This document shows positions 1-64,000 of a stretch of DNA of 64,000 nucleotides, piece by piece. The notes under the pieces were generated by a model that was not told where the DNA came from, made no database searches, and saw nothing but the letters and a program-made list of their open reading frames with translations. The translations under genes were made by a program, and so were the position numbers. Origin of the DNA: Catajapyx aquilonaris (taxonomy: Eukaryota); NCBI GenBank assembly GCA_000934665.2, contig KZ538860.1, forward strand, positions 1-64,000. Reading direction: 5' to 3'. How positions within the stretch are numbered: the first letter of the stretch is position 1; each line of letters begins with the position of its first letter.

Positions 1-145
1 TGAAATGGCTTGTCGGTGGAATGAGTATGTCGGTGAAATGGCTTGTCGGTGAAATGGCCTGTCTGTGGAATGGGTATGTCGGTGAAATGTCTGTCGGCGA
101 AATGGCCTGTCGGCCAGGTGGGTGTCGGTGAAATGACCCGCTCCG
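1..145. repeat. Tandem array of ~16-18 bp units (core TGTCGGTGAAATG), truncated by the window start; possibly the subterminal repeats of a DNA transposon
   Basis: About 8 degenerate copies, e.g. tgtcggtggaatgagta, tgtcggtgaaatggct, tgtcggcgaaatggcc. Confidence 0.75.
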
Positions 146-671
146 ACTATATATACTGTACATACTATACAGCTCTGCATATACTGTCTACTACATCCTC
201 CCAGCCTTATAGCAACGCCATCATCCGCCTAAGCAGCAGACTGATAACAATAATGCTACTCCTCTCACTCACTATTAACACGAGCATTATGCAACAGCAA
301 CATTATATTAGGTTAATTACAATTATTGTTGCGACCAGACTCATGCGTCTCAATAGCAGCCACGTTGATATGCCAAGTATCTGTTGAAGGAGTCGAGCAT
401 TTTGACCCGCATGATGATGCTGTGTATGTTGTACTACAGCACGACTTACAGAAATAACAGGCCTGCTAGCTGCATAAATAATTATGCAGTGCACATGTAA
501 AAGGCCTTTGAATGGAGCAGTTTTTCTCACATGTAGACTTTTGATTTAACCTATCCCGCTATACCATCAGCATGTGTAATATCCGAAGCTGCGATGGGGA
601 TTGCTCATTTGACGATGCGATGGCGATAGGGTGTGGCTCGTCCCCGTTTCATATCCCATATACACTGTATA

Positions 672-1290
672 CAGTAAAACTTCTAAGTTGTAAGTCGAAC
701 TTTCCTAACTCGAAGTTCCCTGTAAGCCGAAGAAAATGACGAGCTTGGTTGGTCACAATGTAAAACAATATAAGAAATAAACTTCCCTAACTCGAATTGC
801 TATAACTCGAAGTTCTCCATAACTCGAAGTGCAGGCAGGGCCTTACGATGGGATATCAATGCATTTTCAGTCTCCCTAAGTCCAAGTTCATGTTGGCGAG
901 TACGGAAAATTGTCTCATTTCCCAGCCGAAGGGTCGAGAGTATAGGCCACATGTACAGAAAGGCTCAATTTCCTCATCTCCGTCTACCAGACGTACCTAA
1001 AGAAGTTAGTGTTTGACTCGATTGTGAGAATTGAATCTTTGAATCTAAGTAGAGAGATAGAGTATAGGCAAATGCCCATAACGGAGATTTCTTTACAACA
1101 AAACGACGAGGAACATTGTAAGTGTGATAGTGACCTATAGTTGTTTTGAACACCTTTCGTCGCTGCTGGATATAAAGGTCGGCTTCCTTATATAGAGTTC
1201 TGCTGGGCTTAAAAAAAATAATCCAAACTTCTCTATCTCAAAGTTTTTTCCCCTGTCCCATTGGAGATTCGACTTATAGAAGTTTTACTG
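672..1290. mobile_element. Non-autonomous Tc1/mariner (pogo/Tigger-like) MITE
   Basis: TA|CAGTAAAACTTCTA..TAAGTCGAA at 670-699 and TTCGACTTATAGAAGTTTTACTG|TA at 1268-1292; TA target duplication; internal TAACTCGAA repeats; no transposase ORF. Confidence 0.8.
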
Positions 1291-3642
1291 TATATGATAT
1301 ACCGTACATGACTGCATAATTCCCGCCGTAATCCTCTCTTTTCCCACAGTCAGGCCCCTCCAGCAGCACCTCACCCAGCATCCCCGGCATCCGAACCCTC
1401 CACTTCTGGTTTTATTATGCCCCAGAGGGACCAGAAATTGAAAAGGGTCAGCCTCCCTCCCTCCCTCCCTCCCTCCCTCCCTCCCTCCCTCCTTTCCCCT
1501 CATCATCGCCCATCACCAACACCATTTTTTAAAAACACTTCTCTTATTATTATCATCATCTTCATCATTCCCTCTCACTGGCCTGACTTGGCTGACTCGC
1601 GCCATAATATACCGTCACAAAGCTGTTATGGTGCTCTATAAGTATATAGTATAATTATGCTCGTATTAGGAATGAGCAATATTATACGTAACTGTGGACT
1701 GCGCAATACATGCACCGTGTCATGCATGTTCAGTGTGTATATACAAGATCACTTTCTTTTTTATTTTGACACGATTGTTTTATACAGCACTTGCGGAATT
1801 AGGTGGATTACCAGGAGCACCAGCAGCACTCGATATGGCGTCATTTTATTCCAGAAACGTCGTCGGTGTTTATTATTCGGCGTTGTTCCTGCACGGGAGA
1901 AGAGTATGTTGGAACAGGCTTTTCCTATTAAATTAATGCGCGGGACAAATAAACTGATATAGATACAACACAAGGACATGTGCTTGTGCCTCTGAAGTTG
2001 CTTTTGCCGACTGAGACAGTTAATTTTACTTGTGGACATTTTCCTTCGTAGTAGTAATATATTTGCAAATGTTTCTTTCCCAGATACTGCAGGCCTTACC
2101 CGATTGTTGCATTTAATTATATGGGGCCAAACTTTTGTTATCATTGTTTTATGGGGACCTTCTGTGAACGAAAGAATATATAGTGTGGCGGTTTTAGCTC
2201 GGAATATGGTTTAACACTCCTCAACGCATGCCAATCATTAGCGCGACCCTGCTGTGCTGGTATACGAAATACTTGACGCTGTAATGTATTCGTGTCATGA
2301 TTTGGAGGCGGAACAAAATGACAACTTTTTCCCAGCCTGTGAGTATATAGAAAGAAGTAAAGATAATGTTTCAGTTGTAACTACTTTTAGTTGCCAGATA
2401 TTAGGAGCTTCCCATCCGCAACAGTAGGCCTATACATGCAGTACGTGTATACATAGTACAGTACAACGTGCAACCTCTGTTGGCCCTGTGGCTCCTATAT
2501 ATAAGCAGACAATTGAGAGGCGAGTTTACAATATGCAAGTGCACCTTTTGCATGTAGGAAAAGTCTCTCACAATAAGTCGCATTCCTCACCCCCATACAA
2601 TTCGTATTAATTTTGGGCCTTCTCTGATGGAGGCGGCAAGTCATAGTATAAGAAGCACCCTCCATGCTGTACTCGCAAATTAATGGCATTATAAGTTTGG
2701 GAACATCTTTTGGGAGCAGTAAAGTCACGTTTCAAGCTCCAAATTGATCCAGATCCTGGAGAGTAATCATATATAGGAGCCAAGTTGACTGGTGCTGCTG
2801 GGATCATTGTTGCACATGCATCAGCAGCCACTCTAATATACTTTCATTGTGCAAATATCTGGTGAGTCACGAGGCATTACTCAGCAGCAAGGTACATAAG
2901 TATAAATATAACACAATCTATCTATATCGTGCACATTCTATGTACACTGAGGTGAAGGTGTTTCATAATGATTCGTGCAAATGAGCTCGTGGGAAACTCG
3001 TGGTTATGGGATCACTCTATTATATACTGTATATGTATAGAGGTGTGATTATAGGTCTGATGCCAAGTCTGACTTGTCATATATATAGATTGGGCTTGAA
3101 ACACGAGGCGGTTTATTATACCTGTATAGGAAATGTCCTGACCTGGAGGGAAGGCGCGTGTCTCTCCCCATCACAACTTGGCCGCCTTTTCCATGTTAAG
3201 TGTGGGTGTGCTTGGAACATAAGTGAAATTGGATATCACGAGATGTTTTGAGGCAATCTCCAAGGCGATATAGAGTATAGGAGTATAGGTGTATAATACG
3301 CGTCATAATGACATGAGCATACGCACTGTATACAGCGATGTGAAGATGATGATGATGATGATGATATATTAGCTATACCTCTGATGGTGTCCAGCTGTTA
3401 TATTGCATCATATACATATTATATATGTATATTATCATTTATGTTTTCCCGGCCTGATGATATTGTATACTGTACGTAGCGTGTACAGATGAACTTGCAG
3501 TATATAATGCCCTTTGGTGGGCCTTGTAGTCCTTTTCTCGAATGATTCTGAGCTGCTCTTTTCGTGGAAAAGCGGTCTTAGTGGGGGCATCGCGGAGGGA
3601 GGGAGAGAGGGGGGGGGGACCGGAAGCATTTTACCAGCGGGG

Positions 3643-3810
3643 NNNNNNNNNNNNNNNNNNNNNNNNNNNNNNNNNNNNNNNNNNNNNNNNNNNNNNNNNN
3701 NNNNNNNNNNNNNNNNNNNNNNNNNNNNNNNNNNNNNNNNNNNNNNNNNNNNNNNNNNNNNNNNNNNNNNNNNNNNNNNNNNNNNNNNNNNNNNNNNNNN
3801 NNNNNNNNNN
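3643..3810. other. Assembly gap (N run) abutting an (AG)n microsatellite at 3811-3871; a second small gap lies at 9228-9236
   Basis: Runs of n in the sequence. Confidence 0.99.
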
Positions 3811-3867
<57 letters not shown>

Positions 3868-5496
3868 AGAGAGTTTGTTGTTTGCATCCCTTTTTCCACG
3901 AACAAGCCGTCAGTCAGTCAGTCAGTCAGGAGTGCCAACATGTAGAGTGTGTGCCAATAAGGGAGGGACTCGCAGGCGAAGGGAGGCCACGCAGCAGCAC
4001 ACCGAGCATCAGTAGCAGCACTATAGAACTGCTGTGTGCACTGCGTACACACCGTATGTGTAATACACAGTGGGTCAGCAGTCCGGCCAATACTGCTGGG
4101 GCCAGGAGATGGGCAACAACAAAAGGCAAGAATAATGACGCGGATTAGCAGCGTGAGGGTTGACTCTGAGCGGTGCTGCTGATGCCCTACTGTGGCTGAT
4201 GCGGCCCGCTGTTTCTCTCCAGCAGTGTACGTCCTCTGGAGGTCACGATATATATGCGACAGTGTTACTATCCCCTATCGGTATAAGACGGACCCCCTGC
4301 CTCTCTCATTTGAATAATACCAACAACACCCACTTCCGCGATGGCTGAACGCGACACGAGGCTGCTGCTGTGCGTATATAGGCAAGACGCGGAGTTGCCA
4401 TGCCTTGATGACAGCGACGGCTGCATCGTATACTATACGGTATATATAGCCTACTTATACTGTATTTCCCTTCCTATGTACGAGACCTACGTACAGTACC
4501 TATATGTGCGAGAATTGCATCAGAATAAAATTGTCGTAGGTGCTGACTTGTTGTCAATTCTACGGTGTGTGTCAGAATTAATCTGGCATTTTATTCGTAC
4601 CGGTATAATGAAAATGTAGCGGCATCTGGGCCACGTTCTCACTCAACCTTGAATAAGTTTGATGTGGAAGAAGTCGCAGGTCAACCTTTGCGTTGGAAAT
4701 AGGCCTCCATACGTATATACTTGCTGTAATATACATTTACTTTTCTCCGGCATACTTATACTATATGACAGACACAGAGAAAACACGCCTGCCATTTAAT
4801 GTCATACCTATACATATACGAAGTGGTGGGGAAACAGTTGAAGCCACAGCCTTCACTTGTGAGGTCTCTCGAGTTCGATCCTCGGATCGGGAGGATGCTT
4901 TTCACCGCATGAAAAGAGATTCCAGTGATGGGTATGTTGTTCTCTCCGCGTTATTCGTCTTCTCGGGGTTTCTCCCACCCTTACCTCCCCCTCTCCAGAA
5001 TGCACATTAGATAATCGAGTGCATTTAACATAATCCCAAGAGAGCACTTGTCCAGGGGGGGTTGTTGTGCCCATGGACGATGGGGGTGATGATGGGGGTG
5101 CTTCTCCCGATGATGGGCGGAGGGTAATATTCGTGTGAGGCATTTGGGTCTCCTGCTGCTGCTGGGTCAGTCCCGCTCGCAAATGGGCTCAACAACTCTA
5201 ATGGGAAATTGTCTTTGCATAATTTCCAATCCGACCGAAACTACTATAGAAAACGAAAACAAAGTGCAAAAGTAGTACCTTCACTCCAAACTACGCTACA
5301 TAAGAGAGAGGGACCTCTACAAGTGTCAAATCCAACAGGGTCAGTGGACTTGTGCGAGTGAGACGCTTTATTAGATGCATCTCATTGCGGTATTATTGTG
5401 TGCCCATAACTATCACTTATAACACATGGGCCAGGTGAGGCCTCACTCTAGAACATCCGCCATCAGGATCATTATTGTACTGTACCCAGTGGGCTA

Positions 5497-5724
5497 TACA
5501 CTGATGTAAACCTCAAAACAAGCATCACTGCTGGTGAGCCTCCCATGGAGCATCAATTTTTAATGCCCTTGTAATGTTCTCACGATACTATACGATATTT
5601 TAAAATGTTCTCGTAATGGTTTCGATGCTTTTAGCAACAGAAAGCATTAAAAGCGCATTCCAAGAGCATTAATAATGGTTCCTTCGTGGGTGATGCTCTT
5701 TTGATGCTTTGCGGTTTACAGTGT
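5497..5724. mobile_element. Possible degenerate MITE with CACTG..TAAACC / GGTTTACAGTG ends
   Basis: Imperfect terminal inverted repeats plus inner AGCATCAC / GTGATGCT. Confidence 0.35.
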
Positions 5725-6017
5725 TATTGGGGCTGTAGGCGGGCAGAATTATTCAATGAGGGCCATGACCTGGCCATGACCCATCATGGGTATATATTCC
5801 ACGACCTATATATACACTATAATATAAAGACGGCGCTGATTGTGGGCATTGTTGCTCTGTGTTGCAGGGCTGGAGACAACAGGGGCAGCAGCACCGCAGC
5901 CGGAGTCGTCTTAGTCCGCCTTCATTCAACTATACTCATCCAAGTGGAGTGAGAGTGTGAGTTGAGGGACGAGGCTGGGTCCCTGAGGAGAGGTGCCAGG
6001 AGAAGCTGGCCTTCCAG

Positions 6018-7714
6018 ACGGTGACCAGGAGCAGTCCTTCTTCGGCGGCGGGGGTCGTCGTGGGCGTCGAAGGAGGAGGAGGGGACGTGGGGGAAGGGGG
6101 TGGTGAGGGAGGAGGCATCCACCACCCTCATCCTCATCTCCACCACCACCACCACCTTCACCAGCACCATCCCCAGCATCACCACCACCTGGAGACCCTG
6201 CTGGAATCACAAGGCGGAGGAGGAGGAGGAGGCCCCTTCTCCTCCTCCTCCCCCTCCCCGTCCCCTCTGGACGGAGGGCAGCACCTCCACTCCAGCCTGC
6301 ACGGCCTTGGCCTCGGGGCCGCCCCTCCCCCGTCCTCGGCCACCACCCTCCAGCCCCCTCCTCCTCCCACCCCTACAATCACCTCGTCACTCTCCTCCTC
6401 GCCACCTTTGCCCTCCTTCGGCTTCACACAAGAGCAGGTCAGTCCACTCAATCATCCAGCATTGACGATGGATATTCTGTCCCCACGAATGGTGTGACAC
6501 TCCCTATATCATAGGTGGCTTGCGTGTGCGAGGTCCTCCAGCAGTCTGGGAACGTGGAGAGGCTGGGTCGGTTCCTGTGGTCCCTCCCTGCCTGCGAGAA
6601 GCTCCACAAGAACGAGAGCGTCCTGAAGGCCAAGGCGCTGGTGGCCTTCCACAGGGGACACTTCAAGGAGCTGTACCGCCTGCTGGAGGGACACCACTTC
6701 TCGGCGCACAACCACGCCAAGCTGCAGGCCCTCTGGCTCAAGGCCCACTACGTGGAGGCGGAGAAGCTGAGGGGCAGGCCCCTGGGCGCAGTGGGCAAGT
6801 ACAGGGTGAGACGCAAGTTCCCCTTGCCGCGGACCATCTGGGACGGGGAGGAGACCTCCTACTGCTTCAAGGAGAAGTCCAGGTCCATCCTGAGGGACTG
6901 GTACACCCACAACCCGTACCCTTCGCCCAGGGAGAAGAGGGAGCTGGCGGAGGCCACGGGGCTCACCACCACGCAGGTCTCCAACTGGTTCAAGAACAGG
7001 AGGCAGAGGGACAGGGCCGCGGAGCAGAAGGACGGGACGGGACCCCCAGGGGCCAACCCAGGCTCGCAAGGGTGGGTATAATAGCCTGAGATGGGCTGCT
7101 GATGGGAGAGGCTGCTATTATTATGTGCACATCATCATGTAATAGGCATGGGTCGTCCGGTGGCGGTGGAGGGGCGTCGTCGGAGGGGGCAAGGAGCCAC
7201 CCCCCCCACCAGGAGGGGGGAGCCGGGAGCGGAGGGGACGACGACGGGGGCGGCCCCCCTCACCTGGCCTCCTCCTCTGGACCCCCGTCGCCCAGGGACT
7301 GCGACTCAGACTCCGACCCGGACTCGCCCACGGGCCCCATCCACCACCAGCACCACCACCCACACCAGCAGCAACACCAGGTACTACTCTGCCCAATATG
7401 ACTGCAGCTGTATACATACGTGCAGCTGCTCAAATGCAGGCGTCTAATGACTTTATTTCCTTTTCATATATAAGACGTCGTCGTCGCCGTCTTCTGGCGG
7501 AGTGGTGGGAGGAGGAGGGGGAGGGAGCACGACGGACCTGTTCGGTGGTCCCCTGGACGTGAAGCCTCCGTTGTCCTCGCTGGTGCCCGCGTTGTACGCA
7601 GCTGCGGCGGCGCACCAGGGGCACCAGGCCGGGGCCCCCCAGCCCCCGGTGTCCGCCTCTGGGCTGCCCGGGGCCGCAGAGCTGCAGCAGCTGGCAGACT
7701 TCCACCCCTTGTGA
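6018..7714 (+). CDS. so: Sine oculis / Six1-2 class homeobox transcription factor; exons approx (<=6018)-6437, 6515-7071, 7146-7380, 7475-7714; start codon not located
   Basis: SIX domain [19 protein letters not shown]...[21 protein letters not shown]; homeodomain with the Six1/2-diagnostic ETSY and [17 protein letters not shown] introns keep the frame. Confidence 0.93.
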
Positions 7715-10700
7715 CAGTGGCCCCCGCCCGCGCACCTCTTCCCCTAAACGACGGCGACGACAACACGTCGTCCCTTCGACGCCACAAGTCTCCAGCACTC
7801 AGCAAACATCTGGAGATTCCTATACCTGCCGACCACTACTACGTCATTTGATATAGTTGGACCCTCATCATCGTCTGTCATCATCCGGCATTTATATGTG
7901 TATTAGAGAGTGAATGAGTGATGCTGGACTCTGATGCTGAGGGACGGTGTTATTGGTGGACAGTCGTTGAAGGAGAAAAAGAAAGTGAGGAAGGGAGGTG
8001 CAGCGGGCCTTGCTGATCGCCCACAGCAAATCAACGGGACAATTATTACTTAATCGATTCATTAATTATTACGCGCGTCTTAATTCCCCTTCTCCCCAAA
8101 CACACATAAACACACTATACACAGGCCTTGATTGGCTCCTATTCTGGTCAACATGATGATGGTGATGTTCGGTAATAATGTTATTATAAACGTTCGTTAG
8201 TATAGACTCCCGAGTCGTAGCACGTGTAACAACCTAATTATGCAACAACCAAAAAAAAACCCCCACGGGGTGTGTATAGCCTGCTCTATACTTTCCCCAA
8301 GTTGCACCCACACTTTCTTCCCCCCCCCCCCTTTTTTTCTCGCATTTGCACTGCACCCACGTGAGCAAAAGGTGTAGCAGCCTATATAGTTACCGCAAAA
8401 AAAAAAATATGCAACGGAAACATTCTATAGTTTAAGCCACCGGTCAAGTTTAAGCAAACCGATACGATTTCTTAAAGTGGAGAGAGTGTGACCGCGAAAT
8501 GAATAGTGTACACTATACCCCCTGACGGTGCTGGTGCAGCTGACATATGAAAAACCGCGTACCGGTAAATAGTACATCGCATCAACTTGCGGGGTTGTGC
8601 TGCTCTAACTCGAATATTGCCTCCATAATTTCACGCAATAAATATTCTTATTGAGGCTGTTGCTCTGATCCAGTCACTTGTGGTCCATGCAGCACCATTG
8701 GCCGTGCAATAAATCTGCTTTCTCCCACCACCACCACCACACACCCTGACCATAAAGCTGCTGAATGGGTTGCAAGGGAAGAGGAGACATTGCTTTTGGG
8801 ATCACTTTTTAAAAACCGAGTCGATGGATCTTCAGGACCGTGTCCTGCATGCAAAGGGGATGGTTCAATTTGTGTCAAATCCCTGGCAAAGTGTGTGTCT
8901 ATAATTATGTATACGACATCGCCCTCTTATTTAAATGGGAGTGATTCTGCTGCGTGCTGAGTGTCACCTACACCCTTCCTTTAAGTTCACTTTTGTTTAT
9001 ACTCTCAATGTGGCACACAAATCGACACTTCGACCTTGCAACCCCAAATAACGTGATGACGCGGCCTTTGACATCTATAGTTGATGCTCGCTAATTGTCA
9101 CGCGCACCGTCACCTTCATCCTGTAGAAAATAAATAACGAGGAGGGGGAAATTTACTAGACTTTTAATCCACTTCGACACACTCTTAATATTATATGCAA
9201 AAAGTAATAATATACATTGTTAGAGTTNNNNNNNNNCCCCCCCCCCCCCCCCAACCATCACACCCGCACTATCTTTTCGAATGAGCAAAATTGGACTGTC
9301 GCAATAGGTATTATGATGACAGTGCTCTCGACCCTCCGACGGAGGGATAAGTAGCCTACACGTAGTGCTGTGCTTCGTGTCGTTGTAGATCTCTCCCGAT
9401 ATGATGTGGAAAATAATAACAATACGTATTATCTATCGATGCAGAATATTTGAAAGGGTAGCTCTATGAACATAATAGGTGGTGACACTGTTCCTATGAT
9501 TCACACTTATTACCTGCATAGTGTCGCGTGCTGTACTGCTCAGATATTATAATTATATATGCCACACAATCATGTATACTGTACATACACCCTTTATATA
9601 CCCCCAAACACGTGTTGTTGTCTTTTCCTTCATTCTCCCACCACAGCAGACTGTGCACCCGATAGTGGTATAGTGAAGTTGGGCAATTTGGCCGAGCCAT
9701 TGCAGCGGCATCATTAGAGCGTTCAATTCCCGTGTTGTTATTCTCACGAATTACTCGAATTAAAAATTATCGCACTGATTAGCTTGAAATGGCAGGCTGT
9801 TGTTTTGTTTTCCAAGCATTTCGTTGAGTGGCAGCCTCTTATGCAGCAGTATGTTATGTTCCAGCAGCAAGCGCAAACCTCGAGGCCTCGTGCTGTATAC
9901 ACTATACTCTCTGCAGCATATTATAGGCCTATAGTACGACCAGCATCACGCCGTCGCGTCGTGAGCGTGCAGCATGATGCAGTATATATCTAGGGTCGAT
10001 TACAGCCTGGGAAGGGGGGGAGATGAACCAACCAACCCAACCCAACCCACCGACGGACCAATCAATGTTCTCTCTTGCTTCTGCAAAATGGGGAGTCCAA
10101 ATCAATATGCAGCAGGCACAGCAAACAATACTCTGCTGCATGCTGCTGCCCTATTTGCAGCAGGCCAAGGTATATACACAATATTACATATATAGGTACA
10201 CGGAATAGACCACTGGCAGGGAATGCCACTTCCAATTATTCATTAACACGACAATCGACTGACTATTGCGGGTGCGGACTATACTTTGCTGCCCTGCCCC
10301 TTCCATGCTGCATGCCCCTCTATATAAAGTATAGCAGGGGTCGAAATATTCGGATGCAATGTTGCAACTTGCACTCCATCATACTGTGCAAATGCTGCAC
10401 TCCAGTTGGTCCGGGGGTTTTTTTTTAACGCGGCTAAACCCATCAGTAATTATAAATTATGAAGCACTAGAAGTAAGCAATATATTTCCACTCCAGATTA
10501 AAGTCCGCTGCATGAAAACTTTGCACGTCGACAAACAATATTTAAGATTCGACCGCTGAATCCTGATAATAGGCCTATGTGTATAGCCTGTCTCTTCGTT
10601 GCTTTTGCTGTACATCAAGACATACTGTAGTATACAGAGAGTAAGATTGGGCAGCACATAAAACTTATACATTGTAATAAACGTGGCAGTCATCACTTGA

Positions 10701-13700
10701 TGTGTGCAGAGAGCAAGCGAGGAATAACTCGGGGGGTGGGGGAGAAAAAAATGAATGGTGAGGTAATAATGAGAGGCGAAATGAGAAGAAATAGTGATGA
10801 TGATGATGATGAGAATGAATAATGAGAATGAATGATGGGCAACACAGCAGCATGCACCCTCGTGATGGCGGGCGCACCCACCAGTCGAGGGAATGGGGGC
10901 GTTGTTGCTGGTGTCAGCGCGTCCTGTTGAACAATAATACAACAATAATGCAATAATATTGTTGTTGTTTCATTGATTCTTTCCTTCGTTCATTCTTGGT
11001 CTGGGGAGAGGGGTGTTCTCAGGATAACTGCTCAAATATATAGGCCGCAGACAGATGAACCGCGAAGAGGGGCATCGTCATGTTGCCTCTGGCAGGAAGA
11101 GACAGCTTTTCATCTATACCCTCAGCATGGTGGACATTAAATCCTGCGGCCAACTGTTTAAAAACGATCGGTCTGTATATAAGCTGCTGATCATTGTTGC
11201 TGGATGAATATTGATGGGAGAGATGGGTGCAGGTGGTGGCGAGAGGAGGAGAGGCCGTCGAGGAAGATTCGGAAGCAACGCAGACCCGGTCAAAAGTCAG
11301 TGGTCACATGTGGACGGATGAGGGAGGGGTGAGCGGTGGATAATTATGTCTCTAATATCGCCAGGTGAGTGCAGGCAGGTATACGCATGCTGGCTCGACC
11401 AAGTATATATGTAGCTGGATGGTGGTGATGCTGCGACACGTACAGTCGTATACACGCCTTGCACACGTGGGACCATTTCCTGATAGACTATACAGGATTG
11501 CCGTGGCATGGCGATGCTGGTGTTGCTTCATCAAGGGCGGGCATGTCGATGGGCCATGAGGCATCATCGGCAGCAAGGAAAAGGCCCGTCACCACCACCA
11601 CCACCACCACCACCACCACGGGCATGCACAAGAGCATCGCAGCTGCCTCCTTTCCCCCCCTCTCGAGGCCTGCAATGCACCACCCTCCAACACACACACA
11701 CACAGACCCATCCAGCCAACAACCCCACAGGCTGTGGTGCTGCCCCTTATATCTGCCGGGACCATCTCTTCTGCCCCATCAGATAAGGTGCAAAGGGGGA
11801 TGGGGAGGGAGAGAGACTCTTGCCTTGCTGGTCCATGTGTTTACAGCAAAGAGAAAAGGAGAGGGGGACAGGGGGAGGAAGGGGGGGGGGTGGGGTTCCT
11901 TCTCTTGACAGGGACCTCTTTTCATGATGGCAGACCTAGACTGCTCAACACACTGCTCTTCTTTCATCCTCGCCCACCACCCACCACCCCCTGTACGGCA
12001 GAAGAGAAGATTCCTTCGAGACAACACAAAACTCATCTGGTGGCCATTCCATACACGACCGACTACGCCAACTATATACGTCAATAATTACGCTTCTCTT
12101 ACTCTTTTGTTCAACACATGCCATACATATACATTATGCTGCTGATGTATACCCATCATCAGCAACCCAGACAGGCATATAGTATACAGTCAATGAGGGT
12201 GGGTCGCAGGTCACGTCCATGCATTGCACATCCGGTGTCTGCTGTTGACGAGGTCAAATAAGGATGCTCTTTTAGGGGGCACTTTCCCTCCTGCTGCCCC
12301 CTTTTGTTGAGAATTATTTTTGGAGCTGGCCTCGTCCATTCAAATGAACAATGATGCGCGTAATCTGCTGGGAGCACCTCTCTATAATCGGAAAGTCTTG
12401 GGTCTTATTGTATACGTATAGGCCCAGCGGGGGCACTGATGACATGGCCGATTGGCGTGACCCGACTGATGTGCACGCCACTATATATATTAGCTACCCA
12501 TCGTCATTGTTGTTGTCGCCATACATTGTGTGAATGGCTGTGGTTGAAGGATGGGATGAGCGGTGATGATGGTCTGAGCGGATTATGCCACCCTTCCACA
12601 CCCCTGGAGGAGGAAGAGAAGAAAGAGGGTATATAATGGCTGTAGAGGGGAAATAATAATCTGTCTCGAGTGAGGAGAGGCGGGTCGTCCTTCAAGAGGG
12701 CGGATTAACCCGGTACGAATAATCGTCAGATCCACGTCTCACATGTGGTCACCTGCGCAATACACTGTTTTAGTAGAGCTAATGATGTCCAAATAAATAG
12801 GTATCCACGCCAAATCGCAGCATGGTGCGCATAAATGTGACGTGCGGTGTACCTACAGGATGTTTCGCAATATCTCGGACGGAAGAGGGTCACTCTCGGT
12901 CGTGTCAAATGGTCTCAAAAGATTCATTAATTGGCCTTCCAAAAGTTAATTATGTTGTCGGATGTAGCCTGCTACATTTCCACCGCCTTTTCCACTTGCC
13001 TTTCAGTTTAAATTAAAATTGCGCGGCAGCATTTAAAATCGCGGAATAAAAAAAAAAGTGGCGCATGGTTGCTTGGAAGGAGGCATACCTCCCAGGATAT
13101 ATGTTTCATATACGTCTCGGTGATGGCGTCTTCCAGCCTGTTTCATCACAGGTGACGAGGCTTCTGCGGAGACAAAATGACACACCTTTTGAAGCTGATA
13201 AAGTGATCCTCCGATCCGCATCAGGAGTCGACCCTTTAAGAGAGTCTGTCGGTATTATTATACGAAACACCTTTTTGTACAGGTGATGGGAGGGGGAGAT
13301 GTTGCCACTCTGGAAATAAATCCAAGCTGGTGGGGGAAGGAAGAGAAGAGATGTGGTCCCTCGATGTCTGCACTGATGGGAAGAATATAAGCCCTCTCCC
13401 TCCCCCTCCATTCAGCACAACAATGCCAAAGAGAGAGAGAGAGAGACGCAGAGAGATGGGAGGAGGAGATGGGCTGGGCCTGGTCCGAGAGAGAGGTTGA
13501 GCCGCACCAGCAGCAGGTCCTTCATGCAGCCCGTGTACGTACAGTATAGTACTACATAATATACTCATTACTGTCATTGAAAGCGCGAGTAGAAGGGGGG
13601 AAGCGTACATACCTGCCAGGATATTCAGCACGCTGCGATGGGTTTATTCCATACGTTACATATGCTGCTGAATATAATGTTCGGAGAAGTCAACAAACGA

Positions 13701-15481
13701 ATCGGACCTGCAGTATAGTATACTCAAGGCGGCTGAATAAGTTACCGCATTTCAGAAAATTCTATGGATAAGAGTGCTCCTTATTGGCAGGATATGCAGT
13801 CCTTGCCGATAAGCAAACCAGTTTATTCACGGGGGGTACTCGGCTGCATATAGGGGGGGTCAAGGAATATGCCTGGAGAGAGAGACACCCCCCGCCGCGT
13901 CTCTCTCTCTCTCCAACTGAGAGAGAGAGGCCCACTTTCAGCTGGACCTATATACGCAGCACATTAGAAGCCTCATCACAGATGGAGTTCATTATCTGCG
14001 TCCAGCAGAAAGGACACTCGATGTCACATGCTGGTCTCACTTATTCCGACCAGTCCCAGAGGAAGGCAACCTTGTCAGATAATAGACTAACCATCCGGTA
14101 CCAATCTCGCTGAAAGTTCCAATCTGTCATCATCTTCAATTTTGGGAGTGAGTTGGACATCCACGTCTTTGGGGCAATTATTAAGCTCGGGAATTAATTA
14201 TTCCACCCCAGCAGAGTGTGTTGATGGTATGAGGTGTTTTCCTGTCTATTACATAATTATGCAGCAAAGTGATAAGCCTGCTGCTTATTGGTTCTTGCCA
14301 TGATTCTGCGGGCATTATATAGGGCAACATCATCATTTATGAGTGGACGAGTGAGGAGGAGGAGGACAGCCTGCGAGGGGGGGCGCTCCTGTGATGGATG
14401 CACCAATTTGTGGTCTCTTCTTTTCGGCTCATTGTTATTGTGGAAGTGCTGTGGAGGGGGCCTATATACGCTTTGCTGTCGTATAAACGAGGCGTGACGA
14501 CGACCGACGGGCGACGACGGCGGCGGCCCCCGAATGATGGGGGGTCGTCGGGCGCCCAGACTTTTTATTGCTCTCGCTCTTGCTGCGAGCCTGAGGAATC
14601 GCCTGAGAGGGGAAGGAAGAAGAAAGAAGAATGGTCCAATCGGGAGCATATATTTGGAGGAGGCAAATCATCAATCGTACTGCGACGAGGGGGATGAACT
14701 TCTTGTTCCACTCTGCGGGGGGATGGTGCCACCCCTATAATCGCACCCAGGTCGTGTATATAGATGATGGCGCAGCAGCGTCCCAGTCGTCGTGTCCCGC
14801 AGACGGTTCCTTATTCCGCCCTCCCCAACAATATATATAAAAAATTAGGAGGAGGGAAGCAGGGATCCATGGAGAGAGAGGAAGAGAGGAATAGAGAGAG
14901 AGACATGTCCTCCTCATCTCCAATGATTATTATTTGCGTAGACTGGCAAGTCTGTCGACGATGATTGGCGACGCCTAGCTGCAGGGAGGTTTCCGACCAA
15001 ACTTTTTCCCCCTTTCTTTTGCCCTCTCCATGCTCCTTGTTTTCGTCTGGATCCGCGGCGCCACAGCGGGACGACCCCCCCTGCAGAGACCGGCTATGCC
15101 ATTTTTTGCCCGCAGACGACGACGACGAGCCGTGCCATCATCATCTGTTTGGCGCTCGCCAGACCGAGTCCAACTGGTGCTCACCCACCCACGAACAAAT
15201 GGACATTATTCAACTCTTACTGATATATGGTGTAACATCCCACCCACCACCCCGCAGTTAACTGCAGAAATATAGCTGGCGACAGAAATCTCCAAGTCAT
15301 ATTCATACAAATATAGCTGTTGTGTATATAGATGATCACAATCACCTACATGCTGAAAAGTGACCAACATGTTTCCCACAGCAAAGTTAACAGAGCTATA
15401 TTTTATTTCAGGTTGGTGCGTGCATAGTGCGTACACTGGAATGTACCTCGTTGGACGGAATGACAAGAAGCATGGAACTGT

Positions 15482-16981
15482 CTAGGCGGAAATGGGATCG
15501 CTGGTGTTGTAAAAGTCTTCGGAGAGGGAGATGCAGCTGCTGCGGCGACTGGGGGCAGATGATCCCTCCTCCGCGTCCACCTCCAGGGTCAGGACGTCTT
15601 CCACCAGGTATCCACCGCTTCTTACCACCTCCAGTGGGGCAAAGTCCGGGAAGCCATACCCTTTTGCATTGCGGACGCTTACTGGGCGCTGGAAGGCCTC
15701 GCCTGTCCCGCCATTCAAACGGACCTCTTCTGACATGCTCTTGGACTGGTCGGCGTTGACCAACCTGATGTGGACACGACCCACAAATGGCCAGGTCAGG
15801 GCGGCGTCGTGCGAGGTGCGGCACAGATGGACAAAAACCGACAAGTGGGTGGGATTGTTGGATGGGTGGAGGTTGATTCGGAGGCAGACGGAATGTCCGT
15901 AAGGGTGGATGTAAAAGTGGGGGCTGAACAGGGAGCGTCCAGAGGACAGCTGGGAAAATCCAACGGCCTGCCACACAAAATGACCCATGCAGCAACGGGA
16001 CGCAGCATCTGACTGTTGGCGTACCACGATGGCCAGACTTTCCATCTGGGACGACAGTCCAGCCAAGCGTATCTGGTGCTCCGTTGCTTTCTGCTCCAGG
16101 CGAACTAGGCGTTGGTACATCTCTTTGAGGAGGCGGTCTGGATCCATCGTTCCAGACATCTTGGGCCTCACCCGTCCACAGTCCCATGAGCGCTGGCGGC
16201 GAAACTGGTAGTCGTCTGGTTCTGAAGATTCACGCTCCAGCATGGCTGCAGACAGTTGGCGGTAGGCAGAGGTGAGCAAGTTGAGATGCAGCTGGGCGTT
16301 GTGCTCCAGGTGGTCACGCAGAGTGGAGGGAGGCAGGCGGACGGGGCATCCCACACCTCTATAGTAGCAGTCGGCCAGGGCGTCCACTGCCACCACGGCC
16401 GAGACGTCCCTCTTGAAGGTGCAGGACTGGACGTGCGTGTCCATGTCCACCAGTGGGAGGGTCAGGGTGCATCCTGAGCCTGCAAAGGGGCAGCGGACTG
16501 GGGACTGGAGGATCTCGCGACGTGTGCAGTTGTCTGCGTAGAGGTCGGTCAAGGCCAGTGGGGAGCCGTCGAGTGGGCAGCGCTTCCCTTCCTTCCTGAA
16601 ATGGAACGGCACACGTGATCACATATCTCTTTCATCTCACAGTATATGGGAAAAGATAGGAAGGAGTGTGTGTAGGCTATATACTGACAGGATCCACTGT
16701 GTGATGCATCCTTTGCAGAACCTGTGTCCGCAAGGGGTGAGTGTGGGCTCCCTGAGGCAGAGGAGGCAGACGGGGCACTCGAAGCGCGAGGGTGATCCGG
16801 CAGGCGATGTGGTGAGGTCCAGCTCGTAGTCGTACCCTCCAGTGAGTGGCACTGCCTCGCCCTCCTGCCCACCGCCTTTGTCACCCTCCGATGGGAGTCT
16901 AGCTGCAGGTGGGTGCGATGTCGCTACAACATCTCCCTTTGTGGTGGTGGTGGTGGCTGCTGTGTCCTTCCTGCCACTCAT
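15482..16981 (-). CDS. TRAF6: TNF receptor-associated factor 6-like (RING, TRAF zinc fingers, coiled coil, MATH domain); exons 16981-16689 and 16595-15482
   Basis: RING FECPVCLLCLREPTLTPCGHRFCKGCITQWIL|KEGKRCPLD; LYADNCTRREIL; MATH FSPHFYIHPYGHSVCLR...LTWPFVGRV...AFQRP...KGYGFPDF. Confidence 0.9.
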
Positions 16982-17420
16982 CTCCACAACCCTGCAAAGC
17001 ACAGCAGCAGTGAAAGAGGCATGGTCTTACAGGACAACAACAAAGTGGTGGTCCCCCCAGCGGCACACGCCCAAAAACTGGCAGTGTCCAAGCAACGTGA
17101 GTCTCTGCCCCCCTCTTATTGTGGCTGGACCAGCTGGGCAGATGAAGGCAGAGGGCCTGGCGTACCTTTACTAGTATTGTTGTTGGTTGTTGCACACCAT
17201 GCAAGGAAGCAAGCAGGATACGTAACATGCGAGGAGTGCCTCTCAGGAGCTGTAGGAGACAAGTGTGGTGTGCGTGACTCATTCATTCATACGTCACACT
17301 CTTTTTGGACTGGGGAACGGCCGGAGTGGAAAGGGGCGGTTGGTTCGGTTGGCCGCTCTGCTTTCATCTGGCCACCCTTTTCCCTCCCTCCCTCACCTGG
17401 CCACCCTGCCTGGTTCCCGT

Positions 17421-17430
17421 CGGCCATCTT
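17421..17430 (-). promoter_or_regulatory. YY1-type site (CGGCCATCTT) in the shared TRAF6/RPL39 divergent promoter; pyrimidine tract near 17375-17395 is a candidate TCT/TOP start
   Basis: Match to the YY1 core AAGATGGC on the minus strand, between head-to-head genes. Confidence 0.5.
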
Positions 17431-17496
17431 TGATCCGGTGTGTTTTTTTTGTTGCACCGTGGACTGTAGCAGTGGTGTGCGTCTTCGGAAGGAAAG

Positions 17497-19047
17497 ATGG
17501 TGAGTTGTTGTGTCCGGGGGGGAATATCCTCCCTGATCGGGGCCGCCCAGGGGCCATCCGACCTCCTCTCCGACTAGGAATAACGACAATCCCTCTCTCG
17601 TTGCCCAGGCCTCCCACAAGACGTTCAAGATCAAGCAGAAGCTGGCCAAGAAGCTGAAGCAGAACAGGCCCATCCCGCAGTGGGTCAGGATGAGGACGGG
17701 CAACAAGATCAGGTCAGGATCGATGATGGGGACGGAAAAGGGGAAAAAGGGAGGGCTGTTTGCCACATATGCCCGTGCTGATGGGGAAGGGAGGCACCCA
17801 GCCAAAAGCAGGGCGGTCGGTGTTGATCGGTCAACACAGGAACGCAACCGAGTCGTGTGCACAGGATGGCCATACTCGAGAATCAGAAGTGCCAGTGTAA
17901 CCTGCCACAGGCCATGTCGTGCATAGGCACAGACCGCTTCTCGCTCCAGGGTTGCGCCCTGTGCGACACACTCGGTTGCGTTCTTACGCATCTGTAGCAG
18001 CTCGGTGCAGCTGGAGGGGTGGGTGGTGCCCCTCTCTTCTGTGCGGGCAGCCCGAAACCGGGCGTCACCCAAATGTAGGCGCACAAGCACGTGAGATTTG
18101 TGCCACCTCTGCACGCATGGGGGGTCTGCCGTACCTGGTGTCCAACAAGAATTGTGGCAGCGCACGAACTACAGTCTCTCGTGTCCCTGTGCTCGTAGAT
18201 TGTAGTTCGTGCGCTGCCGCTGCGACAATTCTTGTTGGACTGATAGTACAAGTAGCGATTTAATGTGCAGACAAGTGAGGCAGGCACTTGTGTCCCTTGC
18301 TTGAGGGAGAGACAGATTTATTTGAACAGGCACCAAATTTAAAAGTGAATCAACATTAGCACTTGATGCAGTAAATGCATTGGAAATGGGAGAGAGTGGC
18401 AGACAGGAACACGTCTAGTGTGGCTCGCCTTCATGGTGTGGATACGTGCATTTCAGGCAATCTATTGGATTTTGTAACATTCTTACACTTGCTTGCAAGT
18501 TGCGGGGCTCGAGGGAGGTCCAAAATCGCCATTTATTGTGAAAGCATGGGAGTGAGATGGCCATTGCAGCAGGGCGTTTTAAAACATTGACAAAATAGTC
18601 CAGAGGATAGGTTTGGTGTGCCAGTGATGAAGTAGTAAAAGGTCTGAGGGGTGTGTCCCCCTCTCCCTCCGTGCCCTCGCCCCTGGACTCGACCCCGCTC
18701 CCTTCAGGCTTAATGGGACAGGCGGGGTTTTCCCTGAGGGCGGACACTGGGCTTTGGCTCCCCTCCCCCTCCGCTGCCTCCCTCCTCCCTCCCTAGTGGT
18801 GTGGTTGGTTGGTGGGGCAAAAGGGGAGGGGGTGGGTGCGCTGAGGCTCCAAAGGGCCCTGGGAGAGGGGGCCGCCCCGACACGTGACTTCAAGGCGACC
18901 TGAGGCACTCTCAAACCCCCATCCCTGGAGGGTGCAATCAGCGCCACGGGAGAGAGCAGTCCTCTTGATTCTGACCGCCTTTCTTTCTCCGCCTGCAGAT
19001 ACAACGCCAAGAGGCGTCACTGGCGCAGGACAAAGCTGAAGCTGTAA
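17497..19047 (+). CDS. RPL39: 60S ribosomal protein L39; exons 17497-17499 (ATG only), 17609-17712, 18999-19047
   Basis: Spliced translation [51 protein letters not shown] (51 aa); ATG|GTGAGT donor; not in the ORF track. Confidence 0.97.
18140..18240 (+). repeat. Near-perfect 101-nt hairpin in RPL39 intron 2
   Basis: GTCCAACAAGAATTGT / ACAATTCTTGTTGGAC (16 bp) and GGCAGCGCACGAACTACAGTCT / AGATTGTAGTTCGTGCGCTGCC (22 bp, one G-U); 6-nt bulge; 19-nt loop. Confidence 0.85.
18618..18908 (+). ncRNA. Candidate intronic composite box C/D (+H/ACA hairpin) scaRNA, U87/U88-like, predicted guide for 2'-O-methylation of U5 snRNA U41 (human numbering)
   Basis: Terminal stem GTGCC 18618-22 / GGCAC 18904-08; C box GTGATGA 18624-30; guide TAGTAAAAGGT complementary to U5 loop 1 GCCUUUUACUA followed by D' CTGA 18644-47; D box CTGA 18900-03; internal pocket hairpin with ACA at 18744-46; ends 90 nt before the 3' splice site. 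Confidence 0.8.
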
Positions 19048-19786
19048 GGATCCAAACCAGCCAGCCAGGGCCTGGTCTTCGCCACCACCAGCCGCAGCCG
19101 CAATGCAGGAGGAACCCTTCTTATTGTAGGGCAGCACCGTACCTGCCAGGCCGTCCCATTAAAGTGCCCTGGTTGAAAAGAACGTGTTGCCCTTTCCTTT
19201 CAACGCCCTGCATGCAATATTATTAGCTTCCTGTCTTCCAGGGGGGAAATGTCACGCTGCAGGAAAAGGACTGAGTCTGTTCTGTTGTGGTTGGGAATTG
19301 TCGCATAGGACACAGTCAATGGGGGCATGTGGTGCCATGGCATCATTTTTTCGTGCTTGGCTGTATGGTAGAGAACCACTGTTGAGAAGTGAGGCATGGA
19401 TGGCGGTCATGGTTGCTGAGGACGTGGGCGTGCTGAGGGCGACATGAGGTGGTCGTCGTGTGTGTGGTGCTTCCCCCGCCTGATGGATGGCGCCACCTAC
19501 CCTCTCCTTGCGTGTGGAAGGGTGGGTGCGACCCTCCACCTGTCCGCGGGGACTGGGAACTGCGACCTCCTCACCCCCTCCGTCAGTCTGACAGGACTCG
19601 AGGGGACTGGCCTCTCTCTCCTAGACGCGTCGTCGCCCGGGGAAGGGTCGTCGTCGTCTGTCGGCGGGTGGGTGGAGAGGAGGCGGAAGGGTCGTCGCCC
19701 TCTCTCCCTGCTGGCTGGCTGGACCCACCCCCAGCAGCAGGCAGGGGAACCCACATTCCACTCAACAACAACCACCGACCACAAGC

Positions 19787-22700
19787 ATGATGCTGGACGT
19801 GAGGCAGCTGCAGACGCAGCTCTTCCCTCTGCAGCCTAAAGGTAGTACGACATGCTCTTCCTTTTGCTGGCGTCACACTCACCGTGTCCACCCACCCACA
19901 CAGCGGCAGACAGCAGCATCACGGCCACCCACTGCCAGCCGCCCAGCGACCCCTCCTCGGGGGCCCAGCAGCAGCCCTCCTTCCGCCTCCGCTCCCCTCG
20001 AGACCTCTACGGCACCCTCCACCCGGACCACAGCAACACGCAGCAGGTCCCCCGCTGGCCTGCAGAGTGCCAGGTCATGCCCGGGGAGGACGCAGACCAC
20101 TCTGCGCCCCACCACCTCAGGGACTCCCCCCTCAAGCCAGAGCCTTTCTACTACCCCTGCGGAGACGAGCCACAGCCGCAGCCCGTCAACAGCAGCTGCA
20201 GCCCCCACGACAACAAGGGCAGGGGGGAGGAGGAGCTCTGCGGACAGGTCGTCTACTCCTACGACACCACTGGGACACTCAACTTCTTCACCAGGTCTAT
20301 GCATCCCCATCCTATTATTGCTTACCCCTTCTTGACCAGATCTAGGCCACCGGATTCGCTTCTCTTCAACTTTATACATGTACGCTGAACAAATAATAAC
20401 AGCTACACTTACACGTTCATGCTGTACACTTTCTATGCTTGGAAAAATTGTCCACTTCTACAAGTCGCAAAATTAATGTCCCCCAAAAATTGCTTTAATA
20501 CCTCGAAATTAAAATGCTACCGGCCAACTGTTAGGCTCATTATTTTAATAATTATGAAATCTGTTAAAATATACGGAACAACAACCTTGAGAATCATGCT
20601 ATGACGAATCTGCTGTGGCCTACTTGCGGCAATTAAAACAATTTTGGAGTTTTCCGAAGTGAGAGGCAAGCCGCAGTAAGTATTAATTTAATTCTCACAA
20701 AGTACGACAATTTCAGCAGATTCTTCCTAGCACAATACTCAAGGGTGTTGTTCCGTAGAATTTAACGTATTTCATAATTAAATGCGCCTAACAGTTGGCC
20801 GGTAGTCATTTAATTTCGAGTTGTTACAGCGACCTTTTTGGAAATTAACTTTGCGAATTCTAGAAGTGGAAAATGGTTCCAAACATATCCATAGTGTAGA
20901 GCATGAACTAGTAAGCGTAGCTTGTTGTTATTTATTTTGCAAAATATCTTGTGCATATCTTCGGGGTACATGGAAGTTGAGCAGAGGCAAATCTCATCGC
21001 CTAGATCTGGTACCAAAGGGATACCTGTGGGAGGTAAAAAGGAAAACGCCATTTTGCGGATGGAAATGCTGGTCTACTTGACGTGTTTTTAACGAATTAA
21101 TCCAGAAGAAACATGTAAAGTGAATTTCTTGCTAAACAAAATTCCCATTGCAACATTTTCATTGCGCTTTGCTTGTAATCCATCACGAGAGAGACACCTC
21201 TAACAGCCGTCTTCCCTCAAACAAGGTCGTGTGTGGTTGGAGCTGGACGCAAATTCGAGCCAGTGGTGCAGCCTGACGAGGAAGACGGGATATACGAGTA
21301 CCCCCCTCTCGAATTCGAATCTCGCTTTGAATCTGGGAACCTCTCCACGGCCATCCGCCTCAACGACACTTTCTACGAGCTGAGGCTGAGGCCCGACATG
21401 TACACCAGGAGGGGGCATGCCCAGTGGTTCTACTTCAGGGTCCAAGGAATGAAGGCAGGCGCCACCTACCGCCTCTCCTTGGTGAACATGGCCAAGCAGG
21501 ACAGCCTGTACAGGACAGGCCTGCGTCCAGTCATGTACTCTGAGAAGGAGGCTGCCCTCAACGGGACGGGTTGGCGCAGATGTGGTCGCTCCATCCGCTA
21601 CTTCAGGAACGAGGCTGATGCCTGGCACACCCTCACCTTCACCATACGCTTCCCGCACAGTTGCGACACGGTGTACCTGGCCCACTGCTATCCCTACACG
21701 TACACGGACATGCAGAGAGATCTGGCGGACCTGCAGAGGGACCGGTCCAGCGTCTGCAGGCAGAGACTCCTGTGCCGCACCCTGGCCGGAAACAACGTGT
21801 ACCTGCTGACGGTGACCAACATATGCGAGGAGCGTCGCCCCGCAATCGTGTTGACTGCCAGGGTCCATCCTGGGGAGACCCCTGCCTCCTGGGTCATGCT
21901 GGGGCTGCTGGAGTTCTTGACGGGGCACTCCGAGGTGGCCCAGGCACTGAGGCGCCGCTTTGTGTTTAAGATCGTTCCCATGCTCAATCCAGACGGGGTG
22001 ATTGTTGGCAACCAGCGCTGCTCCCTCTCCGGGCGTGATCTGAACAGGCAGTACCGGAGCGTGCTGCGGGAGCAATTCCCAAGCATCTGGGCCGTCCGCA
22101 GGCTGGTCAGACGATTGCTGGACGACTGTGGCGTTGCCATGTACGTGGACATCCACGGGCACTCCCGCAAGCACAATGTGTTTGCGTACGGGTGCGAGTC
22201 TGCCCACTCTGGCCGCCGCCTCTCCGAGCAGGTCTTCCCCCTGATGCTCCGTAAGAACTCTCCAGACAAGTTCAGCTTCGAGAGCTGCCACTTCAAGATC
22301 CAGCGCGGGCGGGAGGGGACCGGACGGGTGGCCGTCTTTGGACTGGGGGTTGCCACCAGCTACACCCTGGAGGTGTCCATGGCAGGGACGACCATGGGCG
22401 GACGCAACTGCCACTTCACCCAGGACGACTACAAGTCCATCGGACACCTCTTCTGCCGAACCCTCCTGGACTTCACGGACGCAGCTCCCGAAAAGGTAGG
22501 CAGGATACCAATTGGCTAAGAATCAGTGTGGATATGGTAACACATGTTTTCATTCATTTATATCTCCTGACTTCCTCATACAACGGCCACTTTGGTAAGG
22601 TACGCCCACCACGTGAGGGGGGCCTTGATTTTAAAGCCAACAGCTTTGCTTCCAGATGCTGGTGCTTCGGAACCCAAGAACCGGCTGAGGTCAAAGATCA

Positions 22701-23532
22701 TCCGCCGCTTGGCGAAACGTGGATCGAGCGCGGAGGAGCCAACCAACGTTCCTCTCTCTGACTACTCCAGGTATGTTTCATTGTCCTGTGTTCACACTGA
22801 GGCTAAACTGAATAATGTTTCAGTGAGGATGCCTGTGGATCAAGTTCTGGTGACAGCTGCGGGGACAGCAGCAGTGACGAAGAGGACCTGACGGTGCCTG
22901 ATCAGCCCCGCGTGGACATTCAGAAGGTGGCGGGAAAACCCCCGCAGCAGACCAACAGGTCTGGGCCTGCAGTCCAGGGGCGGCCCAGGAGCAGGCGGCA
23001 GCCCCTGCCCATGCCTCGGCTGGTGCTGGATTTGAATGCCGCCAACGGGCCCGAGAGTGTAGCCCCCCCGACCACGGCAGCAAAGAGGATGGAGACGCGC
23101 AGCTCAACTGCTCCACCGGCAGCACCCCAGGCTCGGCCTTCTCCAGAAGAGGAGGTGTCCAACAACGGCATGTTCTGGATAGACATGAGTGGAGCGGGAG
23201 ACCAGGTGCAGTCCTGCCTGAAGCTGACCCGCTCCATGACCAGGCTGATGTGCCTGCAGGGGAAGAAGTGGTACCCAAACGACACCCTGATGGACGGCCG
23301 CGTGAAGAGGCCATCCGTGCCCAAGAAGGCCTTGGACCCCTCCAAAGCGGTGGAGGCCGGCCCTTCTTCCTCCGTCCGCCGCAGCAGCAAGGGTGCGGCA
23401 GCCCTGGTGGTGGCCTCCCCCCTGAAGCGCTCCCCGGCAGCCCTTGGCCCCCTCCGCAAGCGCAAGCAGCGCAGCAGCAAGGCCCCTCCGTCCCTCCCCC
23501 ACAGCAAGTCCAAGAAGCGGACCAGCAGCTGA
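19787..23532 (+). CDS. Cytosolic carboxypeptidase 2/3-like (M14D tubulin deglutamylase, AGBL2/3, NnaD-like); exons approx 19787-19841, 19904-20294, 21226-22495, 22679-22770, 22824-23532
   Basis: PRWPAECQV, FESRFESGNL, QWFYF, AHCYPYTY, ARVHPGE, PMLNPDGV, GRDLNR, DIHGHSRK, SYTLEVS motifs; the exon-4 acceptor is the least certain. Confidence 0.9.
20335..21011. mobile_element. ~680-bp foldback (palindromic) non-autonomous element in AGBL intron 2
   Basis: Nested inverted pairs: ACCAGATCTAGGC / GCCTAGATCTGGT at the termini, GTTCATGC / GCATGAAC, TCCACTTCTA / TAGAAGTGGA, CTACCGGCCAACTGTTAGGC / GCCTAACAGTTGGCCGGTAG, TACGGAACAACA / TGTTGTTCCGTA. Confidence 0.85.
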
Positions 23533-24289
23533 GGCCCTCCCTCCCGAACCTTCTTCCAGCTGTGCTTTCGTACCCCCCTTTTCCTATCTTTGCAACACAC
23601 GCTTTGTAACAATGTATGGTCGACAATGAAATGAGGAGGATGGTGAGCATCAGGCAGTGCTTTTTCATTCCATGGTTCCAGGGGTGCCACTCTTCCTTCC
23701 TTCCCCTCTAGAGAGAGAGAGAGAGAGGCCATTGGCACCACTTGAGGGGGGGATGGCCACAGAGGAGCTTCCCCCATCCGGCGAGAGATGGCGGGAGGTG
23801 GAGTCAAGTGGAAGGCTGCGGGGGGGGAACAGAGACGCCATCTGTCGGTGGATGGGACAACAAGCTCCTTGGTGGGCATCCTCCTCCCTCCCTCCCTCCC
23901 TCCCTCCCTCCCTCCCTTCCCCCCGCCTCCCCTCCCGAATGTTCCATTCCAGGCGGCCATCACCCCCAGCCAGAAGAATGCTCCTCCCGAAGAAGAAGAT
24001 GCCCAAGCCTCGGGCAGGAGAATTATAGAGAGAGACCAACAAGGCAGCAAGAAACTTCCCGTAAGAGCACTCTGAAGAGGCTGCGGCTAGAGGTACGTTG
24101 TAGCTGTGCTGCATGTACTGCAGCAATGTACTTCCCATCAGCAGGTGCAGAAGGATAAGGAATAAGCTGCTGGCCACTGGGAGTGATGCTGCTGGTGCCC
24201 CGCTGCAGCCTCCCAGCCCTGGTGGTGGCCACGATGAGGCTGCCCGTCCGGACTGGCTGCATCCTGCCGGACAGGGACTGACACCGGCC

Positions 24290-27200
24290 ATGCCCCGCTC
24301 ACCTACCAGCCATGCCGCTGCCTCCTTCTTCCTCGTGGCGGCCATCCTGCTGCTGTGGCAGGCCGCTGCTGCACCGCCGCCGCCGCCGCCTCCCCTCCTG
24401 CTCCTCCTGGCCAACAGGAAGGACATCCGGATGGTGGACGTCCACAGGCCAAAGGGAAACACCACCACCATCATCAAGGTTTGTGCCCATCCATTCCGTT
24501 GCCTGCCTTTTACACCATTCCCTCTCTCAAAAAGGACCTGGAGGAGGCGGCCGCCCTGGACTTCTACCACGAGGGCAACCTGGTGTGCTGGACGGACACC
24601 AGCCAGGAGATGATCAAGTGCTCCTCGCTGCCCTCCCCGCGCTCCACCAACGGGACCGGCATCCACAACGGGGCCTCCAACGTCACCACCGTGGTCTCGG
24701 CCGGGCTCATCTCGCCGGACGGGCTGGCCTGCGACTGGCTGGGGCAGAAGCTCTACTGGACCGACTCTGAGACCAACAGGATAGAGGTGGTCACCCTCTT
24801 CCCGCACTCCGCCCCCAGCAGGCCGCGCGGAGGAGGGTACGCCCAGCAGACGCAGCACCTGCAGAAGGTGCTCTTCTGGGAGGACCTGGACCAGCCCAGG
24901 GCCGTGGCCGTGGTGCCCTCCGAGGGGCTCATGTTCTGGACGGACTGGGGGGAGGTGCCCAAGCTGGAGAGGGCCTGGATGGACGGGGACCAGAGCTCCA
25001 GGCGGGTCCTCGTCTCCAAGGACATCTTCTGGCCAAACGGACTGGCCCTCGACTACGGGAGGAGGAGGGTCTTCTGGACGGACGCACGGCTCAAGTACAT
25101 TGCCTCGGTCGACTACGACGGGGGTGGCCGCCGGTCTGTGGTCCACGAGGGGCTGCAGCACCCGTTCGCCTTGGCCCTCAGTGCCGACACCTTGTTTTGG
25201 ACGGATTGGACCACTCGGAGCATACACGTGTGCAACACCAGTGGGGGGCAGAGGCGGACGCTGCTGGGGGGAAGCCTCTCCCCCATGGACCTCAGGGTGT
25301 TTGGAGCGGACAGGCAGCCTTACGCGGACGTCCCTTGCAAGCACGACAACGGGGGTTGCTCCCACCTGTGCCTGCCCAAGCCAAATGGACGCACCTGTGC
25401 CTGTCCAACTGGTGTGAAGCTTCTGGAGGACAACAGGACCTGTGCGGACGGTCCTCAGGAGCTTCTCCTCCTGGCCAGACGGACTGATCTGAGAGTGATA
25501 TCGCTTGACACGACAGACTACACTGACTTGGTGCTGGAGGTGGGACGAGTGCGGCATGCAATTGCGGTGGACTACGACCCCTCGGACGGGATGGTGTACT
25601 GGACGGACGACGAGGCCAGGGCCATACGTCGGGCCAGGCTGGACGGTTCGGCTCGGATGGATCTGGTGACCGCGGAGGTGGACCACCCCGAAGGGATTGC
25701 CATAGACAGGGTTGCTCGAAACATGTTCTGGACAGACACGGGTACGGACAGAATAGAGGTGGCCAGGCTGGACGGGTCCTCCAGGCGTGTGCTGATCTCG
25801 GACGGACTGGATGAACCCAGGGCAATCGAGGTGGATCCCAGTTCGGGTCGGATGTTCTGGACCGACTGGGGACGGACTCCGAAAATAGAGCGGGCCGCCC
25901 TGGACGGCTCTTCCCGCGTGACCCTCGTCCAGGAGGGGCTGGGGTGGCCCAACGGACTGGCCCTGGACGCGGAAGCAGGCAGGCTCTACTGGTGCGACGC
26001 AACGACGGACAGGCTGGAGTCGGTCGATGTGGATGGAAATGGACGGCTGACCGTGGTGGGGGAGCACATGCCCCACGCGTTTGGCCTAGCCCTGCTGGGC
26101 GACTACCTGTACTGGTCCGACTGGCAGCGGAGGAGCGTCGAGAGGGTCCACAAGGTGACTGGGACCGACAGGCGCATCATCGTGGACCAGCTGCCCGACC
26201 TGATGGGGATCAAGGCTGTTTGGACCGCCCCGGTTGACATGGGGTCAAACGCTTGTGCCGCTAACAACGGAAACTGTTCCCACCTGTGCTTGAACCGCCC
26301 GCAAGGCTACGTCTGCGCATGTCCGTCTGGCCAGGAGCTGGGAGCGGACAGGCGCAAGTGTGTGGTTCCAAGGGCGTTCCTGCTGGTGGCTCGCCGGGAG
26401 GCCATCACCCGCGTCAGCCTGAGGGGAGACTCGCCCTCGCCTGTGCCTCTGACCGGAGTGCGAAACGCAGTTGCCCTGTCTTACTCGCTGTTTGATCAGC
26501 GCGTGTACTGGGCTGATGCCGGCTCACGATGCATTGGACGTGCCTTTCTGAATGGTTCCGAGGCAGAGCGTGTGGTGGAGACTGGCCTGGACTTCCCCGA
26601 GAGTGTGGCTGTGGACTGGGTTGGACGCAACCTCTACTGGGCCGACTCCAACGCCGGACGCATCGAGGTGAGCAGGCTGGACGGCAGGTCGCGCCGGACT
26701 CTGCTGTGGGCAGGGCTGGACCAGCCGCGCTCCCTGGCGCTTGATCCGGCTCAGGGAAGGATGTACTGGGCCGAGTGGGGGCCCGGACCACGCATACAGA
26801 TGTCTGGACTGGACGGTTCCGGCCGAGCCACTCTGGTTTCCAGGACGGGCAGACCCAACTCCCTCACCGTGGACTTCTCATCCACCCGGCTCCTGTGGGT
26901 TGATCTGGATGCCAGGTCGATAGAAGCTGTGGACATCCCCAGCGGGAAAGGACGTGTCCGGATACTGTCTCTGAGCCACCCGTACGCAGTGACCTTGTAC
27001 GAGTCTGACATGTTCTGGACGGACACCAGCAGTGGAGATGTGGAACGGGCTGACAAACAGAGCGGGGCCAACCGCACCGTCGTTGTGTCGAGCAATGGGG
27101 ATGTGACTGACATGGTGGTGTACCACGCGTCCCGCCAGTTGGGCTGGAACCACTGTGCCGTCAGCAACGGCGGTTGCGAACACCTGTGCCTGGCCCTCCC

Positions 27201-29635
27201 ACCTGACCTGTCCAATGCGGACCAGTCCTACACCTTCGCCTGCTCCTGCCCAACCCACTTCCGCTTGGCACCCGACAACCGCACCTGCCTCCCACCCGTC
27301 CGCTACCTTGTCCTCAGCAGGCGGTCGTCTGTCAGCCGCCTTGTGGTTGACGAAAGCAACGAGTGCCCAGAAGCCCCCATGTCGGTCAGAGGGCTGAAAG
27401 GGGTTCAGGCCATGGACGTGGACATTGCCCGCCACGTGCTCTACTGGGTCGACTCCCGCTCCTTTGCCATTCGAAGGGCCAACCTGTCCGATCCGCTCTC
27501 CACGTCCGTGATGATCCCGGGGTCGGATGACCACCATCCGTACGACATTGCAGTGGACCCCTACACTGGCTCTCTGTTCTGGTCCTGCTCGCGGAACAAC
27601 GTGATCAACGTGACCAGGGCCGATGGGACCCTGGTTGGGTCCGTGATTGGCGGTGGATCGGACAAGCCCCGCAGCCTGGCTCTCCATCCCGCTCGAGGAC
27701 TCCTGCTGTGGACCAACATGGCATCGCCTCCCAAGATAGAGAGCACCACTCTGGACGGACTGTCGAGGGCCACTGTGGTGACGGACGTGGAGGAACCCTC
27801 TGCCTTGGCCATAGATGACTCCAGGCTGTACTGGACGGACATACCATCGCAGCGGATCGAGTCGTGCAACTTGGACGGAAGGGACAGGAGGGAGCTGGTG
27901 AAGGGCCTGGTCCATCCAGTGGCCATAGCCATTGCCGGGGATTCCCTGTACTGGGGGGACAGGGAGTCGGAGGCAGTGGAGAGGGTGGACAAGCGGACGG
28001 GTGCTGGCCGCCTGCGCGTCCTGTCCAGGCTGCAGCACCTCTCCGGGCTGAGGTCAGTGTCCCCTGCCGTGGAGGCCCACCCGTGCGACTCCTCCGGATG
28101 CTCCCACCTGTGCCTGTCCGACCCAGACAGCGAGTCCTTCCGGTGCGGGTGCCCACTGCACATGTCCTTGAAGGAGGATGGCCGCCAGTGTGGCCCTGTG
28201 CCGCCCTGTGGGGCAACTGACTTTGTGTGCAGGGACGGACGCACCCAGTGCGTCCCTGCCAGGTGGCAGTGCGACGGGCGTGCGGACTGCCTGGACGGGT
28301 CGGACGAGGAGGCCTGCCCGGCAGTTGGGGAGGACCCGCAGGACGTGCTGGTGGACGCGGACGTCGTGTCTGGAGGGATGGTCCTGCCCCCGGGGAGGGA
28401 GGAGCTGTACCCGGGGTCCAGCCGCAACACTTACATCATGGCTTCCGTCATCCCAATCATGTTCATCTGCTTCCTGTCGGCACTGGGCTACTTCTGGTGC
28501 AAGAGGTCGAGGACGGTGGAGGACTTGGACGAGGATGCGGCCCACCACCCCCTGACCCCCAAGATGACTGCGGCCCCTGCGCCTGCCCCCCTGCAGCCCC
28601 GGGGGTCGGGAGGCCACCCCTCAGCCGCCATCCCGCCCATGAGACACGCCACCAACGGAGCAGGGAGGGGCATCCACCCTGGGACGGACGCAGTCTGCAT
28701 GTCCATGCTGGACTCATCCAGTGGGCAGCGGGTCGGAGGGTCCACCACCAGCTCTGGAGGAGGCGGCGGCGCCCCTGCCGCACTGCTGGGACACCACGGG
28801 GGAGGGGCAGGCGGGAGGTACCCCAGGGAGACCCTCAACCCTCCTCCCAGCCCTGCCACGGACACCAGGTCGCAAGGGACGGACAGGTCAGTTGGCTGCC
28901 AGCTGCGGTTGGGGCCAGAAAGTGTCTAACGATGTGCATTGCAGGAACTCTGGCGTGTTTGTGGGCTACTTCCACCACTCGTCGTCCTCCGGTGGCGGTG
29001 GAGACGTGGGCGGGAGCGTTGGTTGCGTGATGGCTGCGTCTGGAGGCGAGGGCGGGGCAGGCAGCATGGTGATGGGTGGCTCCCTGCCGCACCCTTCCAG
29101 AGCCGCACACCACCACCACCAGCCGCCGCAGCACCACCGACGGCCCTACCGCCGCTACAAGAGCATGAACCAGCCCCCCCCTCCCACGCCCTGCTCCACG
29201 GACGTCTGCGACGACTCCGACTCGACCCACTACGTCAGCTGCCACCACCAGTGCCCCTGCCAGCTGCAGCACTGCTGCCACAACGAGGACGACGAGGAGT
29301 GCGAGGAGGACGGGTGCGCGGGTGGGGCCGGTGGGCCCAGGGGCCAGTGGGTGGACTTTGACGAGGGGCTGGACGACTCCTCCCCCTCCCACCACCGCCC
29401 CCACCACCGCCCCTCCCCGGCCGTCCCCCCTCCCACCCCCCGCTCCACCCGCTCCCAGTGCCCCTCCGAGGCCAGCTGCTGCCCCCACACCGCCCCAACC
29501 TCCTCCCCCTCCTCCACCGAGAGGTCCTTCCCCCTGCACCTCCACCACCGCCCCCACCACAGGAGGAACCCCCGTCGACACGTCCCTCCCCAGCCCTGCC
29601 CGTCCCCCACCAACCAGCAGCCGGACAGGTGGTGA
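24290..29635 (+). CDS. arr: Low-density lipoprotein receptor-related protein 5/6 (arrow), Wnt co-receptor; exons 24290-24478, 24535-28886, 28945-29635
   Basis: Signal peptide; [10 protein letters not shown]; four YWTD propeller + EGF units; one LDLa repeat; transmembrane segment; cytoplasmic [32 protein letters not shown]. Confidence 0.95.
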
Positions 29636-29947
29636 CAACCAACCAACAACGTTCCTTCCTCAACAATGATCAATTTGTTTAAGTGCCATTATCCAGACAG
29701 GAATATCATGTGCCTAGTGTATGCGTGCGGAAAGAGTGAGTGTGCAACGACGGAGAGAAAGATTGTGCGACGAGATGGTAGTGCTGGAGGGTAACCAATA
29801 AAAAGTACCAGCCATCTTTTTTTTTACACAAAAAAATTGGCATCCAGTCATTACGCCCTGCGCTCAATCCCACTGAATCGCCCAATTAACGAATATAAAC
29901 TAGATTTAATTATAACAACGACTACATTCAACAATTATTGAAGGCGG

Positions 29948-30964
29948 CTACAGCTTGGCCAGCGCTGGGTTGAGGTCTCCGAGTGTCTCCAGGTGAGAGT
30001 CCGGCAGCAGCCTCTTGTCCTCTTTGCTGGAGGATGCCTCCCACCTGTCCAGCTCCTCCTTGGTGGTTATCCCGGACAGGACCAGGAGGGTGTGCAGCCC
30101 GCAGTTCTTCCCGAGGAGGACGTCCGACTGCGCCCTGTCCCCAATCATCAGCGTCCTGCTGGGGTCCACCGCTCCTGGGTACTCCGCCTGGATGGTCTGG
30201 AACATCAGCGGACTTGGCTTGCCCAGGACTAGCGGGGTGCGGCCTGACGCCGTTTGGACTGCCGCAACCAGCGTGCCCGTACCTGCAGATTTAAGCGTGC
30301 CTCAGAGTAAGTGCATGTTGCAGTGGGCCAGGCGGACGTCCGTACCGGGCACAACCAGGTCGATGTCTGTTGGGAACCTCTCGTCGGTGTTTGTGACCAG
30401 GAAGATGCTGGAGGGGTCCTTCAGGTAGGAGGCTGCCTTCAGCATCTTCGGGTAGGAGATGTGCTCGTCAAACCCGACCACCACCGCCCCCACCTCCCTG
30501 TCCAGAGTGGGAGGGAGCGAGGTGATGAAGGGGATGAGCGGCTGGTCCATCACGTCCGGCCCCAGTCCCACGTGCCTGATCCCAACCCTGTCCAGCTCCT
30601 GCGTGATCCCCTTTGAGCCCACCAGGTACACCTTCCGGTCGAACCCTCTCTCCTTGAGGTACCTGGCGGCCAGGTAGGACGTCCCAAACACGTTCCCCTC
30701 CCCGTCCGGCGTGGGGAAGCCCAGCGAGGCACACTTCCTGACGTACTCCTCCCTTGACTTGGTGCTGTTGTTGGTCACGTAGAAGACGCGCTTCCCAAGC
30801 CGGACAAAGTGCCTGATGGCCTCTGCGCTCCCTTCGATCCCCCTCTCGCCCGACCAGAGGACCCCGTCGCAGTCGGTCAGCACCGTGTCGAAAGTGGACA
30901 GCCATCCGGAGAGGTCAGCGGCGGGCAGGGCGGACAGCAGTCGGGACGGCATCTTATTCAACAT
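29948..30964 (-). CDS. PGP: HAD class IIA phosphoglycolate / glycerol-3-phosphate phosphatase; exons 30964-30346 and 30282-29948
   Basis: DCDGVLW, VTNNSTKSR, VVGFD, TNTD, VVPG|TGTLV, LGKP, MIGDRAQSDVLLG, LLVLSG. Confidence 0.92.
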
Positions 30965-31328
30965 ACGCCCAGCTGCACTGCGGAGGATGATGATGAGGCT
31001 TATTTCAGAGAATGTATTTCACAATCCGGCCATAAGGAAATAAACATGCGAATTACCCACCAGTTGGTGCGCAACCCATAAAAACCATCCTCACCTGATA
31101 TTATTTACGACTCAATCGCAATTTGCCAATTTTTCAGATTAAGGAAAATTACGTCATTCGCACGACCTTGCCCAGTGTTTGTGTCTACTGTTGAAGAGGA
31201 GGACAGTTGGCGTAGGTCAGCACCGCCCTCTTGGCAAGTTCCTTCCCGGAGAGATCACTCACCCAGCGCGTGCTTAGCAAAGAAGAGTGCGAAAATTGCA
31301 ATTTTGGCGAGACCGGCTTCGTGTGGGG

Positions 31329-31341
31329 GCCGCCATCTTGG
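31329..31341 (-). promoter_or_regulatory. YY1 site CCAAGATGGCGGC in the divergent PGP/RPS10 promoter
   Basis: GCCGCCATCTTGG on the plus strand, a full consensus match. Confidence 0.6.
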
Positions 31342-31898
31342 AAACCAGGGTTGGCAGCTCTGATGGAACAAATGCTAATGACATCAATTTAACATTAAAT
31401 TTGAGTATAAAATGGCCTTGCACTAATTGCAATCCGATTGTGGTTATAATGTCGATTTAATTAGATGGTTGTAACACCGGGGTAAGTTCCATATTCCGCC
31501 TTGCCACCCTGCCAATTGCAAATGGCCGCCTGTTTGTGAGAGGAAAGGATCGTTCTGAAGAGGAGGAGGCTTTGAGCCAGGTGGGTCTGAATCCGGGGCC
31601 ATCCGGGCACGGGGGCGGCCCCAGGTGGGTTTGGGCACGGGGCGGAAGGTGGGGAGGGAGCACACCCACGCGGCGGGCGGGCGGGATGGGGTCATTCGGT
31701 CGAAGAGAGGGAAAGACCGGCACATGCCACGTTGGCTCTCGTGCGCAGGGGGCCGCCCCGGGGTCCCACCCACCCTGCACCGTTGGCTCGTGCGCAGGGG
31801 CCGCCCGTGGGCCGCCCCTGGGCCATGCACCGCATATGTAATCTCACCACCGTTTCCTCCTCCTCCCTCCCGACACACAGACAATACACCGTGTGAAG

Positions 31899-32684
31899 AT
31901 GTTCATGCCCAAGAAGAACAAGAATGCGATCTACGAGAGCCTGTTCAAGGAGGGGGTGATGGTGGCCAAGAAGGACTTCCACTCCCCGAAGCACCCCGAG
32001 CTGGAGGCCGTGCCCAACATCCACGTGATCAAGGCCATGCAGTCGCTCAAGTCCAGGGGCTACGTGACGGAGCAGTTCGCCTGGAGGCACTACTACTGGT
32101 ACCTCACCAACGAGGGGATCCAGTACCTCAGGGACTACCTGCACCTCCCACCCGAGATCGTGCCCGCCACCCTCAAGCGACCCACCCGCACAGAGTCCTC
32201 CAGGCCACGTCCCACCGGGAGGGGGCCCATGGGGGGGGACCGGGAAGGGGGCTACAAGCCCTCCGAGGACAGGGCCGCCTACAGGCGCACCGGAGGGGGC
32301 TTCGGCGGGGACAGGATGGACAAGAAGGGGGACGTCGGCCCTGGGGTGCATCCCGTCGAATTCGTGAGTATTGCGCGCCTGGGAACGCACGGGAAAAAGA
32401 GCTGTCGTTTTCGACCGGTTGGATTAAATCGCATGGCCTTGCCTACAGTCCTTGTGTAGACAGCAATGCAGGACTAGGTTGGGGGCTTATGGTGTGTTTG
32501 CATGTGAGCAATCAAATCACTCGCATGTAAACACACCTTGCTTCACTCTAAATATTGCACTGGCCATGCTTGAAGTGATGGGGTTTGTTGGGCATGTCAA
32601 GAGAGGCTTGTGATTAATTCCCCCCCTTTTTGTTTGCATTTTCAGCGTGGTGGTTTTGGCCGTGGCCGTGGAGCTCCTCAGTAA
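31899..32684 (+). CDS. RPS10: 40S ribosomal protein S10; coding exons 31899-32363 and 32646-32684
   Basis: [26 protein letters not shown]...[36 protein letters not shown]...[21 protein letters not shown] at ~32712. Confidence 0.97.
32491..32537 (+). repeat. 18-bp stem / 11-nt loop hairpin in the last RPS10 intron
   Basis: GGTGTGTTTGCATGTGAG / CTCGCATGTAAACACACC, fully paired with two G-U pairs. Confidence 0.8.
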
Positions 32685-33747
32685 TCTGCGATGCTGTGAG
32701 GATGTAAAGAAAATAAACCATCTTTAACAGCCCAGAGCCTTTTAATTCACCCTCATGACTCTGCATGTGGGAAGCATGAAATAGTTGCTACCCTTTTTTG
32801 TTGCGAACTTCGCATGGGGATATCGAGAAACCTGCCGTGTCTCGGGCGCAAGTGCTATTTTTTAAAAGTGGATTTCTTAACCATTCCAATTGTCTGAAAT
32901 GCCAAATAAAGACGGTCTTTGGCAGTTGCAAGTTCATATGTTTACTTTCTGGATGGGCGGGCGGGTGGCGACGTAGAATTTTCGCTATGCATTTGGGTGG
33001 CCCTCAGTTGCTGGACTGTGGCAGCTCCAGAGTTCTGGAACAAAGAGGAATGGTTGGGTTGTTGTGAGGCATGCATTTATCCAGTTCACAGGGGTGGTTG
33101 TCAGCTATAGGTTATTAAAATGTGCGCTTTCAATTCCTGTGATGTGAGTAATATACCTGGCGATGTATGTAATGGGCAGTCCGAGGAACTGCGCCCCTGC
33201 GGCCAGGGCCCTTCCAGTGACGGAGAGGGCCTGGGAGGTGAGGAAGAGGCTCAGGTCGAGGAGGGCCAGGAAGGAGCCGAGCAAGGTGTGGAGACCCATC
33301 CTGTGGCCAGTCGTGGTGGGTCCACCCGAGGGAGGAGGTGCAAAGAGAGAGGCACCTGCAGATGGTTCGGAATATTCCTACTGCCGTTTCCGAGGCGACT
33401 GAGGAGGAGGAAGCAACAATGCCATTGCCAGAATGAAGGCAACAATGCCAAAAATAATGTCCACGTGGTGAGAGGCGGCCACTCGAACGCACCCGAACGA
33501 AGATGGCCTCCCCCTCCTGGCCTGCAGGGTGCTGCTGGTTATGAAACACTCGAAGGGTTCCTCTTCTCCTGGCCTTCTCCTCCTCTTCCTTCTGGGGGCT
33601 GGGGTTGTGATGCTCTAGGGGTGCTGCTGGGCCAAAGGGTGAGTGTCCACCAGGGAGATGTGTGTCCAGAGGGAAGGTGGGTGGGTGCGGTGTGGACGAT
33701 GCTAAACTGAATGGTCCTGATCCGCATTAATAGTTCATCCCAGGGCA

Positions 33748-34724
33748 ATGCGGTTGGTGGTGAAGGTCAAGGAGGAAGTGCTGGAGGAGGAAGACAGCCG
33801 GGAAAGGACTGGCACGGAGACGTGGAACCTGCCTCTGAAGGAAGAGGAGGCCCGCCCTTTGAGCTCTGGCGGTGATGATTGGACACCTGCTGCAGAGGTT
33901 GGTGAGCAGGTCAAGGAGGAAGAGGAGGAGATGGTGGCCATCAAGGAAGAGCCTCAAGATGAGGACGATCCATTGGAAGTCGACTCAGGGAGTGCTGCTA
34001 CTGATGAGGTACTCTCTGCCGCCCCATGTTATTACCTTCATTGACCTTAAAATGGGGTTGCCTTCACACACGTTTGCCATCACTGTATGGCACGTTATTC
34101 CCATGTACTAGGTGGGAGCATTGACACAGCGTCAGTTACTGACCATCTGACATGAGAATGTGGTGCTAGCATGAAACATATCGTGGCATTTGTATCCAAG
34201 CACCTTCAGTTACTTGATTCCTCTTTCAGGTGGCAGGAGAAAATGCTGATGGAAATAATGCAGGGGAGCAGCTGGGGAGAAGGAGCATGGCGGGGAGCGA
34301 CGAGAGGCCATTTGCTTGCCAGCATTGCTACAAGAGGTTCAGGTGGAAACACCATTGGAACCAGCACATGACACGCCACGTGGGGCACACACCCTACGGC
34401 TGCGAGGAGTGCCCGAAGAAATTCAGTCGAGCGTGTGACTTGGGGAAACACATGTTGCTTCACGCGAGGGAAATGCCACACATTTGCCTCTGGTGTGAGA
34501 AAAGGTTCCTCACCCTGTTTAACTTGAAGAGACACACCAAGCTCCACACTCTCGATTGCAAAAAGTCTCGTGGAAATGAGGGTCGTCTTGCAGCTGACCT
34601 GCAATTATTGCACACCAGTGGGGGACCTATTGCGGAGGGGAAATTTGATTGCCAGTTGTGCCAAAAGAGGATGATTTCCGCATCCGATTTGAGGACTCAC
34701 ATGCGGACACACACAGCAGGGTAG
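33748..34724 (+). CDS. Cluster gene ZNF-A: acidic exon 33748-34008 + C2H2 exon 34230-34724 (4 fingers)
   Basis: VKEE..ETWNLPLKEEE..EMVAIKEE..DDPL; phase-0 GT-AG intron; CxxC..HxxxH fingers. Confidence 0.8.
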
Positions 34725-35150
34725 GAGCCCATGCAAAGATCTTGCAAGCGCATCATGTGTGAGGTTGATGCCCCGGAACAAGGGCAGGGGAGAGGAACCC
34801 TGCTCATCCTGCAACTGGCCGGAAAGGGGTGGTACAATACACCAGCATCACCAGTATCACAGGGGCTCTTCTGGTTTTGCATGATGATTGTGTTAACTAG
34901 CTGGCTGCCTGATGTCCTTCAATGTTGCCAGAAATAAAAATCTGAAGCTCTTTTAATTATTATTTTCTTTTACGTTTGAAACATGTTTAATTTATGACTG
35001 ATGTAGTAGGGTGGACGTGCCACTCCCAAAAGGACCGAAGTGACGCTAGGAGTCTGCGCTGCGAGCCCCCCTTTGTGCACTGCATTGCATAATATAATGT
35101 ATTGTTGTGAGAAGCAGCCAACGAGAGATGGATTATATTATTATCAAAGA

Positions 35151-35280
35151 GGGTAGCAGCGACCCATACGGGAACTGCTACCCCCCCCTGCGACTCATGA
35201 ATAGCGGTTAAGGCCGTGAAACCAATGGGGACTGGAGAGCGGGGGTGGGAATGCGCCCGGACATTGATCCAAGATGGCGG
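35151..35280 (+). promoter_or_regulatory. Cluster promoter cassette (type copy). Other copies: ~33484-33508 (partial), 38816-38920, 42652-42779, 47172-47312, 49540-49645, 52005-52122, 53490-53611, 55996-56118, 58250-58360 (minus strand), 60425-60559
   Basis: Ordered motifs GTAGCAGCGA..(TCG)CTGCTAC, TAGCGCTTAAGGCC, GGTCGGAATGCRCCC, CAAGATGGCGG (YY1) upstream of each cluster gene. Confidence 0.85.
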
Positions 35281-35355
35281 AACGTCTTCCTCTTCTTCTT
35301 CTGCTCTCGAGAGAGTGGCTCGTCGTGGCCATTGCTCTGTAGGAATTAATTAATC

Positions 35356-35388
<33 letters not shown>

Positions 35389-35496
35389 TCATTTCCTCAT
35401 GGAATTGCCTGGGTATGATAAATGAAGGCGGGGAATCATCCGCACGTGACGCATTTCCTCAGGGAATTGCCTGATGGCCATTATAGTTCCAGGACC

Positions 35497-38451
35497 ATGA
35501 TGTCTAGCTGGATGCTGCCCGTCAAGGAGGAGGAGGAGGAGGACATCACAACGGAGGAGACGTGGAGGCTGCAGCTGGAGGAGGAGGAGGAGGAGGAGGA
35601 GAAAAGCTTCCATGACGACTCGACACTTGCGGAGGACGTGCTTCGTGGGATCAAAGAGGAGGAGCCAGAGGAGGAGGAGGAGATGGTGGCCACTGTGTCG
35701 AGGGCAGATCAAGATGCGTGTCAAGGTGGGATCGCAAAGGAGGAGACATGGAGGTTGAAGGAGGAGGAGGAGGCCACTTCTTCCCTTGACCATGACCCGA
35801 CACTTGTGGAGGACACGGTTCGTCAGGTCAAAGAGGAGCCAGAGGAGGTGGAGGAGGAGATGGTGGCCACTGTGTCAAGCGGACGAGATGAAGATGCGGA
35901 TGATCCACTGGCAGTTGGAGGAGGAGGAGGAGGCGAGATAGGCCAGGTAGGTCAGCTGCTATACTGAAATGGGGGAATGCGTTTACTGTTGTATACCACA
36001 ATTTACTCCCACATTTTGACTCATAAAATGCACCACAGACAAGGGAGGTTTACAAGTGACATGATGGCTGTGATTCCACGAATTCAACTCATCATGGGTA
36101 GCGATGTAGCTCTCTCATGCATCTGCTTCAAGCCAAAAATATCCCACCTCTTAAAATCACAAGTGGATTTGCCCCGTCACATTTGTCTGAGGCACACCCA
36201 GTCTTTCGAAATGTCATTTACGTGCATTGTTAAAAATAAGCCACGTGTGCACACTTCCTGTCGCTCTTGCCTCCTCCCCCAGCAGGCAGTTGCATGCCAT
36301 GCCACTCTTATTCCTCTGCCCACACACACCCAGTGATCTTGGATGCCAAGAGCACCAGCACTCACTTTTAACTAATGAAAAAAGGAGATATTTTCTTCCT
36401 CGTGGTTCACCCCCTTGAGCCCCAGCTATACCTGCCATGCGCCATCGCCTAGTGTTCCACTTACGGGTACTCTGAAGATACGGGCAAGATATTTTACACA
36501 AAATAACAGCCATACTTATCCGATCAGGGAAAACACTAAGAATGTGTCTGGAACAATAATTTTCCTCGTCTAGAAGTCCCTAAATTAATTTCCAAAAATA
36601 TCGCTGTGAAACTCGCAAGTACTTCCGGCCAACTACTTGGCTGATTTAATTATGAAATACTGTATGTTAAAATACATGGAATAACAATGTATTGAGAATA
36701 GTGCCAGATGTGCAAGCCAAAAACTAGGCGCTCGCAGTATAGCTATACTCTGTGGCGATCCTTTTGGAAATTAATTTAGGGACTTCTAGACTGGTTCCAA
36801 ACACATACATGTATCATGTGGATAATTATTATAAAATTTATGCAAAATACTAGCATGTTTTAAAAAGTTACTATTGGAAAAAAAAAAAAAAATCAAACTG
36901 AAAAGGACATAGAGTCTTCTGATCATCATGCGAGGGTCCAATTATTAGAAAACAAGACTTTGGAAAAGGAGAACTGGAGGAGGGGTGACGGAAGGAGGGA
37001 GAGAGAGTTTTTGATTTGCGATGAGATGCAAACCTGCAGACATGTGATGAATGAGTGACCATTGGCCTCGCTTGTGGACATGCCATGGCAAACACCATTC
37101 ATCTGGACAGGAGGGGTTGCAATGATCTTGATTGTGCATGTGACTTGATAAAATATTAACTGTAATCCAGCAGTGATTCTCAGGCCATCACATTACATGA
37201 GGTGCAATATTCAGGCAAATTGGTGGGGACTGGCCGTTCCTTTTCAAGTTGATGGATAAAATTAATCTCTTTCAGGTGGAGGAAGGGGGTGCCAGGAAAG
37301 GGATGCAGGCAAGGGAGGGAGAGAAGAAACTCTCCCTCAAGGAAACATGTAGTGGCACGTCTCGTTTGAAGGAAGATGTGGGCATGCGCACAAGAAGGAA
37401 GAGGTTTGCTTGTGAAGTGTGCCAGAAAGAATTTTGTAGGGCATCTGATTTGAAAAGGCACACGCGGTATCACTCACTGTCAGAAGAGAAGCCGCTTCAT
37501 TGTGAAGTGTGCAAGATGAGGTTTTTATTTCCAGGTCGTTTGAAGCACCATATGCTCACTCACTCTGAGGAGAAGCCATTTGAATGTGAAGTGTGCAAGA
37601 AAAGGTTTTTACTCGAATGCGCTTTGAAAAGGCACATGAATGTCCACTCGGAAGAGAAGGCATTTGCCTGCAGTGTGTGCCAGAGAAGGTATGCATTGGC
37701 GTGCAGTTTGAAGCAGCACATGGTTATTCACTCTGAGGAGAAGCCATTTGATTGTGGAGTGTGCAAGAAGAGCTTCTCAAGTGCGTCTGGTTTGAAAACG
37801 CACATGGTTGTCCACACGGGGGAGAAACCCTTTCCTTGCAACTTGTGTCAGAAAAGGTTCGCGTTTATAGCTAATTTGAGGCTGCACATAGTTGCTCACG
37901 CGGGAGAGAAGCACGAATGTCAAGTGTGCAAGAAAATGTTTGCACACGCACACACTTTGAAGCTGCACATGGTTACCCACTCGGAAGAGAAGCCATTTGC
38001 TTGCACCTTGTGCCAGAAAAGGTTTCCCTTGGCATCTAAACTGAAGCGCCACATGGTTTCTCACTCCGAGGAGAAGCCGCACGACTGTCCAGTGTGCAAG
38101 AGAGGGTTTACATGTGCAGGTAATCTGAGGCAACACATGGTCACTCACACGGGTGAGAAGCAATTTGAATGTGAGGTGTGCCAGAAAAGGCTGGCATCGT
38201 CATCCACACTGAAGCTCCACATGATGGCTGTCCACACGGGAGAGCAGCCATTCGACTGCAAATTGTGCCAGAGAAGATTTTCACATCCAGCTACTTTGAG
38301 GAATCACATGACGACTCACACGGGAGCGAAGCCTTTTGCCTGTCCAGTGTGCGACAAAAGGTTTGGTCGGAATGCTGATTTGAAGAGACACGCGAGGAGG
38401 ACATCACATTACCCAGCAGCAGCGGAGAAGGTGGACCTTTCATTATTATAA
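35497..38451 (+). CDS. Cluster gene ZNF-B: acidic exon 35497-35946 (module internally duplicated) + C2H2 exon 37276-38451 (12 fingers)
   Basis: CAG|GTAGGT donor, TTTCAG|GTG acceptor, phase 0; H(T/S)(G/E)EKP linkers. Confidence 0.88.
36440..36800. mobile_element. Second, internally deleted copy of the foldback element, in the ZNF-B intron
   Basis: 29-bp inverted repeat TCTAGAAGTCCCTAAATTAATTTCCAAAA 36569-97 / 36762-90; CCGGCCAACT and TAATTATGAAAT blocks shared with 20335-21011. Confidence 0.7.
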
Positions 38452-39206
38452 TAAGTGGAGGTAGGTGGGGTACGTATAGGAGCAGGTGTTTGCGGTGTAG
38501 TCAGGCCTACTTGACCAAGAGGGAATGAAACATCTTTCTTGTCAGTCCAGTTGTTTTGTACAAGAACATTACAAGATTTTGTACATGTACAAATGTAGAA
38601 TTAGTACATGCAATAGGTGTCATTGAATTTGATGAACATGAGTTGGCTCATTGGCCTAATTATTGCATATTAATTTATTTAGCTTGTCCTCGGCAGTTAT
38701 TTTTAGTTGTTCAGGGTGTTGCTTCTAAAGCTAGATTAAATATAATGGGAAATAGACCAGGCAGTTTTTTTTTTTTTTTCTTCCTCCGCAGCTTCTCCGT
38801 TCTCCGAGTATGGAATAGCAGCGAGTGGTGGTAGCTGCGACTCCCTCCCAGCCGCGGAACCTATGTGCAGCGCAGGTCGGAATGCGCCCAACCTCATCCA
38901 TATGGTCCACCAAGATGGCCTCCTCCTCATTGGAAGAGGGTTGAAGAGGAGAGGAGACCTAGGTGGGTTGGTTGGGTGGGCACCCATCCATCAGGAGGAG
39001 GAGGACCTCCCTGTCACTTGGGAAGGGTTGGGCAGGCAGCAACTGGTGGGCCAGCCACACGCTTCAGGAGGAGGAGATAGGGGGGCACTAGAGGGGAAGG
39101 AAGGAAGGAAGGAAGGAAGGGAATCCACATGTAGTACTAACCCCACCAGACGACACTCGTGGGTGGAATTACCTGACCTCTACTTCCATCTATACAGCTG
39201 AGGACC

Positions 39207-40638
39207 ATGTCATTGATGCTGCCCGTCAAGAAGGAGGAAGAGGCGGACGTCAAGGAAGATGAGGCAGCAGAGGAGACGTGGAGGCTGCAGCTGAAGGAGG
39301 AGGAGGCCCCTTCCTGCTTCCATGATGAAGCAGCACTTGCGGAGGACGCAGCTGGTGAGATCAGCAGAGAGGAGCCAACCGAGGAGGAGGAGGAGATGGT
39401 GGCCACTGTGTCAAGCGGAGATGAAGATGCGGATGATCCACTGGCAGTTATTGGAGGAGGAGGGATTGCTGGTCAGGTAGGTCAGCACTACCCATATGGG
39501 GGACATATACCTTTACTGGACTGATAATTTATATCACATTTTGCATTTTGATCCCAAATTTTGACATTTTAAGTGGACCAGAGACAATGAGGCATGCTGG
39601 CTTTGCTTTCACATATGAAAATTGAAATCACAAAGTGTAGTGGCGGTGATACAGCTATAATCCATATCTCTCATTCAGGCCAAAAATGTGCCACCTCTTA
39701 AAATCCCCAACTGATGTACGTGCCCCATCGCATTTCTCTGAGGCACACTCAGCAGCTTTTATTTCAAAATGTAGCTTCGTGTGTTGACCGACACCAAGTT
39801 TAACATAATGTACGGGATCATCTGTTATTATTGTATGATGCGGGAACAACTTTTTTACACAGATGCCCACATGACATAAATGGGGTGCGTCGGCTCAGCA
39901 TCTTTAAACTAGTGAAATATTATAATAATAATATAATAATGTAATAATAATAATAATTCTCCGGTAGTGCCTGACCCTATATAGGGTATGCGGCACGGAC
40001 CTTTATTGTCACTTATGCATAGACCATATTTTTGAAACGCCCGGGCCCACGGGCAGGATGACAGGAGGGGATGTGCAAGGTGCAGTGGCCATTTTCAGTG
40101 AACTCCCCCGGGTGGTTTAGTCTGTTGGAGATACCACCCGAGACGAAGCCAGAGGTGACCCTGAACTCTGCACGAGATGAAGGGGGTGTCCCCGGGCTGG
40201 GATCGAACCCGGGACCTTAACATCCGTGGGCGCATACGTTACCGCAGCACCACTCCGCCTCCCATATTATTATTATCATCATCATATATTCACTGTCCAT
40301 CAGGAATCTGAATTATGCATAAACGTATATTCTCATAACCCTGTTCATGGATCGGGGACATCCTGTGTTGTAAGAAGATTCCTGCACTTGCTTACAACTG
40401 CGCGTATGCAATGATTTGCACAATTTCTACCCAAATATCTCATTTGGCTATTTTTAAAATGCAGCACTACAGTACAGGCATTATAAAGTTACAAAAAAAA
40501 TGCAGAAAAACCTCAAACTGAAAAATAAGTTGACGTTTTCTTCTGGTCATCATTAAAATGTGAATGCGAGAGTCCAATTATTAGACTCTGGCAAAGGAAA
40601 ACTTGAGGGGTGATGGAAGCGGAAGGGAATGAATAGGA

Positions 40639-40670
<32 letters not shown>

Positions 40671-42020
40671 GAAGAAGAAGAAGTTTTGATTTGCGATTAG
40701 GTGCAATATTCATGCGAATTGGTAGGGATGAGCACTGGGTGTTCTTCGGCTGTTGATGATAAAATGAATCTCTTTCAGGTGGAGGATGGGGATGGAGGAG
40801 CAAGGAAAGGGATACAGACAAGCCAAGGAGAAAAGAAACCCTGTCGCAAGAAAACACTTAGTGGGACGTCTCATTTGAAGGAAGATGTAGATGTACAGAC
40901 AAGGAGGGAGTGGTTTGCTTGCGAAGTGTGCCAGCAAAGGTTTGCCAGGGCAACTGGTCTGAAGAAGCACATGAGGACTCACTCGGAAGAGAAGCAACTT
41001 CACTGTGAGGTGTGCAAGAAAAGATTTTCATTTCCATCTTATTTGAAGCAACATATGGTTTCTCACTCGGAAGAAAAGCCATTCGATTGTAAAGTGTGCG
41101 GGAAAGGGTTTTCTAGATCAACTGGTCTGAAGAAGCACATGCTCACTCACTTGGAAAAGAAGGACTTTGCATGCAGTGTGTGCCAGAGAAGGTTTGCAGA
41201 TTTGCATTATTTGAAGCGCCATATGGTTAATCACACAGGAGAGAAGCCATTTGAGTGTGAACTGTGCAAGAAAAACTTTGCCTTTGCTGATTCTTTGAAA
41301 AAACACGTGGTGTCTCACACAGGGAAGAAGGCGTTTGCTTGTCATGTGTGTCAGAAAAAGTTTGCATTTGCAACTACATTGAAGACGCACATGCTTTGTC
41401 ACACAGCCGCAAAGGAATTTGCTTGCAACTTGTGCCAGAAAAGGTTTTTATTTGCAGGTAATTTGAAGCAACATATGCTTACTCACTCAGACGACAAGCC
41501 ATTTGATTGTGAAGTGTGCAAGAAAGGGTTTGCATGTCCGTATGCTTTGAAAAAGCACATGGACGTTCACCTAAAAGAGAAGCCATTTTCCTGCAATTTG
41601 TGTCACAGGAAGTATACAGTTGCGTCTAAATTGAAGCGCCACATGGTCACTCACTCCGAGGAGAAGCCATTTCATTGTGAGCTGTGCAAGGAAAGGTTTC
41701 CACGTGCATATGATTTGAAAAGGCACATGAATGTCCACTCGGAAGAGAAGGCATTTGCCTGCAGTGTGTGCCAGAGGAGGTTTGCATTGGCGTATAAATT
41801 GAAGCAGCACATGGCTGCTCACACTACAGGAGGTGTAGTAGAGCAGAAGCCACATGGTTGCGAAGTGTGCAAGAAAGGGTTTGCCCGGAAGCTTGATTTG
41901 CAGAAACACTTGAGAACTCACGCAGGGGAGAAGAAATATGTGTGCAACTTGTGTCAGAAGAGGTACACGGTGCTGTCTTCTTTGAGGAGGCACATTTTGA
42001 CCCACACGGGCGGGCCGTAA
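39207..42020 (+). CDS. Cluster gene ZNF-C: acidic exon 39207-39476 + C2H2 exon 40779-42020 (13 fingers)
   Basis: MSLMLPVKKEE..EETWRLQLKEEE..EMVAT..DADDPLAV; phase-0 intron. Confidence 0.9.
39920..40263 (-). mobile_element. tRNA-derived SINE in the ZNF-C intron, with a (TTA)n tail
   Basis: Minus-strand head GGGAGGCGGAGTGGTGCTGCGGTAAC (A box) ... GGTTCGATCCC (B box, 40209-40199); ~230-bp body; TTA-repeat tail; ATATTAT at both flanks. Confidence 0.8.
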
Positions 42021-43728
42021 GAGATAAATTTGCTAATCTTGATAAGATGAACCTCCCATACTTGCTCCAATCTGAAACCCAACAATTATTATTACCAAAC
42101 AAGTGGGAAGTGATTTCAGTTCAAGGTATGTTAAAAAGGACCGTCATGTGTTTGTGGATGCCTGTGGAAGTGTATCTGGATGAGGAGGGAATAAACCAGA
42201 GGAATAAGAGGTTCTGTGAGTTAATAAAGAGTTTTAATGCATTGGGGATATACTGCGGGGAGCAACCAGGAAGATGAGTGATTCCTGCAGTCCGCTCACT
42301 CAAGAGAGTCATCCGGACCGAACCAACACAACAGATGGTCCCGAAAATCAGTTTCTTTCGAAATGCAATGCGTTTTGTGCCGCAATAATAAGGCCAAAGA
42401 ACGTACGTTATAATAATAATTATTATTATTGTTGTTGTGGCTTATTCCACTTGGGCGTCACGCATGCGCGGCCCTCGTCTCAATAAGCGGGAGAAGGATC
42501 CGCCGCGTGCGTCTGCAGGCGCACTCACTCGTCATTTGGCATTTTACTATAATAATAATAATAATAAGCCAGCAGCAGGCTATACAACTTCCTGCGCAGC
42601 TCAAGAAGAAAATGGGTCTCGTGGCTTATTGGGATGAGCGCCTTCCAGGGAGTAGCAGCGACATGTGGGTAGCCGCTACCACCTCCTGCTGCTACTCCTG
42701 CCTACTAGGAAAGCTGTGAACAGATCGGGAAGTGGAGTGGTGGTCGGAATGCACCCCGCCCGCTTCTCCAAGATGGCGGACGTCTTTTTGTCGGGCCGGC
42801 TTGTTCCGTACCCCTTTGGCTGCTGTTATAATAGAGTGAGGAGGAGGACCAGCCAGCAGCCTCACCATCGTTGTTAATTGGGGCACAACGAACCCCACCC
42901 CAGGTGTGTTCAGTTAATCGATTGCTGCAGATGTTCTGAAGGAGGAGGAGGAGGAGGAGGAGGAAACGGGCATTGACAAATGACATGTTTTTATGTGGTG
43001 GGGGGCCATTAGAAAAAGTGGACGGTACTAGAACATACTGTTGACCACAACGAGGAGGAGGAGGGTCGTCGATCGCACGTTCGAGCCCTAGGAGGCAGAA
43101 GGAAGGAAGGAAGATATTGATCGATAAGGGTGCGCTGCATGCTGGTTCCTGCACATTTCCTGAATCCACTCGACCAGCTGCGTCGATGAGTGACACTCGT
43201 CTTCCTATAGGGTGGATGAGAAACGCTGCCTTCAAAAGTAATTTATAACTGAATTCATCGAAAGCGCACGTGATTACAGCTCGGCCATTGAATGGAAATG
43301 AACACCCAAGTGGTGTTCCTTTCCGGCTCCTTTGTTGAAACTGTCCGCTCCCTTTGTTGTCTGGTGGGGCAGTCTGCGTTGGGTGGAAGGAACACTCGCC
43401 TATTTTCAATAATTGATGGTTAATTACGTGCAATTTCAAAATTCAATTACTTTTGAACGAAACATTTCTCCACCCTGGGAATAGTGTCAATCGACTCAGC
43501 TCATCGAGGATATTCAGGAAATATGTATAGACCTGTAATATTTGGGGGTGGATTGGGGGGAGGGCTCGTCATGCAGTGCACCAAATAAGCATCTAGGGAG
43601 GAGGTCACATTCGCCTGTGACAGCATCGTTATAATTATTCCATTTACATGATAGAAATTCATCGTGTTTCAGGCTGGGAATCTCTCTTCATTCCTGCTAA
43701 TTGCACTTGAGACATTTGTGCGAGGGAA

Positions 43729-44862
43729 ATGGCGGAATCATTTGGGCCGGAGGACCACTTCAACAGGAAGCTCGTTCGTGACGTCAAGGTCAAGGTGTTT
43801 TCCTATCTGAGCACGAAGGAGAAGCTGATGGTGCTTCCCCAGGTCTGCAGGAATTGGGCAGACATAGCGCAGAACGACTCGAGGGTGTGGACCACCATGG
43901 AGGTGACCAATGATGTCCCCATAGACATGTACGTCGCTCAGCTGAACAAGTCCCCGTCATTGAGAAAACTGAAGGTGTCACAGATCCATGAACGCTGCGA
44001 TGACATTTTGGCAGCTGTGGCCAGTCACTGCCCGCATCTGGAGGAACTCATCGTGGATTATTGTTTCGCCGAACAAAAAAACCTCGAAGCCTTGGTAGTG
44101 TCCTGCACAAGTTTAACATCTTGTGAACTGCTCTCTCTCGACATTGATTCTGAAATGGAGCCATTGGACCTGATCACTGCTCTTTCCCACAGCCCTCACT
44201 TGAAGAATCTGACCTTAAAAGAGGTCTTCTCCGAGGATTCGTATGTTCCAGGCAACCCTGGGAATTTCCCTTCTCTGAAGGAGCTGACTATGGATTGCCT
44301 GATGGAAGAGTGGCAGATAGACTTACTCACCATAATTGGACCTCAGTTAGAGAAGCTGCAGGTGGACCAGATGGACGAAGAAGCTTGGCGACTGTTGGAC
44401 AAGCACCAACAACTGCAAGTGCTGCACGTTTATGACGCAATGCACATGACGGACAAAAACCTGCTGCATGGAGTTGGATCGTTGACCAACCTGCGTGACC
44501 TGACACTTCAAGGTGCGCCGCGCTTGACGCCTGAGGGAGTGTGCCGGTTCCTGGCCAGAAAGGAAGTCGTTGGTCGTCTGGAGAATCTGGACCTGCTTTA
44601 CTCCACCGCATCCGAAGAATGTCTGCAGGCCATCGCAGACAGCTGCCCTGCTCTTCGCACACTCCACATCACTTACGATCCTTGGTTCTGCGGGCATTTC
44701 TTCCGAGACTTCATATCGAAATGGGTGACACAAGTTCCTCTCCGATTGTTGCATGTCTGGCATGCTGACGACGATTTTCCTGAGGATTATATGAACATGT
44801 TCAAGCAGGTGGGTGGTCCTCAAGTAGTGTTCCATGATGTGAACGTGGAAGACATAGTGTGA
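43729..44862 (+). CDS. F-box / leucine-rich-repeat protein (FBXL-type), intronless CDS
   Basis: F-box LVRDVKVKVFSYLSTKEKLMVLPQVCRNWADIA..SRVW; cysteine-containing LRRs CPHLEELIV, LTNLRDLTL, CPALRTLHI. Confidence 0.88.
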   Translation: MAESFGPEDHFNRKLVRDVKVKVFSYLSTKEKLMVLPQVCRNWADIAQNDSRVWTTMEVTNDVPIDMYVAQLNKSPSLRKLKVSQIHERCDDILAAVASHCPHLEELIVDYCFAEQKNLEALVVSCTSLTSCELLSLDIDSEMEPLDLITALSHSPHLKNLTLKEVFSEDSYVPGNPGNFPSLKELTMDCLMEEWQIDLLTIIGPQLEKLQVDQMDEEAWRLLDKHQQLQVLHVYDAMHMTDKNLLHGVGSLTNLRDLTLQGAPRLTPEGVCRFLARKEVVGRLENLDLLYSTASEECLQAIADSCPALRTLHITYDPWFCGHFFRDFISKWVTQVPLRLLHVWHADDDFPEDYMNMFKQVGGPQVVFHDVNVEDIV

Positions 44863-45599
44863 TTTTGTGAATGACTGCTACACGTTGGATTGCCATGATG
44901 AAGCAATGACTACCTGTAAAAAGTGCATCATGAAGCTTCTGCATGGGGGTAGTGAGTTCGGCGTGCAAAGTTTTCAGTAGGCCGACATTGTTGTTGGAAT
45001 GCAGGTAATAGTTAATGTTCTGGACCATGGCACGTCAATCCTTGATGTGCTGTGAAGACATGAGATGCAAGACTGACATTCTTTGCTCCATAATGAATTC
45101 TGTAATGTGTATTATGCAATCCTTTGAAGTTGGAGCTCCCTGTGGCCCAGAAATTAATTTTATTTCTGGAGCACGCGTCATCCATTTTGGTTTTGGTTTT
45201 TCTTGCATTATTGCTGTTGTCACTGTAATTTAAGGTTTATGATTTTCTGTTCTATACTTTTCTTGAGCTCACTTATGTCACTGTTACATTATACAGATTG
45301 TACGGCAATTCCAACATCATCGTAGCATGAAACAGACTTGGTTGGTCATTATTAAATTTTTGTTATCCGAGATTGAAATGTGCCTTTCTATGCAGATATA
45401 TAGGCAAAATGATATTTTGCTGCAAAGTTTCTATTTCCTTTGAAATGTTATTCTATAAGTTTTGTGCCGTCGTAGGCCAATGATGATTATACAACTCATG
45501 CAATCATTTAAAAATATTAAATTAATCACTCGACGTGCTGAAACTCCCACGTCATGCAGAACACCAATGTGTACCATCACTACGTACAATACTTCCGCG

Positions 45600-46605
45600 C
45601 TAATTATATCTACTCAGCAAAGTCCTTCCGTGCTTCCTGGAAATGTGCCTCTTAAACGTTGAGGTGCATGAAAAATCCTCGTTGCATATTTCGCATATGT
45701 ATGGCCTCTCGCCAGTGTGGGTCCTGACGTGATCAGCCAGCTTGCTCTTCTGTATGAACGACTTGTCACACACTTGGCATTTGAATGGCCTCTCACCAGT
45801 GTGTGTCCTCGTGTGGACAACTAGCACATCCTTCCGTGTGAACCGCATGTCACACTCTCCACACTTGTATGGCCTCTCCCCCGTGTGGGTCCTCATATGA
45901 TCCACCAGCTTGTCCTTCCGCGTGAACCACTTATTGCCACACTCTTCGCATTTGTATGGCCTCTCGCCAGTGTGGGTCCTCGTGTGGTACACTAGCATGC
46001 CCTTCTGAGTGAATGACTTGCCGCACTCCTCACAATTGTGGGGCTTCTCACCAGTGTGAATTATACGGTGCCGGCTCAATGCTGAGTGGTAAGAGAAGGT
46101 TTTTCCACAATCCGGACAGTCCCAGCACTCATCCAATGGTTGAATTCCAATGTGAGTTTGTCTCTGTTTCGTACTCGCGTCACTGATGCTGCAAGCAGGG
46201 AATAATCTTCTGCAACAAATCATGCAACAAAATAATGGCCTAGACCCAGTAGTGCGTTCCAATCCAGGAAATTGCTTGTGGCAGTACATGCAAGTGAAAA
46301 GCTTGTGCGAAGGCGAACTCATCATTCCAGGCACCACTGCGCCAAGTGGATCTTCAACTCCTTCGGTGATGCTTGGCGCATCCACCAACATTTCTTCTTC
46401 GTCTTCAATCTTTATTGCCTCATCCACCTCTTCAGTCTTCACCTCCACTTGTCCAATGTTCAACTCATCTTCTTCTTCGTCACAATCTTGCTCTTCCACT
46501 GGTGCTGGTTCTTGCTTAATCATCGTAGTGATGGCCTCTTCTTCTACAATATCATCATCACGTTCCTCTTTCACCTCCTCCGTAGTGCTGGTATGAATTT
46601 GCCAC
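45600..46605 (-). CDS. Cluster-associated gene ZNF-D: acidic region and 6 canonical C2H2 fingers in a single exon; 5' exon uncertain (possibly 46917-46826)
   Basis: VKEE, IKQE, VKTE, IKIE, EDPL; HTGERPY linkers; CCCAG acceptor at 46606. Confidence 0.85.
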
Positions 46606-47473
46606 CTGGGAAATGCAAACAGACACATATCATACTAGAGCAGGGGCTTAATATAGAGCTTGTGCAACCTGCCATACCTGTTGTTGTTGTACTTATTAGC
46701 AGTAGTTGCAGTGTGGTCCCATCCACAATAATAAGCCGCCTCCATCACATTTGTACTCTATGTGGGAGTCAAACGCAGCAGCTCTCAAGCAGCACAATCA
46801 CTCGTCGTCTCTTTCTGCTGCTTACCACGCACGAATAACGAAAACCAACGAAAACATTCCAAACAACCCAAAATCTCCATACCAACCAGCAACGATGCTA
46901 ATACTACTGATGGACATGAACACAAGTATCCCGCCTGGTGACAATGTTGAAGGTGTATACATCAGGGAGAGAGGGCTTGATTAATCCCAACTGGTTTGAC
47001 CAGTCAGTCTATCGGCTGAGGAGGAATCTCTCTGGGACCCTCCTCGTCCCTTCTTCTTCTTCTTCTTCTTCTTCTTCTTCTTCTTCTTCTTCTGCCTCTA
47101 CAGCGCACTACAAACCCTACAGCTCGATCAGGTTCGATGGTGATAGCGATTAGCGTTCATCATCATCATCAGGGAGTAGTAGCAGCAGCAGCGAAGGACT
47201 GATCGCTGCTATTCCTCCCCTGACCACCAACGGATAGCGCTTAAGGCCTTGAAAGACACACTCGAAGGAGGTGTCGGTCGGAATGCGCCCTCCAATCGAT
47301 CCAAGATGGCGGACGTCTTGTTGTGGCCAAAAGAATAAAGAAGAAGAGTGTGGCCGCAAAGGAAGAAGAAGAAGAAGGGAGACTGGTGGTGGTGGTGGAT
47401 CCAACCATCCATCTCTCGGAGGAGGAGCCTGATCTCTTCTCCCTCTCCCTACCATTTTGTTCCCTCTTCTACC

Positions 47474-49374
47474 ATGTCATTGACGCTGCCCATCAATAAG
47501 AAGGAGGAAGAGAAGGAAGATGGTGGTGGTGAGATCACGACAGAGGAGACCTGGAGGATGGACTTGAAGAAGGAGGAGGAGGAGACCCCTTCTTCTTGCT
47601 TTGATGAGGAGGACCAGGCGACACTTATTGGGGAGGAGGATACGGTTCGTCATATCAAAGAGGAGCCACAGGAGGAGGAGGAGGAGGAGATGGTGGCCAC
47701 GAGCGGACGAGAGGAAGATGCGGATGATCCACTGGCAGTTGGAGGAGGAGGAGGGATTGCTGGTCAGGTGGGTCAGCTCAAATGGGGGAATGCGTTTACT
47801 GTTGTATGCCTCACTCCCATGAAATGCACCATCACAGACAAGGCAGGTGGAGTGACACGATGGCTATAATTCCACAAATTCAACTCATCAAGTGTAGTAT
47901 AGTCACAGGCTATCTCTCTCTCTCTCTCTTCTAGTCACTCCTGTCCTCCCCATCAGAGAGTTTTAAGAGCATGCTGTTCTGCCAGGTGCCCTTCCTCTGC
48001 CCAGCGCAGCTCCCTCGCACATGTCCCACTTACTGAGAAGAGGTGTATCTTATTTTTCAGGTGGAGGTTGGGGACGGATGTGAAAGGAAAAGGATAAGTC
48101 AGGGAGAGAAGGAAGTTGGTTCCATGGAAATGTGTAGCGGGACATCTCATTCGAAGGGACATGTGGAAGTACACAGCACAAGCAGGAAGTGGTTTGCTTG
48201 CAAAGTATGCCAAAGGGGGTTCAGACGGGCATGTGATTTGAAAGTACACTTGGCTACTCACACAGGAGAAAATAAGGCTTTTGCTTGTAATGTGTGTCAG
48301 AAAAGATTTGTGTTTCCATCCGTCTTGAAAAAGCACATGGTTACTCACACTGGGGAAAAGGCATTCCACTGCAAAATGTGCCAAAAAAGGTTCAGCAGGG
48401 CACATGCTTTAAAAAAACACGTGGAAATTCACACAGGGGAACAGGCTTTTGCTTGTGATGTGTGTCAAAAAAGATTTGCATTGGCATCTGTCTTGAAAAA
48501 GCACATGGTTACTCACACAGGGGAGAAGTCCTTAGCTTGCAATTTGTGTCAGAAAAAGTTCCGCAGGGCATCTGCCTTGAAAAGTCACATGAAGACTCAT
48601 ACAGGAGTGAAACCATTTGCTTGCGAATTGTGTCAGGAGAGGTTTGCATACGCCTATACTCTGAAGACCCACATGGTCGCCCACACGGGGGAGAAGGAAT
48701 TTGGTTGCCACGAGTGTCAAAAAAGGTTCGTATTTGAATCCGCTTTGAAGTCACACATGGCCACCCACTCGGGAGAGAAGCCACTTGTTTGTCGAGTGTG
48801 CAGCAAAAGGTTTGCTTTGGCGTCTGCTTTAAGAAAACACATGGTTACTCATACGGGAGATAAGTCGCACGCTTGCAATTTGTGTCAGAAGAGGTTCGTA
48901 TCGTCAACTTATTTAAAGCACCATATGGTTATTCACACAGGGGAGAAGCCCTTTGATTGCAACACGTGCCAGAAGAGCTTCGCATTTGCATATACTTTAA
49001 AAATGCACATGAAGACTCATACAGGCGAGAAGGAATTTGCCTGTGATGTGTGTCAAAAGAGGTTTAGTAAGGCATATAGTCTGAAGAAACACACGGTTAC
49101 TCACACAGGAGATAAGCCTTTTGATTGCAAATTGTGTCAGAGAAGGTTTCCATACGCATCTTCTTTGAAGAAACACATGGTGACGCACGCGAAAGTGAGA
49201 GCTTTTGATTGTGGAGCGTGCGACAAAAGGTTTGCGCAGATGTGGGAATTGAAGAAGCACATGGTTAGTACTCACGGTGGGGAGAGGAAATTCGTTTGCA
49301 ACTTGTGTGAGAAGAGTTATTATGTGCTGTCGTCTCTGAGGAGGCATATATTGACTCACACGGAAAACAATTAG
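47474..49374 (+). CDS. Cluster gene ZNF-E: acidic exon 47474-47767 + C2H2 exon 48061-49374 (14 fingers)
   Basis: MSLTLPINKKEE..EETWRMDLKKEE..DADDPLAV; phase-0 intron. Confidence 0.9.
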
Positions 49375-50042
49375 AGCTGTACATTTCATGAACAGTTAAA
49401 TAAAATTGTGGTTGAAAGTATTTTTTTTTGGGTGGCTTAATAATGGCCGGGCCATTTGGAGTCTGAGGGTCAGACGGACGCCCTGAACCATTGCATTTTT
49501 CCGCCTTTAAAAATGTCATTTTCTCATATATGTTGCAGAGTAGCAGCGACTGAGACGCGGGTCACTCCAAGGTCACTCGCTGCTACCCATGCCCAAGGAG
49601 CGAGGGTCGGAATGCGCCCGGGTATATTGATCCAACAAGATGGCCTCTTGCTCTTCTTCTTCTCTGCTCAGGGAATAGGAGTGTTGAAGAGATTGGGAAA
49701 AGAAAGAATCTCTCTCCCTGAGCTCCCTGGGGTCATTGGGAAGAAGGGCCAGCTGGTGGTGGTGGTCCACACCCATCAGGAGGAGGAGGAGGACTGGTAT
49801 ACTGTTGCAGGCAACAATAAAACATTCCGCAGGAGTTACTTATACCGCTCTTGCTTATACACAAATTATTAATCCTTGCAACAATTTGTTTTGCTTTTTA
49901 ATGACATGCGAGGGTGTATCCAGAGGCGACTATTTCTTGGCATTCTTTTTTGCATGATGTGCTGCAGGATGACGAGGATACCACACGCGTAAACACTGGC
50001 ACCTCGGCAAGTTACCTGACCGTTAGTTCCATTTACAGGAGC

Positions 50043-51505
50043 ATGTCATTGATGCTGACCATCAAGAAGGAGGAGGAGGAAGGAATTGATGGTGAGATCG
50101 TAAAGGAGGAGGAGATATGGAGTTTGCCCTTGAAGGCCCATGATGACTCGACACTTGTAGAGGATGCGATTGGTGAGATCAAAGAAGAACCAGCAGAGGA
50201 GGAGGAGATGGTGGCAACTGCGGCAGAAGCAGGTGATGCGGATGATCCACTGGCAGTTAGAGGAGGAGGAGGGATTGGTCAGGTAGGTCAGCACTACCCA
50301 TATTGGAACTTTAGTTTGCTGTACTGTTGCATGTCACAATTAACTCTCATTTTGACTAATGAAATAATGTACCACAGACAAGGCAAGTTTGCAAGTGGCA
50401 TGCCGGGTGTGACTTCACACATTCAAATTGAAATTATTAATTGCAGTTGTGCTGCAAAGAAAACAGTGCAAGAGAGAAATACTTGGCTGATCTGAGCAAA
50501 TGCCATCCAGCAAAAAAAGGCTGTATCTATGTGATTCCATAACCTGACCTCTAAAGTTAGCAGTAACTAGCAGTGGCACAAAAATTCGACCCTCGAGACT
50601 GTAAATCTTGGTAATTTAATGGGACATCCTCTCATTTGCAGGAAGATGTGGACATGCACACAAGAAGCAGGAAGCGGCTTGCTTGCAAATTGTGGCAGAA
50701 AGGATTCGGAAGAGCAACTGATTTGAAAAAGCATACTACATACTCACCAGAAAAGCCGTTTCATTGTGAAGTGTGCAAGAAAAGGTTTGCATTTGCATCT
50801 GCTTTGAACACACACGTTGTCACTCACACAGGAGCAAAACCTTTCGCTTGCAACTACTGCCAGAAAAGGTTTGCATTTGCATCTTCTTTGAAGACACACA
50901 TGGTTACTCACACAGGCGCAAAACCATACACCTGCAACTTGTGTCTGAAGAGTTTCGCATGTGCATCTAAACTGAAAGACCATACCGTTACTCACTCAGA
51001 AGAGAAAGCATTTGCGTGCAACTTGTGTCACAAGCGGTTTGCAATGGCATCGCAATTGCAGCGCCATATGGTTACTCACTCAGAAGAGAAGGTATTTGCG
51101 TGCAACTTGTGTCAGAAGAGCTTTGCATGTCCACATACTTTCAAAAGACACTTGAAGAATCACACAGCGGAGAAGTCATTTGCATGCAACTTGTGCCAAA
51201 AAAGGTTTGCATTTGCGTCTAATTTGAAGCAACACATGGTTACGCACTCGGAGGAGAAGCCATTTGCTTGCAACTTGTGCCAGAGACGGTTTGCGATGGC
51301 CGTTCAATTGAAGCGCCACATGGTCACTCACACGGAAGACAAGCCATTTGCTTGTCAAGTCTGCAAGAAACGCTTTGCATTTGCATATGCTTTGAAAAAT
51401 CACATGGTAACTCACACGGGAGACAAGTCATTCGCTTGCGATGTGTGCCAGAAAAGGTTTGCATGGCCGTCTAAATTGAAGCAGCACATGGTTATTCACA
51501 CCTGA
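50043..51505 (+). CDS. Cluster gene ZNF-F: acidic exon 50043-50282 + C2H2 exon 50642-51505 (9 intact fingers, 1 degenerate; stop in the linker)
   Basis: In-frame TTTGCAG|GAA acceptor; ends CAC ACC TGA GAG followed by finger remnants. Confidence 0.78.
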
Positions 51506-52232
51506 GAGATGCACATATGTTGGCAGATTTTGGCAGGAAATATTAACTCGCCTATCTTTGGTTATGCAAAAATGGTGACTCACACACGAGGGAAGGGAGG
51601 CAAAGTGTGCAAGGAAAGGTTTTCAGAGGAGTTTGACACGCGGAAAGCTGGAAACAAGCGAGATGGGATTTGCTGAGAAGATAGGTACACACTACTGCTT
51701 TTATCTCTTGGGTCCTTAGGAGGTCATGCAGGTGCTCTACTGATACGGTTAACCTGCCATCTGAGTAGGGGAAAAAAAATACACGTTGGAAATAATTTTA
51801 GTTGAAGGTGTGCAAGAGGACTTTTTGTTGATGGCTCATAGGGCCCATCCAGACAAGTTGTTAATTGCCGTTATGTCAATTTTTTGGTCATAAATAAAAT
51901 TATTGTGTAAATTATTTTGCTAGCCTTTAGCATGATTTATTTCCCTGTGTGTTGCAGTTATTTTTAATTCAAGAGAGAGAGAGAGAGAGAGACCATATCT
52001 GTGAGTAGCAGCGAGATGTTGGTAACTGCTACCTATGAGACAGATAGCGCTTAAGGCCTTGAAACATGTCCAGAGAGTGGCAGTGGTCGGAATGCACCCA
52101 TGACGTCATTCCAACATGGCGGACGTCTCCTTCCTGTGAAAAAGAGGAAAAGGAGACTCTCATCGGAGGAGGAGAGGCTTATTCTCCCTTCTCGTCGCTG
52201 CCATTTCATTAGTTCCATCTGCATAGGACCAT

Positions 52233-53400
52233 ATGTCGTTGATGCTGCCCATCAAGAAGGAGGTGGTGGAGGAGGAGGAAGGAGCAGGCGAAGATGATGG
52301 GATTGCAGCCGAGGAGATGATGTGCAGCTTCCCCTTGAAGGAGGAGGCCTGGAGCATGCCCTTGGAGGAAGAGGAGACCCCTTCAAGCTTCTTCCACGGT
52401 GAGGACTCTGTGGAGGACACCGTCGGTGAGATTGAGCCGGAGGAGGAGGAGATGGTGGCTGCCACGGAGGAGGTTGACCAGGATGCGGATGATCCACTGG
52501 CAGATGGGGAGGTAGGTCATCAGCAGCTGGTGGGGCATTCGTTTGCTGGACTCTTACATTCTACTCGCAAATTATGGCTAATCAAGTGCACCACAGACAA
52601 TGGGAGGTGCTGGCCTGTGATTTCACAAATTCAAATCATCATGTGCAGCTATATCTCTCCCATGCATCTGCTTCAAGCCATATAAAATCTGCCACTTCTT
52701 AAAAACCCCAAACTCATTTGCCCCATCGCGTTTTTCTGAGGCACCAGATCTCAAGAAGGATCATCCGGTAGTGTAGCATATCAGAACTGCAAAAACAAGA
52801 GATGTAAGGGCGGGTTCAGACTTTTCAGAAAGTTTGGTGTTTTCCCCTCAATGAGGTTGGCTATCATAATGTTCATGTGATGCGTATTTCTTTCAGGTCA
52901 AGCCTGGGGTTGGAGGAGCACGGAAAGGGAGAAGAGCAGGAGAGAAGAGACTTTGTCGCAAGAAAGCGTTTAGTGATGGGACATCTCCCTGGAAGGAAGA
53001 TGCGGCGGAGGACCCGACGAGAAGGAAGTGGTTTGATTGCAAAGTGTGTCAAAAAAGGTTTAGTAAGTCGTCTAATTTGAAAGCGCACATGGTTACTCAC
53101 ATCTTCGGAGAGAATCCATTTGATTGCAACACGTGTCAGAAGAGGTTCGCATTGGCGTCTCTCTTGGAAAATCACATGAAGACTCATGCGGGAGAGAGGA
53201 AGGAATTCGCGTGCACACTGTGCCAGAGAGAGTACAGCAGGGCCAGGGATCTGAAGAAGCACATGCTGACTCACACAGGAGAGAACCCTTTCGGTTGCAA
53301 GTGGTGCCAGAAGAGGTTCGCACTGGCGTCCTCCCTGGAGAACCACACCAGGACTCACGCAGGGGATAATCGTGTCACCACCACAGCAAGTCAGAAATAA
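52233..53400 (+). CDS. Cluster gene ZNF-G: acidic exon 52233-52511 + C2H2 exon 52897-53400 (4 fingers)
   Basis: Phase-0 splice gives a continuous frame into ORF 53044-53400. Confidence 0.85.
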
Positions 53401-53715
53401 ATTCCAGGATTGATTCTGGCAAGCGATATTTCGTCATTGCAAAAGTTGGTCCTAATATTATTTTGCAATAGTTTTATATGGAAATGGGAGTAGCAGCGAT
53501 GTAAAGTCGCTGCTATTCCCCCCTCAGCGGGTAGCGCTTAATGGCTTGGCACCCTGAGGAGCGACGGTCGGAATGCGCCCCACTTCGGAGGTTATTGATC
53601 CAAGATGGCGGATCGTTCTTTTTCCCTTCCTTCCTTCCTTCCCCTAGGACTGGTCGTGGCTCTCGGAGGAGGAGGAGGAGGCTGACCTCTCCCTGGGCGT
53701 CGCTTCGTCCTCACC

Positions 53716-55765
53716 ATGGCTTTGATGCTGCCCATCGTCAAGGGGGAAGAAGAAGAGGTGGAGGAGCAGGGAGATGGGATCATCGCAACCACGGAGGAGG
53801 AGACTGCCCCTTCAAGCCGCTTATTCCACTACCATGGATCGACAGAGCAGGGCCCTCAGATCAAAGAGGAGGAGGAGATGGTGTCAACCGCATCAGATGA
53901 ACACACATGTTTTGAAGGTGGGATCGTCAAGGAGGAGATTTGGAGTTTGCCCTTGAAGGAGCCCACTTCCAGCTTCCGTCGTGATGGCTTATTGACGCTT
54001 GAGGTCAAAGAGGAGCCGGCAGAGGAGGAGGAGATGGTGGCCACGGCGTCAAGCGGAGACGAAGATGCGGATGATCCACTGGCAGTTGGAGGCTGTCAGG
54101 TAGGTCGGCACTACTGGGACCTACGTTGACTGGATTGTTCAATGTTTTACACCGATATTCACTATTATTAAGTTTGGCAGTTGGGTTATTGGCACCAGCA
54201 TGACATTGAGGCATTCACAGGGAAAGGGGCGTGACTCACATCACCGAGAAATGTGCTGCGCAAAGAAAGAAAAAAGTAGCCTGCATTTAAATGTTGCACT
54301 CATAAATAAAACTGCTTTTACTTTTCAGTGACGAATCCAACAATAAGAAATGTTTTGTGTGATAAAAATAATATGCTTCACGGTGTTCTCAAAAAAATAA
54401 ATATTTTCTTTGCCTATAGCCCCCATAAAAAATTCAATTAGTGACTTACGCCCTATCCCATGTGAATGCCTCAATTACCATCACTGGTGCGCCTGAATGC
54501 ACCCAATGCAATTGTTAGGTTGACATAAGTTAGCTTCGTGCCCTAAATAGGGACCTGCCCTCCTTTAAATCCTTGCAGTTAAAATCCTTCACCTGGACAG
54601 GAGGGGGTTGCAATGATCTTGTTTCTGCGTGTGACTTGATAAAATAATGACTGTGTGGTTAATCTTGTGGTGTCCAGCTGCAGTGATTCTCAGACCATCA
54701 CATTACACGAAGCACACAACAAATTGGTGGGGATGAGCACGGGCTGTTCTTTGATTGTTGATGGACTGGATTGATCTCTTTCAGGTGGAGGCTGGGGATG
54801 ACGGGAAAGGGATGCAGACAAGCCAAGGAGAGAAGTCTTTTCATTGTGAAATGTGCAAGAAAAGGCTTCCAAGTGCATCTGCTCTGAAGGCGCACATGGT
54901 TATTCACACGGGAGAGAAGCCCTTTGCTTGCAACCTGTGCCAGAAAAGGTTTGGATTTGCATGTGCTTTGAAGAGACACATACTTACCCACGCAGGAGTT
55001 AAGCCATTCCGTTGTGAAATGTGCCAGAAAAGGTTTGGATGCGATTCCGCTTTAAAGACGCACATGATTACTCACACGGGAGTGAAACCATTTGCTTGCG
55101 ACTATTGCCAGAAAGGATTTGCATTTGCGTCAACTTTGAGGGCACACATGGTCACTCACACAGAAGAGAAGCCGTTTGTTTGCGACGTCTGCCAGAAAAG
55201 GTTTGCATTGGAATCTTACCTGAAGGCGCACATGGTTACTCACACGGGAGAGAAGCCCTTTGCCTGCAGCGTGTGCCAGAGAAGGTTCGCATTGGCATCT
55301 TACCTGACGCGTCACATGGTCGTTCACTCTGAAGAGAAGCCACTTGATTGTGAAGTGTGCCAGGAAACCTTTTCGTCTGCGTACACTTTGAAAGAACACA
55401 TGGACACCCACGCATTGAAACCATTCGCTTGCCCCGTCTGTCAGAAAAGGTTTAGTAGCGCGTCTAATATGAAGCAGCACATGGCCACCCACTCGGAATG
55501 GAAGGAATTTGCTTGCAACCTGTGCCAGAAGAGGTACGCATTGGCATCTGACCTGAAGCGCCACATGAAGACTCACTCGGAGAAGCCATTTGATTGCCCA
55601 GTGTGCAAGAGAAGCTTCGCGTTTGAACATGCCTTGAAGAAGCACATGGAGACCCACACAGGGGAGAAGGAGTTTGCCTGCAGCTTGTGCCAGAAGAGGT
55701 ACACCCTGCTGTCGTCCTTGAGGAGGCACACAGCCACTCACACAGGAAATGCTAGCAATAGCTGA
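53716..55765 (+). CDS. Cluster gene ZNF-H: acidic exon 53716-54099 + C2H2 exon 54785-55765 (11 fingers)
   Basis: MALMLPIVK..EIWSLPLKE..DADDPLAV; phase-0 intron. Confidence 0.9.
54205..54475. mobile_element. MITE in the ZNF-H intron
   Basis: ATTGAGGCATTCACA..GGGCGT..TCAC / GTGA..ACGCCC..TGTGAATGCCTCAAT, ~33-bp imperfect inverted repeats around an AT-rich core. Confidence 0.75.
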
Positions 55766-56222
55766 ATGGAAACTTGCTCTTGATGACCTGCCGCCTAGTC
55801 ACCAACCGGTACTTTATTCAGTGGATATTATTATTGGGAGTAGTTGTTCCCTGTTCCGGACAGGCCGTTGTATTTGGGAGTCATGTATTGTGCGTATACA
55901 TGTGTAAATGCAGTATGTGGTTATGTACAAGACGTTTGTGAATTTTATGAATGAATAAATGAAATTATTATTATTTGAACGAAAGAGCGTCTTAAATAGC
56001 CGCTACTCATCAGGATCTGGATAGCGCATAAGCACATCCCTTTTCAAAGCGTTGATCGGAATGCACCCGACTCCAAAAAAACAAAAAAAAAAATGAAGAA
56101 TGTTTTCCAAGATGGCGGACGATCCTTTCCGTTAGCGCGTCACTCTTTCTCTTCATTTCGACCCGTTTCTTCGCCCACCTTCGCGTCTAGAGGGAGAATC
56201 GCCTTCCATACACTTGCACGGT

Positions 56223-57529
56223 ATGTCACTGATTGAAAGGATCAAGGAGGAGGAAGACTATGGCGATGAAGAAGAAGTCGCGATGGAAGAGCTGTGGAAG
56301 GAGCCGTTGATAGAAGAAGCCCCTTCTTGCTCTGATCATGAAGCCACGACACCCATCAAAGGGGAACCAGCTGAGGAGGAGGAGGAGGAGGAGGAGATGG
56401 AATACAATGTTACGGCCAAGGTGACTGAAGATGACCCATTGGCAGTTGGTTCTGCAGGCAACGGAGAGGTACGTTAGCGTCAGGAATTGCGAAACAACTT
56501 CCCTGGACTCAGTCTTCCGTAAAGACTAGCTTGTGTTTGAAAAATTAGATGGAAAAAAAAGGGATTCTAATGGTGCAATAAATGTACTGAAATTGTAAAT
56601 CCAGATGGTCAGCCAGGAAAAGTCTGTAGAAAGCCAATCGTGTGTGACTTTCTCTTCAGAGCAAGACTGGTGGTGCACCAGCAGGAAGATCTTCCATGTC
56701 GTTACGCCGTGGTAGCATCAATAGAAAACCACAGAGGAAGAGAAGCAAAAAGTTGTCAGTGAAGCAGCAAATGGCGAGAAACAAAGAGACACATCCTGTG
56801 AAGCCTGGCTGTACCTGCAAAAACAAGTGCGCAGACAAAATAACGGAGGAGAGGAGAGAGGCCATCAACAGTGAGTTCTGGGCCTTGGACCACTGCGGAC
56901 GGCAGGTGTTCATCCACGGTTCCATCACCAAGATTCCCAAGAAGCAAAGCACCACGGTTGGATTCAGCTGTCGCTCCTACAGTTTCTTTTACCATATGAG
57001 AGACCAGTACAACAATTCCTTTCGAGTGTGCAAGGCTTTTTATCTCACAACACTTGGCTTCGCCCAGAATAATGACACTGTTGTGCGGAACGTGATGCGT
57101 GTGTGCGACGGTCCGTTGTTTTTCCCTCAGCAGGATGGGAGGGGAAGGGCTCCTTCCCCATACAAGATCGATACCACCTCCATTGAAGAGCACATCAAGT
57201 CTTACGTTCCTGGTCTATCCCAGAGGAGACGGGACAACGGGACAAATTCATCAGGTGACGTGACATTTTCTGCAATGGTGAAAGACTACAATTCCAAGCA
57301 CAAGGAACGGCCCGTCTCCTACAGCATATACTGCAGGGTAGCCAAGACCATGAACATTTCAATTACATCTGGCGGAAAAATTAGTGCTCCTAATAAACGA
57401 GTACCAAATTGCCAATATTTACAGCCTTCTCTTAATCCTGTGCAATTATCACTAAGGCTCCCGTTGGAATGCACCCAACATGGACCACAAACGGCTTCTC
57501 CTCTGCATGAGTTGCCAGGTGCCTTTTGA
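56223..57529 (+). CDS. Cluster gene I: acidic exon 56223-56468 spliced to a non-C2H2, Cys-rich, probably transposase-derived exon 56660-57529
   Basis: MSLIERIKEE..ELWKEPL..EDDPLAV; phase-0 splice in frame; CTCKNKC..EERREAINSEFWAL..RVCKAFYLTTLG..DGRG..IEEHIKSY. Confidence 0.78.
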
Positions 57530-58073
57530 AATGAGATGCCCAGGCAAACCGTTTCTGACAAAAAGTGCAAATGAATGGCTGATACGACCTATGAATCTCC
57601 GTGTGTTTTTTTCAATTTAGATTCCAGTGCAAATGTTTTCTGGCAAAATTCACATGTCAGTGGCTTTTCTTTTGTATGAGTCAAAACGTGCGATTTCATA
57701 GTATCTGGCCTTGCAAACCTTTTGTGACACGCACTGCAAGCAAATGGCTTCTTCTCCTCTGCATGCCTGGCCATGTGCATTTTCAAAGAGTATCTCTGCG
57801 CAAACCTTTTCTGGCACAATTGACAAGAAAATGCTGCCTTCACTCCCGTGTGGGTCACCCAAGTGTTTTTTTCAAAGTAGACGCCAAAGCAAACTCTCTC
57901 TGACACACGCTACATGCTAATGGTTTTTCTCCCGTGTGAGTCATCAAATGCGTCTTCAAACCAAAGGGCCGACTAAACTTCTTATTGCACTGATGACAAG
58001 TCTTCTCTCTTTCGACTGTCCTGATATTTGGCTCCTTCCTCCTTTCAATGATTCCATCCGCTTCTTGGTCAAC
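57485..58073 (-). pseudogene. Frameshifted C2H2 array (ZNF-J pseudogene) that keeps the promoter cassette but lacks the acidic exon
   Basis: Fingers split over several frames (CHQC..HLMTH, CQLC..HMARH, CSAC..HVLTH, QKRFAWASHFKRHLATH) with shifts at A-runs near 57870 and 57610. Confidence 0.8.
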
Positions 58074-58496
58074 CTGCAAGATTAATTTATCAGTACAGTG
58101 ATACAATTTTTAGGACTGAAAAGCCTGTTTCGTTCCATTTGCTCTCCATTACACAATGTAGTGTCAATAATAATAATAATAAGATCAATAATAAGAGAGA
58201 GAGAGAGAGATGAAAGTACACTTCAAGAGGTGGTTACAAGCAATATCGGGCGGCCATCTTGGATTGCATTTTTTTTTGCGGGTGCGTTCCGATGGCCACC
58301 TTTCGCTGGGGGGGAATGGCGGACGGGCTTATGCGCTATTAATGGGGGAACAGCAGCGATTGCACGACGATCCCAATAATACCGATCGAATCGATCGTAT
58401 CAGAAGAAGAAGAAGCCCGTGTCCGTCCGTCTCTCTCTCTCTCTCTCTCTCCTTCCTTCTGGTGGTCCATTGTCCACCAGAGCAGCTACAGGCAGG

Positions 58497-59997
58497 ATGG
58501 CCCCTCCAAGAACTAAGAAGGAGGCTGCGAAACTGCGCGCGCGGGAGAGGATGCGGCAGGCGGCGGAGTGGAAAGGGAGGCTTCTGGCGGAGGTGCAGGC
58601 CCGGCCGGCCATCTGGGACAAGGGGGGCGGAGGACGAGATCGGGAGGCGGTCGAGGCCATGTGGGACCAAGTGGTCGAGGCCATGGGCTCCATGGACAGT
58701 AGGTGTCTTCTTCCCTCTGTCTAAAGCACTTGAAACACTTACAATGAGACTAATAATTGCCCAATTCTGTCTAAATACAATGTCAGAGGCCGAATGCAAA
58801 ACCGCATGGAGGAACCTAGTGGACATCCACAGGAAAGTCCACCAGCAAGTGAGCAGAGAGAAGAAGAGTGGGCAGGGATACGTGGCTCCCCCAAAGTGGC
58901 AGTATTATGATGCCATGTCGTTCCTGCGAGGTCGCGCAGAAAACAGGGTGTGAGTATATCACTATATACCGTTATGTCATGGGTGCCCAATGCGCAATTG
59001 TTCGCAATAGCATTGCAAATAGTTTATCGAGTCAATTTTCCGCAGTTGTGATACATCAATATTTCGCGAGCTTGGAAAAATTTCTAAACTCTGGAATTCA
59101 TTCCTCCAATAATGGAGTCGTGATAATTTTGTGGCTCAGTTGCATTGCAATTAATATAAGTGTTCCTCATGCCTCATTCAAGGGAAGAACTCGTGACTAT
59201 AGCCAACATCGACTGGGGACATACTGAAGAACCAGACATGTACGCCGACGACTCCCTGACAGCCGATGACTCCCTGACAGCCGACGACCCCCTGGCAGCC
59301 GACGACCCCCTGGCAGCCGACGATCCTTTGTCACCCCACATACATGACATTGCATCCCGTTCTTCCACTCCCACTGCATCCCTTTCTTCCACACCCACCA
59401 TACCGCTTTCCCCAAGCGCAACACAGACTCCCCACAGCATTGAACCTCAAAAGAAGAAGAAGAAGAGGATGGAGGAAATTGCCAAGACCTCTGCATCACA
59501 AAAGTCGGGCCTGCCAACGTCTGCATCGACAACTTCTCTACTGCCGATGTCTACGCCAGTGGATGACGCGATGATTAGAACATTGCAGGATATTCGTGCG
59601 TATGTAAAATTAAAAGCTTCGGTATCCCCCAATTACGTAAAGTAACATACGAACTGGGACGTCATTACAAGCCATTATTTTGTCCAATTGCCAGTCGTGC
59701 TGCAATCTTGCATCCAAAACAGATGGCAGTCCATTGTAATTTTTTCTGATGCTGTGAAAGTCATTGTGAATGTGACAATGCTAAAAGAAGCCATAATCTG
59801 TTTTAACCTATACTGAGTCATCACAACAATTAATGTTCCCTTTCAGGCGACTAAGTGAGGAGCCGTCCGACTTCAGCAGACTGTCACAGTACCTCGAGGG
59901 CCATTACACTAAATGGTCTGCCAGCAGCAAGGAGGCATTCGAGCATGCCGTTGTCAGATTAGCCTGGGACATCCACAAGGCTGACGGCGGAAAATAA
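58497..59997 (+). CDS. MADF (Adf-1-like) transcription factor with a C-terminal BESS-like helix; exons approx 58497-58698, 58787-58949, 59183-59599, 59847-59997
   Basis: LLAEVQARPAIWD..AMWDQV..ECKTAWRNLVDIHRK..KWQYYDAMSFL; C-terminus DFSRLSQYLEGHYTKWSASSKEAFEHAVVRLAWDI. Confidence 0.85.
59244..59333 (+). repeat. Five in-frame 18-bp tandem units encoding ADDSLT x2, ADDPLA x2, ADDPLS
   Basis: gccgacgactccctgaca / gccgatgactccctgaca / gccgacgaccccctggca x2 / gccgacgatcctttgtca. Confidence 0.95.
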
Positions 59998-60666
59998 AAT
60001 GTCCAGATTCAAAAAACTGACTCGCAAGTATTTCATTATTTACAATATGCAGTTGAATCTCCTTAATCTCAACTCTACGTAAATAGTAACAAAATGCCAA
60101 TAAGGTCAAGTCCCACACGAAGGAATATGGTGGATGGCTGTCAATTATAATTATGGAAGTTTCATTTTGTCCTGTGATGCACATGGCCCCACGTGACCAC
60201 AACCTGTTCAAGTATAACGACAATTAATTGTTTGCAGCAGGAAACTTATTCCAGGAATGTCCAGTCAATGTCCTGAAGGTCAGTGTTAAAGCGCAGAGTA
60301 TTCTAATGCTCGTGGTTACTTCCAACGCTGAATTTGTCGGTATGAGTTGTTTGCACTAATTAATAAAAAGAGAAGCACAAGTTAATTGAGCCAATTGAGC
60401 TGGAGGTGAGCTTCCCCCTGACAAGTAGCAGTTACCAAGAAGAAGCCGTTACTGCTCCTGCCAATAGCGCTTAAGGCCCTCCCTCCCCCTCCTTTCAACC
60501 GCCTTGTAGTGTGGGCGATACGAACGCACCCCACACACGTCACCAAGCCAAGATGGCCGACGTGTGGAACATCATCATTATTTTATAGTTAGCTGTGCAC
60601 GGCAAGTCTCTCGGGATTAATCGAGGCTGTGGTTCATACTGGCAGTGGGTGTTTCCCCTAAGGACA

Positions 60667-63388
60667 ATGTCCTCTTCTTCTGAACTGGTGGTCAAGGAGG
60701 AGGTGGAGGGGGAAGAACAGGCCGTCACTTCGGAGGCATGGAAGGTGGCTGTCAAGCAGGAGGCCACCGCGTTCTACTCTGATGATTGCCAAGACGCGTC
60801 GTCGTCGACAGCTGCAGGGGACGGCGGCGGGATTAAAGAGGAGCCGGACGAGGAGGAGGAGGAAGAGATGGTGGCTGCAGTGGCAGCAGGAGGGGATGCC
60901 GAAGAAGCGGTCGACCCTTTATCCACGGTTGGACGGACTGGCCAGGTATGAAGGATGATGAGTTGAATGGCCTGATCAACATGCACTGCTCCCGTCAACA
61001 ACAAACATCCCCAATTCTCAAGTTCCCACGGAGATGCCCTCAGGCAACAAGAACTAGCATGCCCGCAGGAGCTACTCCATTCGCATTGAGTACCGGCCAC
61101 ACAATCCAATGCCTTTCTTTTTTGCCCATATCCCATGGCCAGAAATCTCACGTATTCATTGACCCAGGCGTGATTGCTCAGCTCACATGAGTTTGTGTCA
61201 TAATATATTATGCTGCAGTTTGTCCAGGAAAAGGCTACATGGGATTTCAGGGAATTTTGAAGTACTGCAGCGTTGGCAGATGCATATTGAACCCAACATA
61301 GGACACATTCAAATCAAAATATTCCACATAGCATCCATTCATTTTTTTTTAGAGCAAACATAGGGGACAAGGTGGGGGTGGAGCAGGCAGAAATTTAGGG
61401 GAAAAAAACCATGTGGCCATGCATTATTTTCCTGAGCTGACTCCATCTGCACTCATCATTTTACACATCCCATAGGAATCAATTCTGTGCACATATTAAC
61501 TCGACCAATTGAGGCATGTGATTGGCCACCTCAGATGAGGCAATGAAAATTTCGCCAATTATTACTACATAATGGATCATAGGGCCAGTTTTCAGCATGG
61601 AGGCTATTTAATTCTTGCATATCCACTACAACACTAGTACACTACAGGGAAATGCCAGGTTGCTTGCTGGTACAGTAGTAGCAATCTAAATATTTATGAC
61701 CTCCTACCCTTACAGTTCCTTCAGATCTTTTCTCGTGATGCATATGTGCAAGCAGAAAAAAAATTATCTCTCACCCACCATGTAATTTTAGACTTTTTCT
61801 CATCGAAGACAAGTCTGGCATAACTGCCCGTCCGTCCATCTGCGGACAGGTTATCAGGGCCTAAACCGCTGGAGATAGCGACAAATTGTTGTCGGATTCA
61901 GATTTGGCAGACCCTGAATAGGTATCAGGGTCAACTTCTGGTTTTCCGGGTACACTCGATCCCCCAAGATCAACTCTATACTGTATAGGTGGGGTGTCCT
62001 GAGGATCCTTGGCAACATGGAATAGATTGCTCTCAGCCTAATTTCAGGAGTATTATCAGTACTACAACACTGCCAAATGAGAAAAAGTTCACTGGAATCA
62101 TGCTCGCGGCTATGGCAAGATGGATTTTACGATCCTGAATACAAGACTAACGTACATGCTTGACTTTACAATGTTGCAAGATATTTCTTGGTTGTTATGA
62201 AAGAATACTGAATCATGCAGCCATGGTAAACCACCTACTCCCCTCATCTCCAGGTTCGACATGTTAATGGGGACAGTTAATTCAGAGCTACCTCGTCATG
62301 CTCTAAACAGTTGTGATAATCTTGCGCTTTCCCACACTTTCTGTCCTGCTATCCCTCGTTCCCCAACTGCAAAATATTGCTCGATACCACCCATTTAAAC
62401 CATTTCCATCTTACAGGTGGCCCAAGAAAAACATGTTGCGAGCATGGAGGAAGACATTCAGACGGAAAGTCAAATGCCGAGAAGTGAGGGAGAAAATCAG
62501 GGATACAGGAAGACTTGCTCGGGAGAGGAGCCACTCGCTTGTCCATTGTGCCAAGAGAAGTTTAGTCTAGGACATGAATTTAGAAGGCACATGTTAAGTC
62601 ACCCCAAGGAGAAGCCTTTCATTTGCCAGATATGCCAAGAGGGTTTCTGTCTGGAAGCCCAGCTGTTGGGCCACTTGTCAAGTCACCCTCCTAACGAGAC
62701 GCCTTTTGTTTGCCAGATATGCCAAAAGGGTTTCTATGGAGAAGCCCAGCTCTCAGCCCACACGAGAGCTCATTCAATAGAAAAGCAATATGTTTGTCAA
62801 GTGTGCCAGAAGAAATTCCCTTGGCCATCTGACTTGAAAAAACACTTGGTAACGCACACGGAAGAGAAGCCTTTTGATTGCAAAGTGTGTCAAAAAAAGT
62901 TTAGTAGGGCATCTGATCTGAAGAAACACCTAGTGATTCACACAGAAGATAAGCCTTTTGATTGCCAAGTGTGCCAAAAATCTTTTTATAGGGCGTCTGA
63001 TTTGAAGAAGCACTTAGTGTCTCACACAGGAGAGACCCCATATTTCTGTCACGTATGCCAGAAAAATTTCAGGAGTTCATCTAGTTTGGCCAACCACCTA
63101 AAAATCCACACGGGGGAGAAGCCGTACTGTTGTGACACCTGCCAGAAAAGATTTAGCCAGTCCAATGATTTGAAAGTACACAAGAGGATTCACACTGGGG
63201 AAAAACCATTCGCATGCACAGTGTGCCCGATGAAATTCCGCCAGGCACGTCATTTGAAAGTCCACATGTGGACTCACACCGGAGAGAGACCAATTGCATG
63301 CACGCTATGCCAGAAGGCATTTCGCCAGGAATGTCATTTGAGAGACCACATGAAGAGGGCTCACACTGAAGAGAAGACACGTGCCTGA
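60667..63388 (+). CDS. Cluster gene ZNF-K: acidic exon 60667-60945 + C2H2 exon 62417-63388 (10 fingers)
   Basis: LVVKEE..EAWKVAVKQE..IKEEP..EMVA..VDPL; phase-0 intron. Confidence 0.9.
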
Positions 63389-64000
63389 ACCATGTCAGGT
63401 TGGCTGCAGTGGCTGCAGAACTCTTGGTAACCAGTTCATCAGGAAATTAGCCAATTGATGACTTATGTTTCCCCCCATCTCCACATTCCGTACCCTCTGC
63501 TCAGTGATTCTCAAGGTTTTCTCTCTCTCTCTCTCTGTCCATAGTGGTTGAGTTTTACTAGTGGTTTTATTTTGTGAATTGAACTAAATTGCTGCAAGAT
63601 CGGTTGTGTGGAATCAAATAATATTCCTTTTGTTACATTATTGTGGGGCATTATTAGTGAGGAAGTACCAGAGAAACTTTACAGACATTGTGAAGAAAGT
63701 GTATTATGGTTATGGATATTAATTATATGGGTACAACTTGGTGATCAGGGGATAAGACATGGGCTCCATGCTATAGAGTGTGTCACACTACTGTAGAAGA
63801 CCTTCGCATAGGGGTCAAATGGTGAGAAAAAGTATATCCTTTTTGCAAGTTCCCATGACATGGACCCTGCAATGGCAACGATGACTGCCCCTTTTCTGTA
63901 CAGCTTCAATGGAGAATCAATCGACACACAATAAATTATATGCCTATCAGTTCTATATTGAGGATTTGCATGTTGTTGTTTGAGGCAGTGAGTTCCGCAG

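Follow-up and report, generated by a model that had tools for sequence, protein, structure and literature searches.

Does intron 2 of the RPL39 gene of Catajapyx aquilonaris encode a guide RNA for the methylation of U5 snRNA, and to which class of RNA does it belong? We analysed this locus within the first 64,000 nucleotides of contig KZ538860.1 (assembly GCA_000934665.2), referred to here as the window. The original prediction had described positions 18618 to 18908 as a composite C/D-H/ACA scaRNA directed at U5. We conclude that this segment is very probably an intron-encoded box C/D scaRNA-type guide for U5 Um41, the counterpart of vertebrate U87/U88 (SCARNA5/SCARNA6) and of fly mgU5-42.

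Host gene and box C/D frame

The host gene was delimited from the sequence, its translation and a contig of the public run X5, as follows.

17498..17500, + strand: RPL39 start codon, the end of exon 1, followed by the GT of intron 1 (sequence)
17609..17712, + strand: RPL39 exon 2 (translation; X5 contig over 17488-17709, joining on to 18996)
17713..18998, + strand: RPL39 intron 2, 1286 nt, GT..AG, host of the guide RNA (splice joint in X5)
18999..19047, + strand: RPL39 exon 3 with the stop codon TAA (sequence, translation)

The joined exons translate into the 51-aa L39 protein. The X5 contig connects exon 2 with exon 3 (17709 to 18996, 'cut +3') at a depth of 501 and skips 1286 nt with GT..AG ends. 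The predicted host is therefore confirmed both by the L39 translation and by the spliced joint. The guide RNA lies in intron 2, 90 nt 5′ of the 3′ splice site. Rfam searches of the remainder of this intron gave only weak matches to microRNA families, on an inverted repeat, and detected no second snoRNA there. A neighbouring TRAF-like ORF, compared with a protein atlas, had matches spread over mixed animal phyla. X5 contigs did not cover the rest of intron 2 except for a repeat at about 18186-18250, and this was not counted as evidence.

An RPL39-hosted U5 guide was not found described in the literature on RPL39 and scaRNAs, judged mainly by title. An intron of mammalian Rpl39 contains U69 (SNORA69), an H/ACA snoRNA; the host gene is the same, whereas class and target are unrelated to those of the Catajapyx RNA. 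As a host gene, RPL39 is typical of snoRNAs that modify rRNA, and rat Rpl39 was already known as the host of U69 (PMC1687206), which would be in line with an ordinary nucleolar snoRNA for rRNA or another RNA, in which the complementarity to U5 is incidental. However, at 291 nt the RNA has the size of a typical scaRNA, whereas rRNA guides measure 70-120 nt. We regard such a nucleolar snoRNA as very improbable, also in view of the retention of its guide in other lineages described below.

The elements of the box C/D frame were located as follows.

18618..18908, + strand: whole predicted box C/D scaRNA-type RNA, 291 nt (Rfam match, X5 contig, fold)
18618..18622, + strand: terminal stem, 5′ half, GUGCC (DNA GTGCC), pairs with 18904-18908
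18624..18630, + strand: C box GUGAUGA (DNA GTGATGA) (sequence; invariant in the six-sequence family alignment)
18644..18647, + strand: D′ box CUGA (DNA CTGA) (sequence, family alignment)
18884..18889, + strand: C′-like box GUGACU, degenerate (UGAYNN 9-12 nt before D in all six family sequences)
18900..18903, + strand: D box CUGA (DNA CTGA) (sequence, family alignment)
18904..18908, + strand: terminal stem, 3′ half, GGCAC (pairs with 18618-18622; the X5 contig ends at 18908)

The C box (RUGAUGA) and the D box (CUGA) are combined with a short terminal stem of 5 bp, as in box C/D RNAs. The terminal stem and the C, D′ and D boxes were each present where they had been predicted. Of the internal boxes, D′ is a perfect CUGA, and C′ is merely GUGACU; UGAYNN at a comparable distance from D was seen in all six family sequences. 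C-box..CTGA frames by themselves are common in the window (three found, 1.78 expected). One of them contains the 11-nt guide flush with D′, and the D box with the 5-bp terminal stem follows 285 nt further on. By our estimate, the joint chance of this motif set is far below 1e-5. The whole RNA (18618-18908) folded with a minimum free energy of -155.8 kcal/mol (z -3.07).

We compared the window with Rfam, which had been proposed as a check of the prediction. At the Rfam gathering score, the whole window gave no match. A local search gave a full-length match to SCARNA6 (RF00478) at 18619-18907, covering model positions 1-265 of 265, with an E-value of 2.7e-6 but with 29.1 bits, below the gathering score of 68 bits. 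The 5′ block (C box, guide and D′) is nearly letter for letter the SCARNA6 consensus and near-identical to two metagenomic loci, L004 and L005. The match is mostly carried by this block, as three other loci (L003, L006 and L008) reached 26.5 bits on their 5′ 37 nt alone, and shared function without common descent could account for the similarity of the 5′ block. Folds and alignment also revealed the trait of SCARNA5/6 further downstream, a two-hairpin insert in enclosing helices with an ACA-containing hinge. On the basis of the full-length match, the Catajapyx RNA is considered a functional counterpart of U87/U88.

A second contig of run X5, 280 nt long, lies wholly on 18629-18908 and differs from the window at one position (T>G at 18728). 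Five sequencing runs were listed, four of which may be the source of this DNA; X5 is not recorded as an RNA run, and its contigs carry no information on RNA ends, strand or level.

Antisense elements against U5 loop I

Two stretches of the RNA are complementary to U5.

18633..18643, + strand: D′ guide TAGTAAAAGGT (RNA UAGUAAAAGGU), antisense to U5 loop I (exact single match)
18892..18898, + strand: AAGGCGA in the C′-D spacer, 7-nt complement to a U5 motif (sequence)

U5 loop I holds the exons through both splicing steps. The loop sequence 'UGCCUUUUACY' is reported to be highly conserved (PMC6679479), and its nine nucleotides GCCUUUUAC were termed invariant (PMC2784804). The 11 nt that had been predicted as antisense to this loop are present and directly abut D′ CTGA. 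With the published loop I, the guide forms 9 of its 11 pairs, including one G.U pair, on the invariant GCCUUUUAC; pairs 10 and 11 are assumed. The window has a single exact copy of the 11-mer, compared with 0.03 expected, and 3 of 100 shuffles had one. Positions 18633-18643 form an antisense element of at least 10 nt that ends at D′ and places its target opposite the fifth position.

The fifth nucleotide upstream of D′ is A18639, which by the fifth-nucleotide rule lies opposite loop I nucleotide 5, a known 2′-O-methylation (Nm) site. The human Nm sites Gm37, Um41 and Cm45 correspond to loop positions 1, 5 and 9. Fly Gm38, Um42 and Cm46 align with these human sites (bioRxiv 10.64898/2026.05.21.726978). 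This supports the target named in the original prediction, the second U of the loop U tract, numbered U41 in human and U42 in the fly.

AAGGCGA had been predicted to act as a D-box guide, and the 7-nt complement was indeed found at the predicted place. Its use as a guide would aim at C38, and the complement is not conserved. We considered whether the RNA is a dual U5 guide, in which AAGGCGA pairs over the 5′ side of loop I and brings about a second methylation or firmer binding. The element lies one nucleotide from D and is an exact complement of the 7-nt U5 motif named in the original prediction; we estimate the chance of a 7-mer match between a 10-nt spacer and any place in the ~116-nt U5 at ~0.03. 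However, G18895, the fifth nucleotide upstream of D, pairs with C38 (human numbering), the first C after the loop G, and not with the known Gm37 site. The duplex has only 7 bp, 5 of them on the invariant loop and 2 outside it, and the conserved U5 motif has U rather than C before GCC in the published description (PMC6679479). The spacer between the C′-like box and D is 9-10 nt. In addition, the D′ guide and the D spacer overlap on the same U5 nucleotides, so that both could not bind one U5 together. None of the five other family sequences has such a complement in its D spacer. AAGGCGA is thus probably not a working guide, and a dual U5 guide is quite unlikely.

Two-hairpin insert and candidate Cajal-body signals

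Between D′ and the C′-like box, an insert of about 230 nt was resolved into the following elements.

18648..18667, + strand: connector helix, 5′ strand, enclosing the insert (inverted repeat 18650-18667 / 18861-18878; folds)
18678..18742, + strand: hairpin 1, terminal loop UUCAGGCUUAAU (folded alone, -32.3 kcal/mol, z -2.73)
18743..18747, + strand: hinge GACAC, single-stranded, with an H-box-like ACA, not ANANNA (unpaired in the constrained fold; aligned with SCARNA6 GACA)
18748..18851, + strand: hairpin 2, in which a G/U-rich strand pairs with one of C and U only (-62.2 kcal/mol and z -3.71 when folded alone)
18796..18817, + strand: G/U-only tract of 22 nt at the apex of hairpin 2, putative role (sequence, motif count)
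18861..18878, + strand: connector helix, 3′ strand (inverted repeat, fold)
18879..18883, + strand: second GACAC, directly 3′ of the connector helix and 5′ of the C′-like box (fold, motif count)

The predicted 11-bp stem enclosing two hairpins was recovered. Its arms are CCCCCTCTCCC (18657-18667) and GGGAGAGGGGG (18861-18871), and the repeat search extended them to 18 nt (18650-18667 / 18861-18878, 83% complementary). Both hairpins were predicted by folding; 2 of 200 shuffles folded as well as hairpin 1, and none of 200 as well as hairpin 2. In its layout of connector helix, two hairpins and GACA hinge, the insert is homologous to the H/ACA-like insert of U87/U88.

The composite C/D-H/ACA character was not supported. 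No H box (ANANNA) occurs in the 291 nt, and the hinge is GACAC. No ACA follows hairpin 2 inside the enclosure; in the alignment, the Catajapyx RNA has a deletion where the SCARNA6 model has its CCAACAG segment. The predicted folds of hairpins 1 and 2 have only bulges of 1-3 nt, and no pseudouridylation pocket was found 14-16 nt upstream of an H or ACA element. What remains is an H/ACA-like layout of two hairpins and a conserved GACA hinge.

A true composite scaRNA, whose two-hairpin insert assembles a dyskerin/Gar1/Nhp2/Nop10 particle, would have to use the hinge GACAC as H box, the GACAC at 18879-18883 as ACA box and NNAG in the loops as a CAB-like Cajal-body signal. Its layout agrees with the SCARNA6 consensus, with two hairpins in enclosing helices and the hinge GACA aligned at high posterior, and this GACA is present in all six family sequences. 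All three ACA triplets of the RNA are part of GACA, two of them one nucleotide past a helix end. The loops of hairpins 1 and 2 contain UCAG and CUAG, and human scaRNAs of the C/D plus H/ACA type are described with CAB motifs in their H/ACA loops (PMC4041459, PMC5519232). Against this stand the missing ANANNA, the deletion of the SCARNA6 post-hairpin-2 ACA and the lack of pocket-sized internal loops. Moreover, merely 1-2 unpaired nucleotides separate hairpin 2 from the closing helices, the 3′ ACA candidate is placed non-canonically, beyond the connector helix, and a loop NNAG is too short to carry weight. We therefore consider a true composite scaRNA unlikely, although less so than a dual U5 guide. 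The second GACAC (18879-18883) could represent an ACA box that has been displaced. In our reading, the insert is a structural or localisation module rather than a pseudouridylation guide.

The archetypal composite of this type for U5 is human U85 (SCARNA10), likewise long and intronic, whose C/D frame encloses a two-hairpin insert and which acts on U5 loop I. Its targets are presumably U5 Cm45 and pseudouridine 46. U85 is described with canonical H and ACA boxes and with two CAB boxes in its hairpin loops, which lead it to Cajal bodies (PMC4041459). Canonical H and ACA boxes were not found in the Catajapyx RNA, and its hairpin loops have UCAG and CUAG.

The original prediction had one hairpin capped by a GU-rich loop. 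The tract exists, with GTGGTGTGGTTGGTTGGT at 18796-18813 inside the 22-nt G/U-only run 18796-18817, but in the predicted fold it is not a loop: it makes up the 3′ strand near the apex of hairpin 2 and pairs with the C/U-only strand. The best 20-nt frame has 20 of 20 G+U, including five UG, compared with 16-18 in the other family sequences. Folded alone, the tract gave z +0.94, and 172 of 200 shuffles were as good.

The original prediction cited GU-rich elements as Cajal-body signals of some C/D scaRNAs, a role that was not supported for the present tract. The vertebrate GU element is described as a terminal helix of alternating G.U/U.G pairs formed by GU repeats, for which six UG repeats were sufficient (PMC4041459). 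Since the tract is unique to the Catajapyx member and alone folds no better than shuffles, it falls outside this wobble-stem definition. The vertebrate RNAs mgU2-47 and U90 are also long C/D RNAs with a GU-rich element atop an internal hairpin; unlike their GU repeats, the Catajapyx tract is of the GGU/GUU type, and its predicted partner is a C/U strand.

Other Cajal-body motifs were compared in the same manner. The fly C/D CAB consensus, reported as cgaGUUanUg (PMC5519232), had a best match of 6 of its 9 specified letters, and its core GUU..UG appeared in 470 of 2000 shuffles; this candidate was rejected as not significantly present. For the CAB box ugAG, the hairpin loops have UCAG (hairpin 1) and CUAG (hairpin 2), and all four UGAG of the RNA lie outside these two loops.

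Family members and the proposed function

We scanned metagenomes with a pattern consisting of the C box, the guide and D′. The scan gave eight loci, seven of which are of like build: each has a D box, and its ends are complementary over 3-7 bp. The eighth, L007, lies inside a 671-aa open frame and was rejected as a chance match. The D box follows 259-299 nt on in three of these loci; in L002, L003, L006 and L008, a 3-bp terminal complement was read by eye in RNAs of 278-279 nt. L004 and L005 exceeded the SCARNA6 gathering score (116 and 139 bits) and are bona fide SCARNA6. RPL39 exons were not found in the flanks of the eight loci (best tblastn E-value 0.079, in a match that is not L39-like), and Pfam searches of 49 flank ORFs of L001, L002 and L006 gave no credible family for a host gene.

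Together with the Catajapyx RNA, the family set comprised six distinct sequences. All six share traits that were not part of the search pattern: a length of 262-305 nt, two hairpins within a connector helix, GACA at a relative position of 0.43-0.52 (the sole GACA in four of them) and UGAYNN 9-12 nt before D. In a MAFFT alignment of the six RNAs, only the boxes and the guide were invariant, and the insert could not be aligned reliably.

Bona fide SCARNA6 genes and three other divergent lineages have thus kept the identical 11-nt guide flush with D′. Only selection for U5 loop I as the target would lead one to expect such retention, which argues against a nucleolar snoRNA with incidental complementarity.

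The segment could also give no working RNP, either because it is a silent or decayed copy or because its motifs came together by chance in a GC-rich intron. The sub-threshold Rfam score and the degenerate C′ agree with this, and none of the listed runs is on record as RNA. However, neither the K-turn elements nor the guide is damaged, the motif set has a tiny joint probability, the 280-nt contig covers exactly 18629-18908 in a run with spliced RPL39 mRNA, and the same build recurs in seven of eight independent loci. A non-functional copy is accordingly very unlikely.

The preferred reading, a box C/D scaRNA-type guide for Um41, was compared with known systems. U87/U88, which we take to be the vertebrate guides of U5 Um41, have the same order of elements: terminal stem, C, 1-2 nt, UAGUAAAAGGU, D′, a long structured insert, a C′-like box, a short spacer and D. 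Both are also predicted to act on the second U of the loop I tract. U87/U88 are likewise intron-encoded, with two hairpins in enclosing helices and a GACA hinge, and the sizes are 291 nt for the Catajapyx RNA and 262-271 nt for the SCARNA6 loci L004 and L005. The two differ in several respects. The insert of the Catajapyx RNA has no recognisable sequence similarity to that of U87/U88, and, unlike U87/U88, the RNA lacks ANANNA and an ACA after hairpin 2 and possesses the G/U-only tract. Its G+C content is 66%, compared with 48% for the U87/U88 type; two copies lie 3 kb apart in one vertebrate-type contig, whereas the Catajapyx window has a single one. The host is RPL39, unlike that of vertebrate U87/U88, presumably ATG16L1.

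Fly mgU5-42 (scaRNA:MeU5-U42), compared by description only, is an invertebrate scaRNA for the same U5 position. It is reported as CR33716 or snoRNA:MeU5:U42 (PMC4053861), co-precipitates with WDR79 (PMC3884663) and is enriched with Sm proteins (PMC3884663, PMC4053861). Its host gene was not named in the papers found, and no paper judged by title to deal with SCARNA5/SCARNA6 in invertebrates was found. The Catajapyx RNA is a diverged, uncatalogued member of the guide family known from vertebrates and flies.

Modelled on what is established for intronic box C/D RNAs, the biogenesis of this RNA would begin with transcription within the RPL39 pre-mRNA. The C/D kink-turn, consisting of the terminal stem, C and D, would bind Snu13/15.5K, Nop56, Nop58 and fibrillarin while the RNA is still intronic. 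Splicing, debranching and exonuclease trimming would then leave a protected particle of ~290 nt. The 11 nt upstream of D′ would pair with U5 loop I, and fibrillarin would methylate the 2′-OH of the nucleotide facing guide position 5. This nucleotide is the second U of the tract, corresponding to human Um41 and fly Um42. By analogy with such RNAs, we infer the protein binding, processing, methylation and Cajal-body residence.

The guide RNA does not open a new kind of system; its implications concern the history and annotation of a known one. It is possible, although we hold this only tentatively, that U87/U88-type guides are ancient and animal-wide rather than confined to vertebrates, that invertebrate members lost the canonical H and ACA boxes, that the gene moved between hosts, with RPL39 as its present one in Catajapyx, and that this member gained its apical G/U tract as a Cajal-body signal functioning outside vertebrates. 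If such an ancient family existed, the 260-305-nt build of C/D frame, connector helix, two hairpins and GACA hinge would have been kept, and the 'composite' state would either have decayed or never have been complete. The six sequences raise the question of whether the insert with its two hairpins and GACA hinge works as an H/ACA particle, is a relic or serves localisation.

For annotation, the curated SCARNA6 model misses diverged members: the Catajapyx RNA scores 29 bits against a threshold of 68, and for three metagenome lineages the score is 26.5 bits or no match is listed. Members that escape the covariance model are recovered by a search anchored on the C box, the loop I antisense element and D′. 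The ribose methyl marks of U5 loop I are kept from fly to man, and the present RNA puts the guide for one of them in another animal, with a ribosomal-protein gene as its host.

RPL39 intron 2 and the candidate RNA

RPL39 comprises three exons on the + strand at ~17.5–19.1 kb of the window, and translation of the joined exons gave a 51-aa L39. The exon 2–exon 3 joint was present exactly, with GT..AG ends and at a depth of 501, in a contig of X5, a public run of unrecorded kind from a second study. Sequence inspection located every element named by the original prediction in intron 2, at its predicted coordinates.

Features of RPL39 and the candidate RNA (18618–18908), with basis in brackets
17498–17500, +, RPL39 ATG (sequence, translation)
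17609–17712, +, RPL39 exon 2 (translation)
17713–18998, +, RPL39 intron 2, 1286 nt (splice joint in X5 contig)
18999–19047, +, RPL39 exon 3 (translation)
18618–18622 / 18904–18908, +, terminal stem GUGCC / GGCAC (pairing)
18624–18630, +, C box GUGAUGA (sequence)
18633–18643, +, guide UAGUAAAAGGU (flush with D')
18644–18647, +, D' box CUGA (sequence)
18650–18667 / 18861–18878, +, connector helix, 18-nt arms, 83% complementary (inverted-repeat search)
~18678–18742, +, hairpin hp1 inside connector (predicted fold)
18743–18747, +, single-stranded hinge GACAC between hp1 and hp2 (predicted fold)
~18748–18851, +, hairpin hp2 inside connector (predicted fold)
18796–18817, +, 22-nt G/U-only tract (sequence)
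18900–18903, +, D box CUGA (sequence)

The whole RNA folded better than its own shuffles (z −3.07), as did hp1 (z −2.73) and hp2 (z −3.71, 0/200 as good). Its 3′ end lies 90 nt from the downstream 3′ splice site, near where intronic box C/D RNAs usually sit. The exact guide 11-mer occurred once in the 64 kb on both strands, against 0.03 expected. Bare C-box..CUGA frames were not rare (3 vs. 1.78 expected in the window); the guide lies inside one of them, flush with D', with the D box and 5-bp terminal stem 285 nt further downstream. We estimate the joint chance of these motifs to be far below 1e-5.

None of the sequencing runs listed is recorded as RNA, which speaks neither for nor against expression. 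As the spliced RPL39 joint is present, X5 contains cDNA-derived sequence. Another X5 contig (280 nt, depth 11.3) matched 18629–18908 over its entire length except for a single T>G substitution at 18728, predicted to break one A-U pair in hp1. This contig is a good hint, not proof, of a stable intron-derived RNA from 18618–18908, because contigs cannot establish RNA ends or level.

The first 23 letters of the spliced RPL39 contig were absent from the window upstream of 17488 (17465–17488), and no AG precedes 17488; they may stem from an additional 5′ exon, from a spliced leader or an allele, or from chimeric assembly. Intron 2 also carries a nested inverted repeat (18140–18240; arms of 23 nt, 96%, and 22 nt, 95% complementarity). 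It is a very high-copy element, with a summed contig depth of 60,691 vs. ~30 in the flanks in the DNA run X1, and many X1 and X5 contigs continue into unlike sequence at ~18240–18253. It looks like a MITE-type transposon, and its weak Rfam microRNA-family matches (mir-578, 29.4 bits, E 0.0056) probably merely reflect the hairpin. A second long inverted repeat (17840–17983; 26-nt arms, 81% complementary, 92 nt apart) had no Rfam match. Elsewhere in the window are a TRAF/MATH gene head to head with RPL39 (15482–16618, −), an uninterrupted LRP-like open frame of 1563 aa (24238–28929, +) and a C2H2 zinc-finger cluster of at least six open frames (37201–63388).

Predicted U5 target

In antiparallel orientation the guide base-pairs with GCCUUUUACUA, whose first nine letters are the U5 loop I sequence, described as invariant in a passage of PMC2784804; a section of PMC6679479 gives the motif as UGCCUUUUACY. 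A18639, the fifth nucleotide upstream of D', is opposite the fifth loop I nucleotide. The U5 Nm sites listed in part of bioRxiv 10.64898/2026.05.21.726978 (human Gm37, Um41 and Cm45; fly Gm38, Um42 and Cm46) correspond to loop I positions 1, 5 and 9, which makes Um41/Um42 the predicted site, and the assignment of a box C/D guide to U41 by the +5 rule held. The fly scaRNA mgU5-42, the guide for Um42, binds WDR79 according to an excerpt of PMC3884663, and an entry in PMC4053861 lists it alternatively as CR33716.

The D-box spacer AAGGCGA, proposed as a second U5 guide, was not supported. Under the fifth-nucleotide rule its target would be the C following the loop's G rather than Gm37; no more than 7 pairs can form, within a 9–10-nt spacer, and the U5 stretch it would bind overlaps that of the D' guide. 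No such match occurred in the five other family sequences described below.

Relatives and the insert

Darzacq et al. (2002) and databases reportedly describe U87/U88 as composite RNAs that guide Um41, with ATG16L1 as host. At the Rfam gathering score, no match was found across the window. The SCARNA6 model (RF00478, the U87/U88 family) matched the candidate locally over positions 1–265 of 265, at 29.1 bits vs. a threshold of 68 (E 2.7e-6). In this alignment the first 30 nt nearly equal the consensus, and the hinge GACA is placed with high posterior.

A single scan of metagenome contigs, using only the 5′ block (C box, guide and D') as pattern, gave eight loci. L007 was rejected as a chance match within a 671-aa open frame; it has no D box bearing a terminal complement, and the whole frame is thus present in 7/8 loci. 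L004 (1495–1756; 116 bits) and L005 (1221–1491; 139 bits) are bona fide SCARNA6 genes in tandem, separated by 3 kb of the same contig, matching the paired arrangement of vertebrate SCARNA5/6. L003 (726–1004), L006 and L008 encode an identical 279-nt RNA, L002 (1250–1527, −) a 278-nt variant, and L001 (494–798) a 305-nt AT-rich RNA. L001, L002 and L003 are U5 loop I guide RNAs of 278–305 nt built like the candidate, and are below or outside the SCARNA6 threshold (26.5 bits or unlisted).

In L003, L006 and L008 the 5′ 37 nt alone gave 26.5 bits, so the candidate's score comes nearly all from C box, guide and D', and could be explained by shared function without common descent. All six distinct family sequences, however, shared features outside the search pattern: a length of 262–305 nt, two hairpins enclosed in the folds by a long connector helix, GACA at relative position 0.43–0.52 (the sole GACA in four) and a C'-like UGAYNN 9–12 nt ahead of box D. 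These shared features are the strongest evidence for a homology with U87/U88 that extends beyond the guide to the layout of the insert. At the sequence level the inserts are not alignable.

The composite C/D-H/ACA build originally proposed was not upheld. The candidate RNA contains no ANANNA anywhere, its predicted folds have no pocket-sized loops, and neither fold nor SCARNA6 alignment places an ACA between hp2 and the closing helices, the model segment with ACA after hairpin 2 being deleted. L002 and L003 do have a proper ANANNA, ACAGUA, at the hinge, and another motif of this type, ACAUAA, ahead of their C'-like box. An unorthodox H/ACA-like particle on the candidate is unlikely; we retain it because all three ACA triplets occur as GACA, two of them one nucleotide past a helix end (the hinge, and 18879–18883 just ahead of the C'-like box).

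The G/U tract is real and unique to the candidate among the family sequences, but its proposed role as a Cajal-body signal was not supported. In the predicted fold its partner is a C/U strand, and the isolated tract was no more stable than shuffled sequence, whereas in the vertebrate signal, as outlined in part of PMC4041459, GU repeats form a helix in which G.U and U.G pairs alternate. The fly C/D CAB consensus, as defined in a portion of PMC5519232, had no significant presence in the candidate RNA.

Assignment and host

No RPL39 exons were found in the available flanks of the eight metagenome loci, Pfam gave no credible family for 49 flank ORFs of L001, L002 and L006, and the literature searched contained no report of an RPL39-hosted U5 guide. 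Within the flanks and literature examined, RPL39 hosts such a guide only in Catajapyx aquilonaris. The region 18618–18908 very probably encodes an intronic box C/D scaRNA-type guide, predicted to direct U5 loop I methylation. It belongs with U87/U88 and mgU5-42 as a divergent representative that escapes the Rfam SCARNA6 threshold.

Follow-up and report, generated by a model that had tools for sequence, protein, structure and literature searches.

The KRAB module of tetrapod zinc-finger (ZNF) proteins acts via TRIM28, and the ZAD of insects and other arthropods has two pairs of cysteines. ZAD is described as a zinc-binding, folded homodimerisation domain (PMC7913770). In cyprinid fish, a glutamate-rich N-terminal exon called FiNZ lies upstream of the exon holding the ZNF array; as reported, about 700 zebrafish ZNFs carry it, and knocking these down releases transposons from repression (PMC10547256). 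The morpholino given in the methods of that report is the complement of a start region whose translation, M-A-F-I-K-E-E, contains a psi-K-x-E site. The SUMO consensus is given as [IVL]KxE, of which an acid-dependent variant, NDSM, exists (PMC3395311). In one study of human cells, at least 149 of the 166 repression domains holding a SUMOylation motif needed it in order to repress, and a 10-aa MGA tile with IKEE sufficed for repression (bioRxiv 10.1101/2022.08.26.505496). The same study reports that activation seldom changed when SUMO motifs were deleted from activation domains. Such sites can thus also be bystanders.

Here we describe a cluster of ZNF genes in the window, by which we mean the whole 64,000-nucleotide stretch of DNA that was analysed. 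On its plus strand, from 33.7 to 63.4 kb, nine tandem genes (g1 to g9) each consist of an acidic first exon and one payload exon; 'first exon' denotes the first coding exon, since the transcription start is unmapped. Exon 1 encodes 80-150 aa, runs from an ATG to a phase-0 GT donor, and was delimited by the donor and by alignment. It occupies 33748..34008 in g1 (87 aa, acidic and divergent, with its ATG and the donor GAG/GTACTC), 35497..35946 in g2 (150 aa), 39207..39476 in g3 (90 aa), 47474..47767 in g4 (98 aa), 50043..50282 in g5 (80 aa), 52233..52511 in g6 (93 aa), 53716..54099 in g7 (128 aa), 56223..56468 in g8 (82 aa) and 60667..60945 in g9 (93 aa, divergent). The donors across the family are CAG/GTAGGT, CAG/GTGGGT, GAG/GTAGGT, GAG/GTAC.. 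and CAG/GTATGA.

Each payload begins at a phase-0 acceptor with a pyrimidine tract, the first coordinate of the ranges that follow, and its C2H2 fingers were counted by pattern. The ranges are 34230..34724 in g1 (4 fingers, also matched by Pfam zf-C2H2; acceptor tttcag/GTG), 37276..38451 in g2 (12), 40779..42020 in g3 (13), 48061..49374 in g4 (14), 50642..51505 in g5 (a degenerate finger, then 9, behind an acceptor lying further in than in the paralogues), 52897..53400 in g6 (4), 54785..55765 in g7 (11), 56660..57529 in g8 (a basic, Cys-containing product of 289 aa with no C2H2 finger) and 62417..63388 in g9 (10, of which the pattern counted 9; the tenth, which starts with I as IACTLC..H-x4-H, was seen in the sequence). 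Each of the nine genes keeps an open frame and an intact start, donor and acceptor. The layout proposed in the first-pass annotation, an acidic exon with a phase-0 donor followed by a single payload exon, is therefore present in all nine genes, and its finger counts, including the one non-C2H2 payload, are reproduced.

That exon 1 and payload are separate exons, truly spliced together, had also been proposed, and contigs from one public run agree: they carry GT..AG joints in three of the nine genes, at 50282/50642 in g5, 52511/52897 in g6 and 56468/56660 in g8 (raw joints 50279 to 50639, 52509 to 52895 and 56466 to 56658, with the cut moved by +3, +2 and +2). The run is not on record as RNA, and the comparison spanned g4 to g9, of which g4, g7 and g9 were uncovered and gave no joint. 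The g8 joint fuses the acidic exon to a payload without fingers, which is what a portable module would show. This payload matches no Pfam family at E<=0.01 (DUF7768 reaches E=0.11, below its cut-off) and nothing in the PDB; in the ESM Atlas it scores 0.93 against eukaryote clusters without names, whose commonest phylum is Arthropoda.

Upstream of the genes lies a promoter cassette of boxes A, B and C, found by box scan except in g1, where a B variant and the C core AAGATGGC (at 33500) are read from the printed sequence at 33483..33508. All three boxes occur in g2 (35201..35280), g4 (47234..47312), g6 (52044..52122; C with 1 mismatch), g7 (53531..53611; A with 3 mismatches) and g8 (56021..56118; A with 3 mismatches, B with 1); B and the C core occur in g3 (38877..38920) and g5 (49607..49644), and g9 (60464..60559) has boxes A, C (1 mismatch) and, by eye, a B variant. 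The shared cassette of the first-pass annotation thus stands to the extent that boxes are found at every gene; box C, however, is not specific to the family, since it also precedes unrelated genes within the window. Taken together, the best explanation of the cluster is a set of paralogous transcription-factor genes with a common promoter cassette, a common first coding exon and interchangeable DNA-binding payload exons.

Across the nine genes exon 1 follows the consensus MSLMLPIKKEEEE..EE.W.LPLKEE..EIKEEP.EEEEEMVAT..DEDADDPLAV.GGG..GQ, and the alignment has invariant columns at M1, two E, W, EEEM and DPL. In g2 and g7 the inner module, from W to EEEEMVAT, is duplicated. Mean pairwise nucleotide identity is 0.63 in exon 1, as against 0.42-0.48 in the neighbouring intron, 0.41-0.42 upstream and 0.36-0.41 in shuffles, so that this exon is conserved far beyond its surroundings. 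The median dN/dS is 0.43, and the ratio lies below 1 in 30/30 measurable pairs (dS 0.4-2.8), a further 6 pairs being saturated. Exon 1 is under constraint.

Might this likeness come solely from decaying or functionless gene copies that evolve in concert or were duplicated recently, with no function at the protein level? The dS of exon 1 is lower than that of the finger exons within the same pairs (0.40 versus 0.95 for g2-g3, for example), and one neighbouring family member has decayed: a minus-strand ZNF (57589-58109; with its cassette of boxes A, B and C, 57589..58339; Pfam and box scan), whose fingers are scattered over three frames and which has no acidic exon. We consider this the least probable of the readings weighed here, since it is opposed by the nine intact open frames, by dN/dS below 1 in every measurable pair, by intron and upstream identities near the shuffle level and by the spliced contigs of three genes. 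The low dS does mean that part of the conservation could have a non-protein cause, such as gene conversion or a nucleotide-level constraint, for example purine-rich splicing enhancers.

No relative of exon 1 was found in Pfam, the PDB, 1.84 billion protein representatives, the ESM Atlas or JGI metagenome contigs, which accords with the earlier view that it is not a described domain. KRAB, ZAD, SCAN and BTB were each tried as identities and rejected, there being no Pfam match and none of the nine sequences containing a CxxC; the first annotation had likewise judged it unlike KRAB and devoid of ZAD's paired CxxC. In an AlphaFold2 model from the nine-sequence alignment (pLDDT 62.8, pTM 0.16), the sole secondary structure is one three-residue helical turn. 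We therefore predict, from this model, that exon 1 is intrinsically disordered and that short conserved motifs, not a fold, hold it together. A role in dimerisation or clustering, as played by ZAD, SCAN or BTB, is suggested by positional analogy alone, since exon 1 stands N-terminal in the products of clustered ZNF genes, in what resembles an arthropod genome. We regard it as highly improbable, given that no fold is predicted, that the CxxC pairs and the Pfam matches to zf-AD, SCAN and BTB are lacking, and that the net charge, -18 to -41 across g1 to g9, speaks against self-association.

The same charge raises another alternative, namely that exon 1 is not an effector at all, but regulates its own protein from within or keeps it soluble. 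Its poly-anionic arm would fold onto the basic fingers, or in g8 onto the basic payload, and there compete with non-specific DNA, thereby gating or sharpening binding. Its extreme negative charge does adjoin basic payloads, exon 2 opens with K/R-rich leaders (ARKG, RKK, TRRK, and RKPQRKRSKK in g8), the exon is predicted to be disordered, and it is spliced to two unrelated types of payload. Pure charge, however, would not keep W, EEEM, DPL, MSLMLP and psi-K-x-E at dS >1, and we think this reading unlikely.

What distinguishes exon 1, judged from its sequence, is a feature that the first-pass annotation missed: it is above all a cluster of predicted SUMO-consensus sites, and this psi-K-x-E enrichment is what is new here. 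Over the nine exons, 27/42 lysines fall in [VILMF]K.[ED], compared with a mean of 2.8 sites (sd 1.6, maximum 8) in 2000 composition-preserving shuffles, a test that overstates significance because the 27 sites, lying in homologous exons, do not count as independent, and because E makes up about one third of residues and the motif is short. Four unrelated window proteins have psi-K-x-E at 2/60 lysines. Each exon 1 holds 2-4 sites, and in 9/9 an acidic run follows one or more of them. Of the conserved sites, [IV]K[KE]E lies near residue 7, LKEE follows the invariant W, and [IV]KEEP precedes EEEEMVAT. The full proline-flanked synergy-control motif occurs once, in g8 exon 1 only, and no SUMO-interaction, CtBP, HP1 or Groucho motif is present in any of the nine sequences; both results weigh against the SUMO reading proposed below.

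A minus-strand ZNF at 45600..46634 (Pfam) carries an acidic, psi-K-x-E-rich N-terminal region and 5-6 fingers in one ORF. Its motifs include IKQEP.. and IKIEDEEEMLVD..EDPLGAV, 4/5 of its lysines lie in psi-K-x-E (4 were reached in 1/5000 shuffles), and hhalign aligns it with exon 1 at E=0.0017 and probability 15%, over the EEEM..DPL stretch only. It is a probable distant relative.

These patterns make a SUMO-dependent repressor the likeliest reading, with an acidic activation domain as its main rival. Our tentative proposal, to which we would give a little less than an even chance, is that exon 1 is the family's common effector handle, acting through SUMO to repress transcription. Ubc9 would conjugate SUMO to the psi-K-x-E lysines; the fingers would select genomic sites, where the attached SUMO would recruit SUMO-binding co-repressors and these would repress transcription, with the invariant W, EEEM and DPL as putative additional contact points. 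We infer SUMO conjugation and repression here, as we would any link to transposons. In the rival reading, which we hold possible but doubtful, the acidic residues keep W, L, M and P-L exposed for co-activators, and the psi-K-x-E lysines at most damp activity, like synergy-control sites. The strong negative charge, the invariant W, M and PL inside acidic runs and the predicted disorder are all consistent with an activation domain. Such a domain, however, does not require a SUMO-consensus context, yet the lysines of exon 1 are kept almost only there; moreover, as described, both characterised E-rich ZNF modules, KRAB and FiNZ, are tied to repression (PMC10547256), and an IKEE tile alone is reported to repress in human cells (bioRxiv 10.1101/2022.08.26.505496).

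The payloads are consistent with one common effector joined to varied DNA readers, since the finger specificity positions -1, +2, +3 and +6 have the highest entropy (2.66-3.41 bits) and diverge non-synonymously about 2.2 times as much as the finger framework. With dS running from 0.4 to saturation, these paralogues are old, and thus no recent arms race is visible; the data weigh neither for nor against transposon targeting.

How does this locus compare with the described systems? In tetrapod KRAB-ZNFs, as described, an acidic effector exon likewise stands apart from the finger exon in tandem clusters (PMC10547256); exon 1, by contrast, has no Pfam KRAB match, and its nearest KRAB cluster in the Atlas (0.78, 55/256 features) is at chance level. 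In ZAD-ZNFs, too, clustered C2H2 genes that expanded within a lineage carry an N-terminal module, in arthropods as here in an arthropod-like genome, but exon 1 lacks CxxC and a Pfam zf-AD match and is predicted to be disordered. The human SUMO-dependent repression domains reported by DelRosso et al. (the MGA IKEE tile, SP3 K550) also place psi-K-x-E in disordered regions and include IKEE and VKEE, just as they are conserved here; in that set, unrelated proteins carry one site each, whereas exon 1 offers 2-4 ordered predicted sites in a dedicated family exon. Among teleost ZNFs, the syngnathid proteins P0161, P0137, P0145 and P0232 repeat QIKEEEPEF or PIKKEED..W before their fingers, and psi-K-x-E accounts for 35-46% of their N-terminal lysines. 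At 325-384 aa these fish N-termini are much longer than exon 1, at 20-24% D+E they are less acidic, and the exon-1 profile does not match them (best E 0.25 over 120 hits); we read the likeness as convergence on the same design principle rather than homology.

As far as its published description goes, FiNZ (Wells et al. 2023, PMC10547256), overlooked in the first-pass annotation, is by analogy the closest published analogue of exon 1. In a comparison of length and layout, FiNZ measures 28 aa, whereas exon 1 spans 80-150 aa and holds at least five motifs in a set order. FiNZ is reportedly confined to cyprinids, whereas the window's LRP5/6 groups with Pancrustacea in a single-gene tree, which fits the arthropod origin presumed in the first-pass annotation. 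It also marks some 700 young genes, as against the nine old copies of this window. With FiNZ published, and with dozens of uncharacterised ZNF families stated to exist, a further such exon is less of a surprise. Both systems, as described, have a glutamate-rich N-terminus on its own exon, without likeness to known domains and with the whole finger array in one later exon; both lie in tandem clusters, and both place a psi-K-x-E site at the extreme N-terminus. Exon 1 is probably a lineage-specific effector module of the KRAB and FiNZ kind.

Nine genes of the same design lie on the plus strand between 33.5 and 63.4 kb, where a six-frame ORF list and a motif scan yield nine acidic open reading frames. 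Each of these frames is the first coding exon of a gene, exon 1, which begins at an ATG and ends with D(A)DDPLAV, a short glycine run and an in-frame GT donor, in one of the contexts CAG/GTAGGT, CAG/GTGGGT, GAG/GTAGGT, GAG/GTAC.. or CAG/GTATGA. The payload of each gene is one long open reading frame behind a pyrimidine-rich acceptor, in phase 0 like the donor of exon 1. The first three genes, g1 to g3, have their exon 1 at 33748-34008, 35497-35946 and 39207-39476, their acceptors at 34230, 37276 and 40779, and payloads of 4, 12 and 13 C2H2 fingers, respectively. They are followed by g4 (exon 1 at 47474-47767, acceptor 48061, 14 fingers), g5 (50043-50282, acceptor 50642, 9 fingers), g6 (52233-52511, acceptor 52897, 4 fingers) and g7 (53716-54099, acceptor 54785, 11 fingers). 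The payload of g8 (exon 1 at 56223-56468, acceptor 56660) occupies 56660-57529 and contains no finger, while g9 (exon 1 at 60667-60945, acceptor 62417) carries 10 fingers, that is, nine found by pattern and one starting with I that was found in the ORF list. At the acceptor site usual for its paralogues g5 has stop codons, and it uses tcctctcatttgcag/GAA at 50642 instead. Thus the shared layout proposed in the first-pass annotation is borne out in all nine genes, for which start codon, phase-0 donor and phase-0 acceptor have been located, and our recount of the payloads is identical to the one given there.

In exon 1 of both g2 and g7, the part running from W to EEEEMVAT is doubled, with similar junctions in the two genes (..ACQGGIAKEETW.. 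and ..TCFEGGIVKEEIW..). This likeness suggests that the doubling either arose once, long ago, or was lost several times among the remaining genes.

The splicing of exon 1 to its payload was checked against the contigs of the only public run that contains part of this stretch. The kind of this run is not recorded, no RNA source is listed, and of the sampled words the run contains a fraction of 0.30. Its contigs were placed on positions 43600-63599, so that g1-g3 lie outside the comparison. The contigs skip exactly the predicted introns of g5 (50282/50642), g6 (52511/52897) and g8 (56468/56660), each with GT..AG borders. The junction between exon 1 and payload is therefore confirmed in three of the nine genes, two with fingers and one without, and these include the alternative acceptor of g5 and the non-finger payload of g8. 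No joint was seen in the other genes within the compared stretch (g4, g7 and g9), where contig depth is 0.4-1.4. The same contigs skip three short GT..AG introns (58699-58786, 58950-59182 and 59600-59846) of a neighbouring gene with a MADF domain, at 58464-59847 on the plus strand. Contigs that lack introns at canonical borders look like contigs derived from RNA, in a run of unrecorded type. Three further joints with short sides are non-canonical (50214 to 55247, 50791 to 51223 and 53290 to 55157), and we regard them as spurious joins from one finger repeat to another. The contigs placed on the window include 32, out of 69, that are only 90-95% alike to it; this is compatible with further paralogues elsewhere, without proving them. 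At 50195, where exon 1 of g5 encodes a run of glutamates, one contig has an extra in-frame GAG and may represent another allele or a paralogue.

Across the nine proteins, the alignment of exon 1 has invariant columns at M1, two glutamates, W, EEEM and DPL, and its consensus reads MSLMLPIKKEEEE..EE.W.LPLKEE..EIKEEP.EEEEEMVAT..DEDADDPLAV. Mean pairwise nucleotide identity is 0.63 in exon 1, compared with 0.42-0.48 at the intron ends, 0.41-0.42 in the 400 bases upstream and 0.38 downstream of the stop codon, where shuffled sequences give 0.36-0.41; the motifs are thus conserved well beyond the neighbouring intron sequence. The median dN/dS of exon 1 (Nei-Gojobori) is 0.43 over 30 measurable pairs, all of which fall below 1 with dS of 0.4-2.8, and six further pairs are saturated. 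In pairs drawn from g2-g5, the synonymous sites of exon 1 have diverged about half as much as those of the finger exon of the same two genes (for example, dS of 0.40 versus 0.95 for g2-g3, and 0.61 versus 1.58 for g2-g4). The low exon-1 dS may be due to gene conversion that acts on this exon only, or to constraint at the nucleotide level on a GAR- or purine-rich RNA.

Over its 80-150 residues, exon 1 is strongly acidic: D+E number 24-53 and K+R 3-12, and the net charge lies between -18 and -41. AlphaFold2, supplied with the nine-sequence alignment, gives a pLDDT of 62.8 and a pTM of 0.16, and the only secondary structure is one helical turn of three residues. On this model, exon 1 is predicted to be disordered, with short motifs conserved along the chain, rather than to form a folded domain.

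The searches for relatives of exon 1 were empty throughout. With hmmscan at E<=1, seven of the nine exons match no Pfam family, and the matches of the remaining two are below threshold (DUF4746, E=0.94; CRAL_TRIO_N, E=0.056). An exhaustive HMMER search of 1.84 billion protein representatives returns nothing at E<=0.001, with a sensitivity that would let relatives below about 40 bits escape; nor does the nine-sequence alignment match any of 8000 scored longer proteins at E<=0.001, in a candidate list crowded by low-complexity words. There is no match among PDB sequences at E<=1, the best score in the ESM Atlas is 0.85, to unnamed clusters of which none is convincing, and the 596 pattern matches of the five closest C-terminal parts in JGI metagenome contigs include none that tblastn confirms. 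We also queried with the finger exon of g3: the best 120 database zinc-finger proteins are at most 48% identical to it, and the exon-1 module is absent from those 120 (best hmmsearch E=0.25). A literature search for such a module in arthropods found only KRAB, ZAD, FiNZ and unrelated work, which does not prove that it is unpublished. Rfam and tRNA scans of the 64-kb window found nothing.

Each known N-terminal module of zinc-finger genes can be considered in turn. KRAB, whose partner is TRIM28/KAP1, is rejected: its family (PF01352) has no hmmscan match at E<=1 in the nine exons, and the nearest Atlas cluster with a KRAB fragment scores 0.78, which is the level of chance. ZAD is a folded homodimerisation domain in which two pairs of cysteines coordinate zinc; exon 1 has no Pfam match to it (PF07776, zf-AD), CxxC occurs in none of the nine sequences, and at a pTM of 0.16 a folded homodimerisation domain of this kind is not predicted either. 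SCAN and BTB likewise have no Pfam match. The statements of the first-pass annotation that the exon lacks the paired CxxC of ZAD and does not resemble KRAB are therefore upheld, the domain searches it had called for place exon 1 outside the described domains, and its claim of lineage restriction holds insofar as no relative appears in any library searched.

What exon 1 might do is suggested by its lysines. Of 42 lysines in the nine exons, 27 stand in [VILMF]-K-x-[ED], the consensus of SUMO acceptors (psi-K-x-E), compared with 2.8 +/- 1.6, and at most 8, in 2000 composition-preserving shuffles; the sites belong to homologous exons, which means that they do not count as independent events and that the comparison with shuffles yields no probability. 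In four unrelated proteins of the window, by comparison, 2 of 60 lysines stand in this consensus. The sites of exon 1 fall at three conserved places: close to residue 7 ([IV]K[KE]E), directly after the invariant W (LKEE) and directly before EEEEMVAT ([IV]KEEP). In every one of the nine exons an acidic run lies downstream of at least one such site, so that with consensus, downstream acid and predicted disorder exon 1 fits the pattern of acid-dependent SUMO acceptors. PMC3395311 gives [IVL]KxE as the consensus of most substrates and describes an acid-dependent variant. In a large human tethering screen, at least 149 of the 166 repression domains with SUMOylation motifs needed these motifs, and a 10-aa tile with IKEE was sufficient for repression (bioRxiv 10.1101/2022.08.26.505496). 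It is because of these sites, together with this literature, that we propose exon 1 as a SUMO acceptor: it would be modified at multiple sites, and it would make any DNA-binding payload spliced to it a SUMO-dependent repressor. The effector role itself is one that we infer from sequence.

On the main rival reading, exon 1 would be an acidic activation domain. That tethering screen defines activators by aromatic or leucine residues among acidic residues (bioRxiv 10.1101/2022.08.26.505496), and the invariant W, M and PL inside acidic runs, along with the predicted disorder, fit this description as far as composition goes. A regular-expression scan for SUMO-interaction motifs (SIMa, SIMb and SIMr of PMC3395311, and [VI]x[VI][VI]) has no match in the nine exons. 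Motifs for CtBP, HP1 and Groucho were also considered, and have no matches in the nine exons.

The payload of g8, a basic protein that contains a CxCxxxC stretch, has neither a C2H2 finger nor a Pfam family. In the Atlas its neighbours are clusters without a name, found most often in Arthropoda; in the nearest one with an assigned family (score 0.82), 11% of the members carry DUF7869. The single-sequence AlphaFold model, with a pLDDT of 36.7, we judged unusable. The payload may be a domesticated mobile-element protein, which we mention as a lead only. Since exon 1 is spliced onto this non-finger payload, we argue that the module is a portable unit.

In the 73 canonical fingers, helix positions -1, +2, +3 and +6 have the highest entropies (3.30, 2.66, 3.41 and 3.16 bits); position 4, between the zinc-binding cysteines, alone comes close (3.09 bits), and there is hardly any variation in the zinc ligands or in the F and L residues of the core. 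The first-pass annotation had asked for a comparison at helix positions: the median ratio of non-synonymous divergence at these four positions to that of the framework is 2.2 (28 pairwise comparisons), and dS is near or beyond saturation. Divergence at the four positions is about equal to synonymous divergence (0.47-1.08), and thus the DNA-reading residues diversified freely, but positive selection is not demonstrable. The nine copies are old, in contrast to young KRAB or FiNZ arrays. In FiNZ and KRAB genes, expression is highest at zygotic genome activation. A role of the family in transposon defence, which had been raised at first pass, could be put forward by analogy alone. Many linkers in the g2-g7 arrays read SEEKPF in place of TGEKPF, and helix position -1 is F or L in 30 of the 73 fingers, which is unusual for residues that contact bases.

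Upstream of the nine genes, about 120-300 bases before the ATG, lie three promoter elements in the order A-B-C: box A (ATAGCGCTTAAGGC), box B (TCGGAATGCGCCC) and box C (CAAGATGGCGG). All three are found in g2, g4, g6, g7 and g8; g9 has A and C, with a variant of B seen by eye only, and g1, g3 and g5 have B or a variant of B plus the core of C. Box B has 11 matches at <=2 mismatches and box C has 11 at <=1 mismatch, where 1.2 are expected in either case. Box C also occurs upstream of unrelated genes (31332-, 29811- and 17423-), and is therefore a general promoter element of this genome. Boxes B and C precede an F-box/LRR gene without an acidic exon, at 43711 (42744-44862, plus strand; Pfam F-box-like and LRR_At5g56370). 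A minus-strand copy of the whole set, with A, B and C at 58251-58339, precedes a decayed zinc-finger gene (57589-58339, minus strand). This relic, which stands tail to tail with g8, has pieces of fingers in three frames and an acceptor of the family type (cttgcag/GTTGAC), and no acidic exon.

A second, divergent minus-strand zinc-finger gene, at 45600-46634, has linkers of the TGERPYKC type and an acidic N-terminal region in one open reading frame with its fingers. Four of the five lysines of this region are in psi-K-x-E, a number that shuffles reach in 1 of 5000, and IKQEP and IKIEDEEEMLVD..EDPLGAV echo the motifs of g1-g9. By eye only, it has a possible short upstream coding exon (donor CAG/GTATGG, acceptor cccag/G).

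The window is a compact animal locus, with genes for a SIX homeobox protein, a TRAF-like protein (15482-16618, minus strand, a single long ORF), a cytosolic carboxypeptidase (21179-22519, a single long ORF), LRP5/6 (24238-28929, a single ORF of 1563 codons) and RPS10 (31842-32459, a single ORF). The stretch from 6515 to 32459, with its housekeeping and developmental genes, has a GC content of 58-65%, versus 44-52% in the zinc-finger cluster. The genome has few introns, and its composition is heterogeneous. Runs of N, marking assembly gaps, lie at 3643-3810 and 9228-9236, the first of them flanked by a GA/CT microsatellite.

LRP5/6 is at most 55% identical to any database protein. In a FastTree of 34 rows it forms a long branch, with three insects as its weakly supported sister group (84); this is a single-gene tree by a quick method, of a sequence with deviating composition and with rows picked from the match list. 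From this gene, the source is probably a pancrustacean without close sequenced relatives, and such a scarcity of relatives would also account for the empty protein searches.

Lineage-specific expansions of zinc-finger genes are known across animals. To our knowledge, shared effector modules have been described only for a few of them, namely KRAB, SCAN, ZAD and FiNZ, and we know of none but ZAD for arthropod-like genomes, so that the cluster adds a well-delimited new module in a genome of this kind. The closest comparison is FiNZ, in which, according to PMC10547256, an E-rich N-terminal sequence of 28 aa occupies its own exon upstream of the zinc-finger array exon, in clustered genes found only in cyprinids, whose knock-down de-represses transposons; the paper calls the mechanism of this repression unknown. 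The same paper (Wells et al.) speaks of dozens of uncharacterised zinc-finger families across animals (PMC10547256). As in FiNZ, the module of g1-g9 is enriched in glutamate and has an exon to itself, ahead of the one exon that encodes the array. Moreover, the first seven FiNZ residues, as deduced from the start region that the published morpholino targets, are M-A-F-I-K-E-E, a psi-K-x-E as in exon 1 (PMC10547256). Unlike FiNZ, exon 1 is longer, has its motifs in a fixed order and also occurs on a non-finger payload; and unlike the cyprinid-only FiNZ, it lies in a window whose LRP5/6 falls inside the arthropods (support 100), in a pancrustacean group of 8 (99). Several teleost zinc-finger proteins among the database matches have repeated QIKEEEPEF or PIKKEED..W units, with 35-46% of their N-terminal lysines in the SUMO consensus, and the exon-1 profile does not match them.

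It is conceivable, if rather improbable, that ordered psi-K-x-E arrays in acidic, disordered N-terminal exons are a recurrent and independently evolved silencing handle of expanding zinc-finger families without TRIM28, as here, in cyprinid FiNZ and in the teleost QIKEEEPEF repeats. If so, SUMO, and not a family-specific co-repressor, would be the shared currency of zinc-finger-guided repression outside tetrapods, and exon 1 would offer a compact and portable SUMO-dependent repressor for arthropod genome engineering. The motif content of exon 1 makes the SUMO idea concretely and cheaply testable, and the same holds for FiNZ. The kind of system is known, and exon 1 of g1-g9 is a new and unrelated instance of it.

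Follow-up and report, generated by a model that had tools for sequence, protein, structure and literature searches.

Analysis of a 64,000-nucleotide stretch of DNA, hereafter the window, revealed that all ten acidic heads encoded in its zinc-finger (ZNF) cluster carry the tripeptide D-P-L, extended to DDPL in eight of them, and that a MADF gene embedded in this cluster on the same strand contains an in-frame 18-bp tandem array coding for very similar peptides (Table 1). The preliminary description had read the peptide as a linear motif for a shared cofactor, multimerised in the MADF protein; the observation behind it was confirmed and the interpretation of the DDPL repeat is partly supported. 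Constraint on the D-P-L core of the heads at the protein level is supported by the data. That D-P-L is a real docking motif common to the heads and the MADF protein, reached by convergence and acting via one nuclear co-regulator, is on the strength of the sequence comparisons a serious candidate, somewhat short of probable.

Table 1. Positions within the window of the MADF gene, the acidic heads and the elements upstream of MADF.
Feature	Position	Strand	Description
MADF exon 1	58497..58698	+	ATG at 58497; N-terminal half of MADF domain; Pfam PF10545 E 8.6e-4
MADF exon 2	58787..58949	+	C-terminal half of MADF domain; Pfam PF10545 E 7.7e-6
MADF exon 3	59183..59599	+	disordered acidic, Ser/Thr/Pro-rich linker; holds the 18-bp array
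MADF exon 4	59847..59997	+	C-terminal 49 residues plus stop; BESS-like in position
In-frame 18-bp tandem array	59244..59333	+	ADDSLT, ADDSLT, ADDPLA, ADDPLA, ADDPLS; in MADF exon 3
Head exon A	33748..34008	+	DDPL 33964-33975, DEDDPLEV
Head exon B	35497..35946	+	DDPL 35899-35910, DADDPLAV; duplicated inner module, first copy EEEM without DPL
Head exon C	39207..39476	+	DDPL 39432-39443, DADDPLAV
Head exon D2	47474..47767	+	DDPL 47723-47734, DADDPLAV
Head exon E	50043..50282	+	DDPL 50241-50252, DADDPLAV
Head exon F	52233..52511	+	DDPL 52488-52499, DADDPLAD
Head exon G	53716..54099	+	DDPL 54070-54081, DADDPLAV; duplicated inner module, first copy without DPL
Head exon H	56223..56468	+	DDPL 56430-56441, TEDDPLAV; non-ZNF body
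Head exon I	60667..60945	+	VDPL 60910-60921, AVDPLST
ZNF-D N-terminal part	46299..46523	-	EDPL 46344-46355, VEDPLG; same EEEM-x-DPL pattern; single ORF
Promoter-cassette element ATGGCGGA	58316-58323	+	upstream of MADF
Promoter-cassette element ATAGCGCATAAGC	58327-58339	-	upstream of MADF

All ten motifs listed in the preliminary description, including VEDPLG in ZNF-D, were found in their respective heads. It had also been stated that every first exon of the cluster ends with D/E-D-P-L. The tripeptide is indeed there in ten heads of ten, but ahead of the exon end, at 4-12 residues (12-36 nt) before the splice donor in the nine heads that are spliced. Each of the D, P and L columns contains one residue type in all ten heads, encoded by 2, 2 and 4 codon types respectively, and the neighbouring columns contain 3-7 residue types. 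The EEEM block is likewise invariant, and DPL follows it at 15-18 residues in every head. There is one DPL per head; genes B and G have duplicated inner modules, which are without it. Five heads have an identical 21 nt motif sequence. Since the heads are one family by descent, their number should not be taken as repeated independent evidence.

The heads consist of 27-37% Asp plus Glu, with conserved hydrophobic residues (W, M, V, L) inside the acidic runs, and pattern matching found 2-4 psi-K-x-[DE] sites, the pattern of SUMO sites, in each of the ten. An AlphaFold2 model of head C had a pLDDT of 62.8 and a pTM of 0.16, with no helix of four or more residues and no strand. As read from ORFs, donors and frames, the layout is an acidic head exon followed by a single finger-array exon. 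By pattern count, the second-exon ORFs that belong to heads A-G and I encode 4-14 C2H2 units each (C-x2-C-x12-H-x3-4-H), and in ZNF-D five C2H2 fingers follow the head part in the same ORF. Head H is joined to a non-ZNF ORF starting at 56658/56660; the joint 56466>56658 (cut +2), with GT..AG borders, was found in a contig of run X1. DPL is kept in this head despite its non-ZNF body. For that body no Pfam family and no PDB relative at E<=1 were found, and in the ESM Atlas it matched only unnamed eukaryotic clusters, commonest in arthropods (best score 0.93, with a recognition value just below threshold).

The same run provided the structure of the MADF gene, which has four exons connected by the joints 58698>58787, 58949>59183 and 59599>59847, all GT..AG. 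The spliced coding sequence is 933 nt long and has 310 codons and one stop, which is terminal. Positions 59183-59435 are covered by one 687-letter contig with 0 other letters and 0 gaps, confirming the repeat, in run X1, which is the sole run with spliced contigs, is of unrecorded kind and possibly comes from the same sample as the assembly. Exon 1 aligned with profile positions 1-37 of PF10545 at 20.1 bits, under the 22-bit cutoff, and exon 2 with positions 44-84 at 26.6 bits, over it. With both exons joined in contigs, the product is a member of the MADF domain proteins (PF10545, MADF_DNA_bdg). It had been called a MADF-BESS protein. The first half of this name stands by the matches of exons 1 and 2. 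For the second, BESS being a C-terminal motif of about 40 residues with two helices, Pfam gave no support: exon 3, the final 36 residues of that exon, and exon 4, each searched on its own, had no family at E<=10, so that a motif extending over the exon 3/4 junction may have escaped. A single-sequence AF2 model of exon 3 had a pLDDT of 57 and a sole helix at residues 128-134. Over residues 121-180 the net charge amounts to -8 to -11 per 30 residues. The protein contains no psi-K-x-E site and no EEEM block, with EEPDMY found upstream of the array.

Tandem Repeats Finder placed the array at 59244-59323 (period 18, 4.4 copies, 93% matches, score 125), and reading in frame gave five units, to 59333, corresponding to residues 143-172 of 310, after the MADF domain. 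The five ADD(P/S)L repeats described earlier were thus borne out by the repeat search, the reading frame and the spliced contig. To speak of a tandem amplification of DDPL is correct as regards amplification, which is present in spliced contigs, but DDPL itself occurs in three of the five units; the other two have DDSL, with Ser in place of Pro, which does not vary among the heads. Unit 1 is encoded by GCC GAC GAC TCC CTG ACA (ADDSLT), and unit 2, also ADDSLT, is the same except for GAT as codon 2. Units 3 and 4 have the same sequence, GCC GAC GAC CCC CTG GCA (ADDPLA). Unit 5 (GCC GAC GAT CCT TTG TCA, ADDPLS) has four base differences from these, three of which are synonymous and fall within the D, P and L codons; with only four substitutions, a hand estimate of the significance of this pattern gave p ~0.04-0.1. 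Exon 3 has other repeats as well, namely a 24-bp unit present twice (59351-59398) and (AAG)5 (59451-59466). As the linker carries these two further tandem repeats, neutral slippage is a live alternative.

A six-frame scan of the window (127,996 codons) detected DDPL 11 times, eight in the heads, three in MADF and none elsewhere, against 0.60 expected from composition. Counted as independent events, these 11 occurrences come down to two, namely the paralogous family of heads and the tandem array. ADDPLA is the sole 6-mer common to the MADF protein and the ten heads. The earlier statement that the MADF units use different codons (GATGATCCACTG versus GACGACCCCCTG) is right, four of six codons differing at the third position. 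Comparison of the heads with MADF by hhalign aligned 8 columns only, at a probability of 1.7% and E 0.03. When the motif was held fixed, the MADF flanks scored 4.5 bits against the head profile; the shuffle mean was 6.6, and 85% of 2000 flank shuffles equalled or exceeded the real value. This lack of flank homology supports an independent origin of the MADF copies, as had been proposed.

Homology searches of MADF exon 2, exon 3 and head C against longer proteins gave no match. Exon 4 had one match among protein representatives, P0001, a repetitive protein of 300 residues (E 5.9e-8, in five stretches), an odd repetitive match and not an orthologue. Metagenome scans with MADF exon 2 and with the narrower head alignment used for this purpose (A2) returned pattern matches, among which tblastn found no relative. 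A literature search for the DDPL motif gave nothing relevant, its sole match being unrelated, and the literature on MADF, BESS and short linear motifs provided context only.

We propose the following explanation. The D-P-L core, usually D-A-D-D-P-L-A-V, would be a selectively kept short linear peptide in a disordered acidic head exon, inherited by descent. Of a two-part signature (EEEM, 11-14 residues, DPL) it is the latter part, immediately ahead of a glycine linker and of the portion that binds DNA. The MADF linker may once have held a single ADDPL unit; 18-bp replication slippage would then have raised the number of in-frame copies to five, of which three are DDPL and two DDSL. The acidic-Pro-Leu peptide would dock a nuclear co-regulator, which both kinds of DNA-binding protein would carry to chromatin, the heads through a single copy and MADF through as many as three. 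The identity of ADDPLA in the two would then reflect convergence on one binding specificity. In the heads the peptide has the properties of a short linear motif (3-10 residues, a disordered region, conservation above the flanks); in MADF it has the length and the disorder only. Multiple copies may be of benefit to the MADF protein through avidity. However, the heads keep one DPL and the inner modules are without it, so that nothing there suggests that more copies are better. The DDSL units of MADF, together with the missing EEEM and psi-K-x-E, count against a simple shared-partner reading.

The peptide was also compared with the ligand consensus of two known cofactors. PxDLS is the consensus of CtBP ligands. 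Inspection showed that DDPLAVG and DDPLAAD fit this pattern in no register, and the same is true of PxVxL/LxVxL for the HP1 chromoshadow domain, PxVxL being the consensus for its ligands (PMC13404825).

Large, fast-evolving ZNF clusters are known mainly via KRAB in tetrapods. The FiNZ-ZNF genes of cyprinid fish and the KRAB-ZNF genes of tetrapods form tandem C2H2 clusters; their N-terminal module is short, Glu-rich and lineage-specific, is presumed to recruit effectors and occupies its own exon upstream of the finger-array exon (Wells et al. 2023, PMC10547256; PMC11603059). The recruiting ability of FiNZ was stated to be unknown in 2023 (PMC10547256), and a possible interaction of FiNZ with TRIM33 was reported from co-IP in 2024 (PMC11603059). 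The heads described here share this layout, being also an acidic module on its own exon before a single finger-array exon. They differ in that FiNZ and KRAB are described with secondary structure, whereas the cluster head was modelled as unstructured, and in that an EEEM...DPL signature is not described in those parts of the FiNZ papers on which we draw, the heads being set beside FiNZ by description (PMC10547256, PMC11603059). They also differ from KRAB: Pfam searches with three of the ten heads (E<=0.1) gave no family and hence no KRAB match. A possible faint resemblance of the heads to the 28-residue FiNZ consensus serves as a lead only. As an invariant signature within acidic heads that otherwise vary, EEEM...DPL gives a very small and testable point of entry to effector recruitment.

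For a cofactor shared between ZNF and MADF proteins there is a parallel in Drosophila, where CP190 binds many C2H2 proteins as well as the MADF-BESS protein CP60, the latter via residues 104-189 next to the MADF domain (PMC10573801). The CP60 region directly follows the MADF domain, as does the array here, a likeness of position; unlike CP60, the MADF gene of the cluster has no BESS domain detected by Pfam. Another MADF-BESS protein, Clump/CG30403, uses a short motif of its disordered linker to bind HP1a (bioRxiv preprint, PMC13404825). In that case a chromatin effector is recruited by a short linear motif located within the variable linker of a member of the MADF family, and our array is also in the linker; however, the Clump motif is LxIxL, similar to PxVxL and not tandem, and DDPLA(V/A) is outside that pattern. 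In general, disordered regions give rise to short motifs de novo, and where several motifs co-operate in one interface avidity is raised and the motif-binding protein can be titrated (Davey et al. 2015, PMC4654906); this is a general principle, and the part of that review used here does not cover DDPL, MADF or the cluster genes. If the MADF array does bind the partner of the heads, that partner could be fished out with it as a natural multivalent bait, and two DNA-binding families with no relation to each other would have converged on the same docking peptide.

The main alternative to convergent docking is coincidence combined with slippage: DPL would matter in the heads, and the MADF array would be a neutral, young in-frame minisatellite that resembles them by chance and has no partner in common with them. 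We consider that this, too, may well be the case, while stopping short of calling it probable. A single base separates units 1 and 2 and none separates units 3 and 4, as in a young and possibly neutral minisatellite, and with three different tandem repeats exon 3 is a repeat-prone linker. The Ser for Pro substitutions, the lack of EEEM and psi-K-x-E and the absence of flank similarity all fit this alternative, and the ADDPLA match was picked post hoc among many windows. When the MADF protein, with its repeat collapsed, was shuffled 20000 times, some 6-mer in common with the heads appeared in 1.6% of shuffles and some 5-mer in 22%. The exact motif, however, was rare in the same shuffles (DDPL in 0.37%, ADDPL in 0.035% and ADDPLA in none), DDPL was kept in unit 5 through three synonymous changes, and the gene is located inside the cluster and has the cluster promoter element ATGGCGGA. 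Should coincidence be the answer, an ordinary lineage-specific head motif and an ordinary coding minisatellite remain.

According to another explanation, which we regard as unlikely, both proteins have a generic acidic effector region in which charge plus scattered Leu, Val, Met and Trp provide an activation-domain-like surface, or a DNA-mimicking autoinhibitor of the adjacent DNA-binding domain, and DDPL has no specific reader. The acidity of the heads and of MADF residues 121-180, the unstructured models of head C and MADF exon 3 and the hydrophobic residues conserved within the acidic runs are in keeping with it. Tandem acidic-hydrophobic peptides, for instance four copies of the VP16 peptide, are moreover strong synthetic activators. 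However, such a region would not account for Pro and Leu being invariant in all ten heads, for the fixed distance between EEEM and DPL or for the absence of DPL from the duplicated inner modules.

A variant of the shared-partner reading, in our opinion quite improbable, is that the MADF protein could be a multivalent mimic of the docking peptide of the heads, its 3-5 DDPL-like copies competing for, or titrating, their co-regulator. It could then act as an anti-silencing decoy of transposon lineage or as a host-built buffer of the repressor activity of the cluster.

Common descent, in which part of a head exon was copied into MADF by unequal exchange or exon shuffling and then amplified, was rejected as very improbable. 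The genes lie next to each other on one strand, and EEPDMY upstream of the MADF array faintly resembles the KEEP...EEEM of the heads. The hhalign result and the flank shuffles nevertheless weakly contradict this origin, the third-position differences in four of six codons speak against it, and the array stands after the MADF domain, without the leader position. A function at the nucleotide level, in which GAT/GAC-rich words close to exon borders would serve as exonic splicing enhancers and the peptide would be a by-product, is the least probable of all, since in spite of the proximity of the motif to the donor in the heads and to the acceptor in MADF exon 3 (61-150 nt), and of the 21 nt shared by five heads, the diverged heads change bases yet keep D, P and L, with Leu in four codons, and EDPL is kept in ZNF-D, a single ORF without an exon border in the vicinity.

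The upstream regions were analyzed as well. The element ATGGCGGA is located 181 bp upstream of the MADF ATG and 111-223 bp upstream in the heads; it has 9 matches in the window against 2.05 expected, a number reached in 0 of 100 shuffles. For ATAGCGCTTAAGG, matches at up to 3 mismatches were not enriched (12 against 10.4 expected), and exact and near-exact cassette copies alone are meaningful. The window also encodes an F-box/LRR protein, at 43729-44859.

When the ten acidic heads encoded in the tandem zinc-finger cluster (33.7-63.4 kb) were aligned, nine columns proved invariant, namely the start Met, a single Glu, EEEM and DPL. The Trp beside the invariant Glu is retained by all nine heads that are spliced, and the distance from EEEM to the start of DPL is 15-18 residues in all ten. 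Two codon types are used for D, two for P and four for L, while the residues are fixed and the flanking columns hold 3-7 residue types; the constraint therefore acts on the peptide and not on the DNA. Over 21 nt around the motif, five heads do not differ at all. This identity reflects recent duplication and adds no evidence, the informative comparisons being heads A, H, I and that of ZNF-D. All motifs listed for the heads in the preliminary description were found in the window. Its statement that the first exon ends with the motif is only approximate as to position, because in the nine heads that are spliced DPL is 4-12 residues ahead of the donor and a Gly-rich stretch comes after it.

Each of the nine plus-strand cluster genes begins with an acidic head exon, and in eight of them the next exon encodes a finger array, of 4-14 C2H2 units by pattern count. 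In the ninth, head H (TEDDPLAV) is joined through a GT..AG intron (56466/56468 to 56658/56660, X1 contig) to an ORF of 289 residues with a CTCKNKC cysteine cluster and no zinc fingers; the head, including DPL, is thus a portable module. No Pfam family and no PDB relative was found for this body, and the ESM Atlas clusters closest to it are unnamed families of eukaryotes, most frequent in arthropods. It is likely to be a captured body of transposon type. In genes B and G the W...KEEP...EEEM module of the head is duplicated internally; the inner copies keep EEEM and lack DPL (ADQDACQGG and DEHTCFEGG stand in its place). The heads carry 2-4 psi-K-x-[DE] patterns each. AlphaFold2 modeling of head C with nine paralogues gave no secondary structure (pLDDT 62.8, pTM 0.16), which with so shallow an alignment is consistent with disorder but short of proof. 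Overall, the heads have in their DPL core a genuine short peptide under constraint, set in an exon of effector type that is disordered and portable.

Neither KRAB nor any other Pfam family was detected in the three of ten heads searched, and a literature search for DDPL as a motif found nothing related. DDPLA(V/A) does not fit the PxDLS ligand consensus. Nor does it fit PxVxL/LxVxL in the consensus quoted in PMC13404825. The nearest described architecture is that of FiNZ (PMC10547256, PMC11603059), the resemblance being one of gene layout.

ATGGCGGA is located 111-223 bp upstream of the start codons of five heads. It has nine matches in the window against 2.05 expected, a number reached in none of 100 shuffles. 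In the upstream cassette ATAGCGCTTAAGG comes first and (CCAAG)ATGGCGGA follows ~72-91 bp on. Midway along the cluster, a single-ORF gene with F-box and LRR matches (Pfam F-box-like, LRR_At5g56370) has ATGGCGGA as its start codon context and a second copy ~950 bp upstream.

The exons of the MADF gene were modeled from reading frames and splice signals and then confirmed by X1 contigs, with joints at 58698>58787, 58949>59183 and 59599>59847, each GT..AG. X1 is the sole public run with this stretch; its kind is not on record and it may share a sample with the assembly, so the contigs show expression and splicing, not independence. The spliced CDS of 933 nt (310 codons) has one stop, which is terminal. 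The MADF domain is divided between exons 1 and 2 (Pfam E 8.6e-4 and 7.7e-6). The BESS half of the earlier MADF-BESS label is unconfirmed, since exons 3 and 4, searched separately, matched no Pfam family even at E<=10; a motif spanning their junction could escape such a search. Exon 3 encodes a low-complexity linker, whose net charge near the array is -8 to -11 for every 30 residues. AlphaFold2 on the single sequence placed its sole helix at exon 3 residues 128-134 and left the rest unstructured (pLDDT 57). No orthologue or paralogue of the MADF protein or heads was found in any searchable collection queried. The C-terminal exon had a single match among 1.84 billion representatives: P0001, a 300-residue protein in which a unit similar to that exon is repeated about five times (E 5.9e-8, 26% identity).

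The five ADD(P/S)L repeats described earlier are present and in frame at 59244-59333 (ADDSLT, ADDSLT, ADDPLA, ADDPLA and ADDPLS). Units 1 and 2 differ by a single synonymous base change and units 3 and 4 by none. Four base differences set unit 5 apart from units 3 and 4: three synonymous C/T changes in Asp, Pro and Leu codons, and one that replaces Ala with Ser. A 687-letter X1 contig spans the array (59183-59435) with no differences and no gaps.

Six-frame translation of the window yielded 11 DDPL, all in heads (8) or array (3), where composition predicts 0.6. These represent two independent events. Among 6-mers, only ADDPLA occurs in the MADF protein as well as in a head. When the MADF protein, its array reduced to a single unit, was shuffled 20000 times, DDPL arose in 0.37% of shuffles, ADDPL in 0.035% and ADDPLA in none; a 6-mer in common with the heads appeared in 1.6% and a 5-mer in 22%. 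The specific match in this one gene is unlikely to be due to chance, but it was spotted post hoc while scanning many windows. Similarity does not extend beyond the motif: hhalign aligned 8 columns of MADF and heads with a probability of 1.7%, and with ADDPLA fixed the real sequence reached 4.5 bits on the head profile, compared with a mean of 6.6 for flank shuffles, of which 85% of 2000 scored at least as high. Four of the six ADDPLA codons differ at the third position, in line with the different codons noted earlier. These data bear out the independent amplification originally proposed and leave exon shuffling from a head into MADF unsupported. The array is a genuine minisatellite within expressed coding sequence, and it arose independently of the heads.

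The preliminary description had further proposed that DDPL recruits a common cofactor and was multimerised in the MADF gene for avidity. That heads and array share a real docking motif is quite possible, if short of probable. The six-residue match is rare, MADF sits within the cluster in the same orientation, and the cluster promoter word ATGGCGGA occurs 181 bp upstream of its start codon. Unit 5, the oldest-looking, keeps DDPL despite its synonymous changes (hand-estimated p ~0.04-0.1 for the four substitutions). Drosophila offers two precedents: CP190 is a partner of C2H2 proteins and likewise of CP60, a MADF-BESS protein, via the CP60 region adjoining MADF (PMC10573801), and a short motif in the disordered linker of Clump, another MADF-BESS protein, binds HP1a (PMC13404825). 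However, two of the five array units have Ser where the heads have invariant Pro, MADF lacks EEEM and psi-K-x-E, and DPL is never multiplied in the heads and is missing from their duplicated inner modules. Furthermore, the array looks young and the MADF linker is repeat-prone in general. Coincidence together with neutral slippage is an equally credible reading, which we likewise place somewhat under an even chance. A generic acidic function is rather improbable, and common descent and a nucleotide-level role together take only a small remainder.

Features of the zinc-finger cluster, the MADF gene and their surroundings
Feature	Position	Strand	Remarks
MADF gene exons	58497-58698, 58787-58949, 59183-59599, 59847-59997	+	array in exon 3
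18-bp tandem repeat	59244-59323	+	Tandem Repeats Finder: period 18, 4.4 copies, 93% matches, score 125
24 bp x2 coding repeat	59351-59398	+	ASRSSTPT/ASLSSTPT, MADF exon 3
(AAG)5 coding repeat	59451-59466	+	Lys run, MADF exon 3
MADF C-terminal exon, match to P0001	59848-59994	+	
Shared upstream cassette	35201-35281, 47234-47313, 52044-52123, 53531-53612, 56021-56119, 60464-60476		
Cassette elements upstream of MADF	58316-58339		ATGGCGGA and adjoining inverted near-copy of ATAGCGCTTAAGG
Head B	35497-35946	+	
Head G	53716-54099	+	
Gene with head H	56223-57526	+	
ZNF-D		-	single-ORF gene of cluster
F-box and LRR gene	43729-44859	+	
Zinc-finger reading frames	57432-58109	-	probable decayed cluster member
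Long ORF	24238-28926	+	1563 codons
N runs (assembly gaps)	3643-3810, 9228-9236		

The minus-strand zinc-finger reading frames, back to back with the MADF promoter, occupy three frames and change frame at least twice; upstream of them no acidic head can be seen. The window is of animal origin; by eye, we take some of its ORFs to be of SIX-type homeobox and ribosomal protein genes. The long ORF is uninterrupted in GC-rich sequence and several long ORFs overlap it in other frames, as is typical at high GC content. Simple repeats of (TC)n/(GA)n border the first of the two assembly gaps.
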